DNA from: Desulfarculia bacterium
GTDB lineage: Bacteria; Desulfobacterota; Desulfarculia; G963662305
Assembly: GCA_963662305.1 (NCBI GenBank)
Contig: OY759352.1
Location: forward strand, 2,013,620-2,077,619
Length of the DNA stretch: 64,000 bases
Reading direction: 5' to 3'
Part shown: positions 1 through 64,000 of the stretch, piece after piece
Position numbering within the stretch: position 1 is the stretch's first letter
How the letters are laid out: each line of letters starts with the position of its first letter
Notes under the pieces: model-generated
Told to the model about the DNA's origin: nothing
Databases searched by the model: none
The model's input: only the letters and a program-made list of their open reading frames with translations
Translations under genes and position numbers: made by a program

Positions 1-9048: not shown

Positions 9049-10242
9049 ATGATCAAAGGGAACCTTTCAACAGTTCGTGAGAACCGAGGTAGACCAGGCA
9101 TGGGGATATTGGTTGAGTGTCCAAACTGCAAGAAGAGGCTATCGGCCTCGGCTACCGTCTGCCAGAGCAGGGGCGGTAAGGGATGCGGTGCAAAGATACC
9201 ACCGGCCCAACGGATATACTGGATCGAATGGATGAACCCGGCCGGGCATAAACGATCCAAGAAAATAGGTCCTAATCGGAAGCTGGCCGAAGACACACTC
9301 TCCAAGCTGAAAAGTGATATTGTCCGGGATGTCTACCTTGACCCCAGGAAGCGGCCGAAGGTCCTGATTGGTGACTTCATCGAGAAGAAATACAAACCCT
9401 GGTGTGAGGCCAATAACAAAGGCTATGCGAACAAGCGCTATTTCATCGACCTGATCAAGAAACGTTGGGGAGGGGTTCTCCTTGATGAACTGAGCATCGA
9501 GGATATAGACCTATACCGGGCCGAGTCGAGCGAGACGGGACGGGTACAGTTTAACCGAGTCCTGGCCACACTCAACCATATGTACACCAAGGCCATTGAG
9601 TACGGCGACGCAGAAAAACATCCTATCCCCACCCTGCTTAAAATGAGGTTCAAGGAGTCTAAGGGCCGGGAAATATTTCTTACCCCGGAGCAAGCAGAAA
9701 CCTTGATTCAGGCCTGCACCGACCACCTCCGCCCCATTGTCATTACCGCCCTTCATACCGGAATGAGAAAAAGCGAGATCCTACAGCTACGGGTTGGGGA
9801 GAACGTAGACCTTGCAGGCAGGCGGATCATTCTGCACGAGGGAATGACCAAGACCGGCCAGCGGCGGGAATTGCCTATTGATGACACCCTTGCAGAGTCC
9901 CTTAAGGGGGTTTTGGCGGGGAAACAGGTGGGAGATTATGTATTCTCCACCAAGGCCGGGAAGCCCTACGGGAACATCAAGAGAGCCTTTGCCTCTGCCA
10001 AGAAAAAAGCTGGGCTGGATGACCTGAGCTTTCACGATCTGCGGCACACCTACGCAAGCCAGCTGGTTATGAGCGGGGTTGACTTGTACGCGGTGGGGCG
10101 GTTATTGGGCCACACAAATGCTAAGATGACCCAGAGATACGCTCACCTGAGCCCCGATTACATGGCCAAGGCGGTATCTGTTCTTGACCGGGTGATGCCC
10201 GGGAAGCCGAAGAGGCCAAACCTGGAGCTGGTCAAGTCGTAG
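9049..10242 (+). CDS. Tyrosine-type site-specific integrase/recombinase
   Basis: C-terminal catalytic signature ...HDLRHTYASQL...LLGHTNAKMTQRYAHL (R..H-x-x-R...Y); N-terminus carries a Cys4 zinc-ribbon-like segment (CPNC...CQSRGGKGC). Confidence 0.9.
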   Translation: MIKGNLSTVRENRGRPGMGILVECPNCKKRLSASATVCQSRGGKGCGAKIPPAQRIYWIEWMNPAGHKRSKKIGPNRKLAEDTLSKLKSDIVRDVYLDPRKRPKVLIGDFIEKKYKPWCEANNKGYANKRYFIDLIKKRWGGVLLDELSIEDIDLYRAESSETGRVQFNRVLATLNHMYTKAIEYGDAEKHPIPTLLKMRFKESKGREIFLTPEQAETLIQACTDHLRPIVITALHTGMRKSEILQLRVGENVDLAGRRIILHEGMTKTGQRRELPIDDTLAESLKGVLAGKQVGDYVFSTKAGKPYGNIKRAFASAKKKAGLDDLSFHDLRHTYASQLVMSGVDLYAVGRLLGHTNAKMTQRYAHLSPDYMAKAVSVLDRVMPGKPKRPNLELVKS

Positions 10243-10320
10243 GGTCTGGGGTTGTTTTATTCGGGAAGCGACCTATTAGCGACCTTACCCAAAAAACAAA
10301 CTTTATGATGGACTTTAACC

Positions 10321-10370
10321 CCTGAATGGGGTTCAGGGGGCCGCTGGTTCAAATCCAGTCGTCCCGACCA
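10321..10370 (+). tRNA. tRNA 3' half (anticodon arm with GGG anticodon = Pro-like, T arm, acceptor 3' strand, CCA); 5' half absent - probable att-site remnant
   Basis: CCTGA-ATGGGGT-TCAGG anticodon hairpin (U33, anticodon GGG, purine 37), T arm GCTGG-TTCAAAT-CCAGT, then CGTCCCG-A-CCA. Upstream sequence cannot form a D arm or pair with the acceptor 3' strand. Confidence 0.5.
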
Positions 10371-10890
10371 TTTTTAGATAATAATTTGGGGGAGTTAGGA
10401 GATATTTCTGGCTCCCCTTAAATTATTTCTCCTGATAACCATATATAATTATACCCAATTATGGTGGCTGAATATACTGCTATCGCCATCTTAGCGGTCT
10501 GGAACACTATTTTGATGTTCCCCTAAGACCTCCTCCCGGTTCTCTGAAAGAGAGTTGTAACGGGTGAGATAAACCGACTCCAGGGGCGGTCTCAGGTCCG
10601 ATCCGGCATTTTCCCGGGCCAAAAGCAGGGGGGTAAGGCCGAACAGCAGCAGATTTGCCGCCAGAGCGAAAGAAATATCGCTATCCGGATCAGAAAGCGG
10701 ATCACCACTCCGGTGTGGGCGGCCCTGTCCGCCACGATGCCCGCCCCGACCATCAGGCTGGCGGTGGTCGCGGTCTTGGCCCGGCGGTCCAGCCAGGGCT
10801 CCTCCTGGGCCGGGTCTTTGAGGAGGTTTGAAAGGCAGGTCCGAGGGGTTGGGATTTAAGTGCCCTGGAAGGACCGCTCTCGGGGTGGAT

Positions 10891-12087
10891 CTACCGGCTC
10901 TGCAGCTGATCCAGCAGGGCCAATTCGTCTTCAAAGGAGGCCAGGCCCGAATGCCGGCCTGTTTTTAGGCTCAGGACCATGCGCCCCTGGTCCAGAGCCC
11001 GGCGGATGAGGTGCTCCACGGCCCAGGTATCCGGAGCCAGGGGGTAGTCGGCCTGGATCAGGATCTCGGCTTGTTCAATCATCCTCCAGGTCGCCTCGAG
11101 TTTCTCAGGCCCGGCTTCCCTAAAGGGTTCGCAGCCCACAATTCTGGCCCCCACAGCCTGGGCCACCTGAAAATCCAGATCGTGTTTCTGCAGGGGGCCG
11201 GTTAGGATGGGAAAGCCACGCTTGGCCAGGAGCCGGAACAGGCCCGCCCCGGAGCCGCCCCCGGCGGCCACGAACACCTTGGGCCGGCCCAGACGCTCGT
11301 CCGGGTCTTCGCTCTGTTCCAGGACACCCAGCCGGGGGTTGTAGGTGGCCCGTTTCAGCTCAAAGGTCCGGCGGACCGAGTCCTGATCCAGAACCCGCTC
11401 CGGCGGCCCCCAGGCCCTGACCCGGCCGTCTTTGACCAGCGCCACCAGGTCCGAGACCCGGGCCGCCGTGTCCAGGTCGTGGAGGCTGGCGATGATGGTC
11501 AACCCCTCGCGCAGACAGAGCCTTCTCAGAATGCCCATGATCTCCAACCGGTGCTTCAGGTCCAGGTGGATGGTGGGTTCGTCCAGAATGATGATCCGGG
11601 GCGCCTGGGCCAGGGCCCGGGCCAGGAAAATCTTCTGCCGCTCGCCGTCCGAGAGGCGGTCGAAGACCCGGTCGGCCAGCTCCGCCGCGCCCACCAGCTC
11701 CAGGGACCGCTCCACCGCGGCCTTGTCCTCCCGGCTCAGCCGGCCCAGGAGACCGGTGTGGGGATGGCGGCCCAGGCCCACCAGCTGCCAGGCGGTGAGC
11801 AGCCCCAGGCGGGGCCGCTCCGTGAGCACCACGGCCTGGAACCGGGCCAGCTGGGCCTGGCTCAGCCCGGCCAGATCGTGCCCCTCCAGATAGACCGCCC
11901 CCTTGAGGGGCGGCAGGAGCCGGGCCAGGGTCCGCAGCAGGGTGGTCTTGCCCGCTCCGTTGGGGCCCAGCAGAGAGACGAATTGGCCCGGTTCCACGCT
12001 CAGGTCGATCCGGCCTATAACCTCCCTGGTTCCGTATCCCACGGAGAGGTTTTCTATCTTTATCAACGGGATATCCGCGGTGCTCAA
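10891..12087 (-). CDS. ABC transporter ATP-binding protein (Fe3+-siderophore/B12/heme importer type) with ~140-aa C-terminal extension
   Basis: Walker A GPNGAGKTT, signature LSDGERQ, Walker B IIILDEPT, H-loop; the N-terminal part of ORF 10891-12546 is a spurious extension; start assigned to TTG at 12087 (GGAG 9 nt upstream) overlapping the permease stop. Confidence 0.8.
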   Translation of the reverse strand: MSTADIPLIKIENLSVGYGTREVIGRIDLSVEPGQFVSLLGPNGAGKTTLLRTLARLLPPLKGAVYLEGHDLAGLSQAQLARFQAVVLTERPRLGLLTAWQLVGLGRHPHTGLLGRLSREDKAAVERSLELVGAAELADRVFDRLSDGERQKIFLARALAQAPRIIILDEPTIHLDLKHRLEIMGILRRLCLREGLTIIASLHDLDTAARVSDLVALVKDGRVRAWGPPERVLDQDSVRRTFELKRATYNPRLGVLEQSEDPDERLGRPKVFVAAGGGSGAGLFRLLAKRGFPILTGPLQKHDLDFQVAQAVGARIVGCEPFREAGPEKLEATWRMIEQAEILIQADYPLAPDTWAVEHLIRRALDQGRMVLSLKTGRHSGLASFEDELALLDQLQSR

Positions 12088-13100
12088 AACGACTTGCTCC
12101 GTCTGATCAGCAGCCCGATGACGATGGGCGCCCCGAAAAAGGCGGTCACGGCCGAAAGGGGCGTCTCCACCGGGGAGAAGAGCATCCGGGCGATAAGGTC
12201 GCACAGCCCGGTGACGATGCCGCCGATAAGGGCCGTGATGGGGATGAGGAGGCGGTTGTCCGCCCCGGACAGGCTCAGCCGGGCGATGTGGGGCACGGCC
12301 AGGCCGATGAAGGCCACCGGACCGGCCGTGGAGGTGACCAGGGCGGCCAGGCCGCAGGCCAGGAAGACCACGGCCACCCGGAAGAAGCGGACGTTGACCC
12401 CCATGGTGGCGGCGTACTCCTCGCCCATGAGAAAGGCGTTGAGCTGCTTGGCCAGCAGAAAGGCGCCCAGCATCAAAGCCCCGCCCCCGATGACCACGGC
12501 CCCCACCTCGGACCAGCGGTATCCGGCGAAACTGCCCAGGGTCCACAGCTTGAACCCCTTGATCTTCTCCGCGTCGGCAAAGGCGATGAGGATGGCCGTG
12601 ACCGCATTGGCCAGATAGCCGATCATCAACCCGGTGATGAGCAGGGTCACCCCGCCCGAGACCCGGGTGGCGATGAGGGTCACGGCCAGCATGGCCGCCA
12701 CGGCCCCCACAAAGGCGGCTCCGGTGGTCAGAAAAGGCCCCAGGGCGGTGAAGCCCACGGCCGCGGTGGTGAGCATGACCAGCCCCACCATGAGGGTCGC
12801 CCCGGAGGAGATTCCCAGAATAAAGGGCCCCACAATGGGATTGCGGAAAAAAACCTGGAGCAGCAGCCCGGCCACGGCCAGGCAGGCCCCGCCCCAGGTG
12901 GCGGCCACGGCCCGGGGCAGCCGGATCTTCCAGACGATGAAGCCATAAGTATCCTCCGGCCCCTCCATCCCGTTAAACACGGTGGCCATGATCTTGGCCA
13001 GGGGGATATCCAGGGAACCGATGACCAGATTCAGATAGAAACTGGCCACCAGCCCCAGGGAGCAGAACAGAAAGAGGAGTTTTGTTCTTCGGGCGGACAT
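12084..13100 (-). CDS. FecCD-family ABC importer permease (BtuC/FhuB/HmuU-like)
   Basis: 338 aa, multi-TM, typical FecCD sequence pattern (LLAGxxLALAGxxLQ, GxxxFIGLxxPHIARxL). Confidence 0.85.
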   Translation of the reverse strand: MSARRTKLLFLFCSLGLVASFYLNLVIGSLDIPLAKIMATVFNGMEGPEDTYGFIVWKIRLPRAVAATWGGACLAVAGLLLQVFFRNPIVGPFILGISSGATLMVGLVMLTTAAVGFTALGPFLTTGAAFVGAVAAMLAVTLIATRVSGGVTLLITGLMIGYLANAVTAILIAFADAEKIKGFKLWTLGSFAGYRWSEVGAVVIGGGALMLGAFLLAKQLNAFLMGEEYAATMGVNVRFFRVAVVFLACGLAALVTSTAGPVAFIGLAVPHIARLSLSGADNRLLIPITALIGGIVTGLCDLIARMLFSPVETPLSAVTAFFGAPIVIGLLIRRSKSF

Positions 13101-13103
13101 TTC

Positions 13104-14177
13104 TCAACGGTCCTTGAGCTGGAGGAAATAACGGAGTTTATGGTCCGGGAACAGTTCCGGGTGGATGATGGCGGCCAACTCCCTTATCACCCGGTCCATC
13201 TCCCCGGCCGACTGATAGTAGACCGCCTGGGGCACGAACATCCTTCCTTTAGTCATGGGCCTGATCCCGGCCAGCATGGGGTTGACCCGGGCCAGATCGG
13301 CCTTGGAATGGATGCCCGTCTTGTCCGATCTATAGGTGAACATGACATCCGCCTTGCGTCCGCTGGAGAAGAACCTCTCCAGTGTTACCTCCAGTCAGGA
13401 GGAGCCGGCGATGTCGTCGAACAGATAATCGCCGCCCACGGCCTTGATCAGCTGGGCCGCCCAGGAGTGGCCCGGCTCCACCAGGACCCGTTTCTCGTAG
13501 ATGTCGCCCCAGATGGCCTTGGGCCGACGATCAGCTTTCTTGGTTACGGCCCTTACCTCCTCCAGGACCGCCATGGACCGCTCCACGAACTCCAGGGCCC
13601 GCTCCTGTGCCCCGAAAAAGGGGGCCAGGAACCGGGTCAGGTTGATGTAGGTCTCCAAATCGGCCGCGGTCTCGCCGTAGGTGATCACCGTGGGGATGCC
13701 CAGCTCGCTCATCTTGGGGATGATGGACTCGTCCCAGGTCAAAACCAGCTCCGGCTTGAGCCGGATCAGCTTCTCCAGGTCTATGCTGGAGCTCAAACCC
13801 AGACCGGCCACCCGGCCCGAGGCCAACCCCTCCGCCACCTGGGGCAGGGTCCAGTCCTCAGGGTGGCCGGTGACGCCCACAATGGCTCCGGCCGCGCCCA
13901 GGACGTCCAGGAACGAAGCGTCCCGGCCCGAGTAGACCACCGCCCTCTCCACCGGAATGCGGACCACCTCATCCGGGGCCAGGCCCGGAGGAACCTCCCG
14001 GTCCCGGGGAACCAGGGTCAGCATCCGGCCCAGCCCGTCGGTGAGTTCATACAGGCCTTGGTCCAGGGAACGGACCGAGAACTCGCCCAGGACCAGGAAG
14101 TCCTCGCCCCTGGCGGGCCAGGGAAAGGAGGCGACCAGAAATAAGAGGATGAGAAGATGTATTTTAAGCCGGCCCAT
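13104..14177 (-). CDS. Periplasmic substrate-binding protein of iron-siderophore/B12/heme ABC importer; reading frame interrupted by a single in-frame TGA at 13395-13397 (candidate Sec codon or nonsense mutation)
   Basis: ORFs 13395-14177 and 13104-13343 are in the same frame (coordinates congruent mod 3) separated by one TGA; joined product ~357 aa with signal peptide and two-lobe PBP-like sequence. Confidence 0.65.
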
Positions 14178-15003
14178 GGGCTTGCTCCTTTGGTCCGCTC
14201 CGGGCGTTTTTTCTGAGGGTCTGGATCAGGTAGCCGGTCAGCCCCAGCACGAACAGGCCCACCCCGGCGAAGAATCCGCCCACGCCCGGGTCCTTCCTGA
14301 CGATCAGGTTGGCCCAGCCGGGCCGCCCGGCCCGGTTCCTGGTCTGGGGCTGGTAGTTTTTGATGTGCACGCTGAAACCCCGGTAGCGGACCGGTTTGTT
14401 GATGCCCAAATGCCGGACCGTCTCCCGGCCCCGTGGGTCGGTGAAGGCCAGGGTCAGGTCCTGATCAATGGCCCGGTTTTCGAAAAAGGAGAGGCGGCGG
14501 CCCTGGTAGTACTCCACCTCCATCTTTTCCAGGCGGAGCCGGTGGCCGGTTTGGGCCAGATCCACGGTTCGGCCCGGGGAGAGGATGTTGTTGCGCAGAT
14601 TGACCCCCACCACGTAGCTGGCCAGCATGGAGACCAGCAGGACCAGGAAGGCTAGGTGCATCAGGTGGGGCGAGAAGCGGAGCAGGTAGTCCAGCCGGCC
14701 GGTCTCCCCGGAGCGGATGCGGATCAGCCCGGCCACCCGGTTGATGGTGCAGACCGAGGTGTTGAGCACCAGGAGGAGCATGAGCCCCATGAAGACGAAG
14801 AACCACCAGGTCTCGGCCAGATGGAACCGGCCGTAGGTGGTTATCCAGTCCCACAGCATGAGCCGGTCCAGGGGGCCGAAGAGCTGGGGCTCGGCTCTAA
14901 AATGAAAGAACCCGGCGCACAAATCCGCCACCAGGGCCAGGAGGACATAGAGGGTCAGGTCGGCCCGGCCCAAAAAACTCCAGATCGCCTTGGCAGCCCT
15001 CAT
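14164..15003 (-). CDS. Membrane protein, ResB/Ccs1-like (cytochrome c biogenesis-type)
   Basis: Real start at MRAAKAIW (ATG 15003, ATGA overlap with upstream stop); the N-terminal 89 aa of ORF 14164-15270 are spurious; several TM segments; family assignment tentative. Confidence 0.45.
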   Translation of the reverse strand: MRAAKAIWSFLGRADLTLYVLLALVADLCAGFFHFRAEPQLFGPLDRLMLWDWITTYGRFHLAETWWFFVFMGLMLLLVLNTSVCTINRVAGLIRIRSGETGRLDYLLRFSPHLMHLAFLVLLVSMLASYVVGVNLRNNILSPGRTVDLAQTGHRLRLEKMEVEYYQGRRLSFFENRAIDQDLTLAFTDPRGRETVRHLGINKPVRYRGFSVHIKNYQPQTRNRAGRPGWANLIVRKDPGVGGFFAGVGLFVLGLTGYLIQTLRKNARSGPKEQAHGPA

Positions 15004-15767
15004 ATCAGGAACCTGGGCATGAGGAACTGCCCGGTCTCGGGCAGGTAGGCGAAATAGAAAAGCAGGGCCAGCCCGGCCAGGGCGAACCAGGCCTGCCGGC
15101 CCAGGGACCAGCTCTGGAGCAGATAGAGGTGCAGAAAGGCGCCGTAATAGAACCACACGGCCATGACCGAGGTCATGATGTACTCCCGCCAGACCACCGG
15201 GCTGGTCCAGCCCAGATAGGACCAGGTGTCGGCCGCAAACAGGGACAGGGTGAAGGAGATGAAGCCCCACACGGCCAACCGGCCGAAAAGGCGGGGCCGC
15301 AGGGGCCTGACCCCTTTTTTGCGGCGGCGCAGAAACAGGGCCGCCTCCACCCCGGCGGCGCAGAACAGGGCCTTGCCCAGTCCGCTCAAAAGGACCATTA
15401 GATGGGCGAACACGGTCCTGGAGCGGGGAAAGGGGAGGTAGTCGCTCTTGGGGAACAGGGCCGTGTACAGGGCCAGAAAGGCGATCACAGGGAGCAGCCC
15501 TCGGACCAGATCCCGCTTCCCGGACAGGAGCACCCCCAAACCCAGCCCGGCCAGGCAGAGGACCAGCCAGAAGGGCTCCTGGTGGGGGGCCTGCATGGGC
15601 CAGGAGCCGTAAAGCTTGATCCCCACCGAGGCCAGGTTGGCCGAGAACCCCAGGGCCAGGAGCAAACCCGACAAACGTTCAAAGCGTAGCGCGGCCAGGG
15701 CCAGCACATAGAACCCGGCGGCCAGGTAAAAGGCGTTGAGGGTCCACTGGTTCAGGAGCAGGGTCAC
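15000..15767 (-). CDS. Membrane protein, cytochrome c assembly (CcsA/CcmC-like) family
   Basis: 255 aa polytopic protein with Trp-rich segment DTWSYLGWTSPVVW resembling the WWD heme-handling motif; tentative. Confidence 0.45.
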   Translation of the reverse strand: MTLLLNQWTLNAFYLAAGFYVLALAALRFERLSGLLLALGFSANLASVGIKLYGSWPMQAPHQEPFWLVLCLAGLGLGVLLSGKRDLVRGLLPVIAFLALYTALFPKSDYLPFPRSRTVFAHLMVLLSGLGKALFCAAGVEAALFLRRRKKGVRPLRPRLFGRLAVWGFISFTLSLFAADTWSYLGWTSPVVWREYIMTSVMAVWFYYGAFLHLYLLQSWSLGRQAWFALAGLALLFYFAYLPETGQFLMPRFLI

Positions 15768-17251
15768 GCCCGCGTCTCCCCCCGGGGGGCCAGGAGCAGC
15801 TCCCGGTCGATGCGTTCCTGAAAGTTCCGTTGGCGCAGGGGACCGGTGTCCAGATCCAGGGAGAGCAGCCCCTTTTTATCCGCCTGGATCTCGATCCAGG
15901 GCTGGTGGCCCTGGGGCGGCAGGGAGGCCAGGGCCAGGTTGGTAAAGGCCCCGGCCAGGGCGATCTTTTCCACGGCCTTGACCGAGAGGATGGTCTGCTC
16001 CGGTTCCTCCAGACGGCCTCCGGACACGGCCAGCAGATCGCAGCCCCGCTTGGCCAGGGCCGCGGCCAGCTCCGGATGGAGAGCCGCCTCCTGTTCGGCC
16101 AGCCCGATCCGGGCCGTCTCCAGGTCCACCATTGCCGGTTCGGTCATCCGGGCCGGGTGGAAGATTTTGATTCCTCCAGGCCGGGCCAGAACCAGGCAGG
16201 AAAAATCGCCGTCTTCCAGTTGGGTAAAAATCGCCCCTGATATTTCCCGGGCCAGGCGGACCAGGCCCTCGGCGGTCCACCGCGGTTCTTGCAGCCGGGG
16301 CAGGATGACCAGCCCGGCTTTTTCCTTGTCCAGCCTGGCGGAAATTTCGGTCGGCGACATCGCCCCGGCCAGGGCCCGGACCCGGAGCAGGCCGGGCTCG
16401 GGCAGGGGGAAAAAGGCGGTGGGGTTCTGGATCATACCCACATCCGCGCAGAGGTAATGGTACAGCTCCGGGGTCCGCCCGGCCAGGCGGGCCCGCCGGG
16501 GCGCGGGGTCCAGGCGGCCCTGCTTCAGGGGCAGTTCCGCCGTAATCACCAGGGAATCCGGGCCGGAGCCGCTCTGGAGCAGCTCTCCCCGGCTGTTGAA
16601 CAGGGCCGAGCGGGCCGGGGTGCAGTCCATGGTCCGGTCCTGCCCGGTGCGGTTGGCCGCGGCCAGGTTGAGTCCGTTCTCCAAGGCTCTGGCCCGCCAC
16701 AGTTTCAGGGGGTCCAGCCCGGCGGGCGGCCAGTTGGCCGGAACCAGGAGCAGATCCACCCCCTTGAGGGCCATGGACCTGACCAGCAGGCCGTAGTAAC
16801 TCTCCGAGCAGATCAGGACCCCCAGCCGGCCCCAGGGGGAATCCAGGGTGTCCTCCTGGCGGGCCGGGCCCGGGCAGGCCCACTTGGATTCGGCCGAGAC
16901 CTTGCGCCGTCTAACCCTTTGTCCCTCCGGAGAAAGGATAAAGGCCGAGTTGTAATAGAGCCCAGTGCGGGGGTCCTCCTCGGCCAGGCCCAGGCAGATG
17001 TAGACCTCTCTTTGGGCCGCGATCTCGCTTAGGGCGGTGAGGGTGGGGCCCCGGGCGGTCTCCACATGGGGGGCGATCTCGGCCCGGGACTCGAAGGAGT
17101 ACCCGGAGACGGACATCTCCGTGGACAGGATTATCTTGGCCCCGTTTTGAGCGGCTTGCGCCACCAGTCGGATCATCTCCACCCGGTTGGCCTCGTTTCG
17201 ACCGTGCTCCAGCCGGGGGTGGATCAGGGCCAGTTTCAAACTTTTTTCCAT
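15764..17251 (-). CDS. Carbon-nitrogen hydrolase (nitrilase superfamily) protein, possibly two tandem domains
   Basis: Start at MEKSLKLALIHP (ATG 17251); conserved E...K...C triad context (ILSTEMS..., ICSESYY, LLLVPANWP). Confidence 0.7.
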   Translation of the reverse strand: MEKSLKLALIHPRLEHGRNEANRVEMIRLVAQAAQNGAKIILSTEMSVSGYSFESRAEIAPHVETARGPTLTALSEIAAQREVYICLGLAEEDPRTGLYYNSAFILSPEGQRVRRRKVSAESKWACPGPARQEDTLDSPWGRLGVLICSESYYGLLVRSMALKGVDLLLVPANWPPAGLDPLKLWRARALENGLNLAAANRTGQDRTMDCTPARSALFNSRGELLQSGSGPDSLVITAELPLKQGRLDPAPRRARLAGRTPELYHYLCADVGMIQNPTAFFPLPEPGLLRVRALAGAMSPTEISARLDKEKAGLVILPRLQEPRWTAEGLVRLAREISGAIFTQLEDGDFSCLVLARPGGIKIFHPARMTEPAMVDLETARIGLAEQEAALHPELAAALAKRGCDLLAVSGGRLEEPEQTILSVKAVEKIALAGAFTNLALASLPPQGHQPWIEIQADKKGLLSLDLDTGPLRQRNFQERIDRELLLAPRGETRA

Positions 17252-17316
17252 TTTCAAAGCTCGTCCGTTTTCACTATCCAATATGGTTTGATGTCATACG
17301 GTAAATCTCTTCAATC

Positions 17317-18135
17317 CTAACGGGCCAGTTCCAGGAGCAGGTCGGGCCGGTCCGACGAGACCACCTGGGCCCCCAGGTCCACGGCCCGCCTGGCCCGGCT
17401 CAGAAGGTCGTGCTCGCCCCACAGAAAGACCATCACCCTGGCTCCGGCCTCCCTGGCCTCGGCAAAGCCCCACCGGGGGAAAAACCACTCCGAGGCGAAC
17501 AGGGCCTGGGCTTCCAGGGCCTTGGCCGCAAAGGAGGGCAACCCCTCGATCTTCCACCAGGTCAGCAGGTCCACGCAGATCTTCAGCTCCGGATCCACCT
17601 TTCTGATGGCTCTGATCGTCTCCACCTTCTGGGGGGCGTCGATGGAAAAAATAACCCGGTCGCGGATATCCGAGGCCGCCACCTCTTGGGCGACCTTGGC
17701 AGGGTCCACAGCCTTGAGGTCCAGGGCCAGCTCAAAGCCGGGCCTGGTCGCCGCCAGCTCCAGGACCTGGGCCAGGGTGGGCGGGGCCTCCTTGGTGACC
17801 CGGCCCTGCTTGTCCTTGAGCCGCAGCTTTTTCACCTGGGCCAGGTCCATCTCCTTGACTTGGCCGGTCCCGTCGGTGGTCCGGTCCACCGTGGGGTCGT
17901 GCATCAGGACCAAGGCCTTGTCCCTGGTGGTGCGGAGATCGATCTCGGTTCCCAGCAGGCCCAGGTCCAGGGCCGCCTTTACCGAGGCCAGGGAGTTCTC
18001 CGGGTGGTGGAGACAGAAGCCCCGGTGGGCGAACAGCCCCGCCTCCCCGGCCCGGGCCTGACCGGCCAGTCCCAGCAGAATCAGCAGGGCCAGGACGATT
18101 GCCGGGCCGCCTTTTCTTATTTTTGACAACATCAT
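17317..18135 (-). CDS. Glycerophosphodiester phosphodiesterase (GDPD) family protein, secreted
   Basis: Start at MMLSKIRK (18135) giving signal peptide; GDPD signature FAHRG...HPENSL...EIDL...VLMHD. Confidence 0.7.
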   Translation of the reverse strand: MMLSKIRKGGPAIVLALLILLGLAGQARAGEAGLFAHRGFCLHHPENSLASVKAALDLGLLGTEIDLRTTRDKALVLMHDPTVDRTTDGTGQVKEMDLAQVKKLRLKDKQGRVTKEAPPTLAQVLELAATRPGFELALDLKAVDPAKVAQEVAASDIRDRVIFSIDAPQKVETIRAIRKVDPELKICVDLLTWWKIEGLPSFAAKALEAQALFASEWFFPRWGFAEAREAGARVMVFLWGEHDLLSRARRAVDLGAQVVSSDRPDLLLELAR

Positions 18136-18142
18136 CTCCCGC

Positions 18143-21100
18143 TCACTTCCCCGAGGCGGACCTATCCTCCAGGCGCCAGCCCCGCTGCCATTTCTCCACC
18201 TGGTCCGCGGTGAGGACCTCCACCTGGGAGCCCTGAAACTCGCCCTCCACCCGGCCCATGGACTCCTCCATGTCGCCCTCCACATCTAGGGAGGCGGACT
18301 GGATCCGGGCCAGGACCTCCGGGTCCGGGGACCACAGCCCCCGGGAGGCGGCCTCCAGGAGCCGCCGGGTGATCTCCTCCAGGGCATAGGGGTTCTCCTG
18401 GCGGAGCCAGGCCAGGTTGTATCGGTCCAGGATCAGCTTCCCGGCCAGGGCGTCCAGGATACGGCCCTCCACCTGCCCGGTGGTGGCCGACCACTTGAAC
18501 AGGCTGCTCACCTGGGCCATGACCCTGGCCGCGCCCTGGAAGCCCTCCTTTTTCATGGCCTCGATCCAGTTCTGGTTGAGGACCTTGGCCCGGGCCGAGG
18601 CCTCCAGGCTTTCCCGGAAGTCCCGGACCTGGGGCTTGCCGGCCGAGGGGTCGTCCATCCAGTAGAGCCGGGCCTTTTTGCCGGAAAGGGCCTCCGCAGC
18701 CACGGCCATGCCGCCCAGAAAGGAGGCGTAGCAGCCGCACCCGGTCAGGTCGTACTCCGGGGAGTACTGGCGCATGGCCGTCACGTCCACCTGGGCCAGC
18801 ATGGCCGCAAAGTGATCCTGGGCCAACTGGCCGTGGTCGTCTCCGGACCCCAGGGCGTAGCCGCCGTGCTCGATGTAGGTCTCGGCCAGTTCGGTGCGCT
18901 CGTTCCAGGCCGAGGCGTCCAGGACCAGCCCCACCCCCAGGGTGTGGCTTCCGGGACGGGCCGAAAAGACCCGGTACCCGGCCCGGCGGAACAGCCCGGC
19001 CGACTGCCCCTCCATCTCCTCTTCCAGGGCGGCCAGCCGCTCCAGGGTGTGGGCCCGGATGTGGTTGTTCTGGAGATCTTCGTCCAGCTCCGAGGCGGCC
19101 AGGGCGGCCCGGTCGATCAGGTCGATGAAGTTGGGCAGCATGTCCCGGACCAGGCTGCTGGTCTGGACCACCACGTCGACGCGGGGCCGGGGGTTTCCGT
19201 CCAGGAGCAGCTCGGCCAGTGGAAGAGGCTCCACCTTCCGGCACTGCCCGTCCCCCTCCCAAACCGGTTTGAAGCCCATGAGATAAAGAATCTGGCAGCA
19301 GACTTCGCCGTCGGACTTGAACCCGTCGGAACTCCACAGGCTCAGCCCCACGGTGCGGGGGAAGGAGCCCTCGTCGGACAGGTATTTGCGCAGGAGGCGG
19401 TCGGCCAAATCCCGGCCCGCGGCCCAGGCCGCCTGGGTGGGCAGCCGGGTCACGTCCAGGCCGAAGAAGTTGCGTCCTGTGGGCAGGGTCTGGGTCTGGC
19501 CCATGAGCAGGGACCCGGCCGGGCCCGGCGGGATGAAGCCACCCCGAAGGCCGTGGAGCAGGGCCGCCATCTCCTGGTCGGAGCGGGCCAGCAGCCCGGC
19601 CGTCTCGCGGCACCACCCCCGCAAGGCTTGTCCTTCCTCCCCGGGCCAGAGAGCTTCCCAGTCCGCCTCGCTCCCTTCCAGAGCGGTCCGGACTACCTCC
19701 CCGGCCCGGTCGAACTGCTCTCCCCGTGAGGTTCCATGATCGGCCACCTCCTCCAGGGAGGGCCGCCCGGGCGATTCCCGGCGGAGGATGGAGGTAAGCA
19801 TCATCACCGTCTCCTCCAGGTCCGGGCCCCGGCCCAGGCAGTGCAGGCCGGTGGGGGCCAGGGTCTGTTTGGCCTGGGCCAGGGCCCGGGCGGCCAGGTC
19901 CAGGGTCTCCTCCTCCCGGTCGGAGCCCGGCTCCACCTCCTCCGCCTTGGCCCGGAAAAATCCCAGCCTGGCCAGCAGAGGCCGCAGCTCCCGGGCCAGG
20001 TCGGCCGCCCGGGCCGGTTCGTCCATGGCCCTGGCCCGCTGGTACTGGACCAGGAGGTCCTCCGTCCGGGCCGCCTCCCCATCCAGGAGGGCGGGGCGAA
20101 AGGCCGGGCCCAGGTGGTCCACCAGCACGGCCCGGCCCCGCCGCTTGGCGATCAAGCCCTCGCCCACCACGTCCATGATGTAGAGGTAGAGGTTGGGCAG
20201 CCCGTTTAAGGTTATATCCGGGAAGCACCGCTCCGAGAGCCCGCCCCGCTTTCCGGGCAGGTATTCCAGGGCCCCTTCGCAGCCGAAGTGGATCACCGCG
20301 TCCGAGGTCCGGTCGATGTAATGGTAGGTGGCCAGCCAGTGGTGGGGCGGGCTGATCAGGGGGTCGTGGAGGATGCGGCAGACCTCGCCGTTGCACTTGG
20401 CCCCGTAGCAGCCCCGCTTGGGCTGGACCATGACTTTGGTCTTGCCCAGTTGAATCCCCGTGACCAGGAGGGTCGGCTCCCCCTCCCGCTCATAGACCAT
20501 GGCCTCTCCCGGGAACTGGTCCCAGTCTTCATTGACCTTGGCCCGGACCGGTTCCGGCAGGGTCTCTTGATAGGCTTGGTACTCCTCCCGGGTGGTGTAG
20601 TGAAGGACCCCGCCCTTGGTGACGATCTCGTCCGGAGTGGTCCAGCGAAATTCGCTCACGGCCTTGCGGGAGAGGATCAGCGCCTTGAGCTCCGCCCCGT
20701 CGGCGGGCGGATGGCCCACGTCGTAGCCCTCCCGGTCCATGGCCCGGAGCAGCCGGGCCAGGCTGTCGAACACGTTGAGCCCCACCCCGGTGCCGATGGT
20801 GGCCTCCACCCCCTGACAAGGCGCGTTGTGGAGAACCACGGTCACCCGCTTGTCCTGGTTGGGCTTCCGGGCTAGGGCCAGCCAGCGCCCCAGCCTGCGG
20901 CAGAGCAGCTCGATCCGCTCCGGGATGGGCTCGTAGCACAAGGCCTCGTTGCCGGGCCTGCGGGCGGCGAAGACCGTGGGTTCGATAGCTCCGGCCATCT
21001 CCGGCTGGGCCAGGCCGTAGACCAGGGAGGCGGCGTTGAGCCCATACCCGTCCTCCAGCCATTCCTTAGGCGTCTGGTGGTGCACCCGGATCAGCTGGAT

Positions 21101-21886
21101 CAGGGGCCGGTCCAGCTCCTTTAAAAGCCCGATCTCGTCCTCCTGGGAGAGGAACCGGGCCGCCAGCAGGTTCAGCAACGCCGCCGGTTTTTCCCCCGAA
21201 TCCAGGAAATTGCGGAACCAGGAATGGCGCTTATCCGGCGGCTCCCCGGTCTCGGACGGGCTCTCGCAGAAGACGCACAAAGGCCGGAACCCATGCTCCT
21301 CCAGGGCCAGGATAAGGGCCTCTATCTCGGCCGTGTTGCCCTCCGCCACCTGGGCGTAGTGGCAGACCAGGCCGATCAGGGGCCGGCCGGGGTCCAGACC
21401 CCGGTCCAGGGCCAGCCAGCGAAGGTACTCCTTCCGGTCAATAAAAACCTTATCAGCGGCCGGGTGGAAGATACCTTCGGTTTGCACCTCCTGGGGGGGC
21501 TGGTAGTCGGTATCCGCCCCGCAGGCCGAGGCCGCGAACCTGATCCCGTGGAGGTAGTTCTCCTCCGAGACCCTGGCCAGATAGGCCCGGAACAGGGCCA
21601 GGTCCTGGGCGGAGAGGCTGGACCATCCGGCCGGGATGTCCTGGCCCAACCCGATCCGGTGGGCCGCCCGGTCCGCCTGTTCCATGATCTGGGCGAACCC
21701 CTCCTGGCCCTGGGACAGCTCGGCCAGGAGCAGATCCACCCGCCCCGAGGCCAGTTCCTCGGCGGCCTTCTCCCATTTCAGCTGGGGGATGAGGACCAGG
21801 TCCAATCCTTCCCCGGCCAGCCGCTTTGCGACCCTGGCCCAGGTGAGCTGGTTGAACATGAGGGAATGGACGTAGATAATTCTCAT
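18143..21886 (-). CDS. CobN/Mg-chelatase large-subunit family protein (paralog 1)
   Basis: 1247 aa; CobN/ChlH-type conserved blocks throughout (e.g. LHYIDRTSDAVIHFGCEGALEYLPGK, GFIPPGPAGSLLMGQTQTLPTGRNFFG). Confidence 0.85.
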   Translation of the reverse strand: MRIIYVHSLMFNQLTWARVAKRLAGEGLDLVLIPQLKWEKAAEELASGRVDLLLAELSQGQEGFAQIMEQADRAAHRIGLGQDIPAGWSSLSAQDLALFRAYLARVSEENYLHGIRFAASACGADTDYQPPQEVQTEGIFHPAADKVFIDRKEYLRWLALDRGLDPGRPLIGLVCHYAQVAEGNTAEIEALILALEEHGFRPLCVFCESPSETGEPPDKRHSWFRNFLDSGEKPAALLNLLAARFLSQEDEIGLLKELDRPLIQLIRVHHQTPKEWLEDGYGLNAASLVYGLAQPEMAGAIEPTVFAARRPGNEALCYEPIPERIELLCRRLGRWLALARKPNQDKRVTVVLHNAPCQGVEATIGTGVGLNVFDSLARLLRAMDREGYDVGHPPADGAELKALILSRKAVSEFRWTTPDEIVTKGGVLHYTTREEYQAYQETLPEPVRAKVNEDWDQFPGEAMVYEREGEPTLLVTGIQLGKTKVMVQPKRGCYGAKCNGEVCRILHDPLISPPHHWLATYHYIDRTSDAVIHFGCEGALEYLPGKRGGLSERCFPDITLNGLPNLYLYIMDVVGEGLIAKRRGRAVLVDHLGPAFRPALLDGEAARTEDLLVQYQRARAMDEPARAADLARELRPLLARLGFFRAKAEEVEPGSDREEETLDLAARALAQAKQTLAPTGLHCLGRGPDLEETVMMLTSILRRESPGRPSLEEVADHGTSRGEQFDRAGEVVRTALEGSEADWEALWPGEEGQALRGWCRETAGLLARSDQEMAALLHGLRGGFIPPGPAGSLLMGQTQTLPTGRNFFGLDVTRLPTQAAWAAGRDLADRLLRKYLSDEGSFPRTVGLSLWSSDGFKSDGEVCCQILYLMGFKPVWEGDGQCRKVEPLPLAELLLDGNPRPRVDVVVQTSSLVRDMLPNFIDLIDRAALAASELDEDLQNNHIRAHTLERLAALEEEMEGQSAGLFRRAGYRVFSARPGSHTLGVGLVLDASAWNERTELAETYIEHGGYALGSGDDHGQLAQDHFAAMLAQVDVTAMRQYSPEYDLTGCGCYASFLGGMAVAAEALSGKKARLYWMDDPSAGKPQVRDFRESLEASARAKVLNQNWIEAMKKEGFQGAARVMAQVSSLFKWSATTGQVEGRILDALAGKLILDRYNLAWLRQENPYALEEITRRLLEAASRGLWSPDPEVLARIQSASLDVEGDMEESMGRVEGEFQGSQVEVLTADQVEKWQRGWRLEDRSASGK

Positions 21887-21957
21887 GGCTGTTCTCCCCA
21901 GCGGGCCGAGGGCTTATAATGGCCCCCATGGACTCCGCACCTGAGAGGATTGAACAA

Positions 21958-23136
21958 ATGATTCTGGGCACCTTTTACGATTCCCTGGAGATCCGCCGGG
22001 AGGAGAAGATCATCCTGGCCAGGTTTCTGGAGCCCCACCGGGTCGTCTCCACCTGCCGGGCCGCGGGCGGGATCTCCGACCGGCTGGACTTCGTCTACAA
22101 CCACCAGGTCTGCGAACCCACCAACCACACCCACGGCCTGCCGCCCTCGGCTTTGTCCGACCCCCTGGCCTATCGGGAGCTGATCTGCGGCCGCCACAAT
22201 CTTCCCCCGGACAAGTGCGCCACCTGCGGCACCGCGGCCAACATGAACCAGGCCGCCTTGGTCTCGGAGAAGTTCCGCGACCTGGAGGTGGTGGCCCTGT
22301 GCACAGGCGGGGTGGAGACCAACGCCGGCCGGGTGGGCGATCCGGCCACGGTCTTCGAGGGCCCGGAGGGGTTCGAGAAGCTGGGCCCGGCCGACCCGCC
22401 GGGGGAGGGGACCATCGTGACCATGGTCTTCATCAGCCGGGAACTGGTCCCCGGGGCCATGGTCCGGGCGGTGATGACCGCCACCGAGGCCAAGACCGCC
22501 GTACTCCAGGAACTGGGCGTGGGCTCCTGCTACTCGGACGGCCCGGCCACGGGCACGGGCACGGACCAGATCGTGGTGGCCAGCCGGTTGGGAGAGGGAA
22601 AGCCCCTGACCTGCGCGGGCAAACACTGCACCTTGGGAGAGCTTATCGGCCGGGCGGTCCAGAAGGCCATCGCCCAGGCCCTGGCCGCCCAGAACGGCCT
22701 CACCCCGGCCCGGCAGTGCTCGGTCACGGCCCACCTGGCCCGTTTGGGGGCCGGCCGGGAGTCTCTGATAAAGGGCGTGGGGGCCCATCTGGACGAGAGC
22801 GGAAAACAACTCCTGGCCGACAACTGGGACTGCCTGGACACCGACCCCCTGACCGTGGCCGCGGCGGCGGCCCTGGTCCATCTGCGGGACAAGCTGGCCT
22901 GGGGGGCCCTCTCCCCGGAGGTCCGGCCCGAGGTGCTGGTCTCCTTCGGGGCCCAGCTCTCCGCCGCCGTGTCGGGCAAGAACGGGCTTCTGCCCTGGTT
23001 CAATGAACAGCTGAGCCGAACCCGGCCCGGAGAATCCAACCGGGACTTTCTGAAGCTGGTCCACCGGGCCCTGGGCCTGGGCTTCGGCCGCAAGTGGCTC
23101 TGGCCCGGGGAAGGGGAGCCCGGGGCGGCGGCTTAA
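21958..23136 (+). CDS. CbiZ-like adenosylcobinamide amidohydrolase family protein
   Basis: Sequence blocks VVSTCRAAGG, VALCTGGVETNAG, TGTGTDQIVVA resemble CbiZ; start placed at internal ATG (MILGTFYD); the long antisense ORF 21883-23160 is low-complexity and rejected. Confidence 0.5.
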   Translation: MILGTFYDSLEIRREEKIILARFLEPHRVVSTCRAAGGISDRLDFVYNHQVCEPTNHTHGLPPSALSDPLAYRELICGRHNLPPDKCATCGTAANMNQAALVSEKFRDLEVVALCTGGVETNAGRVGDPATVFEGPEGFEKLGPADPPGEGTIVTMVFISRELVPGAMVRAVMTATEAKTAVLQELGVGSCYSDGPATGTGTDQIVVASRLGEGKPLTCAGKHCTLGELIGRAVQKAIAQALAAQNGLTPARQCSVTAHLARLGAGRESLIKGVGAHLDESGKQLLADNWDCLDTDPLTVAAAAALVHLRDKLAWGALSPEVRPEVLVSFGAQLSAAVSGKNGLLPWFNEQLSRTRPGESNRDFLKLVHRALGLGFGRKWLWPGEGEPGAAA

Positions 23137-23166
23137 GCAATATGGCGGCTTACCTTTCATCAGTCC

Positions 23167-24951
23167 TCAAAAGGAGTAAATCATTCCGGCCATGAGGGTG
23201 AAGGGCGGGGCCGGATAGCCGTCGCAGTAGAGGTATTCCCGGTCCAGAAGGTTATCTATGCGCAGGTACGCTCGCCAGCCCTCCCAGACATATTCGGCCC
23301 GCAGGTCGAAGAGGTGATAGGAGGGGGCGGTCTCGGTGTTGTCCGAACGGGAATAGGATTCGTCCTGAAAGGTGAAGGACAGGGCCACCATCAACCGCTT
23401 CAGGGGCCGGAGCCGCAGGTCGGCCTTAATTTTGTGCTTGGGCTTGCACGACAACCACAGATCGTTGGTCTCGTCCCGGGCCTCCAGATAGGTATAGGAG
23501 CCGTGCAGCTCCAGCCAGTCCCAGGGTTTGAATTCCAGGGAGGCGTCCACTCCGCGATAGTAGGCCCGGCCGATGTTCCGGTACTGGCCCAGGTTGCCCT
23601 CGGTGTTGATGTAGGTTATGCGGTCGTCGATGAGGTCGTAGAACAGGGAGGCCCCCATGCGGAACATCTTGGAGGGTTCATAGGCCGCCCGGAGGCTCAG
23701 GTTGACGGACTGCTCCATGTCCAGGTCCGGATTGGGGATCAGGGTGGAGCTCTCGTAGTAACGTTGCCTTAAAGTGGGCACATTGTTGGACATGGAGGCC
23801 GAAAAAATGAACTCCAGGGGCGCGGGGGCGTGGCGGACCTGCAGCTCCGGGTTCACCGCCGCATCGAACTCGGAATATAAGCTGGCCCTGAGCCCCAGGC
23901 TGACCCCCAAGGGGGCGAAATCGAACTCCAGCTGCTTCTTGGCGAACAGCCCCAGGGTCTGCTCGTCCCGGTTCTCCATCTTGTTGCCCTGGCCGTGGAT
24001 GTTCTCCGTCTCCAGTCCCAGGGAGAGACGCCCCACCAGGGGCAGCCCCACCTGGGCCCGGACATCCTGCTTCACCTTCCAGCCGGTCATGAGGGTCCGG
24101 TAGTCCGCCCCCTCGGTCCAGGAATCGTTCTCAAAGTGGAGATAGTGGGTCCCGGCCTTGATCTTTTTCCAGCCGTAGGCCAGGGAGGCCCGCAGGGTCT
24201 CGTCCCGGGAGCGGGAATCCGGGGTGGGATACTCCCGGTAACCCGGGTTGCCACTGGTCCGTTTGGCGTAATCCAGGGACAGGACCACGGGCTGCCAGGC
24301 GGTTTTCCCGGCCGGGGAGGCGTCGCCCTCCCCTTCCGGGGGCGCGCTGAAGTCGTAGCCCGCCTTGAACCCGGCCTGGACGGTCTCCTTGTCCCCGTTG
24401 TTGCGGTACCCGTCGGTGCGGCAGTACTCCCCGCTGGCGGCCAGGGACCAGGGCCCGGCCGAGGCGGACAGGTTGGCCCCGGCCTTGGCCGAGCCCAGGT
24501 TGCCGCCGCCGGCCTCGATCCGGCCGCTGACCGCCTTCTTGGTCTTCTTGGTGTAGAACAGGACCACCCCTCCGGAGCTGTCGTCGCCGTAGTCCACGGC
24601 CCCGCCGCCCTTGATGATCTTCACCTTTTCCAGGCTGGCCAGGTTGACCAACCCCAGCTTGACCTCGCTGTGGGAGGAGACCGGGTTCTTCAGGGGCGCG
24701 CCGTCCAGGAAGACCTTCACCGCATAGGAGCCCCGGATGCCCACCGTGGTCTCCGAGGCCTTGACCCCGGGGACCAGGTTCAGCAGCTCCACCACGGAGT
24801 AGACGTTGAGCTTCTTTATCTCCTGGGCGGTTATGACCACCACGTCGCCGTGGTCCTGGTCTTCTTCCCCGGCCACGGCCGGAAAGGTCGAGCCGAACAG
24901 AAAGAAAGTTGCCAGCAGAGCCGAGATAAAGAGCGTGGATTTCTCGAACAT
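23167..24951 (-). CDS. TonB-dependent outer-membrane receptor
   Basis: Start at MFEKSTLFISALLATFFLFG (signal peptide); plug-domain motifs (VVVITAQEI, VPGV, IRG), beta-barrel region, C-terminal aromatic residue (F). Confidence 0.85.
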   Translation of the reverse strand: MFEKSTLFISALLATFFLFGSTFPAVAGEEDQDHGDVVVITAQEIKKLNVYSVVELLNLVPGVKASETTVGIRGSYAVKVFLDGAPLKNPVSSHSEVKLGLVNLASLEKVKIIKGGGAVDYGDDSSGGVVLFYTKKTKKAVSGRIEAGGGNLGSAKAGANLSASAGPWSLAASGEYCRTDGYRNNGDKETVQAGFKAGYDFSAPPEGEGDASPAGKTAWQPVVLSLDYAKRTSGNPGYREYPTPDSRSRDETLRASLAYGWKKIKAGTHYLHFENDSWTEGADYRTLMTGWKVKQDVRAQVGLPLVGRLSLGLETENIHGQGNKMENRDEQTLGLFAKKQLEFDFAPLGVSLGLRASLYSEFDAAVNPELQVRHAPAPLEFIFSASMSNNVPTLRQRYYESSTLIPNPDLDMEQSVNLSLRAAYEPSKMFRMGASLFYDLIDDRITYINTEGNLGQYRNIGRAYYRGVDASLEFKPWDWLELHGSYTYLEARDETNDLWLSCKPKHKIKADLRLRPLKRLMVALSFTFQDESYSRSDNTETAPSYHLFDLRAEYVWEGWRAYLRIDNLLDREYLYCDGYPAPPFTLMAGMIYSF

Positions 24952-24962
24952 ATATTCCCCCC

Positions 24963-27900
24963 TCAGCCAATTCCGTCCTCGATGTCGCCTTCGATGTCCA
25001 GATAGATGGATTCCAGCCGTTCCTTGGTTTCCTGGTCGGTGTTCCACATCTCCCGGCTGATGGCCTCCAGGAGGCGTTCGGCGATGTTCTGAAGGGCGTG
25101 GGGGTTGACCTCCTTGAGCCATTCCCGCATCTTGGGATCAAAGGCGTATTTCTCGGCCAGGCCCTCGTACATCCAGTCCTCCAGGACCTTGGAGGTGGCG
25201 TCCCAGTGAAAGGCGTTGTCCACCTGGCGGGAGAGATCCCCGGCCCCCTTGAACCCGTGTCGCATGAGGCCCTCGATCCACTTGGGGTTGAGGATGCGGG
25301 AGCGGAAGACGTGCTTGGCCTCCTGGTGGAGGGAGCGGTTCTTGACCCGCTCCGGATCCGAGGCGTCGCCGATGTAGGCCCGGGGCAGACTCCCGGAAGT
25401 GGTTTTGACCGCGCAGAAGAACCCCCCGAAGTAGGCGTTGTAGTCGTCCGAGCCCAGGATGTCGTACTCCCGGGAGTCGTCGCTCTTGAACAGGAGCTTG
25501 ATGTCGGAAAGCCTGCGGCGCAGTTCGTCCTTCATGGGGGCGCCGTATTCGCCCTGGCCGTAGCCGTACCCGGCCCAGGACAGCCAGACCTCGGTCAGGT
25601 CCTCGGCCGTCTCCCAGGCCTTGGCGTCGATGGCTGCGGCCACCCCGGCCCCGTAGGTCCCGGGCGGGTCGGAGTAGATCCGGAAGGAGGCCTTGCGGAC
25701 CGCGTCCTCGGGGCTGAGCCCCTGCTTCTCCAGCTCGGCCGCCTCCCGCATCACGTTGCGCCGCAGGAAGTTGGACTCGGGCGGCTCCTTGAGGGCGGCC
25801 ACCATGCGGGCCGCCTGGTCCAGCATCTCCATTAAATTCGGGAAAACATCCCGAAAAAGCCCGGTGGTGCGGAAGGTGATGTCGATGCGGGGGAACTTCA
25901 GCTCCGCCAGGGGGATCACCTCCACCCCCTCCACCCGGCCGCTGCGCTCGTTCCAGACCGGCCGCAGACCCATCATGTACAGGGCCTGGGCCAGTTCCTC
26001 CCCGTGGGTCCTCATGTTGGAGGTGGCCCAGATGAGCATGCCCACGTTGTCCGGCGGGGAGCCGGTCTCCCGGCGGTAGCGCTCCACCAGGTCGTCGCCC
26101 AGGGCCTTCCCCACCTTCCAGGCCGAGGTGGTGGGCAGCTTCTGGGGGTCCACCGAGTAGAAGTTGCGGCCCGTGGGCAGGACATCGGTCTGGCCCCGGG
26201 TGGGCGCGCCCGTGGGTCCGGGGCGGACGAATCCGCCGTTGAGGGCATGAACCACGGCCTCCATCTCGTCCGTGGTCCGGGCCAAATTGGGCAGCAGGGT
26301 CTCCTTGAGAAACTCGACCACCTTGCCTATCCCGGGATTTTCCCTTGCCAGGGGGTGCTCCCGGCCGGCGATTGTGGCGGCCACGATCTCCATGCAGGTC
26401 CGGTGGACCGCCTCCAGGACCGTGGCATAGGTGGGGTGTCTACCGGAAGGATCGGCCTTGCCCCGCTGGGCCAGGAGTTCGTCATAGTCGTAGCCCCAGT
26501 GCCGGGCCACAGACTCCCGCAAGGAGGGCACCGGGCCGTTGTTGATCCGGACCATCTGGGTGGTGAGCTCGGTGAGCGCGTCCCCCTGGGGCGGAATACC
26601 CAGGATGTGGAGCCCGTCGGAGATGGCCGTGTCCGCGCACTCGCTCAAATAGGAGTGGAGCTTCTCCAGGAACTCCTCGAAGTTGTCCAGGGCCTGGTCC
26701 TTTTCCATCTCCAGGTCCCGCTGGAGATTGGCCTGTTCCACGGCCTCCCAGATCTGGTCCCGGACCACGGGCAGCCGGGTGGGGTTGGTGGCCTTGGTCT
26801 GAATATACTGGAGGACCAGGTTGTCCACCTCGGCCAGGCCCTCGTATTTTTCGGCGTTGGTCATCACCGGGATAAGGTGGTCGATCAGGGCGCAGTAGGA
26901 GCGCCGCTTGGCCTGGGTGCCTTCTCCTGGGTCGTTGACGATGTAGGGGTAGATGTTGGGCAGGGTGTTGATGGCCAGATCCGGGTAGCACTCCGGACCC
27001 AGGGCCACGCTCTTGCCGGGCAGCCACTCCAGGGAGCCGTGCTTGGCGATGTGCATCACCGCATCGGCCTGGAACACGTCCCTGATCCAGCGGTAGTAAT
27101 AGAGATAGTGCCAGGAGGGGGACATGTAGGGGTCGTGGATCATCTCCGGCCGCTCCACAAAACCCCGGGGCGGCTGGATGCCCACGTAGACGTTGCCCAG
27201 GATCAGTCCGTTGATCAGAACCTGGTCCTCGTGAACGAACAGCTCGCCCGGGCTCTCCCCCCAGTCCTCGGCCATGGCCCGGGTGTTCTTTTCCGGTAAC
27301 TCCTTGTTCCAGGCCTGGTGGTGGATTGCTCCGGCCCGGTCAGCGGCCCGGGCGGCCATGTCCGCCGGGGTGAGCCAGCGCTGGTCCACGGACAGCCCGG
27401 CCACCATGGCCTCGGCCAGCTCCTGGCAATCTGCCAGGGAATGCTCCACCCCGTAGCCCTCCTCCTTGAGCCTGCCCAACAGGTCGAACACGCTGGCGAA
27501 CGTGTCCAGGCCCACTCCGCAGCCGATCTTGTCGTTGCGGGGCGGGTAGTTGTGGAAAATGATGGCCACCTTCTTTTCGGAGTTGGGCTTGATCCGAAGC
27601 CGGGCCCAGTTGATCGCCAGGGCCGCCGCCTTGCCGATCCGCTCGGGCAGGGGCACGCTCCGGACCAGCTTGGCCCCGGTAAGGGGGTCCTGGCCCAGAT
27701 CCTCCTTGACCGAGGAGGGCACGGCGATGAGGTTGCCGTCGAACTCGGGCGCGGCCACGGACATGCTCACGTCCATGGGGTTCACGGCCTGATCCGTGGT
27801 CTCCCAGAACTCCTTGTCCGAGGTCAGGGGCATGGCCTGGAGCACGGGCACGTCCAGCTTGTTCAAAAGGGCCGCCTCCTGGGGCCGGAGCAGGGACAGG

Positions 27901-28685
27901 GAGAACATCATGGGGTTGATCAGGCAGTGGATTATGGTCTTGTCCTTGATTTTGAAATAGTTCTCGATGACCCAGGCCGTGTCCCTGGACTCGATCAGGG
28001 GATGGGGATAACGGCGGTAGAAACAGCCCACGGGAATGGCGCCCTGGTCCTCCACGGCCCGGACAATGGCGTCCATGGCCTCCAGGTCCCCCTCCTGAAA
28101 CAGGTAGCTGGGAAACCAGATCCCGATCACCGGCCTGGTGGGCCGGGTCAGGTCGGTCTCGGTCAGGCCCAGACCCTCCAGGTAGGAGTTCAGGTCCTCC
28201 CGCACCCCCAGGTCCGGATGGTAGAGCCCCTGGCTGGGCAGGGGGGCCGGAGGCCGGGCCTCCAGGCTTAGGGCGGCCCGCAAAAACTGGTAACGGTTCT
28301 CATCCCCGCCGTGGAGCAGGTACTGGACCCGGTCTTCGTAGACCTGGTCTCCGAACCCGGTGGAATGCTCCCGGGAGAGGAGGGTCTCCTCGTCGTCCCC
28401 GGGATGGACGTATATTTCGGTTCCGCCTTGCTTTGCAGCCTCAATCAGGCGGGCGAAGAAAGGGCAGGAGGATTTGCCGCCGTGGAGCAGGATCACAACC
28501 AGGTCGGCCGAGGCGGCCTCCCGGAGAAAGGTCTCCACCTCCTGGTCCGTGGTCAGGTCCTCCCCGGAGCGGGCCAGCAGGTTCAGCCCCCCGGGAAACT
28601 CCTCCAGCAGCCTGGTGGCGGCCCGGCTCCAAGAGCCCAGGCCCAGGCTTCCGGCGGCGTACATGACGATATTCTTAGCAGGCAT
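24963..28685 (-). CDS. CobN/Mg-chelatase large-subunit family protein (paralog 2)
   Basis: Start at MPAKNIVMYAAG (ATG 28685, AAGGGA upstream); CobN-type blocks (HYLYYYRWIRDVFQADAVMHIAKHGSLEWLPGK, GGFVRPGPTGAPTRGQTDVLPTGRNFY). Confidence 0.85.
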   Translation of the reverse strand: MPAKNIVMYAAGSLGLGSWSRAATRLLEEFPGGLNLLARSGEDLTTDQEVETFLREAASADLVVILLHGGKSSCPFFARLIEAAKQGGTEIYVHPGDDEETLLSREHSTGFGDQVYEDRVQYLLHGGDENRYQFLRAALSLEARPPAPLPSQGLYHPDLGVREDLNSYLEGLGLTETDLTRPTRPVIGIWFPSYLFQEGDLEAMDAIVRAVEDQGAIPVGCFYRRYPHPLIESRDTAWVIENYFKIKDKTIIHCLINPMMFSLSLLRPQEAALLNKLDVPVLQAMPLTSDKEFWETTDQAVNPMDVSMSVAAPEFDGNLIAVPSSVKEDLGQDPLTGAKLVRSVPLPERIGKAAALAINWARLRIKPNSEKKVAIIFHNYPPRNDKIGCGVGLDTFASVFDLLGRLKEEGYGVEHSLADCQELAEAMVAGLSVDQRWLTPADMAARAADRAGAIHHQAWNKELPEKNTRAMAEDWGESPGELFVHEDQVLINGLILGNVYVGIQPPRGFVERPEMIHDPYMSPSWHYLYYYRWIRDVFQADAVMHIAKHGSLEWLPGKSVALGPECYPDLAINTLPNIYPYIVNDPGEGTQAKRRSYCALIDHLIPVMTNAEKYEGLAEVDNLVLQYIQTKATNPTRLPVVRDQIWEAVEQANLQRDLEMEKDQALDNFEEFLEKLHSYLSECADTAISDGLHILGIPPQGDALTELTTQMVRINNGPVPSLRESVARHWGYDYDELLAQRGKADPSGRHPTYATVLEAVHRTCMEIVAATIAGREHPLARENPGIGKVVEFLKETLLPNLARTTDEMEAVVHALNGGFVRPGPTGAPTRGQTDVLPTGRNFYSVDPQKLPTTSAWKVGKALGDDLVERYRRETGSPPDNVGMLIWATSNMRTHGEELAQALYMMGLRPVWNERSGRVEGVEVIPLAELKFPRIDITFRTTGLFRDVFPNLMEMLDQAARMVAALKEPPESNFLRRNVMREAAELEKQGLSPEDAVRKASFRIYSDPPGTYGAGVAAAIDAKAWETAEDLTEVWLSWAGYGYGQGEYGAPMKDELRRRLSDIKLLFKSDDSREYDILGSDDYNAYFGGFFCAVKTTSGSLPRAYIGDASDPERVKNRSLHQEAKHVFRSRILNPKWIEGLMRHGFKGAGDLSRQVDNAFHWDATSKVLEDWMYEGLAEKYAFDPKMREWLKEVNPHALQNIAERLLEAISREMWNTDQETKERLESIYLDIEGDIEDGIG

Positions 28686-28687
28686 AA

Positions 28688-29746
28688 TCAGATCCCTTGT
28701 TCCAGGCAGCGGTGCAGGTTGCGGCGCAAAAGACACTCCGAGGGCGAGGGCTCGTCCGGGCGGCCGGTCTCGGCCAGCCGTCGGGAGGGGCAGCCGCCCC
28801 GGCATATTTTGACCGTGGGGCAGTCCGAGCATTCCGGAGGCAGGCCCCACAGCCGGTCCTTTCCGGACAGCTTTTCCGGTTCCGGTTCCCAGATCGTTCC
28901 GGCGGCCAGTTCCTCCCGGCCGGCCAAAGAGGCGCAGGGCCACAGCCGCCCCTTGGCGTCCACGGCCGCGGCCAGGCCGCAGGCGGCCAGGCAGTAGGGC
29001 TGGACCTCCTTTTCCCGGCTGCGGCGGAGAACCTGGTCCACCTCCCGGACCTTCAGCGGCGGAAAGCGCCGGGAGTTGATAAAGGCCAGGGTCCTGACCA
29101 GCCGGGGCGCGGTCTCCTCGATCTGCTCCGGCAAAGGAGCCAAGTCGCTCTCAGCCGCCCGGCCCAGGGGGCGGACCAGGTCCAGGTTGAGCACCCGGAT
29201 TGAGGCGCGCCCGGCGCAGAAAAGCAGAAACTCGGGCAGGTGCTCCAGGTTGTGTCTGGTCAACACCACGGTCAGGTTCACCCCGGCCCCAGATTCATCA
29301 AGCAGATCCAGGGCCTCAAGCGTCTTCCCGGTCCGGCTCCGGGTCAGCTCGTTGACCTGGGGCAGGCCGTCCAGACTGAGCCCCAGCCCGACCTTGTGCT
29401 CCAATAAAAAGCTTAGTTTTTCCCGGTCCAGGAGCAGCCCGTTGGTCTGGAGGGCCAGCCGGGGCCGGGGCTCCAGCTCCGAGGCCCGCTCCACCACCTC
29501 CTTGACCGCGGGAAAGACGGTCAGGGGCTCGCCCCCGGTCAGCTCCACGGTGAGCCGGCCTTGGCCCTTATCCGAACCCAGGGGTTGGGGCGAGCAGGAC
29601 CTGATGGCCAGGAGGGCCGTTTCCGGGTCCAGCTCCGCCCCTTCCTGCCCGGCCTCGGCGTAGCAGTAGGTGCAACTGAGGTTGCACTTCTCGGTCAGGG
29701 TCAGGACCAGGAAGTTGGCCCTGATCGCGGCAAGGGTTTGCGTCAC
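28688..29746 (-). CDS. Radical SAM enzyme with C-terminal SPASM/twitch-like Cys-rich domain
   Basis: CxxxCxxC (CNLSCTYC), LTGGEP; C-terminal cysteines CLAACG...WPC...CSDCPTVKICRGGCPS; start overlaps ChlI-like stop, stop abuts CobN-2 start. Confidence 0.75.
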   Translation of the reverse strand: MTQTLAAIRANFLVLTLTEKCNLSCTYCYAEAGQEGAELDPETALLAIRSCSPQPLGSDKGQGRLTVELTGGEPLTVFPAVKEVVERASELEPRPRLALQTNGLLLDREKLSFLLEHKVGLGLSLDGLPQVNELTRSRTGKTLEALDLLDESGAGVNLTVVLTRHNLEHLPEFLLFCAGRASIRVLNLDLVRPLGRAAESDLAPLPEQIEETAPRLVRTLAFINSRRFPPLKVREVDQVLRRSREKEVQPYCLAACGLAAAVDAKGRLWPCASLAGREELAAGTIWEPEPEKLSGKDRLWGLPPECSDCPTVKICRGGCPSRRLAETGRPDEPSPSECLLRRNLHRCLEQGI

Positions 29747-30762
29747 TTCCCGGCGGCCCCGATGTCCTCAAAGGGCAGCCGCCGCATGCGGTGGGGCAGG
29801 GCCATGGCCGCGGCCCGCTCCACGTCCTTTTCCTCCACCGTGGTCCGGCCCTCCCAGGCGGCCAGGGTCTTGGCCGCCTTGAGGATAATGATGTCGGCCC
29901 GGTGGCCCTGGACCTCGGCGGCCAGGCACATCTCGGCGATGCCGGTCAGCGCGGCCTTGTCTGCCTCCACCTTATCCAAAAGCCCGGCCGCCTCCCTGAT
30001 CCGTTCGGTGATCTTTTGGTCCTCCTCCTGCCACTGGCGGCTGAAGGCCTCCGGGTTCTCGTCAAAGGCGGCCCGGCGGACCATGATCTCCACCCGGTCC
30101 TGGGCCTTGCGCAAACCCGCCACCTGAACGCACAACCCGAAGCGGTCCAGGAGCTGGGGCCGCAAGTCCCCCTCCTCCGGGTTCATGGTGCCCACCAGGG
30201 TGAACCGGGCCGGATGGGTGAAGGAGACCCCTTCCCGCTCCACGGTGCTGGCCCCCATGGCGGCGGAGTCCAGGAGCACGTCCACCACGTGGTCGTCCAA
30301 AAGGTTGACCTCGTCCACATAGAGGATGCCCCTATGGGACCCGGCCAGGAGCCCGGGCTCGTAGTGCTTCTCGCCCTCCTTGAGGGCCCGCTCCAGGTCC
30401 ATGGTCCCCACCACCCGGTCCTCGGTGGCGCCCACGGGCAGCTCCACCACCCGGACCCGGCGGGAGACCAAGGGCACCTCCTCCCCTGCCAGGACCTTGG
30501 CCCGGCACTCGGCCCTGGGGCAGTCTTGGCAGGTGGGGCCGCCCAGTTCATCCGGACCCAGTTGGAAGGGACAGTGCTCCACGGTCTTTATCTCCGGCAG
30601 GATGCGGGCCAGGGCCCGCACCGCGGTGGACTTGGCCGTGCCCTTTTCGCCCCGGACGAGCACCCCGGACAGGGTGGGGTTGATGACGTTGAGAATGAGC
30701 GCAAGTTTAAGCTGCTCCTGGCCCACCAGGGCCGCGAAGGGGTAGTTGCTGGTTTCAGACAA
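29743..30762 (-). CDS. AAA+ ATPase, Mg-chelatase subunit I (ChlI/BchI/CobS-like) family
   Basis: Walker A VLVRGEKGTAKST, Walker B ILYVDEVNLLDDH, sensor/arginine-finger regions. Confidence 0.85.
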   Translation of the reverse strand: MSETSNYPFAALVGQEQLKLALILNVINPTLSGVLVRGEKGTAKSTAVRALARILPEIKTVEHCPFQLGPDELGGPTCQDCPRAECRAKVLAGEEVPLVSRRVRVVELPVGATEDRVVGTMDLERALKEGEKHYEPGLLAGSHRGILYVDEVNLLDDHVVDVLLDSAAMGASTVEREGVSFTHPARFTLVGTMNPEEGDLRPQLLDRFGLCVQVAGLRKAQDRVEIMVRRAAFDENPEAFSRQWQEEDQKITERIREAAGLLDKVEADKAALTGIAEMCLAAEVQGHRADIIILKAAKTLAAWEGRTTVEEKDVERAAAMALPHRMRRLPFEDIGAAGK

Positions 30763-32805
30763 TTAGCTGTTCCTCCTGGCTATCTCCACCAGTTCCTGGG
30801 CTTTTAGATCCTCTATCTTGAAGTATTCGGCCCCCAGTTCCCGGGCCAGGCGGGCGGCCAGGCCCAGACGGACGATCCCCTGGGGCTCGGTATCCACCAC
30901 CACGAACTTGGCCCGTTCCTCCCGGCCCAGCCGCCCAGCCATGGCCAGGGCCTCCTGGAGGGGTTCCATCTCGGTCCCCAGGCCGGAGTTGGCCTTGCCG
31001 TCGGTGATGACGACGACGATGGGCCGGGCCTCGGGCTCCTTGCTCAAATGGTTGCTCAGCTGGCGGTGGGCCTCGGCCAGACCGGCCGAGACCGGGGTCC
31101 GGCCGCCGATGGGCAGCTCCTTGAGCAGCCGGGCGGCCAGGTCGATGGACGAGGTGGGCGGCAGGTTCACCTGGGCCTCGGTCTTGCGGAAGGTCACCAA
31201 ACAGACCTTGTCCCGCTTCTGGTAGGCGTCCAAAAGCAGGGACAGGATGGCCCCCTTGGTGGCGATCATCCGGGCCCGGACCCCCATGGACCCGGAGGCG
31301 TCCACCACGAACAGAAGAAAGCTGCCGATCCGCTTTTCCCGGACCTTGGTCCGGATGTCCTGGTCGTGGACGCAGACTTGCAGGCCTGATGAACCCTTGC
31401 GCCGGAGCTGGTAGGGGGCCGCGGCCCGGAGGGTGGCGTCCAGGGCCAGGTCGTTGTTCTCCCGGTTGAGATCGGCCTTGACGTAGCGGCCCTGTTTCTG
31501 GCTGGTCCGGGTGGGGGAGCGGCGGCCCGAGCCCCGGCGCAACCGGCGGTCCTTGGGCTGGCGCAGGGTCTTGACCTTAAAGGTCTGGCCCACCTCGAAG
31601 ATCTGCTCCTCCTCCCCGTCATCCGTGTCTTGGTCCTGGGGGGGCTCGGGCGGTTCGGGCAGGGGCAGGTCAAAGGGCTCGTCCAGGTCGTCGTTTTCCT
31701 GGTCCTCCTCCTGGTCCTGGTCGTCGGGCGGGGTCTCGGGCGGCTCCTCCGGTTCCTGGTCCTCCTGCTCCTCCGGCGGCGGAGGGGGCGGCGGGGGCGG
31801 AGGCAGGGGATCCCGGCGGCGGTGGAGCAGGGCCAGGGGGGCCACCCGGATGACCAGGTCCTCGCCGACCTCGGTCCGGCCCTCATAGGCGGCCAGGGCC
31901 CGGGCCGCCTCCCGGATGACCAGGTCGGCCCTGTGCCCGGCCACGTTGTTCTCCAGGCACAGCGAGGAGATGAACCCCTCCACCCGCCGCTCCAGTCTGA
32001 TTTTGGGCAGCAGCTCCCGGGCCCGGACCACGGCTTGGGCCAGCTTCTCCTCTTCCTGGGCGAATGAGGCGGCAAAGCCCTCCGGGTTGTGGTCGTATTT
32101 CTCCTTGCGTTCCATTAGCTCCACCCGGTCGCCCACCTCGGGCTCGCCCTTGACCTCCACGGCCAGGCCGAAGCGGTCCAGGAGCTGGGGCCGCAGCTCC
32201 CCCTCCTCCGGATTCATACTGCCCACCAGGATGATCCGGGCCGGGTGGCGGAAGGAGATCCCTTCCCGCTCGATCACGTTGACCCCCGAGGCGGCCGCGT
32301 CCAGGACGATGTCCACCAGATGGTCGTCCAGGAGGTTGACCTCGTCCACATAGACGAACCCCCGGTTGGCCCGGGCCAGCAGGCCCAGGGAGATGAGCCT
32401 TTGTCCGGTCCTGACCGCCCCGGTGAAGTCCAGCCCGCCCAGGACCATGTCCTCGGTGGCGTTGAGGGGCAGGTCCACCACCCGCACCGGTCGCCTCTCC
32501 CGTTCCCGGGGGTGGCCGTTGGAACGGCAGTCGGAGCAGAACAGCTCCGGGGCCTCCGGGTCGCAGCCGAAGCGGCAGCCCCGGACCACCTCTATCTCCG
32601 GCAGCAGCCCGGCCAGGGAGCGGACCGTGGTGGACTTGGCCGTGCCCTTCTCCCCCCGGATCAGAACCCCGCCCACACCAGGGTGGACGGCGTTCAAAAT
32701 CAGGGCCAGCTTCATCTCCTCCTGGCCCACAATGGCGCTGAAGGGAAAGGCCCGGTGCATGGACCGGATCGGGAACTGGATAGGTTGGGCTTGGGGTTGG
32801 CTCAT
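30763..32805 (-). CDS. Mg-chelatase subunit D-like protein (AAA+ N-domain, Pro/acidic linker, C-terminal vWA domain)
   Basis: Start at MSQPQAQ (ATG 32805); N-terminal ChlI-like AAA+ (IRGEKGTAKST), polyproline-acidic linker (PPPPPPPPPPEEQEDQE...), vWA MIDAS-like motif FVVDASGSM. Confidence 0.85.
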   Translation of the reverse strand: MSQPQAQPIQFPIRSMHRAFPFSAIVGQEEMKLALILNAVHPGVGGVLIRGEKGTAKSTTVRSLAGLLPEIEVVRGCRFGCDPEAPELFCSDCRSNGHPRERERRPVRVVDLPLNATEDMVLGGLDFTGAVRTGQRLISLGLLARANRGFVYVDEVNLLDDHLVDIVLDAAASGVNVIEREGISFRHPARIILVGSMNPEEGELRPQLLDRFGLAVEVKGEPEVGDRVELMERKEKYDHNPEGFAASFAQEEEKLAQAVVRARELLPKIRLERRVEGFISSLCLENNVAGHRADLVIREAARALAAYEGRTEVGEDLVIRVAPLALLHRRRDPLPPPPPPPPPPEEQEDQEPEEPPETPPDDQDQEEDQENDDLDEPFDLPLPEPPEPPQDQDTDDGEEEQIFEVGQTFKVKTLRQPKDRRLRRGSGRRSPTRTSQKQGRYVKADLNRENNDLALDATLRAAAPYQLRRKGSSGLQVCVHDQDIRTKVREKRIGSFLLFVVDASGSMGVRARMIATKGAILSLLLDAYQKRDKVCLVTFRKTEAQVNLPPTSSIDLAARLLKELPIGGRTPVSAGLAEAHRQLSNHLSKEPEARPIVVVITDGKANSGLGTEMEPLQEALAMAGRLGREERAKFVVVDTEPQGIVRLGLAARLARELGAEYFKIEDLKAQELVEIARRNS

Positions 32806-32807
32806 GC

Positions 32808-33542
32808 TCACAGACTCGCTTTCCGGACGCAACGCCCGGCCCAATAGAAAAAGACCAGACCGAAAAGAACCAGGACCAGCAGGGAAATCCACGGAAAGGG
32901 TCTGTCCAGGGCGGCGGCCCGGATGCACTGGCTGGCGTGGGTCAGGGGCAGGGCCTTGACCAGCCAGGCGGCCCACTGGGGCAGGCTTTCCAGGGAAAAA
33001 AAGGTGCCGCACAGAAAGGTCATGGGGGTGATGATGAAACTGTTGAGGCTGGACTGGTCGGCGTGGGACTTAACCTTCATGGCCCCCACCACCGAGGCCG
33101 CGGCGAATACGAAGGTGTTCAGCCCCAGGGAGAGCAGCAACAGGGGGCTGGGGTCGATCCGGACCCCGCCCAGCAGGGCCAGGAGGGCGATGATGGCCGC
33201 GCCCAACAATCCCCGGACCATGCCGGCCAGGACCTCCCCCAGGGTGATGGCCAAATGGTGGAGAGGCGCGGTCTGGAATTCCTCAAAGGTCATCCAGTAG
33301 AACCGGGCGATGTTGATGTCCATACCGATGGACCAGGCCTGGCTCATGGAGGTGAGGGACATGAGGCCGGGGATCATGAAGGTCAGGTAGTCCACCCCCT
33401 CCATGGTCACCGACCGGCCCAGCCCCCAGCCAAAGGCGATCAGGAACAGGGCCGGGCCGATGGCGTAGCTGATCAGGGTCTTGACCATCCGCCGTCTGAG
33501 GATGGCCATCTCCCGCCAGAAAACCGCGTAAACCGCCTTCAT
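32808..33542 (-). CDS. ABC-2 type transporter permease
   Basis: 244 aa, six predicted TM segments, ABC-2 family pattern; start overlaps upstream ATPase stop. Confidence 0.7.
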   Translation of the reverse strand: MKAVYAVFWREMAILRRRMVKTLISYAIGPALFLIAFGWGLGRSVTMEGVDYLTFMIPGLMSLTSMSQAWSIGMDINIARFYWMTFEEFQTAPLHHLAITLGEVLAGMVRGLLGAAIIALLALLGGVRIDPSPLLLLSLGLNTFVFAAASVVGAMKVKSHADQSSLNSFIITPMTFLCGTFFSLESLPQWAAWLVKALPLTHASQCIRAAALDRPFPWISLLVLVLFGLVFFYWAGRCVRKASL

Positions 33543-34408
33543 GGCCGCACCCTCCGCCCGGTGAGCCGGATGAATACATCCTCCAGGTTGGCCGTCCGGA
33601 TGAGTACATCGCCGGACATATCGGCCGCATGGGCCGCGGCCCGGTCACGGTCCTCGAAAAAGGTCATGCCGTCCTCCTCCCCGGCGCACTCCACCACCAC
33701 CCGGCCCACCCGCTCCAGCAGGGCGGCCGGGGTGTCCAGGGCGATGATCCGGCCCTGGTCGATGATGCCCACCCGGTGGCAGAGCTTCTCGGCCTCCTCG
33801 ATGTAGTGGGTGGTCAGGAAGATGGTCGCCCCGGAGCGGAGGCTGGCCTGGATCAGTTCCCACAGCCGCCGCCTGGTCTGGGGGTCCAACCCCACGGTGG
33901 GTTCGTCCAGGAAAAGGATCCTGGGTTGGTGAAGCAGGGCCCGGGCGATCATCAGCCGCCGCTTGAGTCCGCCGGAGAGGACCTTGGCCTGGGCCTTGCG
34001 GCGGTCGGACAGGCCGGTGAACTCCAGCAGCTCGTTGATCCGGGACTCACGCCGGGGCGGGTCCATGCGGTGGAGCAGGCCGTGGAGTTTCAGATTCTCG
34101 TATACCGACAGTTCGGCGTCCACGTTGGTGTGCTGGGGACAGACCCCGATCAACCCCTTGGCCGCCACCGCCTCCCGGACCACGTCGTGGCCGAAGACCC
34201 GGGCGGTTCCCTTGTCCGGCTTGGTCAGGGTGGTCAGGATCCTGACCGTGGTGGTCTTGCCCGCCCCGTTGGGGCCCAGGAACCCGAATATCTCCCCCGG
34301 CCGGACGGTCAGGCTGAGGCCGTCCACGGCCTTGACCTGGCCGTAGTGCTTGACCAGATTCTCTATCTCGATGGCCGGTCCGTCCATGTTTCCTCTCGAT
34401 TCAGTCAT
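33539..34408 (-). CDS. ABC transporter ATP-binding protein (ABC-2/DrrA-like)
   Basis: Walker A GPNGAGKTT, signature LSGGLKRR, Walker B ILFLDEPTVGLD. Confidence 0.8.
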   Translation of the reverse strand: MTESRGNMDGPAIEIENLVKHYGQVKAVDGLSLTVRPGEIFGFLGPNGAGKTTTVRILTTLTKPDKGTARVFGHDVVREAVAAKGLIGVCPQHTNVDAELSVYENLKLHGLLHRMDPPRRESRINELLEFTGLSDRRKAQAKVLSGGLKRRLMIARALLHQPRILFLDEPTVGLDPQTRRRLWELIQASLRSGATIFLTTHYIEEAEKLCHRVGIIDQGRIIALDTPAALLERVGRVVVECAGEEDGMTFFEDRDRAAAHAADMSGDVLIRTANLEDVFIRLTGRRVRP

Positions 34409-35216
34409 GATTCCGGGTATCTCCCCCGGAGGGGATCTCCTCCGGGGGCAGGGGGGCCTCCACCCGGATCAGGGGCCGGCCCCGGGAGTCCAAATCCACC
34501 CGGGCCCTGACCCCGTAGACCCGGGCCAGGTTCTCCGGAGTCAGGACCAGGGCCGGCTCGCCCAGGGCCGCCACCCGGCCCTGGTGGAGCAGGACCAAAT
34601 CGTCGGCGTACCGGGCGGCCAGGTTCAGGTCGTGGAGGCTCACCGCCAGGCAGAGCTGCCGGGACTCCTTCAAGCCGGTCAACAGGTCCAGAACCTCCAG
34701 CTGGTGGCGCAGATCCAGGTTGCTGGTGGGCTCGTCCAGGAGCAGAATCCGGGTCTCCTGGGCCAGGGCCCGGGCCAGAAGGGCTTTTTGTTTTTCTCCC
34801 CCGCTGAGCTCGTCGAAATAGCGTTCGGCCAGCCCGGTCAAACCAAGCGCGGCCAGGGCCTCCTGCACAGCCCGGCGGTCCTCCGGCCCCACCCGGAAAC
34901 GGAGATGGGGCCGCCGGCCCAACAGGACCACCTCGGCCACCGTGGCGGCCACGGACTGGGCCCCGTTCTGGGGCACGTAGCCGATCTCCCGGGCCAGGGC
35001 CCGGGCTGATAGGCGGGCCAGGTCTCGGCCCTCCAAGAACAGGCTGCCCTGGCCGGGTTTGAGAATCCGGTCCAGACAGCACAGCAGGGTGGACTTGCCC
35101 GACCCGTTGGGGCCTATCAGCCCGGTGAGTCGCCCCGGACGGAGATGCAGGGAGACCCGGTCCAGGACCCGGCGACTGTTGTAGGAGAACTCAATGTTTT
35201 CGGCCCGCAGGGTCAC
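34401..35216 (-). CDS. ABC transporter ATP-binding protein (Fe3+-siderophore/B12/heme importer type)
   Basis: GTG start at 35216 overlapping permease stop (GTGA); Walker A GPNGSGKST, LSGGEKQ, ILLLDEPT; the upstream part of ORF 34401-36110 is a spurious extension. Confidence 0.8.
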   Translation of the reverse strand: MTLRAENIEFSYNSRRVLDRVSLHLRPGRLTGLIGPNGSGKSTLLCCLDRILKPGQGSLFLEGRDLARLSARALAREIGYVPQNGAQSVAATVAEVVLLGRRPHLRFRVGPEDRRAVQEALAALGLTGLAERYFDELSGGEKQKALLARALAQETRILLLDEPTSNLDLRHQLEVLDLLTGLKESRQLCLAVSLHDLNLAARYADDLVLLHQGRVAALGEPALVLTPENLARVYGVRARVDLDSRGRPLIRVEAPLPPEEIPSGGDTRNHD

Positions 35217-36250
35217 GACAGCCAGTCCTTCCTGCGCCGGGCCAGGAGATAGAGGAAAAAGGGTCCGCCCAGAAGGGCGGTCATGATTCCCACCGGCATC
35301 TCCACCGGCCAGACCAGGCTCCGGGCCGCCGTGTCCGCAGCCAGGAGCAGCCCGGCCCCCACCAGGGCCGAGGCCGGGACCAGGAAACGGTGGTCCGAGC
35401 CGATGAGGCTGCGGGTGATGTGGGGGGCCATGAGGCCGATGAAGTTGATGGCCCCGGTAAAGGAGACCACCGAGGCGGTTAAAAGAGTCGACAGGAGCAG
35501 GGTCGCAAGCCTCACCCGGCCCACCCTGACCCCCAGGCTGTGGGCCGTCTCCTCGCCCGCGCCCAGGGCGTTGAGGTCCCAGGCCAGAAACATGAGGGCG
35601 AGGAGGCCCAGGAGGACCACCGGAGCCAGGAACCAGACCGTCTCCATCTGGGCGTCCCACAGGGAGCCCATGAGCCAGAAGACAACCTCCCGGAGGTCCT
35701 CCTCTTTGGCCACATACTGGAGCAGGGAGACCAGTCCGGAAAAGATGTAGCCCACGGCGATGCCGCTGAGGATGATGGTCTCCCGGCTGGACTTGGCCAG
35801 CCGGGCCAGCACGTAGGCCAGAATCATGGCCGCCGAGGCGGTGACAAAGGCGTTGGCCACCACCAGGTAGCGTCCCAGGCCCAGGATATCCACCCCCAGG
35901 ACCAGGGCCAGGGCCGCGCCGAAAGCCGCTCCGGAGCTGATGCCCAGCACGGCCGGGCTGACCAGGGGATTCATCAGCACGGCCTGGGTGCCGGTGCCGG
36001 CCAGGGCCAGGCCCGCGCCGGCCACCAGGGCCAGCAGCACCCGGGGCAGCCGCAGCTCGAAGACGATCACCGCCGCCTGGGCCGAGGGCTCCCGGGCCGG
36101 GCTGAGCCACTCCCAGAAGACCCGGGCCACGGTCTTGAGTCCGTAACCGGACAGCCCCACCGAGGCTCCCAGGAGGATAAGAGCCAGCAACGCCGCCCCT
36201 AGGACGGCCAGGACAAACACTTTTCGGGAATGGCTGATGCTTTTGGTCAT
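35213..36250 (-). CDS. FecCD-family ABC importer permease
   Basis: 345 aa multi-TM FecCD-type sequence. Confidence 0.85.
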   Translation of the reverse strand: MTKSISHSRKVFVLAVLGAALLALILLGASVGLSGYGLKTVARVFWEWLSPAREPSAQAAVIVFELRLPRVLLALVAGAGLALAGTGTQAVLMNPLVSPAVLGISSGAAFGAALALVLGVDILGLGRYLVVANAFVTASAAMILAYVLARLAKSSRETIILSGIAVGYIFSGLVSLLQYVAKEEDLREVVFWLMGSLWDAQMETVWFLAPVVLLGLLALMFLAWDLNALGAGEETAHSLGVRVGRVRLATLLLSTLLTASVVSFTGAINFIGLMAPHITRSLIGSDHRFLVPASALVGAGLLLAADTAARSLVWPVEMPVGIMTALLGGPFFLYLLARRRKDWLS

Positions 36251-37287
36251 GGAATAAAGTAGGTCCCGTCCATCTCCAGGCCGAAGAACCGGCCCAGCAT
36301 CTCCCGGTGGATGGCCCGGGGGTCTACCTCGGCCATTTTCCCGGGATGAAAAACTTTGGCCAGGTGCAGCGCTCCGATGAGGTTACGCAGCCCGTATCCG
36401 ATGCGACTGTTGTAGAGGTAGACCCGTCCCCGGGCCGTGCACTTCAGGCCGCGGATGCCCGGCCGGTTCATGGCCTCCTCCCTCAGGGCGGCCATGTACT
36501 CCCGGTCCGGCACCTTGAAACCCACCCCGGTGAGGTCCGCGGACAGGGCCAGATGGTCCGGGGCCTGGTCCACGATCCACTCGGCCGAAACCCGCTGATA
36601 GGGCAGGGGCAGGGCATCGGAGATGTTCCTGCCTCCGGCCAGGGGGATAATCTGGCGGCCCCTCTTGTCGTTGGAGGTGAAATACAGCTGGCGGCCCGAT
36701 CCCAGAAAGACCCGGGGCCGCTCCTCCGGGGTCAGGTCGCCCAGGCGCCGGTCCAGCAGCCGGACCTGACGGTCCAGAAAGCCGTTCAGCTCCTGACCCC
36801 GCTCCTCCTGCTGAAACAGCTCCGCCAAGGCCTTGACCATGCCCTTGATCCGGCCCTGGAAGTAGCCGTTCATGAACACCACCGGGATGCCCAGGGATTC
36901 CATTTTTTCGGCGGTGTTGAAAAAATGGGTGTCGGCGATGATCAGATCCGGCTTCAGCTTCCAGATCAGCTCCAGGTTGGGATGGACCACCGAGCCGATG
37001 GAGGGCCGGGCCTCCAGGGCCGGGGGCCAGTTGGTCCAGTCGGAGCGGGCGATGATCCGCTCTCCGGCGCCCAGGGCCCAGACCGTCTCCGTGGCCGCGC
37101 CGCCCAGGACCATGGCCCGCCGGATCGGCCGCTTCACCTCCCGCTCCCGGCCCATCATGTCCGCCACCTTGAAGAACCCGGGGCGTACCTGGAGGACCTG
37201 GGGATCCGGGTCAAAGCCGCACCAGGCCGGAGCGGTCCAAAGCGTCGCAGCCACAAGGATCATGGTTAATGACAGACGGTTCGCCAA
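36247..37287 (-). CDS. Periplasmic substrate-binding protein (iron-siderophore/B12/heme ABC importer)
   Basis: 346 aa, signal peptide, two-lobe PBP pattern; operon with permease and ATPase. Confidence 0.8.
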   Translation of the reverse strand: MANRLSLTMILVAATLWTAPAWCGFDPDPQVLQVRPGFFKVADMMGREREVKRPIRRAMVLGGAATETVWALGAGERIIARSDWTNWPPALEARPSIGSVVHPNLELIWKLKPDLIIADTHFFNTAEKMESLGIPVVFMNGYFQGRIKGMVKALAELFQQEERGQELNGFLDRQVRLLDRRLGDLTPEERPRVFLGSGRQLYFTSNDKRGRQIIPLAGGRNISDALPLPYQRVSAEWIVDQAPDHLALSADLTGVGFKVPDREYMAALREEAMNRPGIRGLKCTARGRVYLYNSRIGYGLRNLIGALHLAKVFHPGKMAEVDPRAIHREMLGRFFGLEMDGTYFIP

Positions 37288-37351
37288 ACAGGCAACTCCC
37301 TCAAACAGGCCCCCGGTCGGGAAATCCGGCCGGGGGAATCGGGTTGTTTAT

Positions 37352-38911
37352 CTATGAGGCCGGGATGCCCAGGACCTCGCATTTGCGCCAGAAGGTGCAG
37401 TTGTTGGTAAAGGAGCTGAGCAGGCCGGCCCGGGTGCCCTCGCCGCCCAGATAGGCCAGGTAGGTGGCCAGCTGGTCGGCCGAGGCGTCCACCCCGTAAA
37501 AGACCTGGAAGAGGATGTTGATGTACTGCTCGTCGGTGGTGTTGCGGGCCTGGAAGGTGCTGCCGTTGAGCAGCATGGAGGCCATGCTGGTGGCGGTGAG
37601 GGAACCGCCCTGGAGAGCCGCGGCCAGTTGGCTCAGTTCATCGTCGGCGCCTTCCCGGTCCAGAACCTGGATGTACCAGGTGGCCAGCCAGGCCTTCAGG
37701 GCCCCCGCATCGGCGCAGAAGGAGATGGTCAACGGGATCAGGTTGGTGTCGACCGTCTCATCGACCGCCCCGGTGGCGGAATTGTAGATGAGCGCCTGGG
37801 AGTCGGTCCGGTTGGTGATCCAGAGCAGGCCGTTCTTGTCCACGCCCACTCCGCCGGAGGTGGAGACGGTGCAGTTCTTGTTGTCCATGGCGCTCACCGT
37901 GGCCCCAACCTCGCCGGTGCCGGGGTTGAAGGAATGGACGGTGGTGTCGTCGGTTCCGTGGTAGCCCACGAAGTAGCCCAGGGTGGGGGAGATGATCTGG
38001 AGGCTGCCGATGGCCCCGTAGGGATGGTTGTTGGCGTCGCCGTCCTCCACCACCGTGGCCACCTCATAGGTGTTTACGTCGATGCTGACGATGCCGCCGG
38101 TGTACTCGTACCCGGTCGTCTCCCCGTAGGGATAGCGGCCCGCAGCGCTGATAAAGAGCTTGCCCAGCTCAGGCACGTAGACCACGGCATTGGGGCTCTT
38201 CACCGGCAGGGTGATGCCCTTGGCTCCGTCGGCCGCGCCCTTGCCGGTGTCGATCTCGGTGTCCGTGGCGGTGTCGAACACGGCCACGTAGGAGTTGTTG
38301 GTGGGCCACCAGGAGCTGTCGCGGTTGAGCCGCTGGATCAGGACGAACAGCTTGCCGTTGACCACGATGCCCTCGTGGGCCTCGGGAATGCCGTCCGAAT
38401 CCTGGTAGGAGCTGATGTCCAGGGTTCCGGTCTTGAACTCGGCCTCTGTGGCGGCGTTCAGATTGACCACCCAGATGCCGCTGCTGCCGTACATGGGCAT
38501 ATAGGCCTTGGAGGCGTTGAGAAATATCAGGTCGTGGGGGTTGTTGGAGACCTGGTCCGGCGAGTCCAGGGTGGAAAACTGCCACAAAGGCGTTTTCGGA
38601 TCAGAGATGTGGAACTTGGCGATGCTGTCGGACTTGTAGCGTTCGATGCGGTAGAAATACTCGCCGTAGGAACGCATGATCAAATCCGAGATGGAGGTGG
38701 GGAGAATGTCAACCTGGCTGCCCCGGGGTCCGCCCACCGGGTCCACGTCGATCAGGACCGTGGCCCCGGAGGTGTAGTCGGCCGCGCCGGTGCACAGGGT
38801 GGCCGTGTCGGCCAGGGCCGAACCGGCCAGCCCAAAAACAAGGGCCGCGATCAGAAAAGCATGGATCAGGGATAATCTAAATCCGCAACTAAAAATCGAA
38901 CGGGGTTTCAT
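37352..38911 (-). CDS. Secreted protein, unknown function (beta-rich; C-terminal DUF4214-like segment)
   Basis: 519 aa with N-terminal signal peptide; Thr/Gly/Asp-rich beta-like repeats; lies between the TonB receptor and the binding protein. Confidence 0.5.
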   Translation of the reverse strand: MKPRSIFSCGFRLSLIHAFLIAALVFGLAGSALADTATLCTGAADYTSGATVLIDVDPVGGPRGSQVDILPTSISDLIMRSYGEYFYRIERYKSDSIAKFHISDPKTPLWQFSTLDSPDQVSNNPHDLIFLNASKAYMPMYGSSGIWVVNLNAATEAEFKTGTLDISSYQDSDGIPEAHEGIVVNGKLFVLIQRLNRDSSWWPTNNSYVAVFDTATDTEIDTGKGAADGAKGITLPVKSPNAVVYVPELGKLFISAAGRYPYGETTGYEYTGGIVSIDVNTYEVATVVEDGDANNHPYGAIGSLQIISPTLGYFVGYHGTDDTTVHSFNPGTGEVGATVSAMDNKNCTVSTSGGVGVDKNGLLWITNRTDSQALIYNSATGAVDETVDTNLIPLTISFCADAGALKAWLATWYIQVLDREGADDELSQLAAALQGGSLTATSMASMLLNGSTFQARNTTDEQYINILFQVFYGVDASADQLATYLAYLGGEGTRAGLLSSFTNNCTFWRKCEVLGIPAS

Positions 38912-38981
38912 TGCCTTCCTCCCTTAGTGGTTTTTATTCCGCCTTATTGTTGTCGATGGTTTTTTCCATTTGTTTTCAATT

Positions 38982-41090
38982 TCAGTAGTCGTAGCTTAAG
39001 CTCAGCCAGAAGGACCGGCCGGCCGAGGGGTAGCCGTTGAAGTCCTCGTACTGGTCGTCGCCCACGTTGCGGACCTCGAAATCAACGGTGGCGCCCCAGA
39101 GCTTGTAGGACAGGCCCACGTTGAACACGTTCTTGTCCTCGGCCGGGAGCAGGTTGGCCGTGTCGTAGTACATCCCCTTCTGGGCCTGGTACTCACCGTA
39201 GACCTTCAGGCCCTCCCACAGAAACTCCAGCCGGCAGAAGTATGACTGGTTGAACCGGCCGGGCAGTTCCTTGCCCTCAAAGGCTTTCACATCGCCGTGG
39301 TTGATGGCCTCCTGGAAGGTGGCGTTGCCGCTGAACCGGAAATACTCCAGGAAATCCACATTGAGCTGAAGCTCCACGCCCTGGATGTCGGCGTGGGCGA
39401 TGTTTTTGGAAGTGCCCACCCCGTAGGAGTCGTAGACCCGGATGATGATGTCGTCCACGTCGCTACGGAAATAGGCCGCCCGGGCGAAAAGACGGTCCAG
39501 GCAAAATACCTTGGGGGTCAGGCTGACCTCCAGCCCCACATCGAAGTTGATTCCGGACTCGGCCTCCAGATCCTTGTTGGCGGCCAGGAATCCGCGGTCG
39601 CCGAAGAGCTCGTAGAAGTTGGGCTCGCGGACGTACTGGGAAAAATTGGATTTAAGGGCCAGCCAGTCCAGGGCCTGAAATTTCAGCCCGATCTGGGGGT
39701 TGACGTACTGCTCCTGCCGCTTCCGGCCCTCCAAGACCGAACCCCAGGAGCTGACCGCGCTCTTGAGGTGGTCCTTAAGCCGGGTGTAGCGCAGGGCCGG
39801 GGTGATGGTCAGGCGCTCGTCCAGCAGGACCAGGCTGTCCTGAAGGGCCGCCGAAATGGAGGTCCGGTCGGAGGAGGGGGGGGTGTCCACCCCCAGCTTG
39901 TCCACGGGCAGATAATCCTCGTAGCGGATGTCGGCGCTGACCGCCGCAGTGTGGTAGCGGGTGGGCCATTCCACGAACAGGTTGGCCCCGTAGCGGTCGG
40001 TGTTGTAGATGTTGAGCTGCCTGCCCAGGCCGATGCCGTCGTGGCGGTCGTCGTACTCCTCCTCCTGCCACAGGTAATCCAGGCGCAGGGCCGCGTTGAG
40101 GTGGAGGCTGGTCAGGTTGTCCTTGCTCAGGCGCAGGGTGGAGATGTTGCGCTTGGTGGTCAGGGAGGCGTCGGTCTTGGTGGAGTTGTTCCAGGAGGAC
40201 AGGCCCTGATCCTTGTAAAAGAACTGGTTCATCCCGTCCAGGCGAAAGCCGCCTCCCAGGTCGTATCCGGCCTTGACCAGAACGTTGGCCTTGTCGTATT
40301 GGGCGTTGTTGCGGTCCTCGTAGCGGTCGTCGTCCTTGTTGAACTGGGTCCCGTTGTCGTTGAATATCTCAAAATCGTTGTCGCTGGCGGAATAGTCGGC
40401 GGAGATCAGATAATCGAACCGGCCCAGGTTGTGGTTAAGGTAGGCCGAGGCCTGGCGGGTGTTGAAGGAGCCGTAAGCTGCCGAGGCCGAGGCGTTGAGG
40501 CCCTCTTGGACCTTGAGGGTTTTGATGTTGACCACTCCGCCGATGGAGGCTTTGCTGAAATTGGCCGGGGTGGTCCCTCGGTATATCTCCAGGGATTCCA
40601 CGTCGCTCAAGGAGATGTTGCCCAGGTTGACCCCGCCCCCGGAACCGTCGTTGAGCAGGATGCCGTCCAGATAGATCATGACCTGGTCGCTGGAGGAACC
40701 CCGCAGAGACACGGTGGAGAACCCGCCCAGGCCGCCCTGCTGGCGGACCTGGACCCCGGCCTCCTTCTCGATCACGTCGGCCACGTTCTCCATCCGGCCC
40801 TGGAACTGGGACCGGTCGATGACCGTGAAGAAACCGGGCGAAACGGTCAGATCCACCTGTCCGGTCTCGATCTTTTCGGAGGTGACCTCCACCTCCTCCA
40901 GGACGGTCTCTTTTCCCTCGGACTCCTGTGAGACGTCTTCCTTGGAGCGGTCTTCCTCCGCTGTGATTTCAAGGGAATGGCCGCTTTCTCCGGCCCGGAC
41001 AGGACCGCCGGCACCCCCCCAGATCAGGAGGAATGAAAGGATAATGAACGGAATGCGCCGCCGAGATTTATCCAGAGTGGCCGTGATCAC
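38982..41090 (-). CDS. TonB-dependent outer-membrane receptor, BtuB-like (downstream of cobalamin riboswitch)
   Basis: GTG start at 41090 with AGGGGGAG upstream gives signal peptide VITATLDKSRRRIPFIILSFLLIWGGAGGPVRA; plug and barrel regions, C-terminal Y; the ORF-track ATG at 41153 lies inside the terminator palindrome. Confidence 0.85.
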   Translation of the reverse strand: MITATLDKSRRRIPFIILSFLLIWGGAGGPVRAGESGHSLEITAEEDRSKEDVSQESEGKETVLEEVEVTSEKIETGQVDLTVSPGFFTVIDRSQFQGRMENVADVIEKEAGVQVRQQGGLGGFSTVSLRGSSSDQVMIYLDGILLNDGSGGGVNLGNISLSDVESLEIYRGTTPANFSKASIGGVVNIKTLKVQEGLNASASAAYGSFNTRQASAYLNHNLGRFDYLISADYSASDNDFEIFNDNGTQFNKDDDRYEDRNNAQYDKANVLVKAGYDLGGGFRLDGMNQFFYKDQGLSSWNNSTKTDASLTTKRNISTLRLSKDNLTSLHLNAALRLDYLWQEEEYDDRHDGIGLGRQLNIYNTDRYGANLFVEWPTRYHTAAVSADIRYEDYLPVDKLGVDTPPSSDRTSISAALQDSLVLLDERLTITPALRYTRLKDHLKSAVSSWGSVLEGRKRQEQYVNPQIGLKFQALDWLALKSNFSQYVREPNFYELFGDRGFLAANKDLEAESGINFDVGLEVSLTPKVFCLDRLFARAAYFRSDVDDIIIRVYDSYGVGTSKNIAHADIQGVELQLNVDFLEYFRFSGNATFQEAINHGDVKAFEGKELPGRFNQSYFCRLEFLWEGLKVYGEYQAQKGMYYDTANLLPAEDKNVFNVGLSYKLWGATVDFEVRNVGDDQYEDFNGYPSAGRSFWLSLSYDY

Positions 41091-41134
41091 AGCTCCCCCT
41101 TTAATAGGCCGGCGGCCAGGGGCGGATCCGCTGG

Positions 41135-41174
41135 TAAAAAAAAGTCCCCCCATCCCTTAAGGGATGGGGGGACT
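41135..41174 (-). terminator. Intrinsic-terminator-like hairpin (perfect 32-nt palindrome followed by U8 on the minus strand); probable riboswitch expression platform
   Basis: 41143-41174 AGTCCCCCCATCCCTT/AAGGGATGGGGGGACT is a perfect palindrome; on the minus strand it is followed immediately by eight U; sits between the riboswitch aptamer and the receptor start codon. Confidence 0.55.
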
Positions 41175-41294
41175 GCACCCAGCTTACTTGGTCTCCCCAA
41201 AGGCGCTTTTAATTATCTAAACAGCGCCCGGCCTCGGTCCGGTCTTTCGCCGGCCTTGGTTATGAGCAGATGGCGGGTCTTCTGACTCCCGGAT

Positions 41295-41450
41295 CATCCT
41301 CCGGCCGCCCCTTCCCGCCGCCTTTTTTGACGGCAGTGGCTTATCGCGACCTTTGTCCCCGGTTACAGCGGCGGGACCGTGCCGGACTTGCACCGGCTTC
41401 CCCATTGAGCCTTACGGCACCGATCTACATTATGCCTCTACTAATAAAGG
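41295..41450 (-). promoter_or_regulatory. Cobalamin (AdoCbl) riboswitch aptamer
   Basis: Minus-strand RNA reads ...AAUGGGGAAGCCGGUGCAAGUCCGGCACGGUCCCGCCGCUGUAACCGGGGACAAAGGUCGCGAUAAGCCACUGCCGUCAAAAAAGGCGGCGGGAAGGGG..., matching the conserved cobalamin-riboswitch core (GGGAA..CCGGUG..AAGUCCGG..CCCGCC.CUGU...GCCACUG...GGGAAGG, i.e. the B12 box). Confidence 0.8.
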
Positions 41451-41468
41451 CGTACCCGGTCCCTGTCA
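41440..41468 (-). promoter_or_regulatory. Candidate sigma-70-type promoter for the riboswitch leader (-35 TTGACA, 17-nt spacer, -10 TATTAG)
   Basis: Motifs read directly on the minus strand immediately 5' of the aptamer; not experimentally anchored. Confidence 0.35.
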
Positions 41469-41924
41469 ACCCCTAACTGTCTTGGAACCCTGTCTGAATT
41501 TTATTGGGATAGACCGGAGTAACGTATCCGGGGAACCGACTTTCTCCTTCCAGGCAGATTATCCGGATGTTATTAAAAAGAAATTGAGCGGAGAGCTTCG
41601 TTTTGCCTGATCCGCAGGTCTTTGTTAAGCTCCTTTCGATTGCCTTCTCTCATGGACAACAGTCCACCGGGTTTCAATACCCGGCCAGGTTCCCCCAGGT
41701 TCGCCTTTTGCCCCGGCGATTCACCAACCTGGAGTCCGCCCCGCCTGCGCCCGCCGCCGGGCCGGTCCATAATAATACCTGGTGTACTCAGGGAACAGGT
41801 CTGATAAGATACGATCAAACTAGTTTCCACGGACCCGAAGAAAGCTCGGGCCGGACCATGGAACGCCGCTGGTTCAAATAATGGTAGGCTGGTTTTCGCC
41901 ACATGCTGTTCAGGTGATTCACTA

Positions 41925-44090
41925 ATGCTGTTCAGACCTGCAGAAGATCAATCACGACATCCCAGATTCAGAAAAGGCGCCCTCCTTTTTATCGCCGTTT
42001 TCCTGATGGTGGTTGTTGTTGTAGGCCTGGAATTGAGCGTGAGGGCGGACCGATCACTGACCGACACCCTCTGTCGCCAGTTTAATGAGCAGCAGCTCAT
42101 AACAGCCCGAAACGCCAAGGACCTTATCGAGCGGGAGCTGGATTTGGTCAAAGGGGAGATCCGGATCGTTACCAGACAGGTATCTCTGGCCCCGGACAGA
42201 CCGGAGGACCTTAAGGCGATAATCGAGAACAGCATGCTGCGGATCGCCGGCGGAGGCGTCCGCAAGGTGGAGGTCATAGACCCCAAGGGAAAGAAGGCTC
42301 TTGTATACGCCCCCCACCGCCACGCTGTGGCTGAAAAAACGGCGGATGAATCCAGCCTGAGCTACCTAGACGTATCTTCCTTATCCAGCGGGAAAATATG
42401 GGTATCCCGGCCCAGGGTCGAGCACGGTCGGATAATCATGTTCATGGCTACCGCAGTGGAAGGGCCGGGGCCTCGGCTGCTGGTTTTTGAAATAAATGCC
42501 ACTTTGCTGGTCAGGCCTTTTTTGAAAAATATCCGCTCCGGCCAGGTTGGGTATGCCTGGCTGATCGACGAAAAGGGCCGGTTTATTTATCATTATGTCA
42601 CTGAATTCATAGGCAAGGAGTCCTTCCAGGCGCGCCGCGACCGGAACCCGGATATCTCTTACGAGGAGATCAACCGCATCCAGAAGGAAAAAATGGTTCA
42701 GGGGCGGGAAGGGACCGGGTATTACTATTCCGGTTGGCATCGAGGCACAACCGGACGGATCAAGAAACTGATCGCCTTTACTCCTGTCTCCATCTCCTCC
42801 TCGCCGTCCCAGAGATGGTCGGTCGCCGTGGTTTCGCCCTTCTACGACATGGAGAATGTGGTCAACCACCGGCACACCGGGCAATTTATCCTGGTTATTT
42901 TTTTCATATCGATAATCGTGATCTCATTCGGCACTCTCGTCTATTGGGAGATGCGATGGTCCCGTACTCTGTCCCGGCGGGTCGAGGTCCGCACCGAAGA
43001 GCTGCGGCGTTCGGAGGAGAGGTACCGCCTTCTTGTCGAAAGCGCGGAAGACTATATTTTTACCATCGACCTGGACAAAAAACTGCAGTCCATGAACAAC
43101 TACACCGCCAAGTTTTTCGGTGGAAGCCCCGAAGACCTGGTGGGAAAGGGGTTCGGCCATCTTTTCCCCGGCCCTGTTGCCGCCCGGCTGGAAAGAGAGG
43201 TGGACAAGGTCTACCTCTACGGCAAGAGCCGGCGCGACGAGTTCGAATTGGACGTCGAGGAGCATCAGATCTGGATCGATATCCATCTCATGCCCATAAA
43301 GGAAAAGGGGGGGGCGGTCACCCGGGTTTTGTGCATCGCCCGCGACATAACTGAAAGCAAGGAGCTCGCGAGGAACCTGATTAACACTGAAAAGCTGGCC
43401 TCCCTGGGCACTCTTGCCGCGGGGGTGGCCCACGAGGTCAACAACCCCCTGGGGGTCATCTTGGGCTTCTGCGATATCCTGATAAAAAACGCCCGTCCCG
43501 GCAGCCAGGAGTTGGAAGATTTGGAGATCATCCGTCGCCAGGGTGATCACTGCAAGGAGGTGGTCGCCAACCTGTTGACCTTTGCCCGCCAAGATGACCT
43601 GGAGGAGGAGTACTGCGATTTGAACGCCTGCCTGCTTGAGATTTTGCAGGTCTGCCGGCACAGCCTGGAGATGAACAGCATTGAATTGACGATAAAAACA
43701 GGGGAGGGCCTGCCTCCGGTTTTGGGCCATAAGCGAAAACTGCAACAGGTTTTCCTGAATTTGATGAACAATTCCCTGGCGGCCCTGGGAGAAGGCGGGG
43801 AGGTGACGGTTAAAACCGGATATGACCGCAGCAGCCGAAGGGTGACGGTTCTTTTCCGGGATAACGGCGAAGGCATCGCCCAAAAGGACCTCAAACGTAT
43901 TTTCGATCCTTTCTTCACCACCAAGTCCATCGGCGAGGGCACAGGCCTGGGATTGTTCGTTACCTACGGCATTATCAAACAATACGGCGGAACCATAGAG
44001 TGCCTCAGTTCAGGCCTGGACCAGCCGGAAAAACCCAGCGGGACCCAGTTTATTATCAAACTCAAACCAAGGACGGCAGGACAGCCATGA
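41925..44090 (+). CDS. Sensor histidine kinase (periplasmic sensor domain, PAS, HisKA, HATPase_c)
   Basis: H-box AAGVAHEVNNPLGV; N, G1, G2 boxes (NLMNNSLAAL, DNGEGI, GEGTGLGL); N-terminal TM plus extracytoplasmic domain. Confidence 0.85.
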   Translation: MLFRPAEDQSRHPRFRKGALLFIAVFLMVVVVVGLELSVRADRSLTDTLCRQFNEQQLITARNAKDLIERELDLVKGEIRIVTRQVSLAPDRPEDLKAIIENSMLRIAGGGVRKVEVIDPKGKKALVYAPHRHAVAEKTADESSLSYLDVSSLSSGKIWVSRPRVEHGRIIMFMATAVEGPGPRLLVFEINATLLVRPFLKNIRSGQVGYAWLIDEKGRFIYHYVTEFIGKESFQARRDRNPDISYEEINRIQKEKMVQGREGTGYYYSGWHRGTTGRIKKLIAFTPVSISSSPSQRWSVAVVSPFYDMENVVNHRHTGQFILVIFFISIIVISFGTLVYWEMRWSRTLSRRVEVRTEELRRSEERYRLLVESAEDYIFTIDLDKKLQSMNNYTAKFFGGSPEDLVGKGFGHLFPGPVAARLEREVDKVYLYGKSRRDEFELDVEEHQIWIDIHLMPIKEKGGAVTRVLCIARDITESKELARNLINTEKLASLGTLAAGVAHEVNNPLGVILGFCDILIKNARPGSQELEDLEIIRRQGDHCKEVVANLLTFARQDDLEEEYCDLNACLLEILQVCRHSLEMNSIELTIKTGEGLPPVLGHKRKLQQVFLNLMNNSLAALGEGGEVTVKTGYDRSSRRVTVLFRDNGEGIAQKDLKRIFDPFFTTKSIGEGTGLGLFVTYGIIKQYGGTIECLSSGLDQPEKPSGTQFIIKLKPRTAGQP

Positions 44091-45511
44091 CCGGCAGGAT
44101 TTTAGTTATCGATGATGAGAAGGACATGCTCTTGCTGCTGAGCCGGATTATCACCGAAGAGGGCGCATACCAGGTAGTCACCGAATCGGATCCGCTCAGG
44201 GCGATGGCCCTGTTCAAGGAGCAGCCCTTCGACCTGGTTCTCACTGATCTGAAGATGCCCAAAATGAACGGCATCGAAGTCCTGGAGCAGGTCAAGCGGA
44301 CCAGCCCTGACGTATCCGTGATCATCCTGACCGCCTTTGCCACCATTGACAACGCGGTGGCCGCAGTTCACAAGGGTGCCTACGACTATCTGACCAAGCC
44401 TTTTCAAAGGGAGCGGCTGCTCCTGACCATTGAGAAGGTGATGGCCTTGCAGGAGCTGGTCCGGGAGAACATGACCCTCCGCCAGGCCCTGGCCAAAAAG
44501 GAAGAACAGACGCCCATAGTCGGCTCCTCGCCTTTTGTAAAAGATATGGAGCAGCGCATCCGTCAGGTGGGCCCGACCATGGCCACGGTCCTTATCACCG
44601 GCCCCAGCGGCACCGGAAAGGAGCTGGTCGCCCGGGCGGTCCATGAACACAGCCAGCGCCGGAACAACAAATTTGTGACGGTCAACTGTACGGCTCTGCC
44701 GGCCGGTGTTCTGGAGAGCGAACTTTTCGGCCACGTCAAGGGAGCCTTTACCGGCGCGTTAAGAGATAAAAGGGGGTTGGTGGAAGAGGCGCACGGGGGC
44801 AGCCTTTTCCTGGACGAGATCGGAGATTTGAGCCCCATGATCCAGACCACCCTGCTGCGGCTTCTTCAGGAAGGCGAGTATAAGCCGGTGGGCAGCGTGG
44901 TTACCAAAAAGGCGGACGTCCGTTTCATTGCCGCCACCAATCACAATCTCAAGCAGGACATCAAGGATAAGAATTTCCGGGAGGACCTCTACTACCGCCT
45001 GAACGTGATCCACCTTGAGATGTCGCCGCTGACCGAGCGAAGACGGGACATTCCCCTGTTGGCCTATCATTTTCTGAAAAAATACAGTCAGCTGAATAAA
45101 AAGCAGATCCAGGCCATCTCCCCGGCCACCCTTCAGGTGCTGATGAACCTGGACTACCCCGGTAATATCAGGGAGCTGGAGAACATTATCGAGCGCGGGG
45201 TCATTTTTTGCCAAACCAACACCCTGGGTCTGGCCGATTTGAGGCTGGAGGATCAGGACCCCATTTTTTCCGAACTGCGGGACGACATCTTCCGAATGTC
45301 CTTCAAGGAGGCCAAGGAGAGAGTCGTCCAGGCCTTTCACTATCGCTACATCGGCTATCTGCTGGCCGAAACCGGCGGCAACATCTCCCAGGCCGCGGAG
45401 ATGGCCGGGATTCAACGCCAATATCTCCATCGGCTGATGAAGGATACCGGCATAAGCACGGAAGAGTATAAGAAGGGCTTTCAACAGCCCGACAGAGAAA
45501 CCGAGGATTAG
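44087..45511 (+). CDS. Sigma-54-dependent response regulator (NtrC family: REC, AAA+ sigma-54 activator, HTH)
   Basis: ATG 44087 overlaps kinase stop (ATGA); REC Asp in LVLTDLKMP; Walker A GPSGTGKE; GAFTGA sigma-54 contact motif; C-terminal Fis-type HTH. Confidence 0.9.
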   Translation: MTGRILVIDDEKDMLLLLSRIITEEGAYQVVTESDPLRAMALFKEQPFDLVLTDLKMPKMNGIEVLEQVKRTSPDVSVIILTAFATIDNAVAAVHKGAYDYLTKPFQRERLLLTIEKVMALQELVRENMTLRQALAKKEEQTPIVGSSPFVKDMEQRIRQVGPTMATVLITGPSGTGKELVARAVHEHSQRRNNKFVTVNCTALPAGVLESELFGHVKGAFTGALRDKRGLVEEAHGGSLFLDEIGDLSPMIQTTLLRLLQEGEYKPVGSVVTKKADVRFIAATNHNLKQDIKDKNFREDLYYRLNVIHLEMSPLTERRRDIPLLAYHFLKKYSQLNKKQIQAISPATLQVLMNLDYPGNIRELENIIERGVIFCQTNTLGLADLRLEDQDPIFSELRDDIFRMSFKEAKERVVQAFHYRYIGYLLAETGGNISQAAEMAGIQRQYLHRLMKDTGISTEEYKKGFQQPDRETED

Positions 45512-45514
45512 GCC

Positions 45515-45910
45515 TCAGCGGCCACCCACCATCCGGCGGATCAACACCGCCCCCGCCAACCCGGCTCCCAGCCAGGTGAGGATCACCAGCGCGGTAATCG
45601 CAACGGTCAGCCTGCGGTCAGGGGCCAGGGCCTGACCGGCCTCGGCGCGACACTCGGCCAGAATCTCGTCCGGGATGAGGCGGACAACCAGATAGAGACC
45701 CAAAGGCACCAGGATCAGATCGTCCACGTAACCCAGAATGGGGATGAAATCGGGGATCAGGTCTATGGGGCTCAAGGCGTAGGCAACCACCAGGGCGGCC
45801 GCGACCTTGGCCAATCGGGGCGTCTTTGGGTGGCGGCTGGCCAAGAGGAGGGTCAGAACCTCCCTCTTGAGCCGCCCGGCCGCCTTTTGCCAGGAACGAT
45901 AAATTCCCAA
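45515..45910 (-). CDS. DUF1232 (YkvA-like) membrane protein
   Basis: 131 aa with characteristic [15 protein letters not shown] segment. Confidence 0.6.
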
Positions 45911-46066
45911 TGAGTTCCTTCCAGACTCTCCGGTCCAAACTCGTCTGAACCATCGAACCTTCTCCGCCCCTTAGACTGGCCTATCCAATAGATTCGGCAG
46001 ACCGTTTGAGCACAGCCTGCCGGAGTGGTCGGCGGCAGCCCATCCGTCCAGGGAGGGAGATTTTTA

Positions 46067-46993
46067 TTACATCATAAGGTAGACCAGGATACCGCCTATG
46101 GCCAGCCAGATATTGGTGATGTTTGATACGGTAATGTTGAGAACCGCCGCCAGAGGCCTGCCTCTCCGGAACAGGGAGATGCATGATTTGAACTCCGGCC
46201 AGCTGGTCAAGGCCGACAGAACAAAAAATCCGATCACACCCTTGGGGGCGTGCGAGTGTTCCGCGGAGAAGCTGACCACCGGGTCGAGCAGATAGCCGGC
46301 CACAATAAGGACCACAAAGGCGGGAATGAACCAGACCCGGGAAACGGCTTCGGCGTCCTCGTCCTCGCTGGGCTCATCCGGCCGCAGGCGGAACAGGATG
46401 GCCGAAACCACCAGGGTCACCACCGCCCAAAGGAGGTAGTAGCTTGAGGGAATGAAAAAAAACCCGCCGGCAAAAGAGGCGGTGATGAGGATGCAGGTCA
46501 CGGTGTAGAGAGGGTGGGTTTTGATCGTTCTTAGAAAATTGGCGGTGATAAGAGAGGAGATGATCAGCATCACCGGGTTCATGAAATTGGACCCCAGGGG
46601 CGTGCTGGCAGCGAAAAGAATATTGCCCGAGATGAGGCCCACAACCAGGCAAAGCCCTTCCGGTCCGTTGGTGATGAATCCGACCAACGTGCCCAGCCCC
46701 TTCACGTCTTTCAGGCTTTCAATGATCAGCTCCACTGAAATCCCGACGAAGAACATGATGAAAATCACGCCCAGCGCCCCGACAAGAGACATCTTCATAT
46801 CGCCGCCGCCCACCAGGGAGGAGATGCTGAAAAAGAGCAGAACCCCGACCCAGATTCCGATGTCCAGCGGTTCGAAGAGACTCACCTCTCCGATCTTCCA
46901 CCCCTTTTTCTCATCAGGAACCGGCATCATCATTTCATCGGCGGTAACGGCTTTCGGGGAGCCGGTGCGGGGGTTGTCCGTGTGATTGCTCAT
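46067..46993 (-). CDS. Polytopic membrane protein, possible cation antiporter (CaCA-like); function uncertain
   Basis: Start at MSNHTDNP (ATG 46993, GAGGTG 7 nt upstream); ~10 TM segments; internal repeats reminiscent of Na+/Ca2+ exchanger alpha-repeats (GNILFAAST..., LTSWPEF). Confidence 0.45.
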   Translation of the reverse strand: MSNHTDNPRTGSPKAVTADEMMMPVPDEKKGWKIGEVSLFEPLDIGIWVGVLLFFSISSLVGGGDMKMSLVGALGVIFIMFFVGISVELIIESLKDVKGLGTLVGFITNGPEGLCLVVGLISGNILFAASTPLGSNFMNPVMLIISSLITANFLRTIKTHPLYTVTCILITASFAGGFFFIPSSYYLLWAVVTLVVSAILFRLRPDEPSEDEDAEAVSRVWFIPAFVVLIVAGYLLDPVVSFSAEHSHAPKGVIGFFVLSALTSWPEFKSCISLFRRGRPLAAVLNITVSNITNIWLAIGGILVYLMM

Positions 46994-47097
46994 GGTGGAA
47001 CACCTCATTTCTTAAATTACGCTTCATGTAATCACAGGGCGCATCGGCCCCGGCAGGCCCGGTCCGTGTCCCGGCCCCTGTCGGCTTTCGAACTTCC

Positions 47098-47304
47098 TTA
47101 ACGCACCCCCAACTCCTGCAAGGCATCCTGGAAGAGGACCATGCCCACGGGCCTGCCCCGGTCGATTACGACGATCCGGTCGACTCCGTGGATGGCCATC
47201 AGTTCCAGAGCGTAGGCGATCCTGTCGGTCATTATCACCGAAGGGGTGGATGGAAGGCTGGTCGCCAAGGGATGTACGATCTCCTTCACCGTTCTGCGCC
47301 TCAT
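47098..47304 (-). CDS. Small CBS-domain protein
   Basis: 68 aa; single CBS-like segment (VDRIVVIDRGRPVGMV). Confidence 0.4.
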   Translation of the reverse strand: MRRRTVKEIVHPLATSLPSTPSVIMTDRIAYALELMAIHGVDRIVVIDRGRPVGMVLFQDALQELGVR

Positions 47305-47848
47305 ATCACCACACCCCGCCGCTTACAGATAAATTTGAAGGAAGCAACGAGGGTGCCAGTTTACACGGCCCAAGAACAGGTGCGGCGATGTTGTCCTAAC
47401 TATGGGTTGTCATAGCTCATTATCAGTGGGCCTCTCTGAAATTTCCCTGCTCCCCGGAACCCGAGGGCCTCTCCCCCTCGGAGGATGGGGCTATATCTGT
47501 CAACGGGAGGTGACAGATTTGGGGGGAGGTGTCCACAAAATAGTTCCACTCCAGATCCGATCCTTCCCCGGCGATTGGAAATTGTTGCGAATTAACTAAT
47601 AAAAAAATGGGGTTAAGACACACCCTCGACTTGTTCAAATTGGCACAATCTTTGATTCACCAATCGATCAAGCAAAAGCGATGGTACTTAAGCGGGGATC
47701 AATGATTTCCGACAAGACCAAGGAAGGTGGGTGAGAAAGTTAATCCTATTATTGAAAGTTCGACTCGGCCTAATTATGGAGTTAAACCGTCCGCAAAATA
47801 AGCCCTCATTAATCAAAAGAACGAGGGGCAAAAAAGGAGTGGAAAATT

Positions 47849-48895
47849 ATGGCATCACCGAAAAAGGTTCGAGCTGCCGGATGGGAGGTAGCCCAGGAGT
47901 TGGAAATAAAAAAGCGAACCATTTTCGAGCGCCTTATCCCGGAATGGCGGCATGTACGGGCGGCCCTCGGCGGCATAGCCGTCTTTTTTATTGTGTTCCT
48001 GATCGGCATCTGGCTGGCTGGGAACCCATTTGAGGCAACCCAGCGTATTGCCTCAAAAGCCGTTGTCAACGCCGGTTTGGCCGGCACAAACGACTGGACC
48101 ATCTTCTGGGGCGTAATGTTTATGGCCATGTTCTTCGAGTTCATGGACGCTTCGGCCGGGATGGGGTTCGGCACCGCCCTGACGCCTCTTCTGCTGGTTG
48201 TTGGCTTTGATCCTAAACAGATCGTGCCGGTGGTTATGGTTCAGCAGGGAGTGGCCGGCCTGGTCGGAGCCTTCCTCCACCGGGAATTCGAAAACGTGGA
48301 GTGGAAATTTAAACCCATGTCCGAAACGGTCAAGCTGTGGATGATCATCGGACTGGTCGGTTGCCTGGCCGTGACGTTTTCCATTACCGCGGTCTATGCC
48401 TACCTTAAGGTGGCCAAGATCTGGATTAAACTGTATGTGGCCGTTCTGCTGCTGATGATGGGCGTCATCTCGCTGATTCAGGCCCGCAAGGAGCGTCCCT
48501 ACAGACCTTGGAAGATGCTCGGGTTCGCCGCCCTGGCCGGATTCAATAAAGGCGTGGGCGGCGGCGGTTACGGCCCCGTGGTCACCGTGGGCGGGCTGAT
48601 CTCCGGCGTACCCATCAAGAGCATGCTGGCCGTGACGGCCATCAGCGAGGGTACGGTCAGCACCTTTGCCATATTGGTCTGGCTGGCCCTGCTCACCTCG
48701 GGGGTAACCATAGACTACGTCTTGTTGCCCACGTTCATGCTGGCGACCATGTTCTCGGCTATTGCCGCGCCCTATGCCACCAGGGTTTTCCCCGAAAAAC
48801 TGTGGAAGGTGGTGGTTCCGGGCTACTGTGTGGTGGTGGCGGCCATCTGTTTCTACAAGATTGTCCCGGACGTTATTTCTAAGCTGGGCGGTTGA
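47849..48895 (+). CDS. TauE/SafE (DUF81) family membrane transporter (sulfite/anion exporter type)
   Basis: 348 aa; two-repeat polytopic membrane protein with Gly-rich TM segments; AAGGAG RBS upstream of ATG. Confidence 0.7.
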   Translation: MASPKKVRAAGWEVAQELEIKKRTIFERLIPEWRHVRAALGGIAVFFIVFLIGIWLAGNPFEATQRIASKAVVNAGLAGTNDWTIFWGVMFMAMFFEFMDASAGMGFGTALTPLLLVVGFDPKQIVPVVMVQQGVAGLVGAFLHREFENVEWKFKPMSETVKLWMIIGLVGCLAVTFSITAVYAYLKVAKIWIKLYVAVLLLMMGVISLIQARKERPYRPWKMLGFAALAGFNKGVGGGGYGPVVTVGGLISGVPIKSMLAVTAISEGTVSTFAILVWLALLTSGVTIDYVLLPTFMLATMFSAIAAPYATRVFPEKLWKVVVPGYCVVVAAICFYKIVPDVISKLGG

Positions 48896-49022
48896 TTCCT
48901 GGGAAGATTGGCAGGATAACCGCAAGTCGACAACCCCAACCGCAGGAAGGAGCAGGATGGGTCTAGTGTCGAAAGCGCTGCCGCTGGGCGAGGCGGCATG
49001 AGAAACGGTACAAGAGACGGCG

Positions 49023-49045
49023 CCCCGGACCTGATCGGTCCGGGG
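49023..49045 (+). terminator. Stem-loop (9-bp stem CCCCGGACC/GGTCCGGGG) downstream of the TauE-like gene; possible terminator
   Basis: Inverted repeat read directly; T-tract is not immediately adjacent, so assignment is weak. Confidence 0.3.
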
Positions 49046-49096
49046 TGTCCGGCTCCTTTTAAGATAAGGACGCCTTGACTCGAAACTGACAACGGG

Positions 49097-49645
49097 ATGG
49101 AAAAACGGAGGCTTGTTATGTGGAATCGGGGTACACCTTACCCGGCGTCCCGGGAGGAGAAGGCCCTGAACGGGTATATCAATCGGCGGGTCCGCGGATT
49201 CGGCCTGACCCTGATCGTCATGGGCCTGAGTTTCGGGTTGTACTACCTGGGCCTGTTCGGGGGAGTATCAGGCCCGCTGACCCCCGAAAATATAGGAGAT
49301 CTCCTGGTCGGCCTGGGGGTGACCAGGTTCCATCTGGCCATCGCCCTGTCAGGTGCGTTTGTCTGCGCCCTGACCTGGAACTGGGTTTTTAACCTGATCT
49401 GCCGGGCCGCGGGCCGCCGCCTGACCTGCGCCAAAACCCTGAATAAAAGCGGGAGAATCTGCGGCGCCGCGGTCAAGACCGTGAAACTTAAGGGCGAGAC
49501 ATCGGACCGGCCGGTCAGGCAGTACGTCTGCCAACAGGGGCATAAACTGAGCACGGCCCATTTCCACCCGCTGGAAAAGGGTGTGGTCGGCCACACCGTC
49601 TGGTTGGTTACGCTGGCTTTTTTCCTGATTTTCCTGGCGGTTTGA
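49097..49645 (+). CDS. Hypothetical membrane protein
   Basis: 182 aa; three hydrophobic segments, Cys-containing loop (CAKTLNKSGRICGAA...CQQGH); no family recognised. Confidence 0.4.
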   Translation: MEKRRLVMWNRGTPYPASREEKALNGYINRRVRGFGLTLIVMGLSFGLYYLGLFGGVSGPLTPENIGDLLVGLGVTRFHLAIALSGAFVCALTWNWVFNLICRAAGRRLTCAKTLNKSGRICGAAVKTVKLKGETSDRPVRQYVCQQGHKLSTAHFHPLEKGVVGHTVWLVTLAFFLIFLAV

Positions 49646-49764
49646 GGAGAGGCTGTTGAAACCGCCACAATAAACCGGCCGTGAGGCGGCGGAGGGATTT
49701 AGGATTTTTGAGTCGATAATGGGATCTGTTTTTGGAAAATCAACTATCCGCAAAAGGGGGCGGC

Positions 49765-50607
49765 ATGAGTTCCGAAATCCGGGTCCTGCTGGTCGATGAC
49801 GAGGAACGGTTCGTCACCAACATGGCCCGCCTTTTGGCCGCCCGCGGATTTAAGGTCTCCATTGCCGGAGACGGGGTGGAGGCCGTGGAACAATACCGTC
49901 TCTCCGGCGGGATGGATGTTGTGGTCATGGATGTCAACATGCCCCGTCTGGACGGCCTTCAGGCCCTGAAGCGGATAAGGGCCCAAGATCCCGAAGCCCA
50001 GGTCATAATCCTGACCGGGCACGGCAGCACCGAGGACGGCATCAAGGCCATCCGCCTGGGGGCCTTCGACTATCTGGCCAAGCCCTGTCCCCTGGAGGCG
50101 TTGGTCGACAAAATCCGTCAGGCCGATGAGGTTGAGCGGATCAGGGAAAAGCCGGTGCTCTGGACCGGCAACAAGGTCAAGGCCGTTCTTGACCCTGAAT
50201 TTCTGAGGCTGCCGCCGGAAAGCGGAGCGGCCCAGGGTCTGGCTTTGCTGGCCGAGGGAAAAGACCCGGATCCCGGCCCGGTCCTGTTCGTAACGGATGA
50301 CCGGAACGTTCCACTGGGTTGCCTCAACCGCCAGGACCTGCTCCGCGAAGCCTGGAAAAATCATCCGGGCCGGCAGATCACCTGGGACGAACTTTGCCGC
50401 TGTCCGGAGAACTTGCCCGAGACCAGGCTGGACAGAATTATGCAAAGGGATATCGTAACCGCCGATCCGGAAGAGGGGCTGCCGGAGGTGGCTCACGCCA
50501 TGATGGCCCACAATCTGAGCACAATACCTGTAGTCGAAGAGGGCCGGATGATCGGTCAAGTCCATCTTAAGGATATTCTTGCCTATATCGAGAGGCAGAC
50601 CGAATAG
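49765..50607 (+). CDS. Response regulator with receiver domain and C-terminal CBS pair
   Basis: Start at MSSEIRVLLVDDEE (ATG 49765, AAAGGGGG upstream); REC motifs (DVVVMDVNMP, ILTGHG, KPC); CBS segments at C-terminus. Confidence 0.75.
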   Translation: MSSEIRVLLVDDEERFVTNMARLLAARGFKVSIAGDGVEAVEQYRLSGGMDVVVMDVNMPRLDGLQALKRIRAQDPEAQVIILTGHGSTEDGIKAIRLGAFDYLAKPCPLEALVDKIRQADEVERIREKPVLWTGNKVKAVLDPEFLRLPPESGAAQGLALLAEGKDPDPGPVLFVTDDRNVPLGCLNRQDLLREAWKNHPGRQITWDELCRCPENLPETRLDRIMQRDIVTADPEEGLPEVAHAMMAHNLSTIPVVEEGRMIGQVHLKDILAYIERQTE

Positions 50608-50625
50608 GATCCGAGGTGTAACGCC

Positions 50626-52266
50626 ATGCCTGAAATCTCCGGTTCACCCTTGCTTCGCTGGAAAAACGACTACCCCTATTTCCGGCAGCTTCGCCGCCGC
50701 CTGATTCTGATCCTCGCGGCGGTGGTGGCCGTCCCCCTGCTGGTCCTGGCCGGAGCAGCCTTTTTCCACCAATACTCAACAATCAACAGCCGGGCCGAAC
50801 AGTCGCTCCAGAGGACGGCCGAGGAGCTTAAGGAGAAGATCGACCTTCACCTGAACGGACAATTGGCTCTCCTGAGGCTGACCGCTTCCTGCCTGGAACA
50901 ACCGGAACCGCTCCAGCCGGGCCGGATTAAGGCGGAACTCATCCGGTTGAGAGGCTCAGATCCGTTCCTCGGCCTGGCAGTCTATGATCAACAGGGCCGC
51001 CGTCTGGCCGGCTCAGGCTCCTCCAGAGAGTTTGAAGGGCCCGAGACCCTGCCCCGGCTTCCAACCGGCTTCCTCGGCGCCAGTTGCGGCTTTGGAGAGA
51101 CCACTGCCGATTCCGAGGGCTCGGCCCTTTACTACACCGCCTTCTGCCGCATCAGGGGAGAGGAGGGCCGTATCCTCCGGGCCGTTTTCGGGGTGGGCCC
51201 CATCCTGAAATTATTGTCCGGTCCTGATTCCGACCCGGCTGAAACATTCCTGGTGGGCCGCACCGGAGTCTTTCGGAACAGACCCAAGGCGTCCCCGTCT
51301 CCACCGGCCTCCAGCCCCCCTCCGGAACGAAGGTCGAGCGGCGCAGACGGTTACCTGGAGGCTTCAATACAACTGGATACCGCTCCTTGGCAGTGTCTGG
51401 TTCGGCGGCCCAGGGAATCGCTGAACCGGGAATTGAGCCGAATCCGGAACATGGGCCTGATTATCCTACTTCCGTTGCTGGTTCTGGCCGTGGCCGCCGC
51501 CATCCTGACCGTCAACTATCTGGTGGGCCGACTGGAGGCCGACCACCGCCTGATCAAGAACCTGGACCGGCAGCTCAAAAGGGCGGGCCGTCTGGCCAAC
51601 TCGGTCCATCTGTCCCACGGTCCGGTTCACGAACTGAAAAATACCCTGGTCAATATTGATACCACCGTAACCTGTCTGCAGGACGCTTTGGACCAGGCCG
51701 ACAGCCAACTGGGGGGCGAAGAGGCTTTTTTCCGGAAGATCCGGGAGGAACTGAACTACGGGCAGGTCATGGTCGAAAGACTTCACGGCAACATAAGAGT
51801 CTCGAACCTGGAATCCATTGTCAGCGAATTGGATCTGAACTCCCTGTTAAAAGATCTGGTCGAGCTCTTGGGCCTGGAACTCTACCTGAACAGGATCGTG
51901 GTGGAAACGTCCTTTCAGGACGGGCTGCCCTTGATTTTGGGCGACCCGGTTCAGATCCGTCAGGTTTTCATGAATATCCTGCTCAACGCGGTTTCGGCCG
52001 TGGATTCGGACGGTAGGATCACGATCCTTACCTCCGCCGAGAATGATGATATAGTGGTGACGGTCATTGATGACGGACCCGGCATACCGACCGGGCAAGA
52101 GGATCTGATTTTCGATCCCCTGTTCACGACCAGAAGGGGCAGCAGCGGAATGGGGCTGTCCATCTGCGTCAGCATCCTGGAAAAGATGGGCGGCCGGATC
52201 CAGGTCCGCAACGATCCCGAGCGGGGAGCATCTTTTACTGTCTGGCTGCCCCGCAGGATGAAATAG
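50626..52266 (+). CDS. Sensor histidine kinase
   Basis: Two TM segments flanking a periplasmic domain; HisKA H in HELKNTL; HATPase_c boxes (NILLNAVSA, DDGPGI, GMGLS). Confidence 0.8.
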   Translation: MPEISGSPLLRWKNDYPYFRQLRRRLILILAAVVAVPLLVLAGAAFFHQYSTINSRAEQSLQRTAEELKEKIDLHLNGQLALLRLTASCLEQPEPLQPGRIKAELIRLRGSDPFLGLAVYDQQGRRLAGSGSSREFEGPETLPRLPTGFLGASCGFGETTADSEGSALYYTAFCRIRGEEGRILRAVFGVGPILKLLSGPDSDPAETFLVGRTGVFRNRPKASPSPPASSPPPERRSSGADGYLEASIQLDTAPWQCLVRRPRESLNRELSRIRNMGLIILLPLLVLAVAAAILTVNYLVGRLEADHRLIKNLDRQLKRAGRLANSVHLSHGPVHELKNTLVNIDTTVTCLQDALDQADSQLGGEEAFFRKIREELNYGQVMVERLHGNIRVSNLESIVSELDLNSLLKDLVELLGLELYLNRIVVETSFQDGLPLILGDPVQIRQVFMNILLNAVSAVDSDGRITILTSAENDDIVVTVIDDGPGIPTGQEDLIFDPLFTTRRGSSGMGLSICVSILEKMGGRIQVRNDPERGASFTVWLPRRMK

Positions 52267-52299
52267 GGCACCCTGTGGGGGGATGCGGTCTGAATCCAG

Positions 52300-54639
52300 A
52301 TGTTGAAGCGGGAGCACATAAAGAGAGCCATCGACGCCATCTCGGCCCGTAATCGCCAAGTCGGCTACACCCTCAACGATATGCTGGGATCCGGAAGCAT
52401 CGACGTTCTGCCGGATTCCGACCCGGCCGCCTCACCCCGGGAGTTCGCTTTTCTGTTCAACCACGAGCCTGTTCATGTGCCTGTTTTCCGGTACTTTCAC
52501 GAGGGCACCACCCCCTTGGAGGAACGGCTCCTGGTCAAGTATGGGGAGTTGGTCAGGCGGCAGGAGTACCTGACCGGAAGCCAGCCCTACAACTTTCGCC
52601 GGGCCGCGGAGGATATTCACAAGGCCGGGCTCCGCTTTTTGGTCGAGTACGAGATCTCCCTCGCCGCGGAAAGGCTGGCCCGCAAGGGTCAGAAGAACGG
52701 TTTGCCGTATCGCGATTTGGCGGGGCGCCTTGAAAGTATCCTGGATCCGGGCTCCGCATCTCTGCTGCCCCAGACCGAAAATGATCCCGGAGTGCTTTTC
52801 CGCGGCGTAGTGGATAAGGACACCCCGGCCTATTTTCTTAACTTCCCCTTTTGCCTTGATTCCCTGCAGCAGGCGGCCGATCTTAATCTTGAATTCTTCG
52901 GTATCCGGTTTCTCTTGGATTGTCTGGTGAACGGTTTGGCCGAAACCGTCTTTTGCTGCCTGGTGAACCGGAAGATCGTGGGCCTGGTCCAGTCCGGACC
53001 CAAGACGAGTCTTTCCGGCCGCGACCTGGAGATCAAGTATATCGCCACCAGCCGGGGCAAGCGTACCCAAGCGGAGCTGCCGGCCCTTAAACCCCCCAAG
53101 GGCTGCGGCACGGTGCTGGTGGCCGGGGCCTGGATGCTGTGGAAAGGCCGGTTCGGCGGGAGAGGGGAATTGGTGCTGGATTCGGAGATAGGCTCCATCC
53201 GGTTCTACCAATCCATCGGTTTTCGGAAAAAGCAGGCTTACGGCTACACGCTCAAATCGCCCCAAGGCTACCTTCTGCGGAACATCCTGGCCATGACTGA
53301 ACACTTGCCTCAGGTGGAGGAGGGGGTGGTCCGCTCGGTCAAGGAGCTGATCAAAGGCCAGGTCAAGCTTTTGCGGAAAAAGCCGAAAGGCGGCAAGGAC
53401 CTCAAACAGCGCGAAACGGCCGTCGGGTTTATCCGGGACTGTCTGGCCACCGAACAGCACAGGGAACTGGGCCGGACCGCCATCGGGCTGCTGGCCCGAT
53501 ACCGGACCGAAATTCCCGAGGCCGACCAGTTGTTGGACCAGGCCATTGCCAGCGGTCTGGTCCAAATTCCGGTAAAGCTGAAAAAGGATTGGAACCCGGT
53601 CCTGACAGTCTTTGACGATCGCTACGCCCGCCATCTGGAGGGGATTTTTCATCTGGAGAGCGCCAAGCGGGCCAAGGCCATGCGGACCATCCTGGAGGAC
53701 GAGACCCTCACGGGCAGGTGGTCGGCTCTGGTTCCGCGCCTGGCCCGGGTGGAGGAGCTGGCCTATGTCCACACCGCCGAGCACATAGAGTTCATCGCTT
53801 CCACAGAGGGGCGGCCCCTGAGCTCCATAGACCTGGATACCCAGACCAGTGAGAGAACTTACGAGGTGGCCCGGTTGGCTGTGGGCGGGGTCTTTTGTCT
53901 GCTGGATGAGATCTGGTCCGGGGTCTCCCCCCGCGGATTCGCCTTTGTCAGGCCGCCGGGGCACCATGCCGAACCGAACAAGGCCATGGGTTACTGCATC
54001 TTCAACAACGCGGCCCTGGGAGCCAGGTACCTTCAGGAAAAACACGGTCTGGACAGAATCATGATCGTGGACATAGACGCCCATCACGGCAACGGCACCC
54101 AGTCGGCTTTTTACGAGACCGACCGGGTGCTGTATTTCTCCATGCACCAGTTTCCGTTCTATCCCGGCACGGGCGGTCTGGGCGAGTCCGGGTCCGGCCG
54201 GGGCGAGGGCTTCACCGTCAACGTGCCCCTGCCCACGGGAGAGACGGATGCCACCTTCGCCGATATCATCAACTATCTGGTCCGCCTCCTGGCCCGGCAA
54301 TATGGACCTGAGATAATTTTGGTCTCCTGCGGATTCGACCTCTATCACCACGACCCCAGCAGCCGGATGAGGGCCACCCCGGAAGGCTACGGCATGATGG
54401 CCAGCCTGTTGATAGAGATAGCCGAAGAGGTCTGCGGGGGACGGATTGCCTTTATTATGGAGGGCGGCTACAGCCTGACCGGCATCCGCGAGTGCGGTCT
54501 TCGGGTCATGAGGGAGCTGTGCGGTCTCAAGACTTTTGATCCCGCCAGGATGGAGAAGATGAAAAAACCGAACGGCCGCAGGATTCCGGCGCTCAATAAA
54601 ATCCTGGAGGTCCAAAAAGCCTATTGGACAATCCAGTAA
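52300..54639 (+). CDS. Fusion protein: N-terminal domain of unknown function (possibly GNAT-like) + C-terminal histone-deacetylase/acetoin-utilization (HDAC) family domain
   Basis: C-terminal HDAC hallmarks (PPGHHAE, CIFNNAA, DIDAHHGNGTQ, FYPGTGG); N-terminal ~400 aa contains GNAT-like strand SIRFYQSIGF. Confidence 0.7.
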   Translation: MLKREHIKRAIDAISARNRQVGYTLNDMLGSGSIDVLPDSDPAASPREFAFLFNHEPVHVPVFRYFHEGTTPLEERLLVKYGELVRRQEYLTGSQPYNFRRAAEDIHKAGLRFLVEYEISLAAERLARKGQKNGLPYRDLAGRLESILDPGSASLLPQTENDPGVLFRGVVDKDTPAYFLNFPFCLDSLQQAADLNLEFFGIRFLLDCLVNGLAETVFCCLVNRKIVGLVQSGPKTSLSGRDLEIKYIATSRGKRTQAELPALKPPKGCGTVLVAGAWMLWKGRFGGRGELVLDSEIGSIRFYQSIGFRKKQAYGYTLKSPQGYLLRNILAMTEHLPQVEEGVVRSVKELIKGQVKLLRKKPKGGKDLKQRETAVGFIRDCLATEQHRELGRTAIGLLARYRTEIPEADQLLDQAIASGLVQIPVKLKKDWNPVLTVFDDRYARHLEGIFHLESAKRAKAMRTILEDETLTGRWSALVPRLARVEELAYVHTAEHIEFIASTEGRPLSSIDLDTQTSERTYEVARLAVGGVFCLLDEIWSGVSPRGFAFVRPPGHHAEPNKAMGYCIFNNAALGARYLQEKHGLDRIMIVDIDAHHGNGTQSAFYETDRVLYFSMHQFPFYPGTGGLGESGSGRGEGFTVNVPLPTGETDATFADIINYLVRLLARQYGPEIILVSCGFDLYHHDPSSRMRATPEGYGMMASLLIEIAEEVCGGRIAFIMEGGYSLTGIRECGLRVMRELCGLKTFDPARMEKMKKPNGRRIPALNKILEVQKAYWTIQ

Positions 54640-55079
54640 CCAGGAAGTGTCAACCAGTTGTTGACAAAATCCGGTGGGCCGCCTCCGTCCATACCGGAAA
54701 AGCCTTTTGGACCTCGAAACAGGCCGGCCCCCGGCTTGTTGAACCGGGACCTTTTGCGGCCTCGGCATGGCCTCCTAAACCGGTCCATAAAGTCAACCCC
54801 TGTTAATCATAACCTTTTTCCGCTCAATGGACCATCCGTCAAACTAATCCGGGTTTCTGACCCAGAATGTTTTCAAGGATGGAAAACCATCCGGGATTAC
54901 CGAGTTGTGGAATCTGACGGTGGGGTGGACGGGCTGGCATGCTTGTTGAATTGTTATTTATCAAAGGGCTTCGAAGCCGAATCCGGGCAGAGCCGAAAGC
55001 GAGGTTCGGGGCTTACGGCCGACAGAACCAGGGAACAGACCCAGTAATCAACCCGGACATATATTGATCGGCGAGGGAC

Positions 55080-56864
55080 ATGGATACAAATCAGGACAGC
55101 CGGGATTACCGGGCCGACAACGAGTCGATGCCGGAGCGGCAGGCGAGCTACCGGCGCCTCTTCCGCAGGTTTATCTTGTACACCATGGTCTGCTCCGTGG
55201 TCCCCATCCTGCTGGTGGGGTGGGCCATCAAAATCAACTATACTAATTTTTCCATAGATCGCATGACCCGCAGTTTTATGTCTCAGATAGACCACCACCG
55301 CAAAGTCATCCAGATGTTCATCAACGAGTGCCGGTCCAAACTCCTTCTGATCGCCGCCACCCATAAGATGGAGGACCTGGTGGCCGGCGGCAAACTGGGG
55401 GAAGTGTTCGAGATGATCAACCGGGATCACATGTCGATCACCGATCTGGGGGTGATCGACGACCAGGGCAATCATCTCAATTATGTGGGCCCCTATGACC
55501 TGATCGACAGCAACTATTCCCAGGCCCTCTGGTTTAAGGAGGTCATGGCCGAGGGGATCTATATCAGCGATATGTTCATGGGATTCCGGCAGGAGCCTCA
55601 TTTTATAGTGGCCGTCACCAGAACCGAAGAGGGCCGGAAGTGGATTCTCAGGGCCACTATCGACACCGATTTCTTTCGCTCTCTGGTGGAGAATGTCAAA
55701 ATCGGTCGGACCGGTGAGGTCTATCTGGTCAACCGGGATGGTATTTTCCAGACCAGCCCCAGATTCAACGGCAAAATCATGGGCAAAGCCATATTCGAGG
55801 TACCGCCCAGGCAGCCCGGGGTGTCCATCCGGGTCGCTCCCGCCGTCGTCTCCGACGGAAACCAAAAGATTCCGTCCAAAATCGTCTGCCAAACCTGGCT
55901 GGACGAGCCCAATTGGATGCTCATGGTCCAGCAGGACTACAAGGAGGCCTTTGACGACGTCAACCACGCCAACAAGGCCGCCCTCATCTTCCTATACCTC
56001 TCGGCCGCGGCGATTCTGATCGTCACCATTCTTATCACCCGGCACATGATCGCCATTATCAGGCGACGCGATTTGGAGATGGACCAGTTGAACCGCCAGC
56101 TGCTCCAGGCCGGCAAAATGGCCTCCATCGGCGAATTGTCGGCCGGAGTGGCTCATGAGATTAACAACCCCCTGGCCATTGTCCTGACGGAGAGGCAGAT
56201 CCTGCTGGATGCCTTCCAGGGGAGGCTGGACGACGACGAATTGGAGGAGCAATTCCTGGACTCCATGAACCAGATCGATATCCAGGTTCAACGCTGCAAG
56301 AGGATCACCCACAATCTGCTCAGATTTGCCCGGAGGACCGAATCGGTCATCGAACCGGTGGACGTCAATGCGTTTCTCCAGGAGGTGGCCGAATTGATGG
56401 AACGGGAGGCCCGGGCCAACGGAATAGCATTTGTGACCGACCTGGACGAAGATATTCCTTTTATCAACTCAGACCCGTCCCAGCTTCAACAGGTTTTTCT
56501 AAATCTTATCACCAACGCCATAGATGCCCAGAACCAGAAGATGGACGGGATGATCAAGATAACCACCCGGGCCGAGCCCGGAGAAAAGGGCCTCTGGCTG
56601 ACTATCGCGGATACCGGCTCCGGGATCAGCCCCGAAAACCTGTCCAAAATTTTCGATCCGTTTTTTACCACCAAGCCGGTGGGCAAGGGGACCGGTCTGG
56701 GTCTGTCCATCTGCTACAGCATCATCAAGCGGCTGGGCGGGAAAATATCGGTAACCAGCGAGGTGGGCCAAGGCACTGAATTCGTAATATTTCTTCCCGA
56801 GGAGCTGCCTGAGGGCGCCTCCGGGGGCGTGGCCGAAGCCGAAACAGCGCACAATTTTCAGTAA
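55080..56864 (+). CDS. Sensor histidine kinase with extracytoplasmic Cache-like sensor domain
   Basis: H-box [15 protein letters not shown]; HATPase_c boxes ([23 protein letters not shown]). Confidence 0.85.
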
Positions 56865-56876
56865 TGGAGGGCAACC

Positions 56877-57347
56877 ATGAAATTAGCCAAAGTTCTCTTT
56901 GTGGACGATGAAACCAGATATGCCGAAAACATGGCCAAGCTTCTGGGCAACCGCGGCTATCGGGTGGTTACGGCCAACAGCGGCGACCAGGCTTTGCAGA
57001 GGCTGGAGGAGGAGGACTTCGACATCATTGTTCTGGATTTGAAAATGCCCGGACTGGACGGCATCGCCACCCTGAAAGAGATCAACGAACGAGAGCTGCT
57101 GACCGAGACCTTGATCCTGACCGGCCACGGTTCCATTGATACGGCTTTGGAGGCGACCAAGATAGGAGCTTTCGATTATCTGACCAAACCGTGCGAGGTT
57201 CAGGATCTGGTTGATAAAATCGAGGAAGCCTGGAATAAGAAGAGCGAGGTGGAACAGGCCGAGCGGAATGAAAAGATAAAGAAGATTATCGAATCCCCCT
57301 CGGCCGTCTTCTCCATGATGAAGAAACCGGGCTCCAAAAAAGAATAA
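56877..57347 (+). CDS. Single-domain response regulator (REC)
   Basis: KVLFVDDE, IIVLDLKMPGLDG, ILTGHG, KPC motifs; 156 aa. Confidence 0.85.
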   Translation: MKLAKVLFVDDETRYAENMAKLLGNRGYRVVTANSGDQALQRLEEEDFDIIVLDLKMPGLDGIATLKEINERELLTETLILTGHGSIDTALEATKIGAFDYLTKPCEVQDLVDKIEEAWNKKSEVEQAERNEKIKKIIESPSAVFSMMKKPGSKKE

Positions 57348-57671
57348 GGCTATCGGCCTCGGGCGGAAGTTCGGATGTCTTTCGGAAATCGGAGGGCTTC
57401 AACCGGTTCCGGGGAAAAAAGGACTCTCTGAGCCGGATCTCCGCCTTTATCTGTGGTGATGGCTCCAATTATGTTTTAACTCGGGTGCCGGAGGCGGCAC
57501 CCCGGCCTCATGTTTCGCTTTTTTAGAAAGGCCATTTGAGCGCTCGCTCTGAACCGGGCGCTCCGAAATGGGTTCGGCCCATAACTTGGGGCCGGGGTTT
57601 GGCACCCGGCCCCGGGTGCGGTTTCCAGGGGCGCAGGCCCTATCAGGCCCGCTCCCGTGGCTTTGCGGCGG

Positions 57672-58523
57672 CTAGACGCTCTTGCCTGCGCCGGCCTTGC
57701 CCTTGCGGACCAGAGCCCGCTCCGCTTGGGGCAGAGGCGGCGGCACGGGCGCTCCGGAGATCTGCTGCACCGCGGCGAAACGGGGCGGGCAGGCCTCGAA
57801 ACAGGTCCCGCACTTGATGCACCTGTCCTGGTCGATCACGTGGATCTGGTTCTTTCCTCCCTCGATGGCTTCCACCGGGCAGCGCCGGGCGCAGATGCCG
57901 CAGGCCTGACACTTCTCCGGGGCGATGTGATAGGAGGTCACCTCGCGAAACAGTTCCTCCATCTCCTCCAGGGTGAACAGGCCGTCATACTCGTCCTTGG
58001 AGGTGAGGCGGCGCTCCAGCTTCTCCCTTTTGGCGATCTTGATGTAGGGCACCAGCTTGATGACTTCCTTTATCTTCTCCTTCAACTCCCGGCGGTCCAG
58101 CCCCTCTTTTTGCCCCAGAGGACCCAGCTCCCTGACCTCCTTGGTGAAATCGTCCACCACCTCACTGAACAGGATGCCGTCCCCGGAGGACATGAAGGCG
58201 ATGCGCAACCGGTCCTGGTTCAGGCCCAGATGCTCCAGGATTCTTTTGGCCAAAAGGACCATGGTCAGGGCATGGTAGTTGCCGTGGGTCACGTAGTTGC
58301 ACTCGTTGAGCTTGCACCCGCCCACGAAAACCCCGTCCATTCCGTTCAGGAAAGCCCGGAGCACGAACTCCAGATCCACCCGGCCGGAACACATGACCCG
58401 GATGATCCTTATCTCACTGGTATACTGTAGTCTGGAAACTCCAGCCATATCGGCAGCGCCGTACGCTCACCAATGGCACAGAAAGCCCAGGATCCGGGGC
58501 TTGAAACTCTTTGCCGCGCTCAT
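57672..58523 (-). CDS. MvhD-like (methyl-viologen-reducing hydrogenase delta subunit) domain fused to 2x[4Fe-4S] ferredoxin; selenoprotein with in-frame UGA at 58467-58469
   Basis: ATG 58523 preceded by AAGGAGGTG; translation MSAAKSFKPRILGFLCHW-U-AYGAADMAGVSRLQY...: TGA sits where MvhD homologs have the second Cys of the CxWC motif; downstream CQACGICARRCP and CIKCGTCFEACP clusters. Confidence 0.75.
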
Positions 58524-58574
58524 ATGCCTTCACCTCCTTCCCCGAAAATCAGATCCCCCTTAGGGGGCGTTTTC

Positions 58575-64000: not shown

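Follow-up and report, generated by a model that had tools for sequence, protein, structure and literature searches.

A displaced tRNA-Pro(GGG) 3' fragment beside a tyrosine integrase as a probable attR-type junction in a Desulfarculia bacterium

Results

Features of the locus

We analysed a 64-kb stretch of a Desulfarculia genome (the window, to which all unlabelled coordinates refer), in which a tyrosine integrase gene is followed by a tRNA-like segment and then by host genes. The features that concern the junction are the following:

445-660 (+): 5' portion of an element gene, covering residues 1-72 of its 144-aa product (tblastn 65%, E = 2e-27; blastn 75%)
661-8750 (-): nested low-GC block of 8.1 kb with six genes and 33-40% GC, delimited by composition, profile scans and the split gene
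8751-8885 (+): 3' portion of that gene, covering residues 99-143 (tblastn 67%, E = 5e-16)
9049-10242 (+): tyrosine integrase gene (PF00589, E = 2e-34; phrog_1, 1.5e-60)
10243-10320 (+): int-proximal att arm, with two direct, putatively arm-type repeats GCGACCT at 10268-10274 and 10279-10285
10321-10370 (+): displaced 3' fragment of tRNA-Pro(GGG), tRNA positions 27-76, 50/50 identity
10321-10337 (+): presumptive att core, whose stem halves CCTGA/TCAGG would be inverted core-type sites
10371-10508 (+): tRNA trailer and distal arm, from a terminator scan and alignment to the related locus L040

A tRNA-Pro(GGG) 3' fragment with a sharp 5' boundary

The segment at 10321-10370 (+) reads CCTGAATGGGGTTCAGGGGGCCGCTGGTTCAAATCCAGTCGTCCCGACCA and comprises an anticodon arm, a variable loop, a T arm and the 3' acceptor strand, followed by A73 and CCA. 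Its anticodon stem (CCTGA/TCAGG) encloses the loop ATGGGGT with the anticodon GGG, the variable loop has 5 nt, the T arm is GCTGG-TTCAAAT-CCAGT, and the 3' acceptor strand CGTCCCG leads into the discriminator A and CCA. An exact-match scan covering one genome per prokaryotic species found the full 50-mer on 39 contigs, all of them from MAGs assigned to Desulfobacterota or 'Deltaproteobacteria'. ARAGORN called an intact 77-nt tRNA-Pro(GGG) at 38 of the 39, with the 50-mer always forming the last 50 nt of the gene, from the first anticodon-stem base to CCA; the remaining contig (L004) carries the same tRNA-Pro(GGG), cut by the contig end. The fragment is free of any substitution relative to these functional genes. 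A 35-nt sub-pattern, searched with up to 3 mismatches, had a single occurrence in the window and none in 100 shuffles, and the likeness to tRNA-Pro(GGG) is far beyond chance.

In the alignment, identity with the intact genes begins exactly at 10321, and of the 27 nt that precede it (10294-10320) only 3 agree with the consensus tRNA 5' half, CGGGACGTGGCGCAGCCTGGTAGCGCA. No complete tRNA was called at 10321-10370 by ARAGORN, and none was found there with Rfam at the gathering score; under a permissive threshold the Rfam tRNA model reached 12.8 bits (E = 7.2), compared with a gathering score of 29. The segment lacks the complete cloverleaf, 5' acceptor strand and D arm of a functional tRNA, and a complete but unusual tRNA was ruled out by ARAGORN and Rfam together. 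One heptamer, CGGGAAG at 10262-10268, agrees with the 5' acceptor strand in 6/7 bases, and the MFE fold pairs it with the 3' strand; as its distance upstream is 59 nt where 26 would be required, and no D arm follows, it was treated as a chance match, and the fold that includes it was not better than shuffles (z = -1.1). The sequence-only reading had described an anticodon arm with GGG, a T arm and a 3' acceptor strand ending in CCA, preceded by sequence unable to form a D arm or a 5' acceptor strand; the first part was confirmed by the 50/50 identity with the ends of tRNA-Pro(GGG) genes, and the second agrees with the 3/27 match and with the empty calls of both programs. Its interpretation as a fragment, for which it had proposed a search for a complete tRNA, stands after that search.

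We then screened the rest of the window. The fragment has no second copy as a direct repeat within the 64 kb, the tRNA 5' half is absent from both strands with up to 7/27 mismatches allowed, and no genuine tRNA gene lies anywhere in the window. The 97-nt 'tRNA-Arg(gcg)' that ARAGORN called at 32505-32601 (-) was rejected as a false positive, being located inside a 749-aa ORF and lacking Rfam support even at E <= 1.

An intact integrase and the presumptive att site

The integrase gene reads towards the fragment and ends 78 nt upstream of 10321. Its ORF is intact, with all the catalytic residues R-K-H-R-H-Y present (R240, K268, H329, R332, H355 and Y364), and the family alignment shows no variation at these residues or at M18, which is probably the true start (at 9100). 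A database search returned an identical 380-aa protein (P0001, on a 2.6-Mb contig), then the integrase of L040 (ERZ21831104 ctg96697l) at 87%, and then a family at 42-53%. Identity to the integrases of deposited phages was at most 31%. Viral contigs gave no match for the core or for the single integrase protein, and a profile search of them yielded one informative relative, L129. The integrase belongs to a previously undescribed lineage from uncultured Desulfobacterota. The family also shares an invariant four-cysteine motif at the N-terminus (C24, C27, C38 and C46; residues 24-46, window 9100-9190), a pattern that suggests a zinc ribbon replacing the classical arm-binding domain.

Between the integrase and the fragment lies the GCGACCT pair, putatively arm-type binding sites by their sequence and arrangement. 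The motif occurs 22 times in the 64-kb window, and the only pair within 15 nt is that at 10268/10279. The spacer between integrase and tRNA in L040 contains six copies of AGGTCGY/RCGACCT, five in one orientation and one inverted, with one pair at the same 11-nt spacing. By analogy, the 7-nt loop ATGGGGT (10326-10332) is the likely overlap or crossover region, since the direct repeats of the related loci L043 and L045 begin at the first loop base. Downstream of CCA, the terminator scan detected a terminator-like hairpin with a T-rich tail at 10388-10418, and further along the trailer lie the motif TTATACCCAATTAT (10449-10462) and, at 10483-10500, a degenerate version of the arm-type pair; the trailer's ATTGGGTAT-type motif recurs in the spacer between integrase and tRNA of L041. 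A tblastn search of the DNA right of the fragment recovered no remnant of an additional or older integrase, and a 27-nt inverted repeat (9959-9985 / 10507-10533; 78% complementary) is not collinear with an integrase remnant. No HTH_17 or Xis-like ORF was found upstream of the integrase within the window.

A nested low-GC block and the leftward extent of the element

Using the L040 segment 6510-6944 as a tblastn query, we found that the 144-aa gene, which in L040 is intact and lies 3 kb upstream of the integrase, is split in the window into parts at 445-660 and 8751-8885. The AT-rich block between them therefore represents a nested insertion, as it interrupts a gene that is intact in L040. Scans against Pfam, PADLOC and NCBIfam assigned to this block a radical-SAM-like protein, an nSTAND1 NTPase with HEAT repeats, a TehB-like methyltransferase (PADLOC mad2 match, 1e-19), a small membrane protein, an AP_endonuc_2 TIM barrel and a 261-aa protein of unknown function. 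The block resembles defence-type cargo, although it corresponds to no complete known system. An 11-nt direct repeat, ATTTTCAAGAA, at 686-696 and 8171-8181, near both block ends, is statistically marginal and could be the mark of how the block inserted; with this repeat alone present there, the block ends were rejected as att sites.

These findings overturn the earlier view that the AT-rich boundary at ~700 marks the element end, and given that the block is nested, no tRNA is expected at that position. The suggestion that the element may extend beyond the window start was supported, as the split gene places the element at least as far left as 445; the element reaches at least that position and probably passes the window start. 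Compared with L040, the window element also lacks ~2 kb upstream of the integrase, including candidate accessory genes, and with the split gene it looks eroded, so that attL may have been lost. At the very start of the window, a thermonuclease (SNase)-like gene (1-380, -) runs off the edge.

Host DNA to the right of the fragment

By ~10531, synteny with the relatives' ABC-transporter operon, as seen in metagenome loci, is restored, which places the element end within ~160 nt of the fragment, and GC content climbs to the host level of 65-70% from ~160 nt beyond the fragment. Downstream of the ABC ATPase, conservation among the syntenic loci is weak at 10531-10660 and clear at 10963-11290. A metagenome search via the flanking permease returned 80 loci, among them no empty site and none with a tRNA nearby; the sole close syntenic locus (L049, 89%, 1.8 kb) is too short to cover the junction, and the others reach at most 64%.

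The ABC-transporter genes beside the junction (10.9-14.2 kb) encode a permease, an ATPase and a binding protein and look like a BtuCDF/Fec-type uptake system. The ATPase ORF (10891-12546, -) has a C-terminal extension that is conserved in the syntenic loci; within 10531-11380 (-), the ATPase similarity runs in frame past the stop codon at 10891 to ~10531, and this host gene tail may be pseudogenised. A cobalamin riboswitch was located at 41255-41440 (-) (RF00174, 109.7 bits).

Arrangements around related integrases

We compared the att regions of related integrases. In at least four relatives (44-50% identical), the integrase is followed by a same-orientation tRNA 3' fragment that starts from the anticodon loop. 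L043 carries a tRNA-Pro(GGG) 3' fragment after the integrase and a second copy 5.2 kb downstream, and L045 a tRNA-Ala(GGC) fragment with a 62-nt direct repeat (100%) 3.2 kb downstream; the fragment direct repeats in these two loci measure 45-62 nt, and both repeat copies include similar terminators. L211/L212 show an HTH_17 excisionase-like gene, the integrase, a tRNA-Ala(GGC) fragment, a terminator and host genes in succession, and L129 has an integrase with a tRNA-Asn(GTT) fragment. L210, whose contig stops 118 nt after the integrase at sequence resembling a tRNA-Asn anticodon loop, may belong to the same group. The window layout is thus a recurrent, ordinary arrangement among relatives of the integrase.

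An intact tRNA gene convergent with the integrase characterises a second layout. In L040, a gap of 345 nt separates the integrase from an intact downstream tRNA-Pro(GGG), encoded on the opposite strand; the corresponding tRNAs are Ala-GGC in L041 and Asn-GTT in L048. L209 (52% integrase identity) has a third arrangement outside both layouts, with a same-orientation tRNA 5' start (anticodon CAT) after the integrase and then the contig end (7171-7399). In several relatives, the integrase gene lies at one end of a set that includes portal, GP7-type capsid and Mu-F genes, which indicates that those integrases belong to prophage-like elements. The segments bracketed by the two fragment copies just downstream of the integrase in L043 (7287-12561, 5.2 kb) and L045 (7329-10580, 3.2 kb) lack an integrase of their own and could reflect accretion in tandem at a shared tRNA site or the presence of satellite-like passengers there.

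The closest relative differs in polarity. We aligned window 10243-10508 with L040 11141-11562 and found that a stretch of 190 nt (10321 to ~10508) matches, in reverse complement, the L040 segment that reaches from tRNA core to arm pair, at 50/50 in the core and ~75% in the trailer (83% over 145 nt including the core). Despite 87% identity between the two integrases, the one in the window precedes a same-orientation fragment whereas that of L040 converges with an intact tRNA.

Discussion

A probable attR-type junction in tRNA-Pro(GGG)

We interpret the site as an attR-type junction, at which an element integrated into tRNA-Pro(GGG) by means of the adjacent tyrosine integrase, and give this reading a probability of about 0.6. 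It is supported by the breakpoint at the first anticodon-stem base, which is the canonical anticodon-centred sublocation, by the intact integrase 78 nt upstream that reads towards the site, and by the GCGACCT pair whose 11-nt spacing is common to the L040 att arm. The sequence-only reading had proposed that a 3' tRNA fragment beside a tyrosine integrase is a residue of integration, and the anticodon-stem boundary, the putative arm-type repeats and the layout of relatives strengthen that proposal.

The proposed course of integration would be as follows. The attP of the element would include the part of the tRNA that starts at the anticodon stem-loop and ends at its 3' terminus, together with a terminator-bearing trailer. 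The integrase would bind the two stem halves as inverted core sites, with strand exchange presumably taking place inside the 7-nt anticodon loop. The tRNA copy of the element would join the host 5' half at the far end and restore the tRNA, while the old 3' 50 nt and trailer would be displaced to the present end, beside the integrase and the arm-type repeats. The restored tRNA (attL) would lie upstream of the window start. The element would accordingly run leftwards from 10320 through the integrase and the split 144-aa gene with its nested 8-kb cargo to at least 445. That this integrase lineage rebuilds its target is indicated by the intact tRNA-Pro(GGG) adjacent to the L040 integrase.

Several observations weigh against the attR-type junction. 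The element is eroded in comparison with L040, and attL may have gone with the lost parts. The 64-kb window contains no upstream intact tRNA-Pro(GGG) in the same orientation with the other arm; 10371-10508 is homologous to an element-borne arm of L040 and not anonymous host sequence, shares a motif with the L041 arm, and is lacking as a trailer in all 39 other genomes with the identical core; and the polarity of core plus trailer relative to L040 is not explained by a plain attR alone.

Comparison with known integration systems

Lambda-type heterobivalent integrases bind arm-type and core-type sites, and the integrase gene is adjacent to attP. The window resembles these systems in the short GCGACCT/AGGTCGY repeats between integrase and core, candidate arm sites by sequence, in the inverted repeats that flank the core (here the anticodon stem halves) and in the integrase 3' end abutting att. 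It differs in the invariant four-Cys N-terminus, which stands in place of a recognised lambda-type arm-binding domain, and in the target, which is a tRNA gene and not an intergenic attB.

In tDNA-integrated islands, a rebuilt tDNA and a displaced fragment mark the island ends (PMC4383910). The Islander survey defined an anticodon-centred site A, and 2083 of 3919 islands used this anticodon-centred site while 3760 of 3919 left 3' fragments (PMC4383910). As in site A islands and the Williams-type sublocation classes, the window has a tyrosine integrase beside a terminal 3' tDNA fragment running from the stem-loop to CCA; the integrase 3' end faces the att site, and relatives show fragment direct repeats and tandem arrangements. 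Of the Islander signature, the locus and its relatives show the integrase at the island end, the terminal 3' fragment, the canonical breakpoint, and the homologous integrases with fragments (L043, L045, L211/L212 and L129) or intact tRNAs (L040, L041 and L048). The locus departs from site A islands in that the cognate intact tDNA was not found within the 64-kb window and in that the att cassette of the closest relative is opposite relative to the integrase.

Alternative explanations

The missing 5' half raises the possibility that the junction has been orphaned, that is, that integration was of the same type and the element has since decayed or been rearranged, with the 5' half and attL gone or moved. 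The site would then be a dead scar, and the genome may lack tRNA-Pro(GGG) or carry a copy elsewhere. Enterobacteria can do without tRNA-Pro(GGG), as all four Pro codons are read by their UGG isoacceptor. That the 5' half is missing from both strands of the 64-kb window is compatible with such an outcome, as are the erosion relative to L040 (an 8-kb insertion in a gene and ~2 kb gone upstream of the integrase), the lack of an excisionase-like gene beside the integrase, unlike in L212, and the decayed integrase remnants beside tRNA-Pro(GGG) elsewhere, for example in L035. However, the integrase ORF retains every catalytic residue, the 50-nt fragment is unchanged from functional genes and the putative arm-type pair is intact. 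Moreover, in relatives the integrase marks the end of elements exceeding 10 kb, several of which include phage head genes, and attL would be expected beyond the window start in any case. We consider an orphaned junction a serious alternative, possible rather than probable.

The opposite polarity in L040 allows departures from a plain attR, in which the cassette was recently flipped relative to the integrase or persists as a frozen attP-like scar that has lost its tRNA 5' half, in a host without tRNA-Pro(GGG); we regard these as doubtful. Plausible sources of the difference include the trailer of an earlier L040-type occupant, an exchange between element and host repeats, and an att cassette that was flipped or replaced as a module. 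An L040-like attL that had been inverted locally was rejected as unlikely, as no reverse-complement tRNA 5' half occurs in the window at <=7/27 mismatches, and a random inversion is unlikely given that the breakpoint falls exactly at the anticodon-stem start. An arm-like trailer is not abnormal in itself, since both repeat copies of L043 and L045 include similar terminators.

The fragment and trailer may also be the element's own attP-like P-core-P' cassette and not displaced host DNA, either inverted since the split from L040 or forming a junction with a nearly deleted earlier occupant of the L040 type. This proposal would account for the alignment of 10321-10508 with the reverse complement of an L040 element arm, for the ATTGGGTAT-type motif in the int-proximal arm of L041 and the degenerate copy of the arm pair, for the absence of the trailer 3' of the identical tRNA in 39 other genomes, and for integrases that are 87% identical yet opposite in att orientation. 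Against it, host synteny is back within ~160 nt, leaving no second element body, and the window holds no second integrase remnant. The similar terminators in both copies of L043 and L045 make an arm-like trailer expected at a true attR, and L211 has the integrase and then a fragment directly before host genes. Such a cassette is, in our judgement, unlikely.

A further scenario is non-reconstituting integration ('tRNA-dependent lysogeny'), in which the tRNA is cut and left unrestored and the element's own tRNA compensates, as documented in actinobacteriophages (PMC10865867). In the Cluster K4/L mycobacteriophages, this type of lysogeny involves a common core of ~10 bp and requires the phage tRNA (PMC10865867). 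Similarities to the window are the tRNA gene as target of a tyrosine integrase and the truncated tRNA at a junction, with only the 3' part visible and no intact tRNA in the window. In contrast to that defining ~10 bp core, the repeats of relatives span 45-62 nt over the whole tRNA 3' part, the tRNA-identical block here has 50 nt, and L040 lies beside an intact, evidently rebuilt tRNA-Pro(GGG). No element-encoded tRNA of the same isotype occurs in the window, where the element is partly in view, and no tRNA gene is borne by the visible 10 kb of the element; this scenario is very improbable.

A tRNA gene that decayed in place, or a tRNA-like sequence that arose by chance and has no connection with the integrase, could account for the absence of the 5' half and for nothing else. 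This reading is effectively refuted by the alignments, as 50/50 identity beside 3/27 marks a breakpoint rather than gradual decay, at the canonical att sublocation by an integrase and putative arm-type repeats.

Implications

The site is a textbook att scar, real but unsurprising, and mildly unusual only in the opposite att polarity of L040. The fragment sets the right boundary of the element at ~10370-10530 and identifies tRNA-Pro(GGG) as the target, and the AT-rich, defence-like block becomes cargo nested in a larger element, so that the island is delimited differently. If the cassette has indeed flipped, the integrase-bearing prophage end and the rebuilt-tRNA junction would be switchable by inversion or exchange of a cassette of ~190 bp.

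Follow-up and report, generated by a model that had tools for sequence, protein, structure and literature searches.

Gene clusters of the type described here have already been published as putative salvage operons, namely operon-2 of Dehalobacter restrictus and its counterparts in Chlorobium (PMC4285132, PMC8620254). Operon-2 of D. restrictus PER-K23 is syntenic with Acetobacterium woodii and was read as augmented salvage by Rupakula et al. 2015 (PMC4285132). Under corrinoid starvation its RNA rose 346-fold and its protein 46-fold in this cbiH-truncated auxotroph, for which free cobalt is useless in de novo synthesis (PMC4285132). Salvage has likewise been speculated on for Chlorobium and haloarchaea (PMC8620254, PMC8305020). 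The heme de-chelatase HmuS of Bacteroidota is a precedent for metal removal by the CobN/ChlH fold (PMC12583661); it is a periplasmic protein of more than 1400 aa, anchored in the membrane at both ends, that uses His-538, His-1209 and a heme site in its head domain, and NADH together with membranes drives its reaction (PMC12583661, PMC6460266). BtuG has been reported as exclusive to Bacteroidota (PMC6143338), a group outside which the host of the present locus lies.

We analyzed a stretch of 64 kb (the window) from an anaerobic, sulfate-reducer-like bacterium, in which a 30-kb gene island (10891-41090) lies 3' of a cobalamin riboswitch and its intrinsic terminator. Pfam and NCBIfam models recovered every component named in the initial annotation in its place, including a class I chelatase set of two H-type subunits, ChlI and ChlD amid uptake and salvage genes. 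Its list lacked a radical SAM/SPASM gene, and its strand for cbiZ was wrong, as this gene is inverted within the otherwise minus-strand cluster. The features are as follows.

41255-41440, minus: cobalamin riboswitch aptamer (RF00174, 109.7 bits against a gathering threshold of 31.5, full model 1-189)
41143-41174, minus: intrinsic terminator, the riboswitch expression platform (14-bp stem, 4-nt loop, U7)
38982-41090, minus: TonB-dependent receptor 1, BtuB-like by context (plug and beta-barrel domains)
37352-38911, minus: predicted secreted BtuG-like seven-bladed beta-propeller with C-terminal DUF4214, 519 aa (AF2 model, Foldseek)
36247-37287, minus: periplasmic binding protein 1, BtuF-like (Peripla_BP_2; best NCBIfam model BtuF, below cut-off)
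35213-36250, minus: FecCD-type permease 1, BtuC-like (FecCD 302 bits; best NCBIfam model BtuC)
34401-35216, minus: ABC ATPase 1, BtuD-like (ABC_tran; GTG start)
33539-34408, minus: ABC-2 exporter ATPase, DrrA/NodI-like (TIGR01188, 306 bits)
32808-33542, minus: ABC-2 exporter permease, DrrB/NodJ-like (ABC2_membrane)
30763-32805, minus: ChlD-like subunit with AAA+ module, Pro/acid-rich linker and vWA domain with MIDAS DxSxS (TIGR02442 "putative cobaltochelatase", 798.5 bits, cut-off 779.45)
29743-30762, minus: ChlI-like AAA+ motor subunit (Mg_chelatase and AAA_lid_2; TIGR02030 429 bits, below the 467 cut-off)
28688-29746, minus: radical SAM/SPASM enzyme between chlI and cobN-1 (Radical_SAM domain)
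24963-28685, minus: CobN-1, canonical cobaltochelatase-type large subunit, cytoplasmic (TIGR02257 967.7 bits, cut-off 822)
23167-24951, minus: TonB-dependent receptor 2 (plug and barrel; best NCBIfam model TonB-B12, below cut-off)
21958-23136, plus: CbiZ, adenosylcobinamide amidohydrolase, with a C-terminal extension of about 150 aa (PF01955, 202 bits)
18143-21886, minus: CobN-2, large subunit of a "4-Cys" clade, cytoplasmic (no NCBIfam cut-off met)
17317-18135, minus: periplasmic GDPD-family phosphodiesterase (PF03009; signal peptide)
15764-17251, minus: C-N hydrolase (amidase), 495 aa, active-type N-domain and degenerate second nitrilase-like domain (PF00795)
15000-15767, minus: CcsA-like membrane protein of a heme-handling family (PF01578, 37.5 bits, cut-off 29.9)
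14164-15003, minus: ResB-like membrane protein (PF05140, 47.5 bits)
13104-14177, minus: periplasmic binding protein 2, predicted selenoprotein (in-frame UGA at 13395-13397, Sec261)
12084-13100, minus: FecCD-type permease 2 (FecCD 250 bits)
10891-12087, minus: ABC ATPase 2 with C-terminal extra domain, an archaeal BtuD-like architecture (NF007082 "corrinoid ABC transporter ATPase", 247 bits over 1-348; TTG start)

The riboswitch and terminator predict that vitamin B12 represses the island. Since the terminator covers the mechanical ATG of the next open reading frame, receptor 1 most likely starts at the GTG at 41090. A search of the 64-kb window for a riboswitch of its own or a sigma-70-like promoter for the CobN-2 operon found neither; a promoter-like site lies near cbiZ on the plus strand (21852-21880). 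Riboswitches were present in all ten related bacterial loci tested, directly 5' of CobN-2 in one (L012) and of CobN-1/CobN-2 in another (L007), and in D. propionicus the riboswitch is 5' of a receptor-to-CobN-2 operon. The link to corrinoids that had been drawn from the riboswitch is thus strong, given the terminator, these ten loci, CbiZ, the best matches to BtuC and BtuF, and the BtuG-like fold.

The TonB-B12 and TonB-hemin models of NCBIfam score equally on receptor 1, both below cut-off. The 519-aa protein encoded after it carries a signal peptide, with no lipobox seen, and is modeled with the fold of the B12-capturing propeller BtuG: the AF2 model (pLDDT 89) has Bacteroides thetaiotaomicron BtuG as all of its top 13 Foldseek matches in the PDB (TM 0.72-0.81, E about 1e-14). 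Binding protein 2 had been considered truncated. Its in-frame UGA aligns with Cys in three orthologues (L022, L004, L023), which indicates selenocysteine; the frame stays conserved beyond the TGA, a hairpin lies 13 nt 3' of it, and the same in-frame stop occurs in three further loci (L002, L012, L083).

Several genes encode candidate trimming enzymes. The C-terminal extension of CbiZ has no match in Pfam. The radical SAM enzyme has a CNLSCTYC motif and a C-terminal Cys cluster, and its closest NCBIfam models, all far below cut-off, are thioether/peptide maturases and anSME. The C-N hydrolase was previously called tandem; its N-terminal half alone matches the family by sequence, and its C-terminal half repeats the order of secondary structure in a confident AF2 model (pLDDT 94.6), for which the nearest structures are a P. 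horikoshii amidase and Nit2. The Glu-Lys-Cys triad is invariant, and the N-domain resembles glutaramide/omega-amidases, which hydrolyze terminal carboxamides like those of corrin side chains. A Trp-rich WSYLGWxxPVxW motif and two His of the CcsA-like protein are conserved in orthologues.

The ChlD-like subunit has intact Walker A/B motifs and an intact MIDAS (DASGS). The two CobN paralogs share 31% identity. CobN-1 scores 752 and 711 bits against solved CobN, 511 against ChlH and 348 against HmuS, keeps the HxxKHG / E / SDDY pattern (HIAKHGSLE and SDDY), branches beside aerobic CobN and yielded no transmembrane segment when searched. CobN-2 is equidistant from CobN (451 bits), ChlH (427) and HmuS (336). 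By sequence it falls into a distinct clade, in which four cysteines predicted around the active-site lid are invariant: C357, C493, C498 and C503 occur in 85/85 members of the clade and in 0/32 other sequences. CobN-2 has CGCY in place of SDDY. At the catalytic Asp/His ligand position it has Cys, and Cys stands there in 67 of the 85 members.

Our conservation set comprised 82 related loci from Desulfobacterota, Chlorobi, Clostridia and methanogens. The recurrent core consists of CobN, ChlI/ChlD (41 loci), radical SAM (29), CbiZ (22-26), the ABC-2 exporter (permease in 21-29) and a BtuFCD-like importer. A C-N hydrolase was found in 13-14 loci, BtuR in 9, a CbiR-family AP_endonuc_2 in 9 and CbiK in 8; GDPD adjoins CobN-2 in 6, and CcsA-like and ResB-like genes co-occur in 5. 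Because this association recurs in related loci of several phyla, the co-localization is not due to chance.

We propose, with a probability of roughly 55%, that the island is a B12-starvation regulon which scavenges, trims and re-metalates corrinoids. When adenosylcobalamin is scarce, the terminator would not form and the minus-strand operon would be transcribed. The BtuB-like receptor and its propeller partner may capture corrinoids at the outer membrane, and these would cross the periplasm and enter through the two BtuFCD-like importers, one of which has a Sec- or Cys-containing binding protein that possibly ligates incomplete corrinoids at their open cobalt face. The GDPD phosphodiesterase could cut the nucleotide loop in the periplasm, cytoplasmic CbiZ could take off the aminopropanol linker, and the omega-amidase-like C-N hydrolase, perhaps with the radical SAM enzyme, could strip or alter side chains, so that foreign, incomplete or metal-free corrinoids would reach the level of (hydrogeno/cob)yrinic acid diamide. 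At that level the ATP-driven class I chelatase would act, a single ChlI-ChlD AAA+ motor presumably serving two cytoplasmic catalytic subunits, CobN-1 with a canonical cobaltochelatase active site and CobN-2 with a Cys-lined active site and lid that may either relay metal or form an Fe-S site. The ABC-2 exporter would clear by-products.

The direction of the metal step had been left open in the initial annotation, and sequence alone cannot decide it. Every characterized ChlID/CobST-driven enzyme inserts metal (PMC7689651), which supports re-metalation, and the most likely net chemistry is insertion of cobalt into salvaged corrin rings rather than its extraction. Cobalt-containing corrinoids need no chelatase, so re-metalation presupposes a habitat that offers metal-free corrinoids. 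Such corrinoids are known for some purple bacteria. Re-metalation gives no compelling reason for two different catalytic subunits, a conserved ABC-2 exporter or the swap from carboxylate/His to Cys in CobN-2. The methanogen 4-Cys CobN, which adjoins NikR and not a B12 element, counts against it, as does the negative search of the window for a riboswitch or sigma-70-like promoter of the CobN-2 operon. A rather unlikely alternative is cobalt recycling by a reverse chelatase: unusable imported corrinoids may be cut to cobyrinic acid diamide by GDPD, CbiZ and the amidase, after which ChlID-driven CobN-2 would extract cobalt onto the thiolates that line its lid and active site, CbiK or CobN-1 would re-use the metal, and the ABC-2 exporter would expel the empty macrocycle. 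Every conserved part would then have a role, including the trimming enzymes and the exporter, which is clade-linked from archaea to bacteria. The Cys ligand and the lid cysteines are soft ligands suited to Co or Ni, CbiK adjoins CobN-2 in eight loci and NikR adjoins the archaeal members. In the methanogen M. marburgensis, Ni limitation alone induces a "CobN1" (PMC12350162), which may belong to the 4-Cys clade. However, cobalt is not known to be removed from an intact corrin, whether by enzymes or chemically. HmuS runs the CobN/ChlH fold as a de-chelatase, yet it does so in the periplasm and without a ChlID-type motor (PMC12583661). D. restrictus retains and strongly induces this operon type despite a broken de novo pathway (PMC4285132), and freed cobalt would therefore be useless there.

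The same auxotroph (PMC4285132) also counts against a quite unlikely reading, in which CobN/ChlID backs up de novo synthesis as a cobaltochelatase of high affinity when cobalt or B12 is scarce, as is typical of sulfidic habitats. It would replace or supplement the class II enzymes CbiK/CbiX, with the Cys site as a built-in metallochaperone, like CobW for aerobic CobN, and with transport and salvage genes merely co-regulated. Aerobic CobNST requires CobW at low cobalt (PMC7689651), and a search of our window found no CobW-like gene. B12 regulation in bacteria and NikR proximity in methanogens fit a response to metal limitation (PMC12350162). Variable (low-coverage) genome regions hold the chelatase cluster, the cbi genes and the cobalt transporter of Ca. 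Chlorobium antarcticum, and Cpv-DSM265 is without all three (PMC8620254). Nevertheless, CbiZ, importers and receptors are linked tightly and across phyla, more strongly than any cbi gene except cbiK. Moreover, CbiG and CbiH work on cobalt-containing intermediates, so the anaerobic pathway needs cobalt early (PMC8305020), and a late CobN-type chelatase would thus have no natural substrate. Acquisition of heme or another metalloporphyrin of the Hmu/BtuS type, an analogy drawn earlier, is highly improbable. Heme-receptor models do fit the TonB receptors as well as BtuB models do, with every score below cut-off, and the CcsA/ResB-like proteins belong to heme-handling families, but the island has a cobalamin riboswitch, CbiZ and a BtuG-like fold, and no HmuY-like gene. 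Both CobN proteins are cytoplasmic and thus not HmuS/BtuS-like; at about 1240 aa, they lack the transmembrane anchors, length and His motif of those proteins and, among solved structures, score lowest against HmuS (PMC12583661). Least probable of all is ordinary aerobic-type B12 biosynthesis with a CobNST step, a case in which, according to the initial annotation, both paralogs would group with bona fide cobaltochelatases. CobN-1 does group with aerobic CobN by TIGR02257 score and in the tree; CobN-2 falls outside every curated family, the partners are ChlI/ChlD with CobS/CobT absent, and no cobG, cobF, cobW or other cob/cbi biosynthetic gene was found in the 64-kb window. Hosts of such clusters are strict anaerobes, with the anaerobic pathway documented in some (PMC8620254, PMC3087415).

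Several known systems come close to the island. As described, D. restrictus operon-2 shares the riboswitch before BtuFCD-like transporters, CbiZ, CobN and ChlI/ChlD-like subunits; unlike the island, it is without GDPD, C-N hydrolase, CcsA/ResB-like genes and a Sec-containing binding protein and, the organism being Gram-positive, without TonB receptors or a BtuG-like protein. The same core occurs in Clostridia at the Clostridium faecium locus (L081). The CobN-1 of the island resembles that of aerobic CobNST in its TIGR02257 family, its HxGKHG...E and SDDY motifs and its ATP-driven AAA+ and vWA partners, but the motor is of ChlI/ChlD and not CobS/CobT type, CobW and an aerobic pathway context are absent, and there is a second, divergent catalytic subunit. 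HmuS/BtuS share the superfamily fold and TonB-dependent receptor neighbors (PMC12583661, PMC6460266), whereas both CobN of the island are soluble, cytoplasmic and encoded with ChlID, with Asp (CobN-1) or Cys (CobN-2) at the position of His-1209. As in Bacteroides BtuB-BtuG (PMC6143338; PDB 8bmx, 8okv, 8bai), a predicted seven-bladed propeller is encoded directly after a riboswitch-controlled TonB receptor, although sequence identity is about 15%, a lipobox and a Bacteroidetes export signal are absent, and there is an extra DUF4214 helical domain. Chlorobium and Chlorobaculum have a CobN-BchHID cluster next to a cobalamin receptor of TonB-dependent type (PMC8620254, with the C. tepidum genome paper that it cites). 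Chlorobi loci have both CobN-1 and 4-Cys CobN-2 clades, ChlD-ChlI, radical SAM, TonB receptor and riboswitch like the island, in the order rSAM-CobN1-TBDR-ChlD-ChlI-CobN2, with a CbiR-family AP_endonuc_2 gene where the island has GDPD; within 10 kb they are without the CcsA/ResB module and mostly without CbiZ and the ABC-2 exporter. Archaeal CobN-ChlID of methanogens and haloarchaea has been described with no function assigned (PMC8305020, PMC3087415, PMC12350162). The 4-Cys clade of CobN-2 includes CobN of Methanoregula, Methanospirillum, Methanomassiliicoccales and related archaeal MAGs, where NikR takes the place of a riboswitch and CCCY that of CGCY; ChlID, FecCD importers and ABC-2 exporters accompany these members too.

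All genes that the initial annotation had placed in a joint corrinoid/tetrapyrrole uptake and chelatase cluster (10891-41090) were found by Pfam and NCBIfam searches and in the gene map, which bear the cluster out with corrections. Read from the riboswitch along the minus strand, it comprises the following features.

41255-41440, minus strand: cobalamin riboswitch aptamer (RF00174, 109.7 bits)
41143-41174, minus strand: intrinsic terminator (14-bp stem and U7) between the aptamer and the receptor 1 gene
minus strand: TonB receptor 1
37352-38911, minus strand: 519-aa secreted protein
minus strand: BtuF-like binding protein, BtuC-like permease and ATPase
minus strand: DrrAB-type ABC-2 exporter
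minus strand: ChlD-like and ChlI-like chelatase subunits
minus strand: radical SAM/SPASM enzyme
24963-28685, minus strand: CobN-1
minus strand: TonB receptor 2
21958-23136, plus strand: CbiZ
18143-21886, minus strand: CobN-2
minus strand: periplasmic GDPD, C-N hydrolase, CcsA-like and ResB-like proteins
13104-14177, minus strand: second binding protein (Peripla_BP_2)
minus strand: second permease and ATPase

To the right of the cluster lie chromosomal genes of 58% G+C, including two-component systems and Hdr-like proteins. To its left is a low-GC (37%) region at 1-10242 with a tyrosine integrase (9049-10242, plus strand) and genes for an AP_endonuc_2 TIM-barrel protein (2058-2987), a TehB-like methyltransferase (3418-4071), an nSTAND1-HEAT NTPase (4052-6901) and a radical-SAM-like protein (6891-8120). 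This region looks like a mobile or defense island, and the corrinoid cluster may have been horizontally acquired too, since its G+C content (66% over 10891-41153) differs from the 58% of the right flank. A BtuG-like paralog (61%) and an amidase paralog (63%) are encoded on the window's own source contig (proteins P0124 and P0249), and on L083, a related metagenomic contig, the entire cluster occurs in a second version; the source genome probably holds two such clusters. The 64-kb window contains no further cob/cbi biosynthetic genes. A 97-nt tRNA-Arg(GCG) called by ARAGORN at 32505-32601 (minus strand) lies within the chlD coding sequence and is in all likelihood spurious.

The grouping is conserved as a system and does not reflect chance proximity. 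With one genome scanned per species, 175 relatives of CobN-2 were found, and 82 loci were examined with 10-kb flanks. ChlI/ChlD were linked in 41 of the 82, FecCD importers in 30, the radical SAM enzyme in 29, CbiZ in 22-26, the ABC-2 permease in 21-29, a CobN-1-clade gene in about 25, the C-N hydrolase in 13-14, GDPD in 6 and the CcsA/ResB pair in 5. Further repeated neighbors were BtuR (9 loci), CbiR-family AP_endonuc_2 proteins (9) and CbiK (8, some with signal peptides). The gene order is ChlD-ChlI-(ABC-2)-CbiZ-(receptor)-CobN2-(rSAM-amidase) in Desulfobacterota, rSAM-CobN1-receptor-ChlD-ChlI-CobN2 in Chlorobi and CobN2-ABC-2-binding protein in methanogens, and the locus of Clostridium faecium has a nearly complete core. 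The window shares its gene order with L022 (a Desulfarculaceae MAG), L002 and L083; synteny is best with the Desulfarculaceae MAGs L022 and L004.

The two CobN-type subunits are only 31% identical. CobN-1 passes the TIGR02257 equivalog cut-off (967.7 vs 822 bits), while CobN-2 fails it (621.5 vs 822 bits) and reaches no curated NCBIfam cut-off; neither passes TIGR02025 for BchH/ChlH (765 bits for CobN-1 and 625 for CobN-2, cut-off 829). Against solved structures, CobN-1 scored 752 and 711 bits with CobN and 511 with ChlH, and CobN-2 scored 451 and 423 bits with the two CobN structures and 427 with ChlH, which places it about equidistant from CobN and ChlH by score. HmuS was the weakest full-length PDB match for both (348 and 336 bits, respectively). 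CobN-1 has the motifs HIAKHGSLE and SDDY, matching H-x-G-K/T-H-G...E and S-D-D-Y of the solved CobN structures 7c6o and 9uk9; CobN-2 lacks these canonical motifs and has HFGCEGALE and CGCY instead. At the position equivalent to ChlH H1174, CobN-1 has Asp and CobN-2 has Cys. The initial annotation had reasoned that the cluster would be ordinary B12 biosynthesis if both paralogs grouped with true cobaltochelatases in a genome whose pathway was otherwise of the standard aerobic type, and such a grouping was obtained for only one of them. In a neighbor-joining tree of 115 CobN-type sequences, built without bootstrap and without HmuS, BchH or ChlH, CobN-1 falls within an anaerobe CobN clade that is sister to aerobic-type CobN; CobN-2 lies in a separate deep clade together with methanogen CobN genes. 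The phmmer and NCBIfam scores are what places the paralogs relative to HmuS, BchH and ChlH. Walker A/B and MIDAS motifs are intact in the ChlI/ChlD pair, and the score of ChlD lies above the cut-off of TIGR02442 ("putative cobaltochelatase"), so that two catalytic subunits have one complete AAA+ motor at their disposal.

The CobN-2 clade, here called the 4-Cys clade, is marked by a seven-residue lid-loop insertion, QPKRGCYGxxCxGxVC(R/K)ILHD, and a Cys in the neighboring HNxPC loop. In ChlH and HmuS this lid loop is known as beta5/alpha7 "Loop I" and forms a cover over the tetrapyrrole pocket (PMC12583661). C357, C493, C498 and C503 occur in 85/85 clade members and in 0/32 other CobNs, three of the four having belonged to the search pattern and C357 being independent of it. 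A further Cys replaces ChlH His-1174, HmuS His-1209 or the CobN Asp in 67 of the 85 members, and the active-site motif, CGCY in the window, reads CCCY in archaea. The catalytic Glu (ChlH E660) is retained; in place of the "invariant" HFGxHG histidine, CobN-2 has Glu, and the clade as a whole has H, E or S. Going by the domain III strand order described for HmuS (PMC12583661), the four cysteines would lie close together. We infer that the active site of CobN-2 is lined with cysteines, which could hold an Fe-S cluster or form a thiolate metal relay. In Desulfobulbus propionicus (L001, 13774-18789), the genes 3' of the CobN-2 ortholog encode a 335-aa protein of no assigned function, a polyferredoxin-like protein, HGD-D (2-hydroxyacyl-CoA dehydratase-type), a BcrAD/BadFG-type ATP-dependent activase and DsbD_2. 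This set would form a low-potential electron delivery system beside the cysteine-rich chelatase.

The strong terminator that comes after the riboswitch aptamer points to control by transcriptional attenuation. Since its hairpin overlaps the mechanically called ATG of receptor 1 (41153), this gene probably starts at the GTG at 41090, the same end coordinate as in the initial annotation. The genes cobN-2 and cbiZ are divergent, with a gap of only about 70 bp (21887-21957). For cbiZ there is a suitable sigma-70-like site at 21852-21880 on the plus strand, and no such promoter was seen for cobN-2 on the minus strand. No second riboswitch or other RNA element was found before cobN-2 or cbiZ, even at E <= 1, nor is there a terminator between receptor 2 and cobN-2; transcription from the riboswitch may run on through cbiZ in antisense and reach cobN-2. 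Cobalamin riboswitches were detected in 10/10 bacterial related loci tested, immediately 5' of CobN-2 in L012 and of CobN-1/CobN-2 in L007, and ahead of a receptor-BtuR-rSAM-amidase-CobN-2 operon in Desulfobulbus propionicus; neither of the two archaeal loci tested had one. NikR adjoins 4-Cys CobN/ABC-2/FecCD clusters in six Methanoregula-type loci (L060, L066, L067, L068, L070 and L076). These neighbors are consistent with a report on Methanothermobacter marburgensis, in which "CobN1", a possible member of the 4-Cys clade, and a NikR homolog were seen only under nickel limitation (PMC12350162).

The predicted model of the 519-aa secreted protein (pLDDT 89) is a seven-bladed beta-propeller of the BtuG type, and the best 13 Foldseek matches in the PDB are all Bacteroides BtuG (TM 0.72-0.81, about 15% identity). 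BtuG is a surface propeller that captures B12 and caps BtuB, said to be exclusive to Bacteroidetes (PMC6143338). The gene stands third in the order riboswitch, receptor, gene, as BtuG does beside btuB. Neither a lipobox nor a Bacteroidetes-type lipoprotein export signal is present; the signal peptide ends in GSALA/DT, and the family consensus has no conserved Cys. The propeller has no Pfam or NCBIfam match, and a DUF4214 tail follows at the C terminus. Members of the family occur widely in metagenomes of Desulfobacterota and differ in their C-terminal domains (DUF4214, PKD). The protein is BtuG-like by predicted fold and a putative high-affinity corrinoid binder.

The second binding protein, which is BtuF-like, has an in-frame UGA at 13395-13397, past which the frame stays conserved for 96 codons. 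The UGA column holds Cys in three orthologs (L022, L004 and L023) and UGA again in L002, L012 and L083. This conserved UGA, its alignment with Cys and the maintained downstream frame indicate a putative selenoprotein; the reading as a truncated protein or pseudogene was rejected on the conservation of this TGA and its alignment with Cys. A candidate SECIS (7-bp hairpin, GGUUCU loop) lies 13 nt after the UGA with a folding z-score of -0.31, which is not significant, and no sel genes were found in the window.

The C-N hydrolase has a triad (E45, K117 and C148) invariant in 36 sequences and an alpha-beta-beta-alpha fold that matches amidase structures with TM values as high as 0.86; its N-domain is nearest to the terminal-carboxamide amidases Nit2 and the P. 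horikoshii amidase with glutaramide. The C-half is a candidate second, tandem C-N hydrolase domain: hhalign of the two halves gave E = 0.017 over the Cys-strand region, and in the AF2 model the secondary-structure elements of the N-half recur there in the same order; the catalytic Cys is missing. The C-terminal halves of this amidase, of CbiZ and of the second ATPase gave no match in Pfam. Residues ~250-392 of CbiZ make up a conserved C-terminal tail of ~150 aa that belongs to no recognized family, and CbiZ orthologs in related loci are equally long (median 412 aa stop-to-stop). The CcsA-like protein retains a Trp-rich loop and two conserved His, and GDPD carries a signal peptide. A RiPP-like reading of the radical SAM/SPASM and ABC-2 genes was dropped because the gene map leaves no intergenic room for a precursor peptide; a protein may still be the target of modification by the radical SAM enzyme.

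As read from its genes, the cluster supplies a B12-responsive attenuation element, outer-membrane capture parts, two importers, one exporter and three kinds of hydrolase, along with one motor and two catalytic chelatase subunits, every chelatase part being cytoplasmic. When B12 is scarce, the cell would take in any corrinoid available. GDPD would then cleave the nucleotide-loop phosphodiester, by analogy with the CbiR-family genes of sister loci, CbiZ would take off the linker amide, and the amidase would take off side-chain amides. The trimmed corrinoids would arrive at the yrinic-acid-diamide stage, the sole stage with known class I cobaltochelatase activity (PMC7689651), and the metal step would occur there. 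We favor this model with cobalt inserted into the salvaged rings, at a probability of roughly 0.55, because every ChlID/CobST-driven enzyme characterized to date inserts metal, because the active site of CobN-1 is canonical, and because a Dehalobacter strain unable to build the corrin ring keeps this type of operon and induces it 346-fold (PMC4285132). Its weak points are that it needs metal-free corrinoids in the habitat and leaves the second, cysteine-lined subunit and the conserved exporter unexplained.

Metal recycling by a reverse chelatase would give roles to the exporter, the trimming enzymes, the thiolates, the CbiK neighbors and the NikR context. However, it conflicts with the Dehalobacter auxotroph, which cannot make corrin and therefore has no use for freed cobalt, and we know of no chemical precedent for corrins; we consider it possible but doubtful. 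More specifically, the 4-Cys clade could be an ATP-driven extractor powered by ChlI/ChlD that passes the metal onto a Cys relay for re-use and sends the empty macrocycle out via ABC-2, the metal being cobalt from stripped corrinoids in bacteria and nickel from Ni-tetrapyrroles in methanogens. This proposal is distinctly tentative. If true, extraction together with GDPD/CbiR, CbiZ and omega-amidase would constitute the first catabolic, metal-recycling vitamin B12 pathway. A high-affinity back-up chelatase serving de novo synthesis is improbable.

The Hmu heme system, which the initial annotation had offered as an analogy, did not hold. HmuS and BtuS are periplasmic proteins of >1400 aa with TM helices at both ends and His-538/His-1209 (PMC12583661, PMC6460266), whereas CobN-1 and CobN-2 have only 1240 and 1247 aa, with no hydrophobic segment above threshold. 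The LSLDHxxEFMGG region of HmuS, which contains His-1209, reads GSDDYNAYFGG in CobN-1 and GCGCYASFLGG in CobN-2; our comparison was made at this His motif, and HmuS further has the heme ligands Met-79 and His-254 in its head and neck. Topology, length, motif and PDB scores thus rule out HmuS-type identity for either paralog, and Hmu-like heme use, contradicted by these features, is very improbable. Ordinary aerobic B12 biosynthesis is hardly credible and is likewise contradicted by the tested features: cobS/T/W/G/F are absent from the 64-kb window, and the CobS/CobT partners of aerobic CobNST are replaced by ChlI-like and ChlD-like proteins (TIGR02030 and TIGR02442 matches).

Ever since B12 was first studied by comparative genomics, it has been a question why strict anaerobes of the early-cobalt type retain ATP-driven CobN-type chelatases beside B12 transporters, and with the report in 2025 that HmuS uses this fold for the reverse reaction, the direction of the metal step has become a real question. 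The locus has an unusually full set of the system's parts and makes this old question directly testable, although current views are not overturned yet. It offers experimental handles in two catalytic subunits with distinct active sites (canonical vs cysteine-lined), in conserved partners (ChlID, the ABC-2 exporter, radical SAM, amidase and CbiZ), and in opposite regulatory settings, with the B12 riboswitch in bacteria and NikR in methanogens. Salvage of metal-free or foreign corrinoids would change models of B12 cross-feeding in anoxic, sulfidic habitats, and metal extraction would be new biochemistry. For B12 ecology there are two side results, a predicted BtuG-like fold in a host that is not one of the Bacteroidota and a BtuF-like binding protein with a putative selenocysteine.

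This type of operon is already described (PMC4285132, PMC8620254, PMC8305020) and also figures in the comparative genomics of Rodionov (2003) as cited in PMC6460266. The gene kinds of D. restrictus operon 2 occur here together: cobalamin riboswitch, BtuFCD-like importer, CbiZ, CobN and ChlI/ChlD-like proteins. Within the literature searched and to our knowledge, four elements are new: the 4-Cys/CxC signature by which CobN-2 and archaeal CobNs differ from canonical CobN, the predicted BtuG-like fold beyond the Bacteroidota, the binding protein with Sec or Cys, and the module of GDPD, amidase and CcsA/ResB.

Follow-up and report, generated by a model that had tools for sequence, protein, structure and literature searches.

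A probable selenocysteine-containing periplasmic binding protein of an ABC importer in a vitamin B12 regulon of a Desulfarculia bacterium

Introduction

In BtuF, the binding protein of the Escherichia coli BtuFCD system, Trp196 is one of six residues that contact cobalamin and cobinamide, and it sits on the lobe turned toward the corrin's beta side (PMC5269720). A different mode of contact is known from BtuM, which ligates the cobalt of vitamin B12 through a Cys (PMC6072759). Resemblance to BtuF does not by itself imply a corrinoid cargo: although CbtJ is similar to BtuF, the substrate of CbtJKL is Co(II), taken up under the control of an AdoCbl riboswitch (PMC7689651). [quoted passage not shown]

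Here, a gene for a periplasmic binding protein remotely related to BtuF, with an in-frame TGA, was examined in a 64,000-nucleotide window of a Desulfarculia genome (contig OY759352.1), the window being the whole stretch of DNA that was analysed. The comparative data make it highly probable that the product is a genuine selenoprotein, that it is the substrate-binding component of an ABC importer of type II (FecCD/BtuC-like) in a vitamin B12 regulon, and that Sec261 acts as a soft ligand of the cargo or as a nucleophile toward it.

Results

Two minus-strand open reading frames, 14177-13395 and 13343-13104, were found to share a common frame with a single TGA (13397-13395) between them, at the coordinates given in a preliminary description of the window. 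The joined translation runs from DDIAGSS across the TGA into LEVTLERFFSSGRKADVMFTYRSDK. That this product is one continuous binding protein, as the same description had proposed, was borne out by the Pfam model Peripla_BP_2 (PF01497), which scored 67 bits against a cut-off of 27.5 and aligned with residues 80 to 312, spanning the in-frame stop. In public gene calls the gene is cut into products of 260 and 79 amino acids. Sec261 is the sole Cys/Sec position in the window protein, which contains no Cys residue at all. The features of the locus are collected in Table 1.

Table 1. Features of the binding-protein locus and its surroundings
Feature	Position	Strand	Basis or detail
Class-III periplasmic substrate-binding protein gene, probably Sec-containing	13104..14177	-	357 aa including Sec261; PF01497 across the TGA, full-length homolog alignment, dN/dS
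Probable Sec codon UGA, codon 261	13395..13397	-	Column is invariant Cys in homologs
Probable N-terminal export signal MGRLKIHLLILLFLVASFPWPARG	14106..14177	-	Judged from the sequence, without a predictor
Candidate bacterial SECIS-type hairpin CUGGAGAGGUUCUUCUCCAG	13363..13382	-	8-bp stem, GUUC loop, -9.9 kcal/mol
CcsA-like (Cytochrom_C_asm) membrane protein, first cassette gene	15000..15767	-	PF01578; 65/77 loci
ResB-like membrane protein	14164..15003	-	PF05140; 71/77 loci
FecCD-family permease of the same transporter	12084..13100	-	PF01032, E = 3.6e-74
ABC ATPase with C-terminal extension of ~145 aa	10891..12090	-	Best NCBIfam match PRK09536; gene present in 70/77 loci
Cobalamin riboswitch, head of ~30-kb minus-strand cluster ending with the transporter	41255..41440	-	RF00174, 109.7 bits

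The binding-protein gene belongs to a five-gene cassette with the order CcsA-like, ResB-like, binding protein, FecCD permease and ATPase, which was conserved in about 90% of 77 loci. The start codon of the ResB-like gene (ATG, 15003-15001) overlaps the stop codon of the CcsA-like gene, the 3' end of the ResB-like gene overlaps the start of the binding-protein gene, and the FecCD permease gene adjoins the latter in 72 of the 77 loci. PRK09536, described as a corrinoid ABC transporter ATPase, was the best NCBIfam match of the ATPase, with a score below the model cut-off. CobN was encoded near the cassette in about 60% of the 77 loci; in the window, the cassette is flanked by genes for CobN, ChlI and ChlD, and genes for TonB-dependent receptors share its cluster. 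The window also contains a second, canonical BtuF-like transporter with its own binding protein. A literature search on the combination of CobN, CcsA/ResB and an ABC cassette returned nothing relevant.

The cobalamin riboswitch of the window lies 26 kb upstream of the binding-protein gene. A same-strand upstream match to RF00174 was found in 16 of the 26 homologous loci scanned, and in two loci (L014 and L029) a cobalamin riboswitch stands directly in front of the binding-protein gene. The preliminary description was silent on this regulon and on the location of Sec at a ligand-contact position.

The fold was examined with an AF2 model (pLDDT 93.6) of a Cys-form homolog, P0002, in place of the window protein. 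A Foldseek search with this model gave 188 matches at E <= 0.001, and the best 50 of the 188 were class-III binding proteins; the model also includes a detached N-terminal helix. Among the PDB matches listed, binders of siderophores, heme, B12 and Ni-His scored indistinguishably, and no ligand was singled out. The mapping of Sec to the cleft is a matter of profile alignment, not of coordinates: hhalign against E. coli BtuF (probability 93.7%) placed the Cys/Sec column on Trp196 and matched BtuF Trp85 to a Trp that is invariant in the Sec/Cys family. At the other contact positions, F162 is replaced by Pro, W66 falls in a variable column, the F168 segment is absent from the family and the Y50 region lies outside the alignment. 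The residue three positions before a V-[ST]-x-E motif is Trp in 4OVK and Tyr in the second binding protein of the window.

The selenolate probably binds a cobalt species, most likely that of a corrinoid, in a way analogous to BtuM; both the identity of the ligand and a direct Se-metal bond are inferred here. The family has no invariant His, and Trp, Tyr and Phe abound among its invariant residues, a composition that fits a large hydrophobic ligand better than Co(II), whether free or chelated, or some other soft metal. Such a metal would nevertheless be the cargo of a selenoprotein that worked like CbtJKL and fed the neighbouring CobN chelatases, a possibility that we consider improbable but take seriously. 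The precedent of CbtJ counts in its favour, as do the CobN, ChlI and ChlD genes beside the cassette, the suitability of a lone Cys/Sec for a soft metal, and the deletion of the BtuF Phe168 region from the Sec/Cys family; moreover, a canonical BtuF-like transporter is already present in the window. The invariant Trp at the position of BtuF Trp85 speaks for the corrinoid, together with the TonB-dependent receptors in the cluster and the match of the ATPase, best if below cut-off, to a corrinoid transporter ATPase.

The column of the TGA was occupied by Cys in 24 of 24 aligned full-length homologs. At the codon level, 81 homologous loci carried TGC or TGT (65 loci) or TGA (16 loci) and no other codon, so that TAA, TAG and non-Cys sense codons were absent from every locus. 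Such exclusive pairing with Cys is the hallmark by which selenoproteins are defined (PMC9312934). The 16 independent TGA loci, comprising L001 and 15 species-representative genomes with the window's own genome not counted, include the isolate Dethiosulfatarculus sandiegensis SPR. Most Sec forms fall in one clade, and among the 16 loci the TGA is kept, always in frame, down to approximately 45% protein identity; the same TGA was present in a second, independent assembly of the window organism (L083). The frame stays open past the TGA for 86 to 109 codons in every TGA locus, and dN/dS was about the same after the TGA (0.11 to 0.43) as before it (0.08 to 0.45). The residue at position -3 relative to Sec was Gly in 17 of 17 Sec forms (GSSU, GTSU, GDTU, GASU and others), with GSSU in the window protein. 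An ortholog alignment had been named in the preliminary description as the check on its reading, with a non-Cys codon and no conservation of the hairpin counting against Sec; the result was the opposite. P0013/L002, entertained as a third truncated ortholog, was rejected; an IS200/IS605 insertion interrupts its gene, which makes it uninformative on the TGA.

Two further genes in the window have a UGA codon at a classic Cys/Sec site, as had been noted before: HdrA (TNDCSM-U-ILSPK; TGA 61487-61485, minus strand) and MvhD (FLCHW-U-AYGAAD; TGA 58469-58467, minus strand). These known sites lend indirect support to the view that the organism decodes Sec. Within the 64-kb window, selA, selB, selC and selD were not found, and ARAGORN detected no tRNA-Sec.

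The hairpin downstream of the TGA begins at the 13th nucleotide past it, its loop lies 20 nt from the UGA, and a further C-G pair between 13384 and 13361 is possible. Its location, distance and 8-bp stem had been reported correctly in the preliminary description. The published consensus for bacterial SECIS (bSECIS) elements comprises a loop of 3 to 9 nt, a stem of 4 to 16 bp, a G in loop position 1 or 2, a spacing of 16 to 37 nt and an MFE of <= -7.5 kcal/mol (PMC13188914). With a 4-nt loop, G in its first position, an 8-bp stem, a 20-nt spacing and -9.9 kcal/mol, the window hairpin agrees with 4 of the 4 published constraints. The HdrA element has the same layout, with an 8-bp stem and a 4-nt AGGU loop. 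A hairpin resembling that of the binding-protein gene can also be drawn for MvhD (CUGGA-GUU-UCCAG); at -6.5 kcal/mol it is weak and differs from the MFE structure, and it was not used as evidence.

Taken alone, the window hairpin was only modestly unusual. The 20-mer gave z = -2.2, with 6 of 200 shuffled sequences folding equally well, and the 58-nt segment gave z = -0.4 against shuffled sequence. The case that the hairpin goes beyond chance is therefore made by comparative evidence and not by the single window sequence. In the fixed register, Sec forms had 7 to 8 of the 8 pairs and a mean of -8.9 kcal/mol, whereas Cys forms had a mean of 4.1 pairs and -1.8 kcal/mol (Mann-Whitney p = 1.6e-9, kinship among loci ignored). 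A register-free scan for the consensus passed 11 of 16 Sec forms and 5 of 63 Cys forms (Fisher p = 1.5e-6, kinship likewise ignored). Among Sec forms, 96.7% of the stem cells were paired, compared with at most 66.7% in slid registers. Covariation among Sec forms was modest, with one compensatory pair (AU in nine, GC in six), because the stem overlies a conserved peptide.

A direct comparison was provided by two loci with 96% identity over 141 nt, L035 with TGA and L054 with TGC, both of which encode VERFLYSG. In L035, GAG-AGG completes the 8-bp stem; in L054, the synonymous GAA-CGG breaks it and leaves the peptide unchanged. The stem is retained in two Cys forms, L004 and L007, which are interpreted as carrying fossil hairpins. 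The MFE of the 48 nt past the codon did not distinguish the Sec forms from the Cys forms (p = 0.07), as GC content confounds this measure; it was replaced by the fixed-register and consensus-constraint tests. Searches of Rfam, at the gathering threshold and for the local region at E <= 10, gave no SECIS-type match and only a chance match to RAGATH-21; Rfam has no bacterial SECIS model that fits the hairpin and is unusable as a test for bSECIS here.

Taken together, the pairing of TGA with Cys, the deep conservation of the TGA, the purifying selection downstream and the co-occurrence of the hairpin with the TGA point to a selenoprotein, and the TGA at 13397-13395 most likely encodes selenocysteine; that selenium itself is incorporated, we infer from these sequence comparisons.

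Other readings of the codon received little weight. Leaky UGA readthrough is known in bacteria, and a standard amino acid could in principle be inserted by a near-cognate Trp or Cys tRNA or by other recoding. We think this very improbable, given that the site pairs exclusively with Cys, that the hairpin fits the SelB-type SECIS consensus in the format of the window's HdrA element, and that two known selenoprotein genes lie in the same window.

Still less probable is a split gene, in which the UGA is a real stop that ends a 260-residue protein, possibly with a separate 79-residue product started at the ATG at 13343. This ATG does open the second reading frame (13343-13104), and TGA is an ordinary stop in the genome, including the terminator of the binding-protein gene itself (13106-13104). 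However, the 17 codons between the TGA and the ATG (LEVTLERFFSSGRKADV) are conserved at the protein level with Cys-form homologs, and the Met at 13343 is an internal residue of a conserved ADVMFTY segment, with I, L or M in homologs. A break at this point would divide the C-lobe seen in the AF2 model, and the hairpin covaries with the TGA.

Least probable of all is a pseudogene, an otherwise ordinary binding-protein gene whose TGA arose by recent nonsense mutation or through faulty sequencing or assembly. In favour of this reading, a lone in-frame stop looks like a fresh mutation, public callers split the gene, and the ortholog L002 is truly disrupted by an IS element. Against it, the TGA recurs in the independent assembly L083 and, down to a protein identity of about 45%, in 16 further loci; selection is equally purifying on both sides of it; and the site is free of TAA, TAG and non-Cys sense codons in every locus. 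The preliminary description had set out both a selenoprotein and a pseudogene or error and called them equally possible. The first of these is strongly supported by the Cys/TGA pairing in 81 loci, the 16 independent TGA loci, the purifying selection past the TGA and the hairpin; the second is effectively excluded, so the equal weighting was wrong.

Discussion

With UGA-261 read as Sec, a course from codon to cargo can be proposed. The hairpin 12 nt past UGA-261 would function as a bacterial SECIS element by bringing in SelB loaded with Sec-tRNA(Sec), and the ribosome would insert selenocysteine rather than terminate. The full protein of 357 residues would then be exported. At the position aligned with BtuF Trp196, on the cleft wall of the C-lobe, Sec261 would most likely serve as a soft selenolate ligand or as a nucleophile toward the cargo, most plausibly the cobalt of a corrinoid, in analogy to the Cys-Co ligation of BtuM.

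A more specific version of this proposal is offered tentatively, with somewhat less than even confidence. Sec261, or Cys in the paralogous clades, would be an axial ligand to the cobalt of the incoming corrinoid through a Co-Se bond, capturing corrinoids whatever their lower ligand and perhaps stripping the upper ligand; the CcsA/ResB-like pair would form an associated membrane module for handling tetrapyrroles. To our knowledge, there is no earlier case of biological selenium-cobalt coordination. If the proposal is true, Co-Se axial ligation would link the acquisition of B12 by sulfate-reducing Desulfobacterota to their selenium status.

More generally, an importer under riboswitch control that has an invariant Cys/Sec where BtuF contacts the corrin, and that is accompanied by CcsA/ResB-like proteins and often by CobN, points to an uncharacterised route of corrinoid or cobalt acquisition in anaerobes, and ligation of cobalt by thiolate or selenolate is a directly testable hypothesis. 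Since gene callers and public databases cut the gene into two unnamed fragments, the transporter is overlooked or taken for a pseudogene in no fewer than 15 genomes at species level. The selenoproteome would gain a non-redox family with a lone Sec, in a catalogue dominated by CxxU-type oxidoreductases and in a class, the ABC binding proteins, for which the earliest reports of Sec date from 2022-2023. How a SECIS element is gained and lost inside constrained coding sequence is further illustrated by the L035/L054 pair and by the fossil hairpins of L004 and L007.

Among known systems, BtuF/BtuFCD of E. coli (PDB 1N2Z, 1N4A) shares with the window protein the Peripla_BP_2 domain and two-lobe class-III fold, and both are partnered by an ABC ATPase and a permease of the FecCD/BtuC type. 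Homologous Sec/Cys cassettes are likewise under a cobalamin riboswitch, and Trp85 of BtuF has its counterpart in the invariant Trp. The relationship is nevertheless remote, the window protein giving only a partial match to the BtuF equivalog NF002894, with 18.5 bits where the cut-off is 234. Sec/Cys stands in place of Trp196, the Phe168 loop is absent, and the six aromatic contacts (Y50, W66, W85, F162, F168 and W196) are not conserved as a set. The window protein is also about 90 residues longer than BtuF, and its gene stands beside those of CcsA-like and ResB-like membrane proteins.

CbtJKL of Sinorhizobium meliloti is similar in its BtuF-like binding protein, FecCD-type transporter and AdoCbl riboswitch (PMC7689651), a likeness drawn from its description. 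In contrast to the proposed cargo here, its substrate is Co(II), and no Sec, CcsA-like or ResB-like partners have been reported for it. BtuM of Thiobacillus denitrificans offers a chemical analogy, being a transport protein that places a Cys thiolate on the cobalt of B12 and decyanates the vitamin (PMC6072759); it is a membrane protein of the ECF S-component type with an unrelated fold, and no Sec variants of it have been reported.

As for selenoproteins, the catalogued "BtuF CxxU" protein (RUA21600.1, MDE0719563.1) is also a Sec member of the BtuF/TroA-like binding-protein superfamily. It has CxxU where the present family has GxxU, a distinction made by motif description only, and Peng et al. 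2016 and its supplements give no sequence for it. SaoB and SaoX are the precedent, as Sec ABC substrate-binding proteins whose Sec probably serves as a metal ligand and whose genes are also split into two fragments by callers (Haft & Gwadz; later J Bacteriol 2023). They belong, however, to another class of binding proteins (relatives of PDB 3VVE and 4ZV2), with CU/CC motifs, an SAO-locus neighbourhood and another type of permease. In NCBIfam searches at E <= 0.01, the window protein matched only the weak BtuF model and neither SaoB nor SaoX (NF040727, NF040735), and the family was not found in current selenoprotein catalogues. Sec-containing transport binding proteins are thus an already known kind, to which the family found in this window adds.

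Codon column of the in-frame TGA

The studied gene encodes a periplasmic substrate-binding protein and comprises two minus-strand ORFs, 14177-13395 (260 codons) and 13343-13104 (79 codons), which share one frame and are separated by a single TGA at 13397-13395 (codon 261). The readthrough product of 14177-13104 has 357 residues, and a Pfam Peripla_BP_2 match (67 bits; cutoff, 27.5) covers residues 80 to 312 of the joined protein, spanning the stop. Coordinates, frame, and Pfam span agree with the preliminary description, in which the joined ORFs form a full-length binding protein. In public gene calls, the gene appears as two unnamed fragments, and an NCBIfam search of the protein found no model that recognizes the family.

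A protein search returned 222 homologs. Apart from the window's own product, the three closest (66 to 72% identity) were all about 260 to 269 amino acids long, and the more distant ones were all full length. Cys occupied the TGA column in 24 of 24 full-length aligned proteins, within the motif GTSC[LI]E[IV]sLERF. Two of the short products terminate precisely at ...DIAGSS in the alignment, and the DNA of one of them (locus L001) contains the TGA, the in-frame continuation, and the hairpin, all as in the window. The third short product, a 71%-identical ortholog (L002), is interrupted by an IS200/IS605-type (Y1_Tnp) insertion at L002 positions 6760 to 7282, eight codons before the Sec codon; unlike the window gene, this family member is a genuine pseudogene, and it is uninformative on the TGA.

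The codon was surveyed in 80 loci, one genome per species, with L082 left unscored. TGA was found in 15 loci (Sec forms) and TGC or TGT in 64 (Cys forms; 65 gene copies), with no other codon at the column in any scored locus. The question raised earlier of whether orthologs carry Cys, Sec, or nothing at this position was thereby answered: only Cys or TGA codons occur. Among the TGA carriers is Dethiosulfatarculus sandiegensis SPR, which is in culture, and the TGA is found again in another, independently made assembly of the window's organism. In every TGA locus, 86 to 109 in-frame codons follow, and their dN/dS (0.11 to 0.43) matches that of the 200 codons before the TGA (0.08 to 0.45). Neither a fresh nonsense mutation nor a sequencing error nor gene splitting can account for this combination of conserved TGA, Cys-only pairing, continued frame, and matched dN/dS, and all three were effectively ruled out. 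The preliminary view that a pseudogene or sequencing error was as likely as a selenoprotein is contradicted by the TGA across species, the second assembly, and the dN/dS after the TGA. The comparison showed that UGA-261 pairs only with Cys and indicates that translation runs on past it.

Two archaeal MAG contigs, L022 (1 kb; 'Methanocaldococcaceae archaeon') and L052 ('Promethearchaeota archaeon'), carry this bacterial binding-protein gene, and L022 is almost the same sequence as L014, which comes from a Desulfohalobiaceae MAG. The two contigs probably reflect contamination during binning rather than homologs in archaea.

A downstream hairpin that tracks the TGA

The hairpin reported downstream of the TGA is present as described, with an 8-bp stem. 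Against shuffled sequences, the 20-mer alone stands out only marginally (z = -2.2) and the 58-nt stretch around it does no better than the shuffles, so the significance of the hairpin must rest on comparison with other genomes. The bacterial SECIS consensus comprises a loop of 3 to 9 nt on a stem of 4 to 16 bp, a G in the first two loop positions, a UGA-to-loop distance of 16 to 37 nt, and a minimum free energy of -7.5 kcal/mol or lower (PMC13188914). The Rfam search yielded no usable bacterial SECIS model; the SECIS check proposed earlier was run with these published rules, and the window hairpin passed all four (GUUC loop, 8 bp, 20-nt spacing, and -9.9 kcal/mol).

Features of the binding-protein cassette and in-frame TGA codons in the window
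Feature	Position	Strand	Remarks
CcsA-like gene	15767-15000	minus	First of five cassette genes
ResB-like gene	15003-14164	minus	Second; start overlaps CcsA-like stop as ATGA
Binding-protein gene	14177-13104	minus	Third of five tightly coupled genes
Hairpin CUGGAGAGGUUCUUCUCCAG	13382-13363	minus	8-bp stem, GUUC loop, -9.9 kcal/mol, 12 nt after TGA
FecCD permease	13100-12084	minus	Fourth
ABC ATPase	12090-10891	minus	Fifth; C-terminal extension of about 145 aa
HdrA TGA	61487-61485	minus	TNDCSM-U-ILSPK, classic Sec site
MvhD (MvhD/VhuD-like protein) TGA	58469-58467	minus	FLCHW-U-AYGAAD, classic Sec site

With the register fixed, 7 or 8 of the 8 pairs formed in 16/16 Sec forms (mean, -8.9 kcal/mol), compared with a mean of 4.1 in 63 Cys forms (-1.8 kcal/mol; Mann-Whitney p = 1.6e-9, not corrected for phylogeny). 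A register-free consensus scan was passed by 11/16 Sec forms (15/16 at -6.0 kcal/mol) and 5/63 Cys forms (Fisher p = 1.5e-6). In the Sec-form stems, 96.7% of cells were paired, and sliding the register lowered this to 66.7% or less; one stem pair was cleanly compensatory among these forms (AU in nine, GC in six, none broken). An Arg/Lys codon is AGG or AAG in Sec forms and mostly CGN in Cys forms, and the peptide over the stem is F[FL]SS in the former and mostly FLYSG in the latter; thus, coding sequence and codon choice are both bent toward the stem. The clearest example is the natural Sec/Cys switch seen between the sister genes at L035 (TGA; position 3049) and L054 (TGC; position 6717), which are 96% identical over 141 nt and share the peptide VERFLYSG: GAG-AGG in L035 gives a complete 8-bp stem capped by a GGUU loop, whereas GAA-CGG in L054 destroys the stem. 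Two Cys forms nested among Sec forms (L004 and L007) keep the stem, with the loop G changed to A in L007, and this looks like a fossil SECIS remaining after Sec-to-Cys reversion. A non-Cys sense codon without hairpin conservation had been named as evidence against Sec; the opposite was found, with Cys as the only sense codon and a hairpin that conforms to the bacterial SECIS consensus and co-occurs with the TGA.

HdrA and MvhD also carry the UGA codons previously noted, both at classic Sec sites, and would likewise be split by gene callers. The HdrA hairpin (AGGU loop, beginning 17 nt from the U of UGA) has the same layout as that of the binding protein, and the likeness drawn between them holds, as both have an 8-bp stem and a 4-nt loop. 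Neither Sec machinery genes nor tRNA-Sec were found within the 64-kb window. A 97-nt 'tRNA-Arg(gcg)' called by ARAGORN at 32505-32601 (minus), inside the ChlD-like ORF, is not tRNA-Sec and is probably a false positive.

Distribution of Sec and Cys forms

In a neighbor-joining tree, all Sec forms but one fell in a single deep clade of 24 sequences, with pairwise identity down to about 45% and three small Cys subclades nested within it. The exception, L035, is a separate TGA event inside a large Cys-only clade. That clade has a second near-invariant Cys (52/55) in the N-lobe 'VAMCL', a column that meets the window protein near residue 174 and where the Sec-containing clade has Asp, Asn, or Thr; judging from this column, the two clades may bind ligand differently. 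Sec261 is the sole Cys/Sec residue of the window protein and so is not half of a CxxU-type redox pair.

A cobalamin riboswitch-linked cassette

About 90% of 77 loci, Sec and Cys forms alike, retain the five-gene cassette; CobN is found no more than 6 kb away in about 60% of these loci and a radical SAM gene in about 36%. Taken as a whole protein, the ATPase was closest in NCBIfam to the 'corrinoid ABC transporter ATPase' PRK09536, below the model cutoff, and that profile also covers part of the C-terminal extension. This extension (10891-11325, minus) is conserved in about 75% of homologous loci and had no Pfam match. The CcsA-like and ResB-like genes (14164-15767, minus; loci L003 to L081), homologues of the System II cytochrome c biogenesis heme handlers, are translationally coupled to the transporter genes under a cobalamin riboswitch.

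In the window, the cassette ends a roughly 30-kb minus-strand cluster opened by a cobalamin riboswitch (41440-41255) and also encoding two TonB-dependent receptors, a canonical BtuF-like transporter, ChlI, ChlD, a radical SAM protein, and two CobN paralogues. The class I chelatase genes (two CobN paralogues and ChlI-like and ChlD-like subunits, with the radical SAM protein; 18143-33012, minus) are in an unexpected setting, a cobalamin-riboswitch cluster in an apparent anaerobic sulfate-reducer relative, and this association recurs near about 60% of homologous cassettes. Elsewhere, RF00174 lay upstream of the cassette on the same strand in 10/15 Sec loci and 6/11 sampled Cys loci, about 2 kb away where CcsA/ResB-like genes intervene, up to about 4.3 kb with further genes, and only about 400 nt from the binding-protein gene in the two loci without the CcsA/ResB-like pair. 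The cassette is thus conserved and riboswitch linked, and the transporter belongs to the B12 regulon. Directly past the operon end, a phage-type integrase gene (9049-10242, plus) and a strong terminator-like hairpin (10388-10418) may mark a mobile-element or genomic-island boundary.

Position of Sec261 and possible ligand

The AF2 model of P0002, a Cys-form homolog, is a confident one (pLDDT, 93.6). Its structural matches were class III binding proteins whose ligands are siderophores, heme, B12, or Ni-His, all at a similar level (TM, about 0.6; 14 to 20% identity); the fold as modeled names no particular ligand. Profile alignment with Escherichia coli BtuF (probability, 93.7%) placed the Cys/Sec column on Trp196, one of six cavity residues contacting cobalamin and cobinamide (PMC5269720), located on the C-lobe, the lobe that faces the beta side of the corrin (PMC5269720; PMC5662663). 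The position lies three residues ahead of a conserved V-[ST]-x-E motif; 4OVK, the closest solved homolog, has Trp there, and the canonical BtuF-like protein of the window has Tyr. On this alignment, an aromatic ligand-contact residue appears to be replaced by an invariant thiol/selenol. BtuF Trp85 aligns to an invariant Trp of the family, whereas the loop around BtuF Phe168 is missing. The canonical BtuF-like protein is encoded in the same cluster (36247-37287, minus; BtuF equivalog E = 3.9e-18), and with Tyr in one protein and Sec in the other, the two binding sites encoded in the cluster differ in their chemistry.

We propose that SelB decodes UGA-261 via the hairpin, giving a full-length exported binding protein in which the Sec261 selenolate would line the ligand cleft and bind the metal of the cargo. 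This metal would most plausibly be the cobalt of a corrinoid, given that BtuM binds B12 via a Cys-Co bond (PMC6072759). A serious alternative is Co(II) itself, as the BtuF-like, riboswitch-controlled CbtJKL imports Co(II) (PMC7689651); the adjacent CobN chelatases would be compatible with Co(II) or with a corrinoid. Ligand identity and the Se-metal bond are hypotheses. Se scarcity would lead to termination at UGA-261 and a truncated, presumably inactive protein, so that uptake by this route would depend on the Se supply.

Comparison with known selenoproteins

The TGA feature is real, and the binding protein is, with high probability, a genuine selenoprotein; of the two readings first offered, an unusual Sec transport protein is supported by the Cys/TGA column, dN/dS, and hairpin, and the pseudogene is not. 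Its unusual traits are a lone non-redox Sec, a position aligned to a corrin contact, and a B12 riboswitch cassette with cytochrome c biogenesis-like proteins. The first ABC binding proteins reported to contain Sec were SaoB and SaoX, which differ in binding-protein class, in their CU/CC motifs, and in locus. A selenoprotein with the motif CxxU appears in recent catalogues under the name 'Cobalamin-binding protein BtuF'; the studied family carries Gly at -3 and lacks a partner Cys. Judged by the catalogued motif, the two differ in Sec context at least, although the families may overlap. Sec-containing ABC binding proteins are thus already known as a kind, and the studied protein is best filed as a new member.

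Follow-up and report, generated by a model that had tools for sequence, protein, structure and literature searches.

Strict anaerobes of the kind considered here make B12 by inserting cobalt early, so that a chelatase of the CobN/ChlID type should be superfluous to them. Class I (CobN/ChlID-type) chelatase genes do occur in their B12-regulated uptake operons and, to our knowledge, have stayed unexplained since comparative genomics flagged them; we know of no step in the known routes of corrinoid salvage (CbiZ/CbiR, BtuR, CbiP/CbiB) that needs either a chelatase or a radical enzyme. The closest described gene cluster is operon-2 of Dehalobacter restrictus, which is controlled by a riboswitch and comprises cobN, chlI, chlD, a SPASM radical SAM gene, ABC-2 transporter genes, btuFCD-like genes and cbiZ (Rupakula et al. 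2015, PMC4285132). Its induction by corrinoid starvation was documented by proteomics and RT-qPCR in D. restrictus alone, with the radical SAM protein Dehre_0290 going up 17-fold, CobN 31-fold and the ChlD-like subunit 46-fold (PMC4285132 supplement); Dehre_0290 figures there in the supplementary tables only and its function is never discussed. Two further kinds of system are related. CobN-like 'BtuS' systems of metalloporphyrin salvage go back to Rodionov 2003, as cited in PMC6460266, and HmuS, a Bacteroides homologue of class I chelatases, is a heme dechelatase (PMC12583661). Both resemble the present locus in having a class I chelatase homologue within TonB-dependent uptake operons of anaerobes that serve salvage and not de novo synthesis, and they set a precedent for such enzymes working in an unexpected direction. 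Unlike HmuS, the locus described here keeps the ChlI/ChlD motors and is regulated by B12 instead of by iron or heme, and the papers on hmu make no mention of a radical SAM partner.

The window, i.e. the whole stretch of DNA that was analysed, comprises 64,000 nucleotides of a Desulfarculia bacterium (contig OY759352.1) and holds the full operon-2 gene set, namely cobN, chlI, chlD, a radical SAM/SPASM gene (hereafter rSAM), the ABC-2 pair, btuFCD-like genes and cbiZ, in the order chlD-chlI-rSAM-cobN, whereas cobN comes first in D. restrictus. The array runs on the minus strand, with cbiZ on the opposite one. At its head lies a full-length cobalamin riboswitch (41255..41440; Rfam RF00174, 109.7 bits versus a gathering threshold of 31.5), followed after 101 nt by the first gene, which encodes a TonB-dependent outer-membrane receptor (38982..41153; homologues labelled TBDR2 in related loci). 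It is followed by a gene for a 519-aa secreted protein with an N-terminal hydrophobic segment and a C-terminal DUF4214 domain (37352..38911; Pfam PF13946, 27.3 bits), a candidate surface binding protein, and by genes for a BtuF-like periplasmic binding protein (36247..37287; Peripla_BP_2 homologues in related loci), a FecCD/BtuC-type ABC permease (35213..36250), which shares 4 nt with the BtuF-like gene and likewise has homologues in related loci, and a BtuD-like ABC transporter ATPase (34401..35213; Pfam ABC_tran, 114.9 bits). Next come an ABC-2-type transporter ATPase (33539..34408), with homologues of 48-59% identity in rSAM/cobN loci and Dehre_0291 as its counterpart in the D. restrictus operon, and the ABC-2-type permease (32808..33542; Pfam ABC2_membrane, 67.2 bits). 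The chelatase part of the array consists of a ChlD-like subunit built of AAA+, Pro/acidic linker and VWA regions (30763..32808; TIGR02442, 798.5 bits versus 779; Pfam AAA_lid_2, VWA_2 and Mg_chelatase), a ChlI-like AAA+ motor subunit separated from it by a 0-nt gap (29743..30762; TIGR02030, 429 bits; Pfam AAA_lid_2 and Mg_chelatase), the stand-alone rSAM gene (28688..29746) and the CobN-type cobaltochelatase large subunit CobN-2 (24963..28685). A second TonB-dependent receptor starts 11 nt after cobN-2 (23167..24951; Pfam Plug and TonB_dep_Rec_b-barrel), and beyond it lie the plus-strand gene of the adenosylcobinamide amidohydrolase CbiZ (21919..23136; Pfam PF01955, 202 bits) and a divergent CobN paralogue, CobN-1 (18143..21886). 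According to Pfam matches the array continues downstream (10891..18285) with a GDPD phosphodiesterase (17317-18285), a CN-hydrolase whose homologues recur in related loci (15764-17281), CcsA-like (15000-15767) and ResB-like (14164-15270) proteins and a second BtuF/FecCD/ATPase set (13395-14177, 12084-13100 and 10891-12546).

CobN-2 passes the cobaltochelatase cut-off (TIGR02257, 968 bits versus 822; PF02514, 1251 bits) and, compared with solved structures, scores 752 and 711 bits against CobN, 511 against ChlH and 348 against HmuS, which points to an enzyme of the true cobaltochelatase type with a predicted corrin substrate. CobN-1 (PF02514, 1010 bits) falls below every NCBIfam cut-off and lies at about the same distance from CobN, ChlH and HmuS.

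The rSAM gene encodes 352 aa according to the ORF list and the sequence of the window. Its GTG start (29746-29744) overlaps the TGA stop of the ChlI-like gene (29745-29743) by 4 nt, GTGA on the minus strand or tcac on the plus strand (29743-29746), and its own TGA stop (28690-28688) is separated by two bases (28687-28686) from the ATG of cobN-2 (28685-28683; MPAKNIV...). The sequence-only reading had described exactly this start/stop coupling and had taken rSAM for an integral member of the chelatase operon; both statements stand, the second also by virtue of the linkage data below. The N-terminus of the protein lines up with those of its homologues in the alignment, and, judged by comparison, the ORF is a genuine gene and not a chance frame in GC-rich DNA, because it matches Pfam Radical_SAM (PF04055) with 62.5 bits against a gathering cut-off of 29.5 and has homologues down to E = 3e-150. 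Tight coupling is repeated in related loci, where rSAM overlaps chlI or cobN by 4-16 nt or lies less than 30 nt from them.

Linkage to cobN is conserved in the family. A cobN-type gene stood beside the family-level rSAM in all genome loci with enough flanking sequence (16/16), drawn from Thermodesulfobacteriota, Clostridia, Negativicutes, Fusobacteria, Spirochaetes, Chloroflexi, Actinobacteria and a Methanosarcinales archaeon, so that the pairing extends over at least seven bacterial phyla and one archaeon. Three further metagenomic contexts (3/3) contained the same module together with BtuR, a CbiR-like protein and CbiK. Conversely, rSAM was present in 20 of the 30 loci of cobN relatives with full flanks, mostly at -16 to +26 nt from cobN. 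The usual further neighbours are ChlI/ChlD, CbiZ, a CbiR-like protein, BtuFCD and the ABC-2 pair, none of which was seen near generic SPASM genes with scores under about 105 bits. The linkage to cobN on which the sequence-only reading had made its proposal depend is thus conserved across genomes. Since rSAM never occurs without cobN in loci with enough flank, yet about one third of the related cobN clusters lack rSAM, the enzyme is an accessory and not a core component of the chelatase. In the CobN tree close relatives with and without rSAM are interleaved. Non-orthologous replacement was considered for the rSAM-less clusters and rejected: in three of them the ORF occupying the slot is another BtuF-like binding protein, and the other unlabelled ORFs there (regulators, a peptidase, de novo cbi genes) gave no functional hint. 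Co-variation of rSAM with a separate short ChlI subunit was also tried; the association is not strict. Cobalamin riboswitches (RF00174) precede the genes on the same strand both in the window and in six related loci, and the chelatase operon recognised in the sequence-only reading, whose neighbouring genes are as it described them, can be specified further as a corrinoid uptake and salvage cluster under the control of a cobalamin riboswitch. Judging by protein length, annotation and place in the operon, we infer that Dehre_0290 (AHF08955.1) belongs to the same subfamily.

All 30 members in the alignment have an unchanged CX3CX2C motif (C21-X3-C25-X2-C28), accompanied by an aromatic residue (Y27/Y29) and a GGEP motif (G71 G72 E73 P74). 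The C-terminal part carries seven cysteines, C252-X13-G266-X4-C271...C306-X2-C309-X5-C315-X3-C319...C338, again invariant in 30 family members, which conform to the SPASM pattern (CX9-15GX4C - gap - CX2CX5CX3C - gap - C), the signature of two auxiliary [4Fe-4S] clusters. With PF13186, the Pfam model of the SPASM domain, the window protein gave no match at E <= 0.01; nevertheless, the predicted SPASM domain holds, because the 7-Cys motif is invariant, the fold matches anSME and CteB across this domain, and PF13186 is found in two more distant members of the subfamily. In alignments, the C-terminal domain corresponds to the SPASM domain in both anSME and CteB. In the AlphaFold2 model (pLDDT 94.2) strand and helix elements alternate, in keeping with the partial TIM barrel of radical SAM enzymes, and a Foldseek search returned 98 matches at E <= 0.001, every one among the matches listed being a radical SAM enzyme, with anSME (TM 0.78/0.75) and CteB as the nearest folds. 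The motifs show a predicted complement of one SAM-cleaving [4Fe-4S] cluster and two auxiliary clusters. Only three conserved cysteines map to auxiliary cluster I, with no conserved Cys opposite anSME C261, and this cluster probably has an open coordination site.

Searching the NCBIfam profiles with rSAM, no curated family cut-off was reached, and the sampled homologue clusters bear generic names without a functional one. Judged from these comparisons, rSAM founds a distinct, unnamed subfamily that has neither a curated model nor a functional name and numbers more than 100 clusters at 50% identity. A search of the full-text literature found no functional statement on this enzyme. The view of the sequence-only reading that the pairing with a class I chelatase could not be assigned to a described pathway is borne out in all three respects: no curated family, no functional name in the sources and no paper discussing it. 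The profile comparison it had proposed against AhbD/NirJ, anaerobic sulfatase maturases and other SPASM subfamilies left NirJ, anSME and the maturase models far below their cut-offs, did not return AhbD among the 25 best families and yielded no peptide-maturase assignment.

In our estimate the chances are about even that rSAM is an accessory radical enzyme acting on a salvaged corrinoid handled by the chelatase, an argument from guilt by association; as to the target, it may be the macrocycle that is modified. According to this proposal, scarcity of B12 would open the riboswitch and cause the whole array to be made, and corrinoids or corrin precursors would be taken in. The radical enzyme would then generate a 5'-deoxyadenosyl radical and remove a hydrogen atom, either from the salvaged macrocycle itself or from a side chain, the electron leaving through the two auxiliary clusters, following the logic of AhbD and NirJ on other tetrapyrroles. 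This step might convert a subset of the imported compounds into a form that is metalated by the ATP-driven CobN-ChlID, or might process the product of CobN-ChlID, and the compound would re-enter the pathway at the level of cobyrinic acid a,c-diamide or cobyric acid. AhbD and NirJ abstract hydrogen from side chains of metallated tetrapyrroles and use auxiliary clusters as an electron outlet, and they provide the best mechanistic analogy for a radical enzyme that is coupled with a chelatase of tetrapyrroles. Some lineages also carry nitrogenase-like (NifH/NifDK-type) reductases in the same clusters as rSAM; enzymes of this class are known for the reduction of tetrapyrrole rings, and their presence is consistent with redox work on the macrocycle. 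We cannot name a missing step that rSAM would fill, because one third of the related cobN clusters do without it and contain no enzymatic replacement. More speculatively, and with considerable doubt on our side, rSAM and the CobN chelatase, in some lineages together with a nitrogenase-like reductase and a CN-hydrolase, might constitute an undescribed oxygen-independent pathway for otherwise unusable corrinoids or precursors, in which radical trimming or redox adjustment, by a new radical SAM reaction on the corrin macrocycle, is followed by ATP-driven cobalt (re)insertion. The inputs of such a pathway could lack cobalt, carry the wrong metal, or be over-amidated, oxidised or damaged in some other way.

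Several other explanations have to be weighed against action on the corrinoid macrocycle. The sequence-only reading had likened rSAM to radical enzymes acting on tetrapyrroles, and the radical SAM/SPASM architecture and similar size (about 350 aa) are indeed shared with AhbD and NirJ, as is a neighbourhood of tetrapyrrole-related genes. One could imagine on this basis that rSAM is an AhbD, AhbC or NirJ orthologue serving heme or heme d1 that merely lies beside chelatase genes, but a specific AhbD/NirJ likeness did not survive: the NirJ profile gives 54.7 bits against a cut-off of 515.45 and NirJ1 46.1 against 650, both over residues 12-178 only, i.e. the N-terminal SAM core, and AhbD is not among the 25 best NCBIfam families. 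The profile scores effectively refute orthology. Moreover, neither the window cluster nor the related loci contain ahb genes or nir genes for heme d1; what is conserved around rSAM is corrinoid salvage controlled by a B12 riboswitch, and the enzyme is presumed to act on a corrinoid, whereas AhbD and NirJ have an iron porphyrinoid as substrate. D. restrictus also possesses separate NirJ1 and NirJ2 genes, whose abundance does not follow the operon-2 pattern (PMC4285132). Altogether we regard this explanation as extremely improbable. It is conceivable, although quite unlikely, that the enzyme acts on the corrinoid off the ring, at the nucleotide loop, the linker, the lower ligand or the upper axial ligand, for example by radical adenosylation of a Co(II) corrinoid through the 5'-deoxyadenosyl radical, which would supply CbiZ with an adenosylated substrate. 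Enzymes that cut the loop do co-occur with rSAM (CbiZ in most related loci, the CbiR-like AP_endonuc_2 protein in several and the GDPD phosphodiesterase in the window), and B12-controlled expression from the riboswitches fits as well. It is nevertheless cobN that invariably accompanies rSAM, whereas cbiZ and the cbiR-like gene are both missing within 10 kb at several rSAM loci, and at least one cluster has a dedicated BtuR adenosyltransferase. Two auxiliary clusters, in SPASM enzymes the hallmark of oxidative radical chemistry, are not needed for a simple adenosyl transfer.

What counts against a corrinoid role is that the characterised enzymes closest to rSAM in sequence and fold have protein or peptide substrates and not tetrapyrroles (NirJ, 55 bits). 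By profile these are CteB (171 bits), anSME (139 bits) and the PapB and nif11 maturases (about 100 bits), and all of the closest characterised relatives by profile and fold, which further include SkfB, ChlB and SuiB, are protein or peptide enzymes. As a discriminator of substrate class the fold search was uninformative: the PDB holds no AhbD or NirJ structure, so that the top fold matches are inevitably peptide- or protein-modifying enzymes. It is therefore worth considering, as an unlikely alternative, that rSAM is a maturase modifying a protein of the cluster (for example CobN, ChlI, ChlD or a binding protein) or a peptide encoded elsewhere by a thioether or carbon-carbon cross-link, a formylglycine-type oxidation or an epimerisation, and that it is needed by the chelatase in some lineages. 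Besides these relatives, the very frequent adjacency and coupling of rSAM to chlI or cobN, a Cys-rich insert in the translations of the window ChlI and ChlD, and the three-Cys auxiliary cluster I, which would leave an open iron site like the substrate-Cys site of CteB, speak in its favour. The anaerobic sulfatase maturase anSME (PDB 4K36-4K39) is the closest whole-protein structure, its profile matching residues 7-334, and rSAM similarly has two domains without extras and two auxiliary clusters. However, the curated model TIGR03942 gives 74.4 bits against a cut-off of 349.45, the catalytic base of anSME, Asp277 after the second SPASM Cys, is replaced by Ala or Ser in the rSAM family ('YPCaSL' opposite 'YPCDFY'), auxiliary cluster I of anSME has four Cys ligands where three are conserved in rSAM, and no sulfatase gene lies near rSAM. 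The thioether maturases of the CteB/SCIFF and PapB type have the best profile scores, PapB over the full length, but the cut-offs of the maturase models are not approached (nif11, 101.3 versus 518.7 bits; PapB, 100.4 versus 340; CbpB, 80.4 versus 375). Unlike CteB, in which the alignment begins at residue 94, rSAM has its SAM motif from residue 21 and lacks an N-terminal leader-binding (RRE-like) domain. PapB-type enzymes are equally compact, and the absence of a leader domain does not exclude every maturase. Nor was a precursor peptide found that could complete the peptide-maturase assignment envisaged by the sequence-only reading: in 63 loci no small same-strand ORF lying within 600 nt of rSAM was common beyond groups of near-identical loci, the small ORFs near rSAM being lineage-restricted and confined to such groups. 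The operon in the window has no room for a precursor gene either, with a largest intergenic gap of about 100 nt and rSAM flanked by the 4-nt overlap and the 2-nt gap. The interleaving of related CobNs with and without rSAM would be unexpected for an obligatory maturase, and the loose co-variation with the short ChlI subunit argues in the same direction.

If the more speculative pathway outlined above exists, strict anaerobes, which are thought to use early cobalt insertion only, would possess a salvage branch with 'late cobalt insertion', possibly involving new radical chemistry at the corrin ring. HmuS illustrates that class I chelatase homologues can do unexpected things, and the chelatase system now has a conserved radical-enzyme partner that is widespread and B12-regulated and whose likely counterpart at the equivalent operon position in D. 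restrictus, Dehre_0290, is induced by corrinoid starvation. The carriers include human-gut Negativicutes, Fusobacterium, organohalide respirers and an archaeon, and the locus offers an experimental handle on which corrinoid-like compounds anaerobes salvage, a question that bears on how cobamides are shared by cross-feeding in the communities of the gut and of dechlorinating habitats. As the subfamily has no curated model or name, thousands of genes are annotated just as 'radical SAM protein'. A loose parallel is formed by the 'Group VI' nitrogenase-like tetrapyrrole clusters of Elusimicrobia, whose radical SAM proteins are of the B12-binding or HemN type and for which no CobN link is stated. 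A lead from possible fusions to a chelatase or CbiZ was also followed: representatives of 740-1640 aa turned out to consist of two to four tandem rSAM/SPASM modules, some with a Peptidase_MA_2 domain (Pfam), and to fall outside the subfamily, scoring 89-192 bits per domain against the cobN-linked range of 213-469, so that their high rank was an artefact of summed scores.

The reading frame at 28688..29746 on the minus strand of the window encodes a radical SAM/SPASM protein of 352 amino acids, here called rSAM, and starts with GTG. This codon (29746-29744) and the TGA stop of the ChlI-like gene (29745-29743) overlap as GTGA, while 2 bases beyond its own TGA stop (28690-28688) a CobN gene (CobN-2, 1240 aa) begins with ATG at 28685; the start overlap and the 2-nt distance claimed by the sequence-only reading are exact, with all genes on the minus strand. 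That the gene is genuine follows from its Pfam Radical_SAM score (62.5 bits, threshold 29.5), from homologues with E-values down to 3e-150 and from its N-terminus, which is aligned in register with theirs.

In profile searches covering AhbD/NirJ, anSME and other SPASM subfamilies, rSAM gave 70 partial NCBIfam matches, none near its curated cut-off: nif11 maturase scored 101 bits (cut-off 519), PapB 100 (340), CbpB 80 (375), anSME 74 (349), NirJ 55 (515) and NirJ1 46 (650), and AhbD was absent from the best 25 of the 70. By profile score, rSAM is a SPASM enzyme outside every named subfamily; the sequence-only reading, which had cited AhbC/AhbD/NirJ-type enzymes as examples, is supported overall, refined in that rSAM bears no specific likeness to AhbD or NirJ. 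About 47 close relatives (43-67% identity, ~335 aa) form a first tier and a second lies at 29-37% identity; beneath it the matches fall off to peptide maturases of a generic kind, 465 aa long. When 1.84 billion representatives were searched exhaustively with an HMM, at least 104 single-domain clusters (50% identity) scored 218-476 bits, as the cobN-linked proteins do; this is a lower bound, given a score of 222 bits at the end of the best 150 matches listed. This SPASM subfamily, with its tie to class I cobaltochelatase genes, is new and has no curated model or name: its members carry no other label in public sources than 'radical SAM protein' or 'radical SAM/SPASM domain-containing protein', and our literature searches returned no functional claim on the family, earlier seen only as an undiscussed table row. 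Multi-domain 'fusion' proteins were rejected as members, being tandem generic SPASM modules with summed domain scores (single domains 89-192 bits). Such large metagenome proteins of 2-4 tandem radical SAM/SPASM modules (P0190, P0205, P0149, P0165 and ~35 others), some of them with a Peptidase_MA_2 domain (~1110-1165 aa), form a group for which we found no description.

The enzyme is of the radical SAM/SPASM type, with three clusters. Motif C21-X3-C25-X2-C28 of the SAM cluster, GGEP and the complete seven-Cys SPASM signature (C252-X13-G266-X4-C271, C306-X2-C309-X5-C315-X3-C319, C338) are invariant among 30 aligned relatives, and the AlphaFold2 model derived from their alignment has very high confidence (mean pLDDT 94.2, pTM 0.92). 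Foldseek against the PDB returned anSME as top whole-protein match (TM 0.78/0.75), followed by CteB, SkfB, ChlB, SuiB and TigE, a comparison which is unable to separate small-molecule from peptide substrates because the PDB holds no AhbD or NirJ structure; in a profile search of PDB sequences CteB came first (171 bits) and anSME second (139 bits, residues 7-334). At residue level the catalytic Asp277 of anSME is replaced by Ala or Ser in the rSAM family, and no conserved Cys stands opposite anSME C261, which leaves auxiliary cluster I with three conserved Cys as ligands. This points to an iron site that is open or has a ligand other than Cys, as it does in CteB. An N-terminal extension able to act as leader-peptide recognition domain is absent from rSAM.

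The linkage to cobN was followed in both directions. Scanning species-representative genomes with the family alignment gave 80 loci, each of which was searched for the neighbours present in the window. All loci with an rSAM of at least ~119 bits and enough flank carry a CobN-2-type cobN with chlI/chlD, usually together with cbiZ, the ABC-2 pair and btuF/fecCD, and three further cobN-linked loci have an rSAM of 95-107 bits. The positive loci (n=16) come from Desulfarculaceae (L001), Ruminiclostridium (L002), Clostridiales (L004), Fusobacterium necrophorum (L006), Phascolarctobacterium (L007, L011, L014), Desulfovirgula (L008), Bacillota (L009), Treponema (L010), Dehalococcoidales (L012), Succiniclasticum (L013), Desulfocarbo (L015), Actinomycetes (L020), Selenomonas (L022) and Methanosarcinales (L025); the remaining generic SPASM loci of the 80 have none of the cobN-cluster neighbour genes. 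In the gene maps rSAM adjoins chlI or cobN; L001, L002 and L006 show overlaps of 4 nt. Three metagenome contexts of close relatives contain the same module, with a BtuR adenosyltransferase, a CbiR-like AP_endonuc_2 protein, a CN-hydrolase and CbiK as extras. The rSAM frame of Desulfocarbo indianensis (L015 9977-10450), preceded by chlD and chlI in a riboswitch-headed operon, has only 157 aa, which makes it a pseudogene, a frameshifted copy or an error of assembly.

For the reverse direction, ten aligned rSAM-linked CobNs were used to fetch 79 cobN-relative metagenome loci. A subfamily member scoring at least 246 bits with the subfamily HMM occurs in 45 of these, and 20 of the 30 cobN loci flanked by a full 10 kb on either side have rSAM, mostly at -16 to +26 nt from cobN. 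The ten full-flank loci without rSAM often still contain chlI/D, cbiZ, ABC-2 and btuFCD, and have no enzyme gene in its place. rSAM-positive and rSAM-negative loci are interleaved in the CobN tree, except for one small all-negative clade, and rSAM does not strictly co-vary with a short ChlI subunit. The genomic association of rSAM with a CobN-type chelatase is obligate, whereas the chelatase can occur without rSAM, its frequent accessory partner. The cobN linkage on which the sequence-only reading depended is thus conserved, in both searches and in the three metagenome contexts.

The only Rfam element in the window is a cobalamin riboswitch (109.7 bits, 41255-41440, minus strand); a spacer of 101 nt separates it from the first gene of the co-directional array that follows, in which neighbouring genes overlap in several places and are otherwise at most ~100 nt apart. 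In order on the minus strand, this array encodes a TonB receptor, a DUF4214 protein, BtuF, a FecCD permease, an ABC ATPase, an ABC-2 ATPase, an ABC-2 permease, ChlD (30763..32808), ChlI (29743..30762), rSAM, CobN-2 (24963..28685) and a second TonB receptor; beyond the latter come cbiZ (opposite strand), a divergent CobN (CobN-1), a GDPD phosphodiesterase and a CN-hydrolase, and farther along a CcsA/ResB-like pair and a second BtuF/FecCD/ATPase set. A same-strand cobalamin riboswitch also precedes the rSAM operons of L001, L006, L008, L015, L020 and L022. The clusters that house rSAM serve corrinoid uptake and remodelling under the control of B12 riboswitches, and the chelatase-operon setting proposed earlier is retained in a refined form, as B12-regulated corrinoid salvage. 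Experimental data on an operon of this kind come from one published study, of Dehalobacter restrictus: on corrinoid starvation its first gene is de-repressed 346-fold, and protein levels rise 17-fold for the SPASM protein Dehre_0290, 31-fold for CobN and 46-fold for 0288 (PMC4285132). That paper comments on CbiZ and on the transporters but at no point on the radical SAM protein (PMC4285132). From its context, length and annotation, Dehre_0290 probably belongs to the rSAM subfamily.

CobN-2 scores 968 bits against the NCBIfam equivalog for cobaltochelatase CobN, passing its cut-off of 822, and matches the solved CobN structures 7C6O (752 bits) and 9UK9 (711 bits) better than solved ChlH (511 bits). 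It is, judging from these scores, a true corrin-type cobaltochelatase; an HmuS/BtuS-type dechelatase was rejected, the solved HmuS heme dechelatase reaching 348 bits. CobN-1 (18143-21886) stays under every NCBIfam cut-off, is about equidistant from CobN, ChlH and HmuS, and lacks an rSAM or ChlI/D next to it; second copies resembling it occur in L001, L008, L130 and L160. Two or three full-length cobN genes lie within 20 kb in L092, L135, L161 and L009, and frequently every copy has a TonB receptor or binding protein to itself; such multiplicity suggests substrate-specialised chelatase paralogues. A role of CobN-like proteins of btu operons in salvage, and not in de novo synthesis, was proposed by Rodionov et al. 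(2003; cited in PMC6460266), and the HmuS paper describes what CobN homologues do in archaea and anaerobes as still unclear (PMC12583661). rSAM offers an experimental handle on a long-open question, the function of CobN/ChlID systems where strict anaerobes encode them in B12 salvage operons.

We propose, with about even confidence, that rSAM acts on a salvaged corrinoid, on its ring or a side chain, for or after the CobN-ChlID step. Its 5'-deoxyadenosyl radical would take a hydrogen from the corrinoid and the electron would leave through the auxiliary clusters, as in AhbD and NirJ on other tetrapyrroles; a subset of imported compounds would thereby be readied for CobN-ChlID, or its product processed. 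Indirect support for a macrocycle-directed role comes from nitrogenase-like reductases and the CN-hydrolase in the clusters of some lineages. NifH/NifDK-type reductases, a class that reduces tetrapyrrole rings in DPOR, COR and CfbCD (PMC13474568), are found in rSAM/cobN clusters of Negativicutes and many human-gut metagenome loci; we found no description of a B12-salvage-linked member. A NifH-like and two NifD/K-like genes (PF00142, PF00148) lie within cobN/rSAM/chlID/btuFCD clusters at L011 844-4226 and L132 4424-7800. The two-domain CN-hydrolase, a nitrilase-superfamily amidase of 505-530 aa (window 15764-17281; L001 5261-6853; L160 5312-6841), is the first gene after the riboswitch and directly ahead of chlD in L001 and L160, has homologues (26-32% identity) in about 25 of the 79 cobN-relative loci, and could, speculatively, act on corrin side-chain amides.

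The main rival, that rSAM is a protein maturase of a chelatase subunit or another cluster protein, is favoured by its nearest characterised relatives, but it appears unlikely in view of the patchy presence of rSAM among closely related CobNs and of the missing catalytic and recognition features. A RiPP role is opposed by the evidence: the leader-binding domain is missing, the window operon leaves no space for a precursor gene, and across 63 loci no small ORF within 600 nt of rSAM was common beyond near-identical loci. The peptide maturase with a nearby precursor, which the sequence-only reading had set against its own interpretation, thus finds no counterpart in either the profile scores or the neighbourhoods. 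Action on the nucleotide loop or axial ligand is possible but somewhat less likely than maturation, fitting less well because the invariable partner is cobN, not cbiZ or a cbiR-like gene, and at least one cluster has a dedicated BtuR.

Besides rSAM itself, several neighbours deserve mention. Nitrogenase-like genes are also present in L007, L013, L014, L134, L137, L140, L147, L149-L151 and L155-L159, and in the rSAM-less L138, L143, L146 and L092. AP_endonuc_2 proteins belong to the superfamily of the cobamide-remodelling enzyme CbiR; one of ~330 aa, with a xylose-isomerase-like TIM barrel domain, recurs next to rSAM or cobN (L002 4690-5697, L006 13858-14838, L013 18580-19536, L161 17882-18904, L162 2390-3388), in L161 after a BtuR adenosyltransferase gene. 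In closely related gut Negativicutes loci (L132 14644-14976; also L134, L136, L137, L140) rSAM is followed by a lineage-restricted 110-aa protein, not found in the window, which with its internal repeat and C-terminal GGCGHH looks like a small metal-binding protein. The secreted 519-aa protein at 37352-38911, with a C-terminal DUF4214, lies between the riboswitch-proximal TonB receptor and BtuF and is, by positional analogy to BtuG-type proteins, a candidate surface corrinoid-binding protein. Directly downstream of CobN-1, the glycerophosphodiester phosphodiesterase at 17317-18285, with a signal-like N-terminus, might speculatively cleave the nucleotide-loop phosphodiester of cobamides. The ResB-like and CcsA-like genes (14164-15767, minus strand), heme-handling membrane proteins of cytochrome c assembly, occupy an unusual context, flanked by the CN-hydrolase and the second BtuF/FecCD/ATPase set. 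A phage-type integrase (9049-10242) lies just past the end of the salvage array, and a weak second radical-SAM-like ORF (6891-8120; PF04055 23.5 bits, below threshold) adjoins a 949-aa STAND NTPase/HEAT-repeat protein (4052-6901); the segments 4052-8120 and 9049-10242 may be mobile or defence-related.

Follow-up and report, generated by a model that had tools for sequence, protein, structure and literature searches.

Class I cobalamin riboswitches (Cbl-I) include the leaders of E. coli btuB, B. subtilis btuF/yvrC and P. megaterium metE. Aptamers of this class are usually AdoCbl-selective (classification summarised in PMC7367189), and the L5 loop of cobalamin riboswitches has the consensus UCCCG (PMC10327014). 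In the model of the P. megaterium metE leader, P13 is a hairpin distinct from the terminator and contributes its 3′ side to the antiterminator, whereas in the activating Alkalihalobacillus halodurans cobT riboswitch formation of P13 excludes that of the terminator and vice versa (Kennedy et al. 2023, PMC10327014). In Bacteroides, a riboswitch precedes receptor, propeller and importer genes in the order btuB-btuG-btuFCD (Wexler et al. 2018, PMC6143338; Abellon-Ruiz et al. 2023, PMC10404256). BtuG carries a lipobox cysteine and a Bacteroidetes lipoprotein export signal, and has been described as exclusive to Bacteroidetes (Wexler et al. 2018, PMC6143338). Bacteroides hmu-like operons likewise combine a cobalamin riboswitch with a CobN-like BtuS/HmuS (PMC10100974; Rocha et al. 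2019 cited there). Here we analyse a minus-strand leader (41469-41088) in the window, a 64-kb stretch of DNA from a Desulfobacterota-like genome, and find that it is a class-I cobalamin riboswitch that probably acts by premature termination, as an OFF switch, ahead of an uptake operon.

The aptamer is recognized over its full length. In a cmscan search, RF00174 (cobalamin) matches positions 41440-41255 on the minus strand with 109.7 bits (gathering score 31.5, E 1.4e-26, model positions 1-189 of 189) and is the sole match, as no other Rfam family reaches its own gathering score across the 64-kb window. The earlier note had proposed a cobalamin aptamer core with a B12 box in this leader and a covariance-model check against Rfam, and the significant full-length match bears out the proposal; at 41340-41334 the B12 box, GCCACUG, aligns with the conserved CCACUG of the model. 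The L5 loop (41376-41372), which provides the aptamer side of the L5-L13 kissing interaction, agrees with the UCCCG consensus, and its CCCG core is present in 42 of the 44 related leaders with a recovered L5 string (48 leaders examined). All model positions of the P6 extension (P7-P11) are aligned with high posterior probability, and by this extension the aptamer is assigned to Cbl-I, a classification from which AdoCbl is the predicted ligand. The riboswitch resembles RF00174 Cbl-I members in its full-length model match, B12 box, UCCCG L5 and P6 extension and in its place within the 5′ leader of an operon for corrinoid transport. RF00174 riboswitches also lie upstream of all nine orthologous receptor loci scanned. 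Together with the terminator described below, these features confirm a genuine, ordinary cobalamin riboswitch and predicted corrinoid sensor. The riboswitch call by itself is nothing new; its annotation value is that it marks an approximately 18-kb operon of a Desulfobacterota-like genome as corrinoid-regulated, at the level of prediction.

A predicted intrinsic terminator (41174-41136, minus strand) follows the aptamer: 14 bp enclose a 4-nt loop (41174-41143), and a T-run occupies 41143-41136. The palindrome AGTCCCCCCATCCC-TTAA-GGGATGGGGGGACT is perfect over 32 nt, as first described, and is the strongest in the whole 64-kb window, but the run of eight U said to follow it overlaps it: the first T of the run is the palindrome's last base, so seven U extend beyond the stem. 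Ten of the 14 pairs are G-C, and the hairpin has a folding energy of -30.3 kcal/mol (z -5.1 versus shuffles). On the transcribed strand the GC-rich hairpin is followed by a U-run; the plus strand has no T-run after the hairpin, and the terminator is thus unidirectional. In the related locus L010 the loop is GACA, so the palindromy of the loop is incidental, and in a second related locus, L011, both arms of the stem are one pair shorter. Aligned with its relatives, the window terminator has one additional C balanced by one additional G, a compensatory change. A hairpin and U-run stand between aptamer and start codon in 7 of 7 Desulfobacterota-type relatives, and this retention of aptamer and terminator, with the stability of the hairpin, upholds the idea of a terminator-type expression platform, which the window shares with the Bacillus Cbl-I examples.

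The genes downstream encode a broad set of corrinoid-related functions, and Pfam and NCBIfam recover every entry of the list given previously (receptor, importer, exporter, ChlD/ChlI, radical SAM, CobN and second receptor), which had omitted a 519-amino-acid BtuG-like gene. All are on the minus strand. The first gene (41090-38982) encodes a TonB-dependent receptor with the plug and 22-strand barrel domains of BtuB (Plug, PF07715; TonB_dep_Rec_b-barrel, PF00593). It scores below the NCBIfam equivalog cut-offs for BtuB (TIGR01779, 142.6 versus 599.7; NF007926, 92.6 versus 836) and equally well against the haem-receptor subfamily, and is BtuB-like by context alone. After the BtuG-like gene comes a BtuFCD-type importer (37287-34401), made up of a periplasmic binding protein (37287-36247; best NCBIfam match BtuF, under the cut-off), a FecCD permease (36250-35213) and an ABC ATPase (about 35240-34401). 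An ABC-2 type exporter (34408-32808; ATPase 34408-33539, permease 33542-32808), missing from L011, is followed by genes for ChlD-like (32805-30763; TIGR02442, 798.5 versus a cut-off of 779) and ChlI-like proteins (30762-29743; TIGR02030, 429, just under the cut-off of 467), a radical SAM/SPASM-type enzyme (29746-28688) and CobN (28685-24963; TIGR02257, 967.7 versus 822). The class I chelatase families CobN/ChlH, ChlI and ChlD are all encoded together in this run, which ends with a second TonB-dependent receptor (24951-23167). The next gene, cbiZ (21919-23136, plus strand), is convergent on the end of the run at 23167, and we rejected a minus-strand ORF at 23160-21883 as an antisense artefact of cbiZ.

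This gene content resembles that of the Bacteroides hmu-like operons in placing a cobalamin riboswitch ahead of TonB-dependent receptors and CobN-family and ChlI/ChlD-family proteins. Relative to those operons, the cluster adds the radical SAM/SPASM-type enzyme, the ABC-2 exporter and a full BtuFCD importer, and its CobN and ChlD score above the cut-offs of the NCBIfam cobaltochelatase models. The riboswitch gives context to genes that are poorly understood, namely CobN/ChlID beside receptors, the radical SAM enzyme and the ABC-2 exporter.

The gene between receptor and importer (gene 2, 38911-37352) links the locus to the Bacteroides capture system. An AF2 model of its product (pLDDT 89.5) has a seven-bladed beta-propeller and a helical C-terminal DUF4214 domain, preceded by a signal peptide. 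In a Foldseek search Bacteroides BtuG structures, the majority with a cobalamin bound, take all of the best 14 places among PDB entries (E approximately 1e-12 to 1e-13), and target-normalised TM-scores are 0.74-0.81 in 13 of these best 14. By its modelled fold, gene 2 is a BtuG-like B12-binding propeller, a predicted binder that ties the locus to corrinoid uptake, and the riboswitch, receptor, propeller, importer order is that of Bacteroides. By contrast, sequence identity to Bacteroides BtuG is 15-17% with no significant sequence-level match, and a profile of 55 homologues matches nine BtuG entries, over the same segment, at E 0.03-0.12 only. The window protein also differs from Bacteroides BtuG in its Desulfobacterota-like host, in its extra C-terminal DUF4214 domain and in having a signal peptide without a Bacteroidetes export signal or lipobox: we found no lipobox in the N-terminus MKPRSIF...LAGSALADTATLCTG, nor a conserved Cys there in the consensus of the 55 homologues. 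The BtuG-like gene always adjoins the receptor gene in relatives. That Desulfobacterota and Gammaproteobacteria also encode a protein of the BtuG fold, next to a TonB receptor under riboswitch control, suggests that receptor-plus-propeller B12 capture is not confined to Bacteroidota.

The transcript under riboswitch control would thus encode an outer-membrane corrinoid capture pair, the TonB-dependent receptor and the BtuG-like binding protein, and the same mRNA most probably also carries the importer, exporter, CobN/ChlI/ChlD chelatase, radical SAM enzyme and second receptor. From 37287 to 23167 neighbouring genes either overlap or lie no more than 11 nt apart, and the order receptor, BtuG-like, periplasmic binding protein, FecCD, ABC, ChlD, ChlI, radical SAM, CobN is kept in L010 and L011; these tight junctions and the conserved gene order support co-transcription. 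A terminator scan found no convincing minus-strand intrinsic terminator inside the co-directional run. The single riboswitch-controlled transcript of about 18 kb suggested before is accordingly plausible, with one qualification. Folding predicts an intercistronic GC-rich hairpin (37336-37310) right after the stop codon of gene 2, and equivalent hairpins of other sequence occupy the same place in L010 and L011, so that position rather than sequence is conserved. This hairpin may attenuate or stabilise the transcript, and it could end many transcripts, which counts against an OFF switch for the whole operon.

Were it to end or attenuate transcription, the riboswitch might govern the receptor and BtuG-like genes only, leaving the importer, chelatase and radical SAM genes to a promoter of their own. 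Gene 2 has the run's two largest intergenic gaps on either side (70 and 64 nt), and nothing but the receptor and BtuG-like pair is conserved in every relative, as such an arrangement would have it. Against this, the hairpin has no canonical U-tract (CCUGUUUG) and is not called by the terminator scan, a scan of the minus strand from 41200 to 21500 detected no promoter-like site, and the nine-gene order from receptor to CobN in L010 and L011 extends well past gene 2. We therefore regard a two-gene transcript as rather unlikely and the longer operon as the better description.

How the aptamer would control the terminator, a question that the earlier note did not take up and that proves to be a non-trivial one, depends on the segment immediately 5′ of the terminator, which is better conserved than the aptamer. 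Directly 3′ of P1, folding predicts hairpin A (41255-41236; GGCCGG-CGAAAGA-CCGGACC), a candidate P13/L13 by position. It is kept in L010 with a G-U change, and its loop CGAAAGA is similar to the L13 loop CGAGGAA of the published alignment, with weak L5 complementarity. Hairpin B (41229-41201; GGGCGCU ... AGCGCCU), with an AU-rich loop, appears in both MFE and alifold predictions, and in L010, L011 and L110 its stem is conserved and its loop varies. Helix X:Y (41199-41165) pairs strand X, UGGGGAGAC (41199-41191), with strand Y, GUCCCCCCA (41173-41165), across a 17-nt loop, CAAGUAAGCUGGGUGCA (41190-41174). Strand Y doubles as the foot of the terminator 5′ arm, and X:Y is a candidate antiterminator. 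The six core pairs of X:Y covary over 31 distinct leaders (0.288 versus 0.201 in shuffles, with 0 of 500 reaching the score); slid controls fall below this value, and AU, GC and GU interchange at pairs 5:35 and 6:34. Alifold yields the X:Y helix once the terminator 3′ arm is omitted.

A conserved L13-like motif, GGGUGCAGUCC (41180-41170), runs from the X:Y loop into strand Y, and its GGG complements the CCC in L5. It is invariant in the window, L010, L011 and L004, and occurs at the terminator 5′ foot in 53 metagenomic leaders with a B12 box. A full-text literature search for the motif gave unrelated matches only, and it is not found in the 38 tested riboswitches of PMC9600662, save for one unrelated aptamer match. 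The platform module lies upstream of cbiC, tetrapyrrole methylase, thiC-family, cobT, cobC-like and receptor genes. It thus constitutes a recurrent unit, a covarying helix overlapping the terminator with an invariant L13-like loop, and offers many natural variants for testing. In P. megaterium metE, by comparison, P13 stands apart from the terminator, whereas here the sole covarying terminator competitor is X:Y, with the terminator foot as its 3′ strand and an L13-like loop, and hairpin A, the P13 candidate by position, offers a poor L13.

We considered several other pairings within this platform and rejected them. An aptamer-derived antiterminator is not consistent among relatives: in folds of transcripts truncated at the terminator loop, partners of the terminator 5′ arm differ among the window, L010, L011 and L004, with the aptamer AUGGGG and GGGAAGGGG predicted in the window, X in L010 and the P1 5′ strand in L011. 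A pseudoknot of YGGGUGCA with the platform upstream of X shows no general enrichment (mean z +0.44; mean z -0.24); a local 6-bp match, GCGCCU:GGGUGC, is confined to the window class (z -4.0 in the window), and its 1-nt linker makes it incompatible with simultaneous X:Y. Pairing of GCAGU with the B12 box (ACUGC) fails on the base after CCACUG, which is mostly G or U in related leaders, and pairing of X with the 5′ half of L5 (GGUCC) fails on five leaders that have L5 GGACC or GGGCC and an unchanged X.

Taken with the aptamer and operon, the platform points to a transcriptional OFF switch as the most likely function. With corrinoid bound, the aptamer would be locked, the 14-bp hairpin and U-run would form, and polymerase would halt approximately 45 nt before the receptor start codon, turning the operon off. 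When corrinoid is scarce, X:Y (41199-41191 with 41173-41165) would capture the foot of the terminator 5′ arm and allow read-through, probably assisted by further elements. X:Y counts just 8 bp, is interrupted by one mismatch and encloses a loop of 17 nt; judged by secondary structure only, a terminator of -30 kcal/mol should easily displace it, which tells against this model and implies that it lacks a stabilising element.

A further feature argues against an OFF switch. The end of the X:Y loop, YGGGUGCA, resembles canonical L13 and is complementary to L5. If this loop were the kissing partner, the ligand-stabilised hairpin would be the antiterminator, and activation would be predicted under the rules of Kennedy et al. 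(PMC10327014): X:Y would be P13, its loop would kiss L5 with corrinoid, block the terminator and induce the uptake/salvage operon, with termination as the default. In favour of this wiring, the motif complements the invariant L5 CCCG and is similar to the L13 loop CGGGUGAA of the published alignment, and its lack of preferential complementarity to the remaining platform (mean z +0.44 as above) fits a loop kept free. Stabilisation of this kind would also supply what X:Y by itself seems to need against the terminator. The architecture is that of A. halodurans cobT, with a hairpin whose G-rich loop is complementary to L5 and whose 3′ strand is the terminator 5′ strand. The geometry differs, however: the predicted X:Y hairpin lies about 75 nt past P1 with two hairpins between and has a loop of 17 nt, not 10, hairpin A occupies the usual P13 place directly after P1, and long P1-P13 linkers impair docking (PMC5028336). 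The X:Y loop, ending in CUGGGUGCA, has good L5 complementarity and overlaps the terminator, whereas hairpin A has the right position and weak complementarity; covariation does not discriminate between these two candidate kissing partners, as L5 is nearly invariant in related leaders.

Gene content also speaks both ways. Several class members precede lower-ligand or salvage genes (cobT, thiC-family, cobC-like), and the salvage gene cbiZ lies in the same locus as the window leader, as would suit induction. Most members, however, precede cbiC/methylase genes or corrinoid importers, for which end-product induction makes little sense, and here the genes under control are mainly ones for uptake and biosynthesis, kinds that are normally repressed. 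The regulon downstream of this platform type is the one repressed by tested corrinoid riboswitches, and the single activating example described so far was presented as the first known (Kennedy et al., PMC10327014). Activation is accordingly quite improbable; were it true, the window leader and at least 50 metagenomic leaders with the module would be corrinoid-activated switches for uptake, salvage and lower-ligand genes.

Termination in the preferred OFF switch would act upstream of a receptor start that is probably GTG 41090, judged from the signal-peptide-like N-terminus that follows it, 45 nt from the hairpin and with an RBS, AAAGGGGGAG, at 41102-41093. The ATG at 41153 in the ORF list lies inside the terminator hairpin and is not credible as the receptor start. 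It is very improbable that control is instead dual, or mainly translational or Rho-dependent, with a chiefly structural hairpin and ribosome access to the weak GTG decisive: the GTG start, an SD-like run just 2-4 nt upstream and the gammaproteobacterial L006 and L007, which have no evident hairpin and U-run between aptamer and start and so indicate that this receptor family can be regulated without an intrinsic terminator, are compatible with it, whereas the perfect 14-bp GC-rich stem with eight U is a textbook intrinsic terminator and the RBS, 40 nt past the hairpin, is unpaired with it in predicted folds.

The leader begins at a plausible sigma-70-type promoter (41469-41441, minus strand), read by eye, with a -35 TTGACA (41469-41464), a 17-nt spacer and a -10 TATTAG (41446-41441). 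Both GGTTGACA and the -10 region are conserved in the L010 and L011 alignment, and the G at position 6 of the -10 hexamer kept the consensus scan from calling this site. The region outlined in the earlier note has its left edge at 41470, which coincides with this putative promoter.

The covariance-model search that the earlier note had proposed as a check, run here with cmscan against all 4227 Rfam families, returned a single gathering-level match in the 64-kb window: a cobalamin riboswitch (RF00174) at 41440-41255 on the minus strand, covering the full model (109.7 bits, gathering 31.5, E 1.4e-26). The aptamer that had been read from sequence within 41470-41131 is thereby borne out, and its B12 box, GCCACUG, lies at 41340-41334 (-) and its L5 loop, UCCCG, at 41376-41372 (-). 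Because a P6 extension aligns to the RF00174 model, we assign the aptamer by sequence to class Cbl-I, summarized as AdoCbl-selective (PMC7367189), and by analogy infer the same selectivity here. A putative promoter, read by eye and conserved in an alignment with two relatives, precedes it on the minus strand (TTGACA, 41469-41464; 17-nt spacer; TATTAG, 41446-41441); genes for a PAS/Cache histidine kinase and a sigma-54-dependent response regulator (41925-45511, +) diverge from this promoter. The perfect palindrome described between aptamer and start codon was found at 41174-41143 (-) as AGTCCCCCCATCCC-TTAA-GGGATGGGGGGACT, a 14-bp stem with a 4-nt loop (-30.3 kcal/mol, z -5.1) and the strongest palindrome of the window. 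Eight T do follow at 41143-41136, although the first doubles as the last base of the palindrome, so that the described U8 is not wholly separate from it. No T-run follows the hairpin on the plus strand, and it would therefore terminate minus-strand transcription only. For the receptor, GTG 41090, preceded by AAAGGGGGAG, is the most likely start; the listed one, ATG 41153, was rejected as it falls inside the terminator hairpin.

A protein-based scan for receptor relatives, with one genome per species, recovered Desulfobacterales-type MAGs and Desulfatibacillum (45-50% identity) and two Gammaproteobacteria (30%). RF00174 precedes the receptor in all seven loci that include upstream DNA (85-117 bits), and also in L010 and L011, two closer metagenomic contigs found via a neighbouring gene (85% and 62% identical for that gene). 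Between aptamer and start codon, the five Desulfobacterota genome loci, L010 and L011 all have a hairpin with a U-run; none is evident there in the two gammaproteobacterial loci. One of the latter (L007, Ectothiorhodospiraceae) has a second, weak RF00174 match (2267-2441, -; 39.2 bits) immediately ahead of the main riboswitch and in the opposite orientation, which suggests divergent riboswitch-controlled transcription units. A three-way alignment of the window with L010 and L011 shows a retained terminator stem and a changing loop (TTAA, GACA); L011 has one pair fewer, lost on both arms, and the window has one additional C matched by one additional G. Because pair changes are matched on both arms of a retained stem and the loop varies, the alignment argues that selection acts on the hairpin as a structure and that the self-complementary loop making the palindrome 'perfect' is incidental.

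The riboswitch itself belongs to a well-known kind, and one of two interesting remainders of the finding is a conserved module in its expression platform. No position of the 35 nt preceding the terminator (GGGAGACCAAGTAAGCTGGGTGCAGT-CCCCCATCC) differs among the window, L010 and L011, whereas the aptamer varies, and GGGTGCAGTCC is also common to Desulfatibacillum. Scanning metagenome contigs for CAGAARACC-N75-105-GGGTGCAGTCC matched at least 120 stretches; 53 of the 120 matches listed carry a B12 box upstream, giving at least 53 cobalamin leaders. In almost all B12-box leaders among the matches listed, a terminator has the motif at its 5′ foot; within this group the 5′ arm begins (A)GUCC, the 3′ arm closes with GGAC(U), after which come Us, and RGGAY-CAAG-N4-7-YGGGUGCA precedes the GUCC foot. 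The segment before CAAG (X; 41199-41191, -, in the window) base-pairs with Y, the opening 5-11 nt of the terminator arm (41173-41165, -, in the window). Across 31 distinct sequences, a set chosen by the motif and from which the motif's own invariance cannot be judged, nearly every cell of the six core X:Y pairs is paired, and two of these pairs alternate between AU, GC and GU; covariation scores 0.288, compared with 0.201 in shuffles (0/500 reach 0.288), and slid registers score lower. Because X:Y and the terminator are mutually exclusive, X:Y is a structural antiterminator candidate. We found no description of this module in the literature searched.

Signalling in corrinoid riboswitches relies on an L5-L13 kissing loop, which stabilizes P13. 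[quoted passage not shown] How terminating corrinoid riboswitches rearrange is stated to be unclear (PMC7367189). Two loops here are L13 candidates. The hairpin directly after P1 (41255-41236) stands at the expected P13 position, and its loop, CGAAAGA, resembles published L13 loops such as CGAGGAA and pairs poorly with UCCCG. The X:Y loop ends in CUGGGUGCA, which resembles the published L13 CGGGUGAA and is complementary to the CCCG of L5, almost invariant across related leaders. We regard the conventional arrangement, in which the corrinoid-bound state ends transcription, as most likely and hold it with considerable confidence. If the X:Y loop is the L5 partner, the published rule instead predicts activation, with corrinoid favouring read-through (PMC10327014); this is improbable, as the genes behind this platform type (cbiC, tetrapyrrole methylase, btuCD-like, thiC-family, cobT, cobC-like and receptor genes) are the usual repressed regulon. 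Tests led us to reject a pseudoknot formed generally between the motif and the platform upstream of it, pairing of the motif with the B12 box, pairing of X with L5 and an antiterminator drawn consistently from the aptamer. On its own, X:Y looks too weak against a -30 kcal/mol terminator, and part of the mechanism is therefore missing from the model.

Downstream, all on the minus strand, lie genes for the TonB-dependent receptor (41090-38982), a 519-aa BtuG-like protein (38911-37352), a periplasmic binding protein (37287-36247), FecCD permease (36250-35213), ABC ATPase (about 35240-34401), ABC-2 exporter ATPase (34408-33539) and permease (33542-32808), ChlD-like (32805-30763), ChlI-like (30762-29743) and radical SAM/SPASM-type (29746-28688) proteins, CobN (28685-24963) and a second receptor (24951-23167). 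The short or overlapping junctions described in the earlier note hold from 37287 onward (neighbouring genes overlap or are separated by no more than 11 nt) but not before, where gaps of 70 nt (38981-38912, unstructured) and 64 nt (37351-37288) occur. The latter holds a GC hairpin without U-tract (37336-37310, -) directly after the btuG-like gene, and equivalent hairpins of different sequence occupy the same place in L010 (about 11576-11603) and L011 (about 11573-11598); it may be an attenuator or an mRNA-stabilizing 3′ structure setting the ratio of outer-membrane to downstream proteins. Scanning the run for minus-strand terminators and promoter-like sites gave no convincing internal candidate. 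The gene order receptor, BtuG-like, binding protein, FecCD, ABC, ChlD, ChlI, radical SAM, CobN recurs in L011, with the exporter absent, and in L010, with the exporter ATPase. Tight junctions, the outcome of the scan and this shared order make a single riboswitch-controlled polycistronic mRNA plausible, possibly attenuated or stabilized after gene 2.

The second remainder of interest is a BtuG-like partner outside Bacteroidota. The first 400 residues of the 519-aa protein have no Pfam or NCBIfam assignment, and sequence-level support for BtuG is marginal. An AlphaFold model (alignment of 55 homologues; pLDDT 89.5) comprises a propeller and a helical DUF4214 domain, and its best 14 PDB matches are all Bacteroides BtuG, most solved cobalamin-bound or complexed with BtuB (target-normalized TM-score 0.74-0.81 for 13 of the 14; identity 15-17%), so the model predicts a BtuG fold. 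Unlike Bacteroides BtuG, a B12-binding surface lipoprotein, this protein has no lipobox and carries the added DUF4214 domain. BtuG has been described as Bacteroidetes-exclusive (PMC6143338); the 144 homologues of the 519-aa protein at E<=1e-10 are mostly from Desulfobacterota, with some from Gammaproteobacteria. The BtuG-like gene always adjoins the receptor in relatives (L001-L008, L010, L011), Gammaproteobacteria included. The receptor scores below the NCBIfam BtuB equivalog cut-offs. The modelled fold and constant pairing with the receptor support a role for the first two genes in corrinoid capture. CobN-family proteins are known in riboswitch-controlled, hmu-like receptor operons of Bacteroides (PMC10100974). 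The same 2.6-Mb contig encodes, outside the window, a 61%-identical BtuG-like paralogue (P0004), and the organism therefore probably has two operons of the receptor/BtuG-like type; L011 (62%) may be orthologous to the second.

The co-directional run stops at 23167. Facing it from the plus strand is cbiZ (adenosylcobinamide amidohydrolase, 21919-23136), which has the second receptor on one side and a second cobN on the other, each a minus-strand gene. Only about 30 nt flank cbiZ on either side, so its promoter must sit inside the second cobN; transcripts of the riboswitch operon that ran on past its end would be antisense to cbiZ. A second minus-strand array (10891-21886) encodes this second CobN (18143-21886), a GDPD-family phosphodiesterase, a CN-hydrolase, CcsA-like and ResB-like cytochrome c assembly proteins and a second binding-protein/FecCD/ABC importer. 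This array possibly serves further tetrapyrrole handling; the Rfam scan of the window placed no riboswitch ahead of it. Just past this B12-related island, a STAND-NTPase/HEAT-repeat protein (4052-6901) and a phage-type integrase (9049-10242, +) hint at the boundary of a mobile or recently acquired region.
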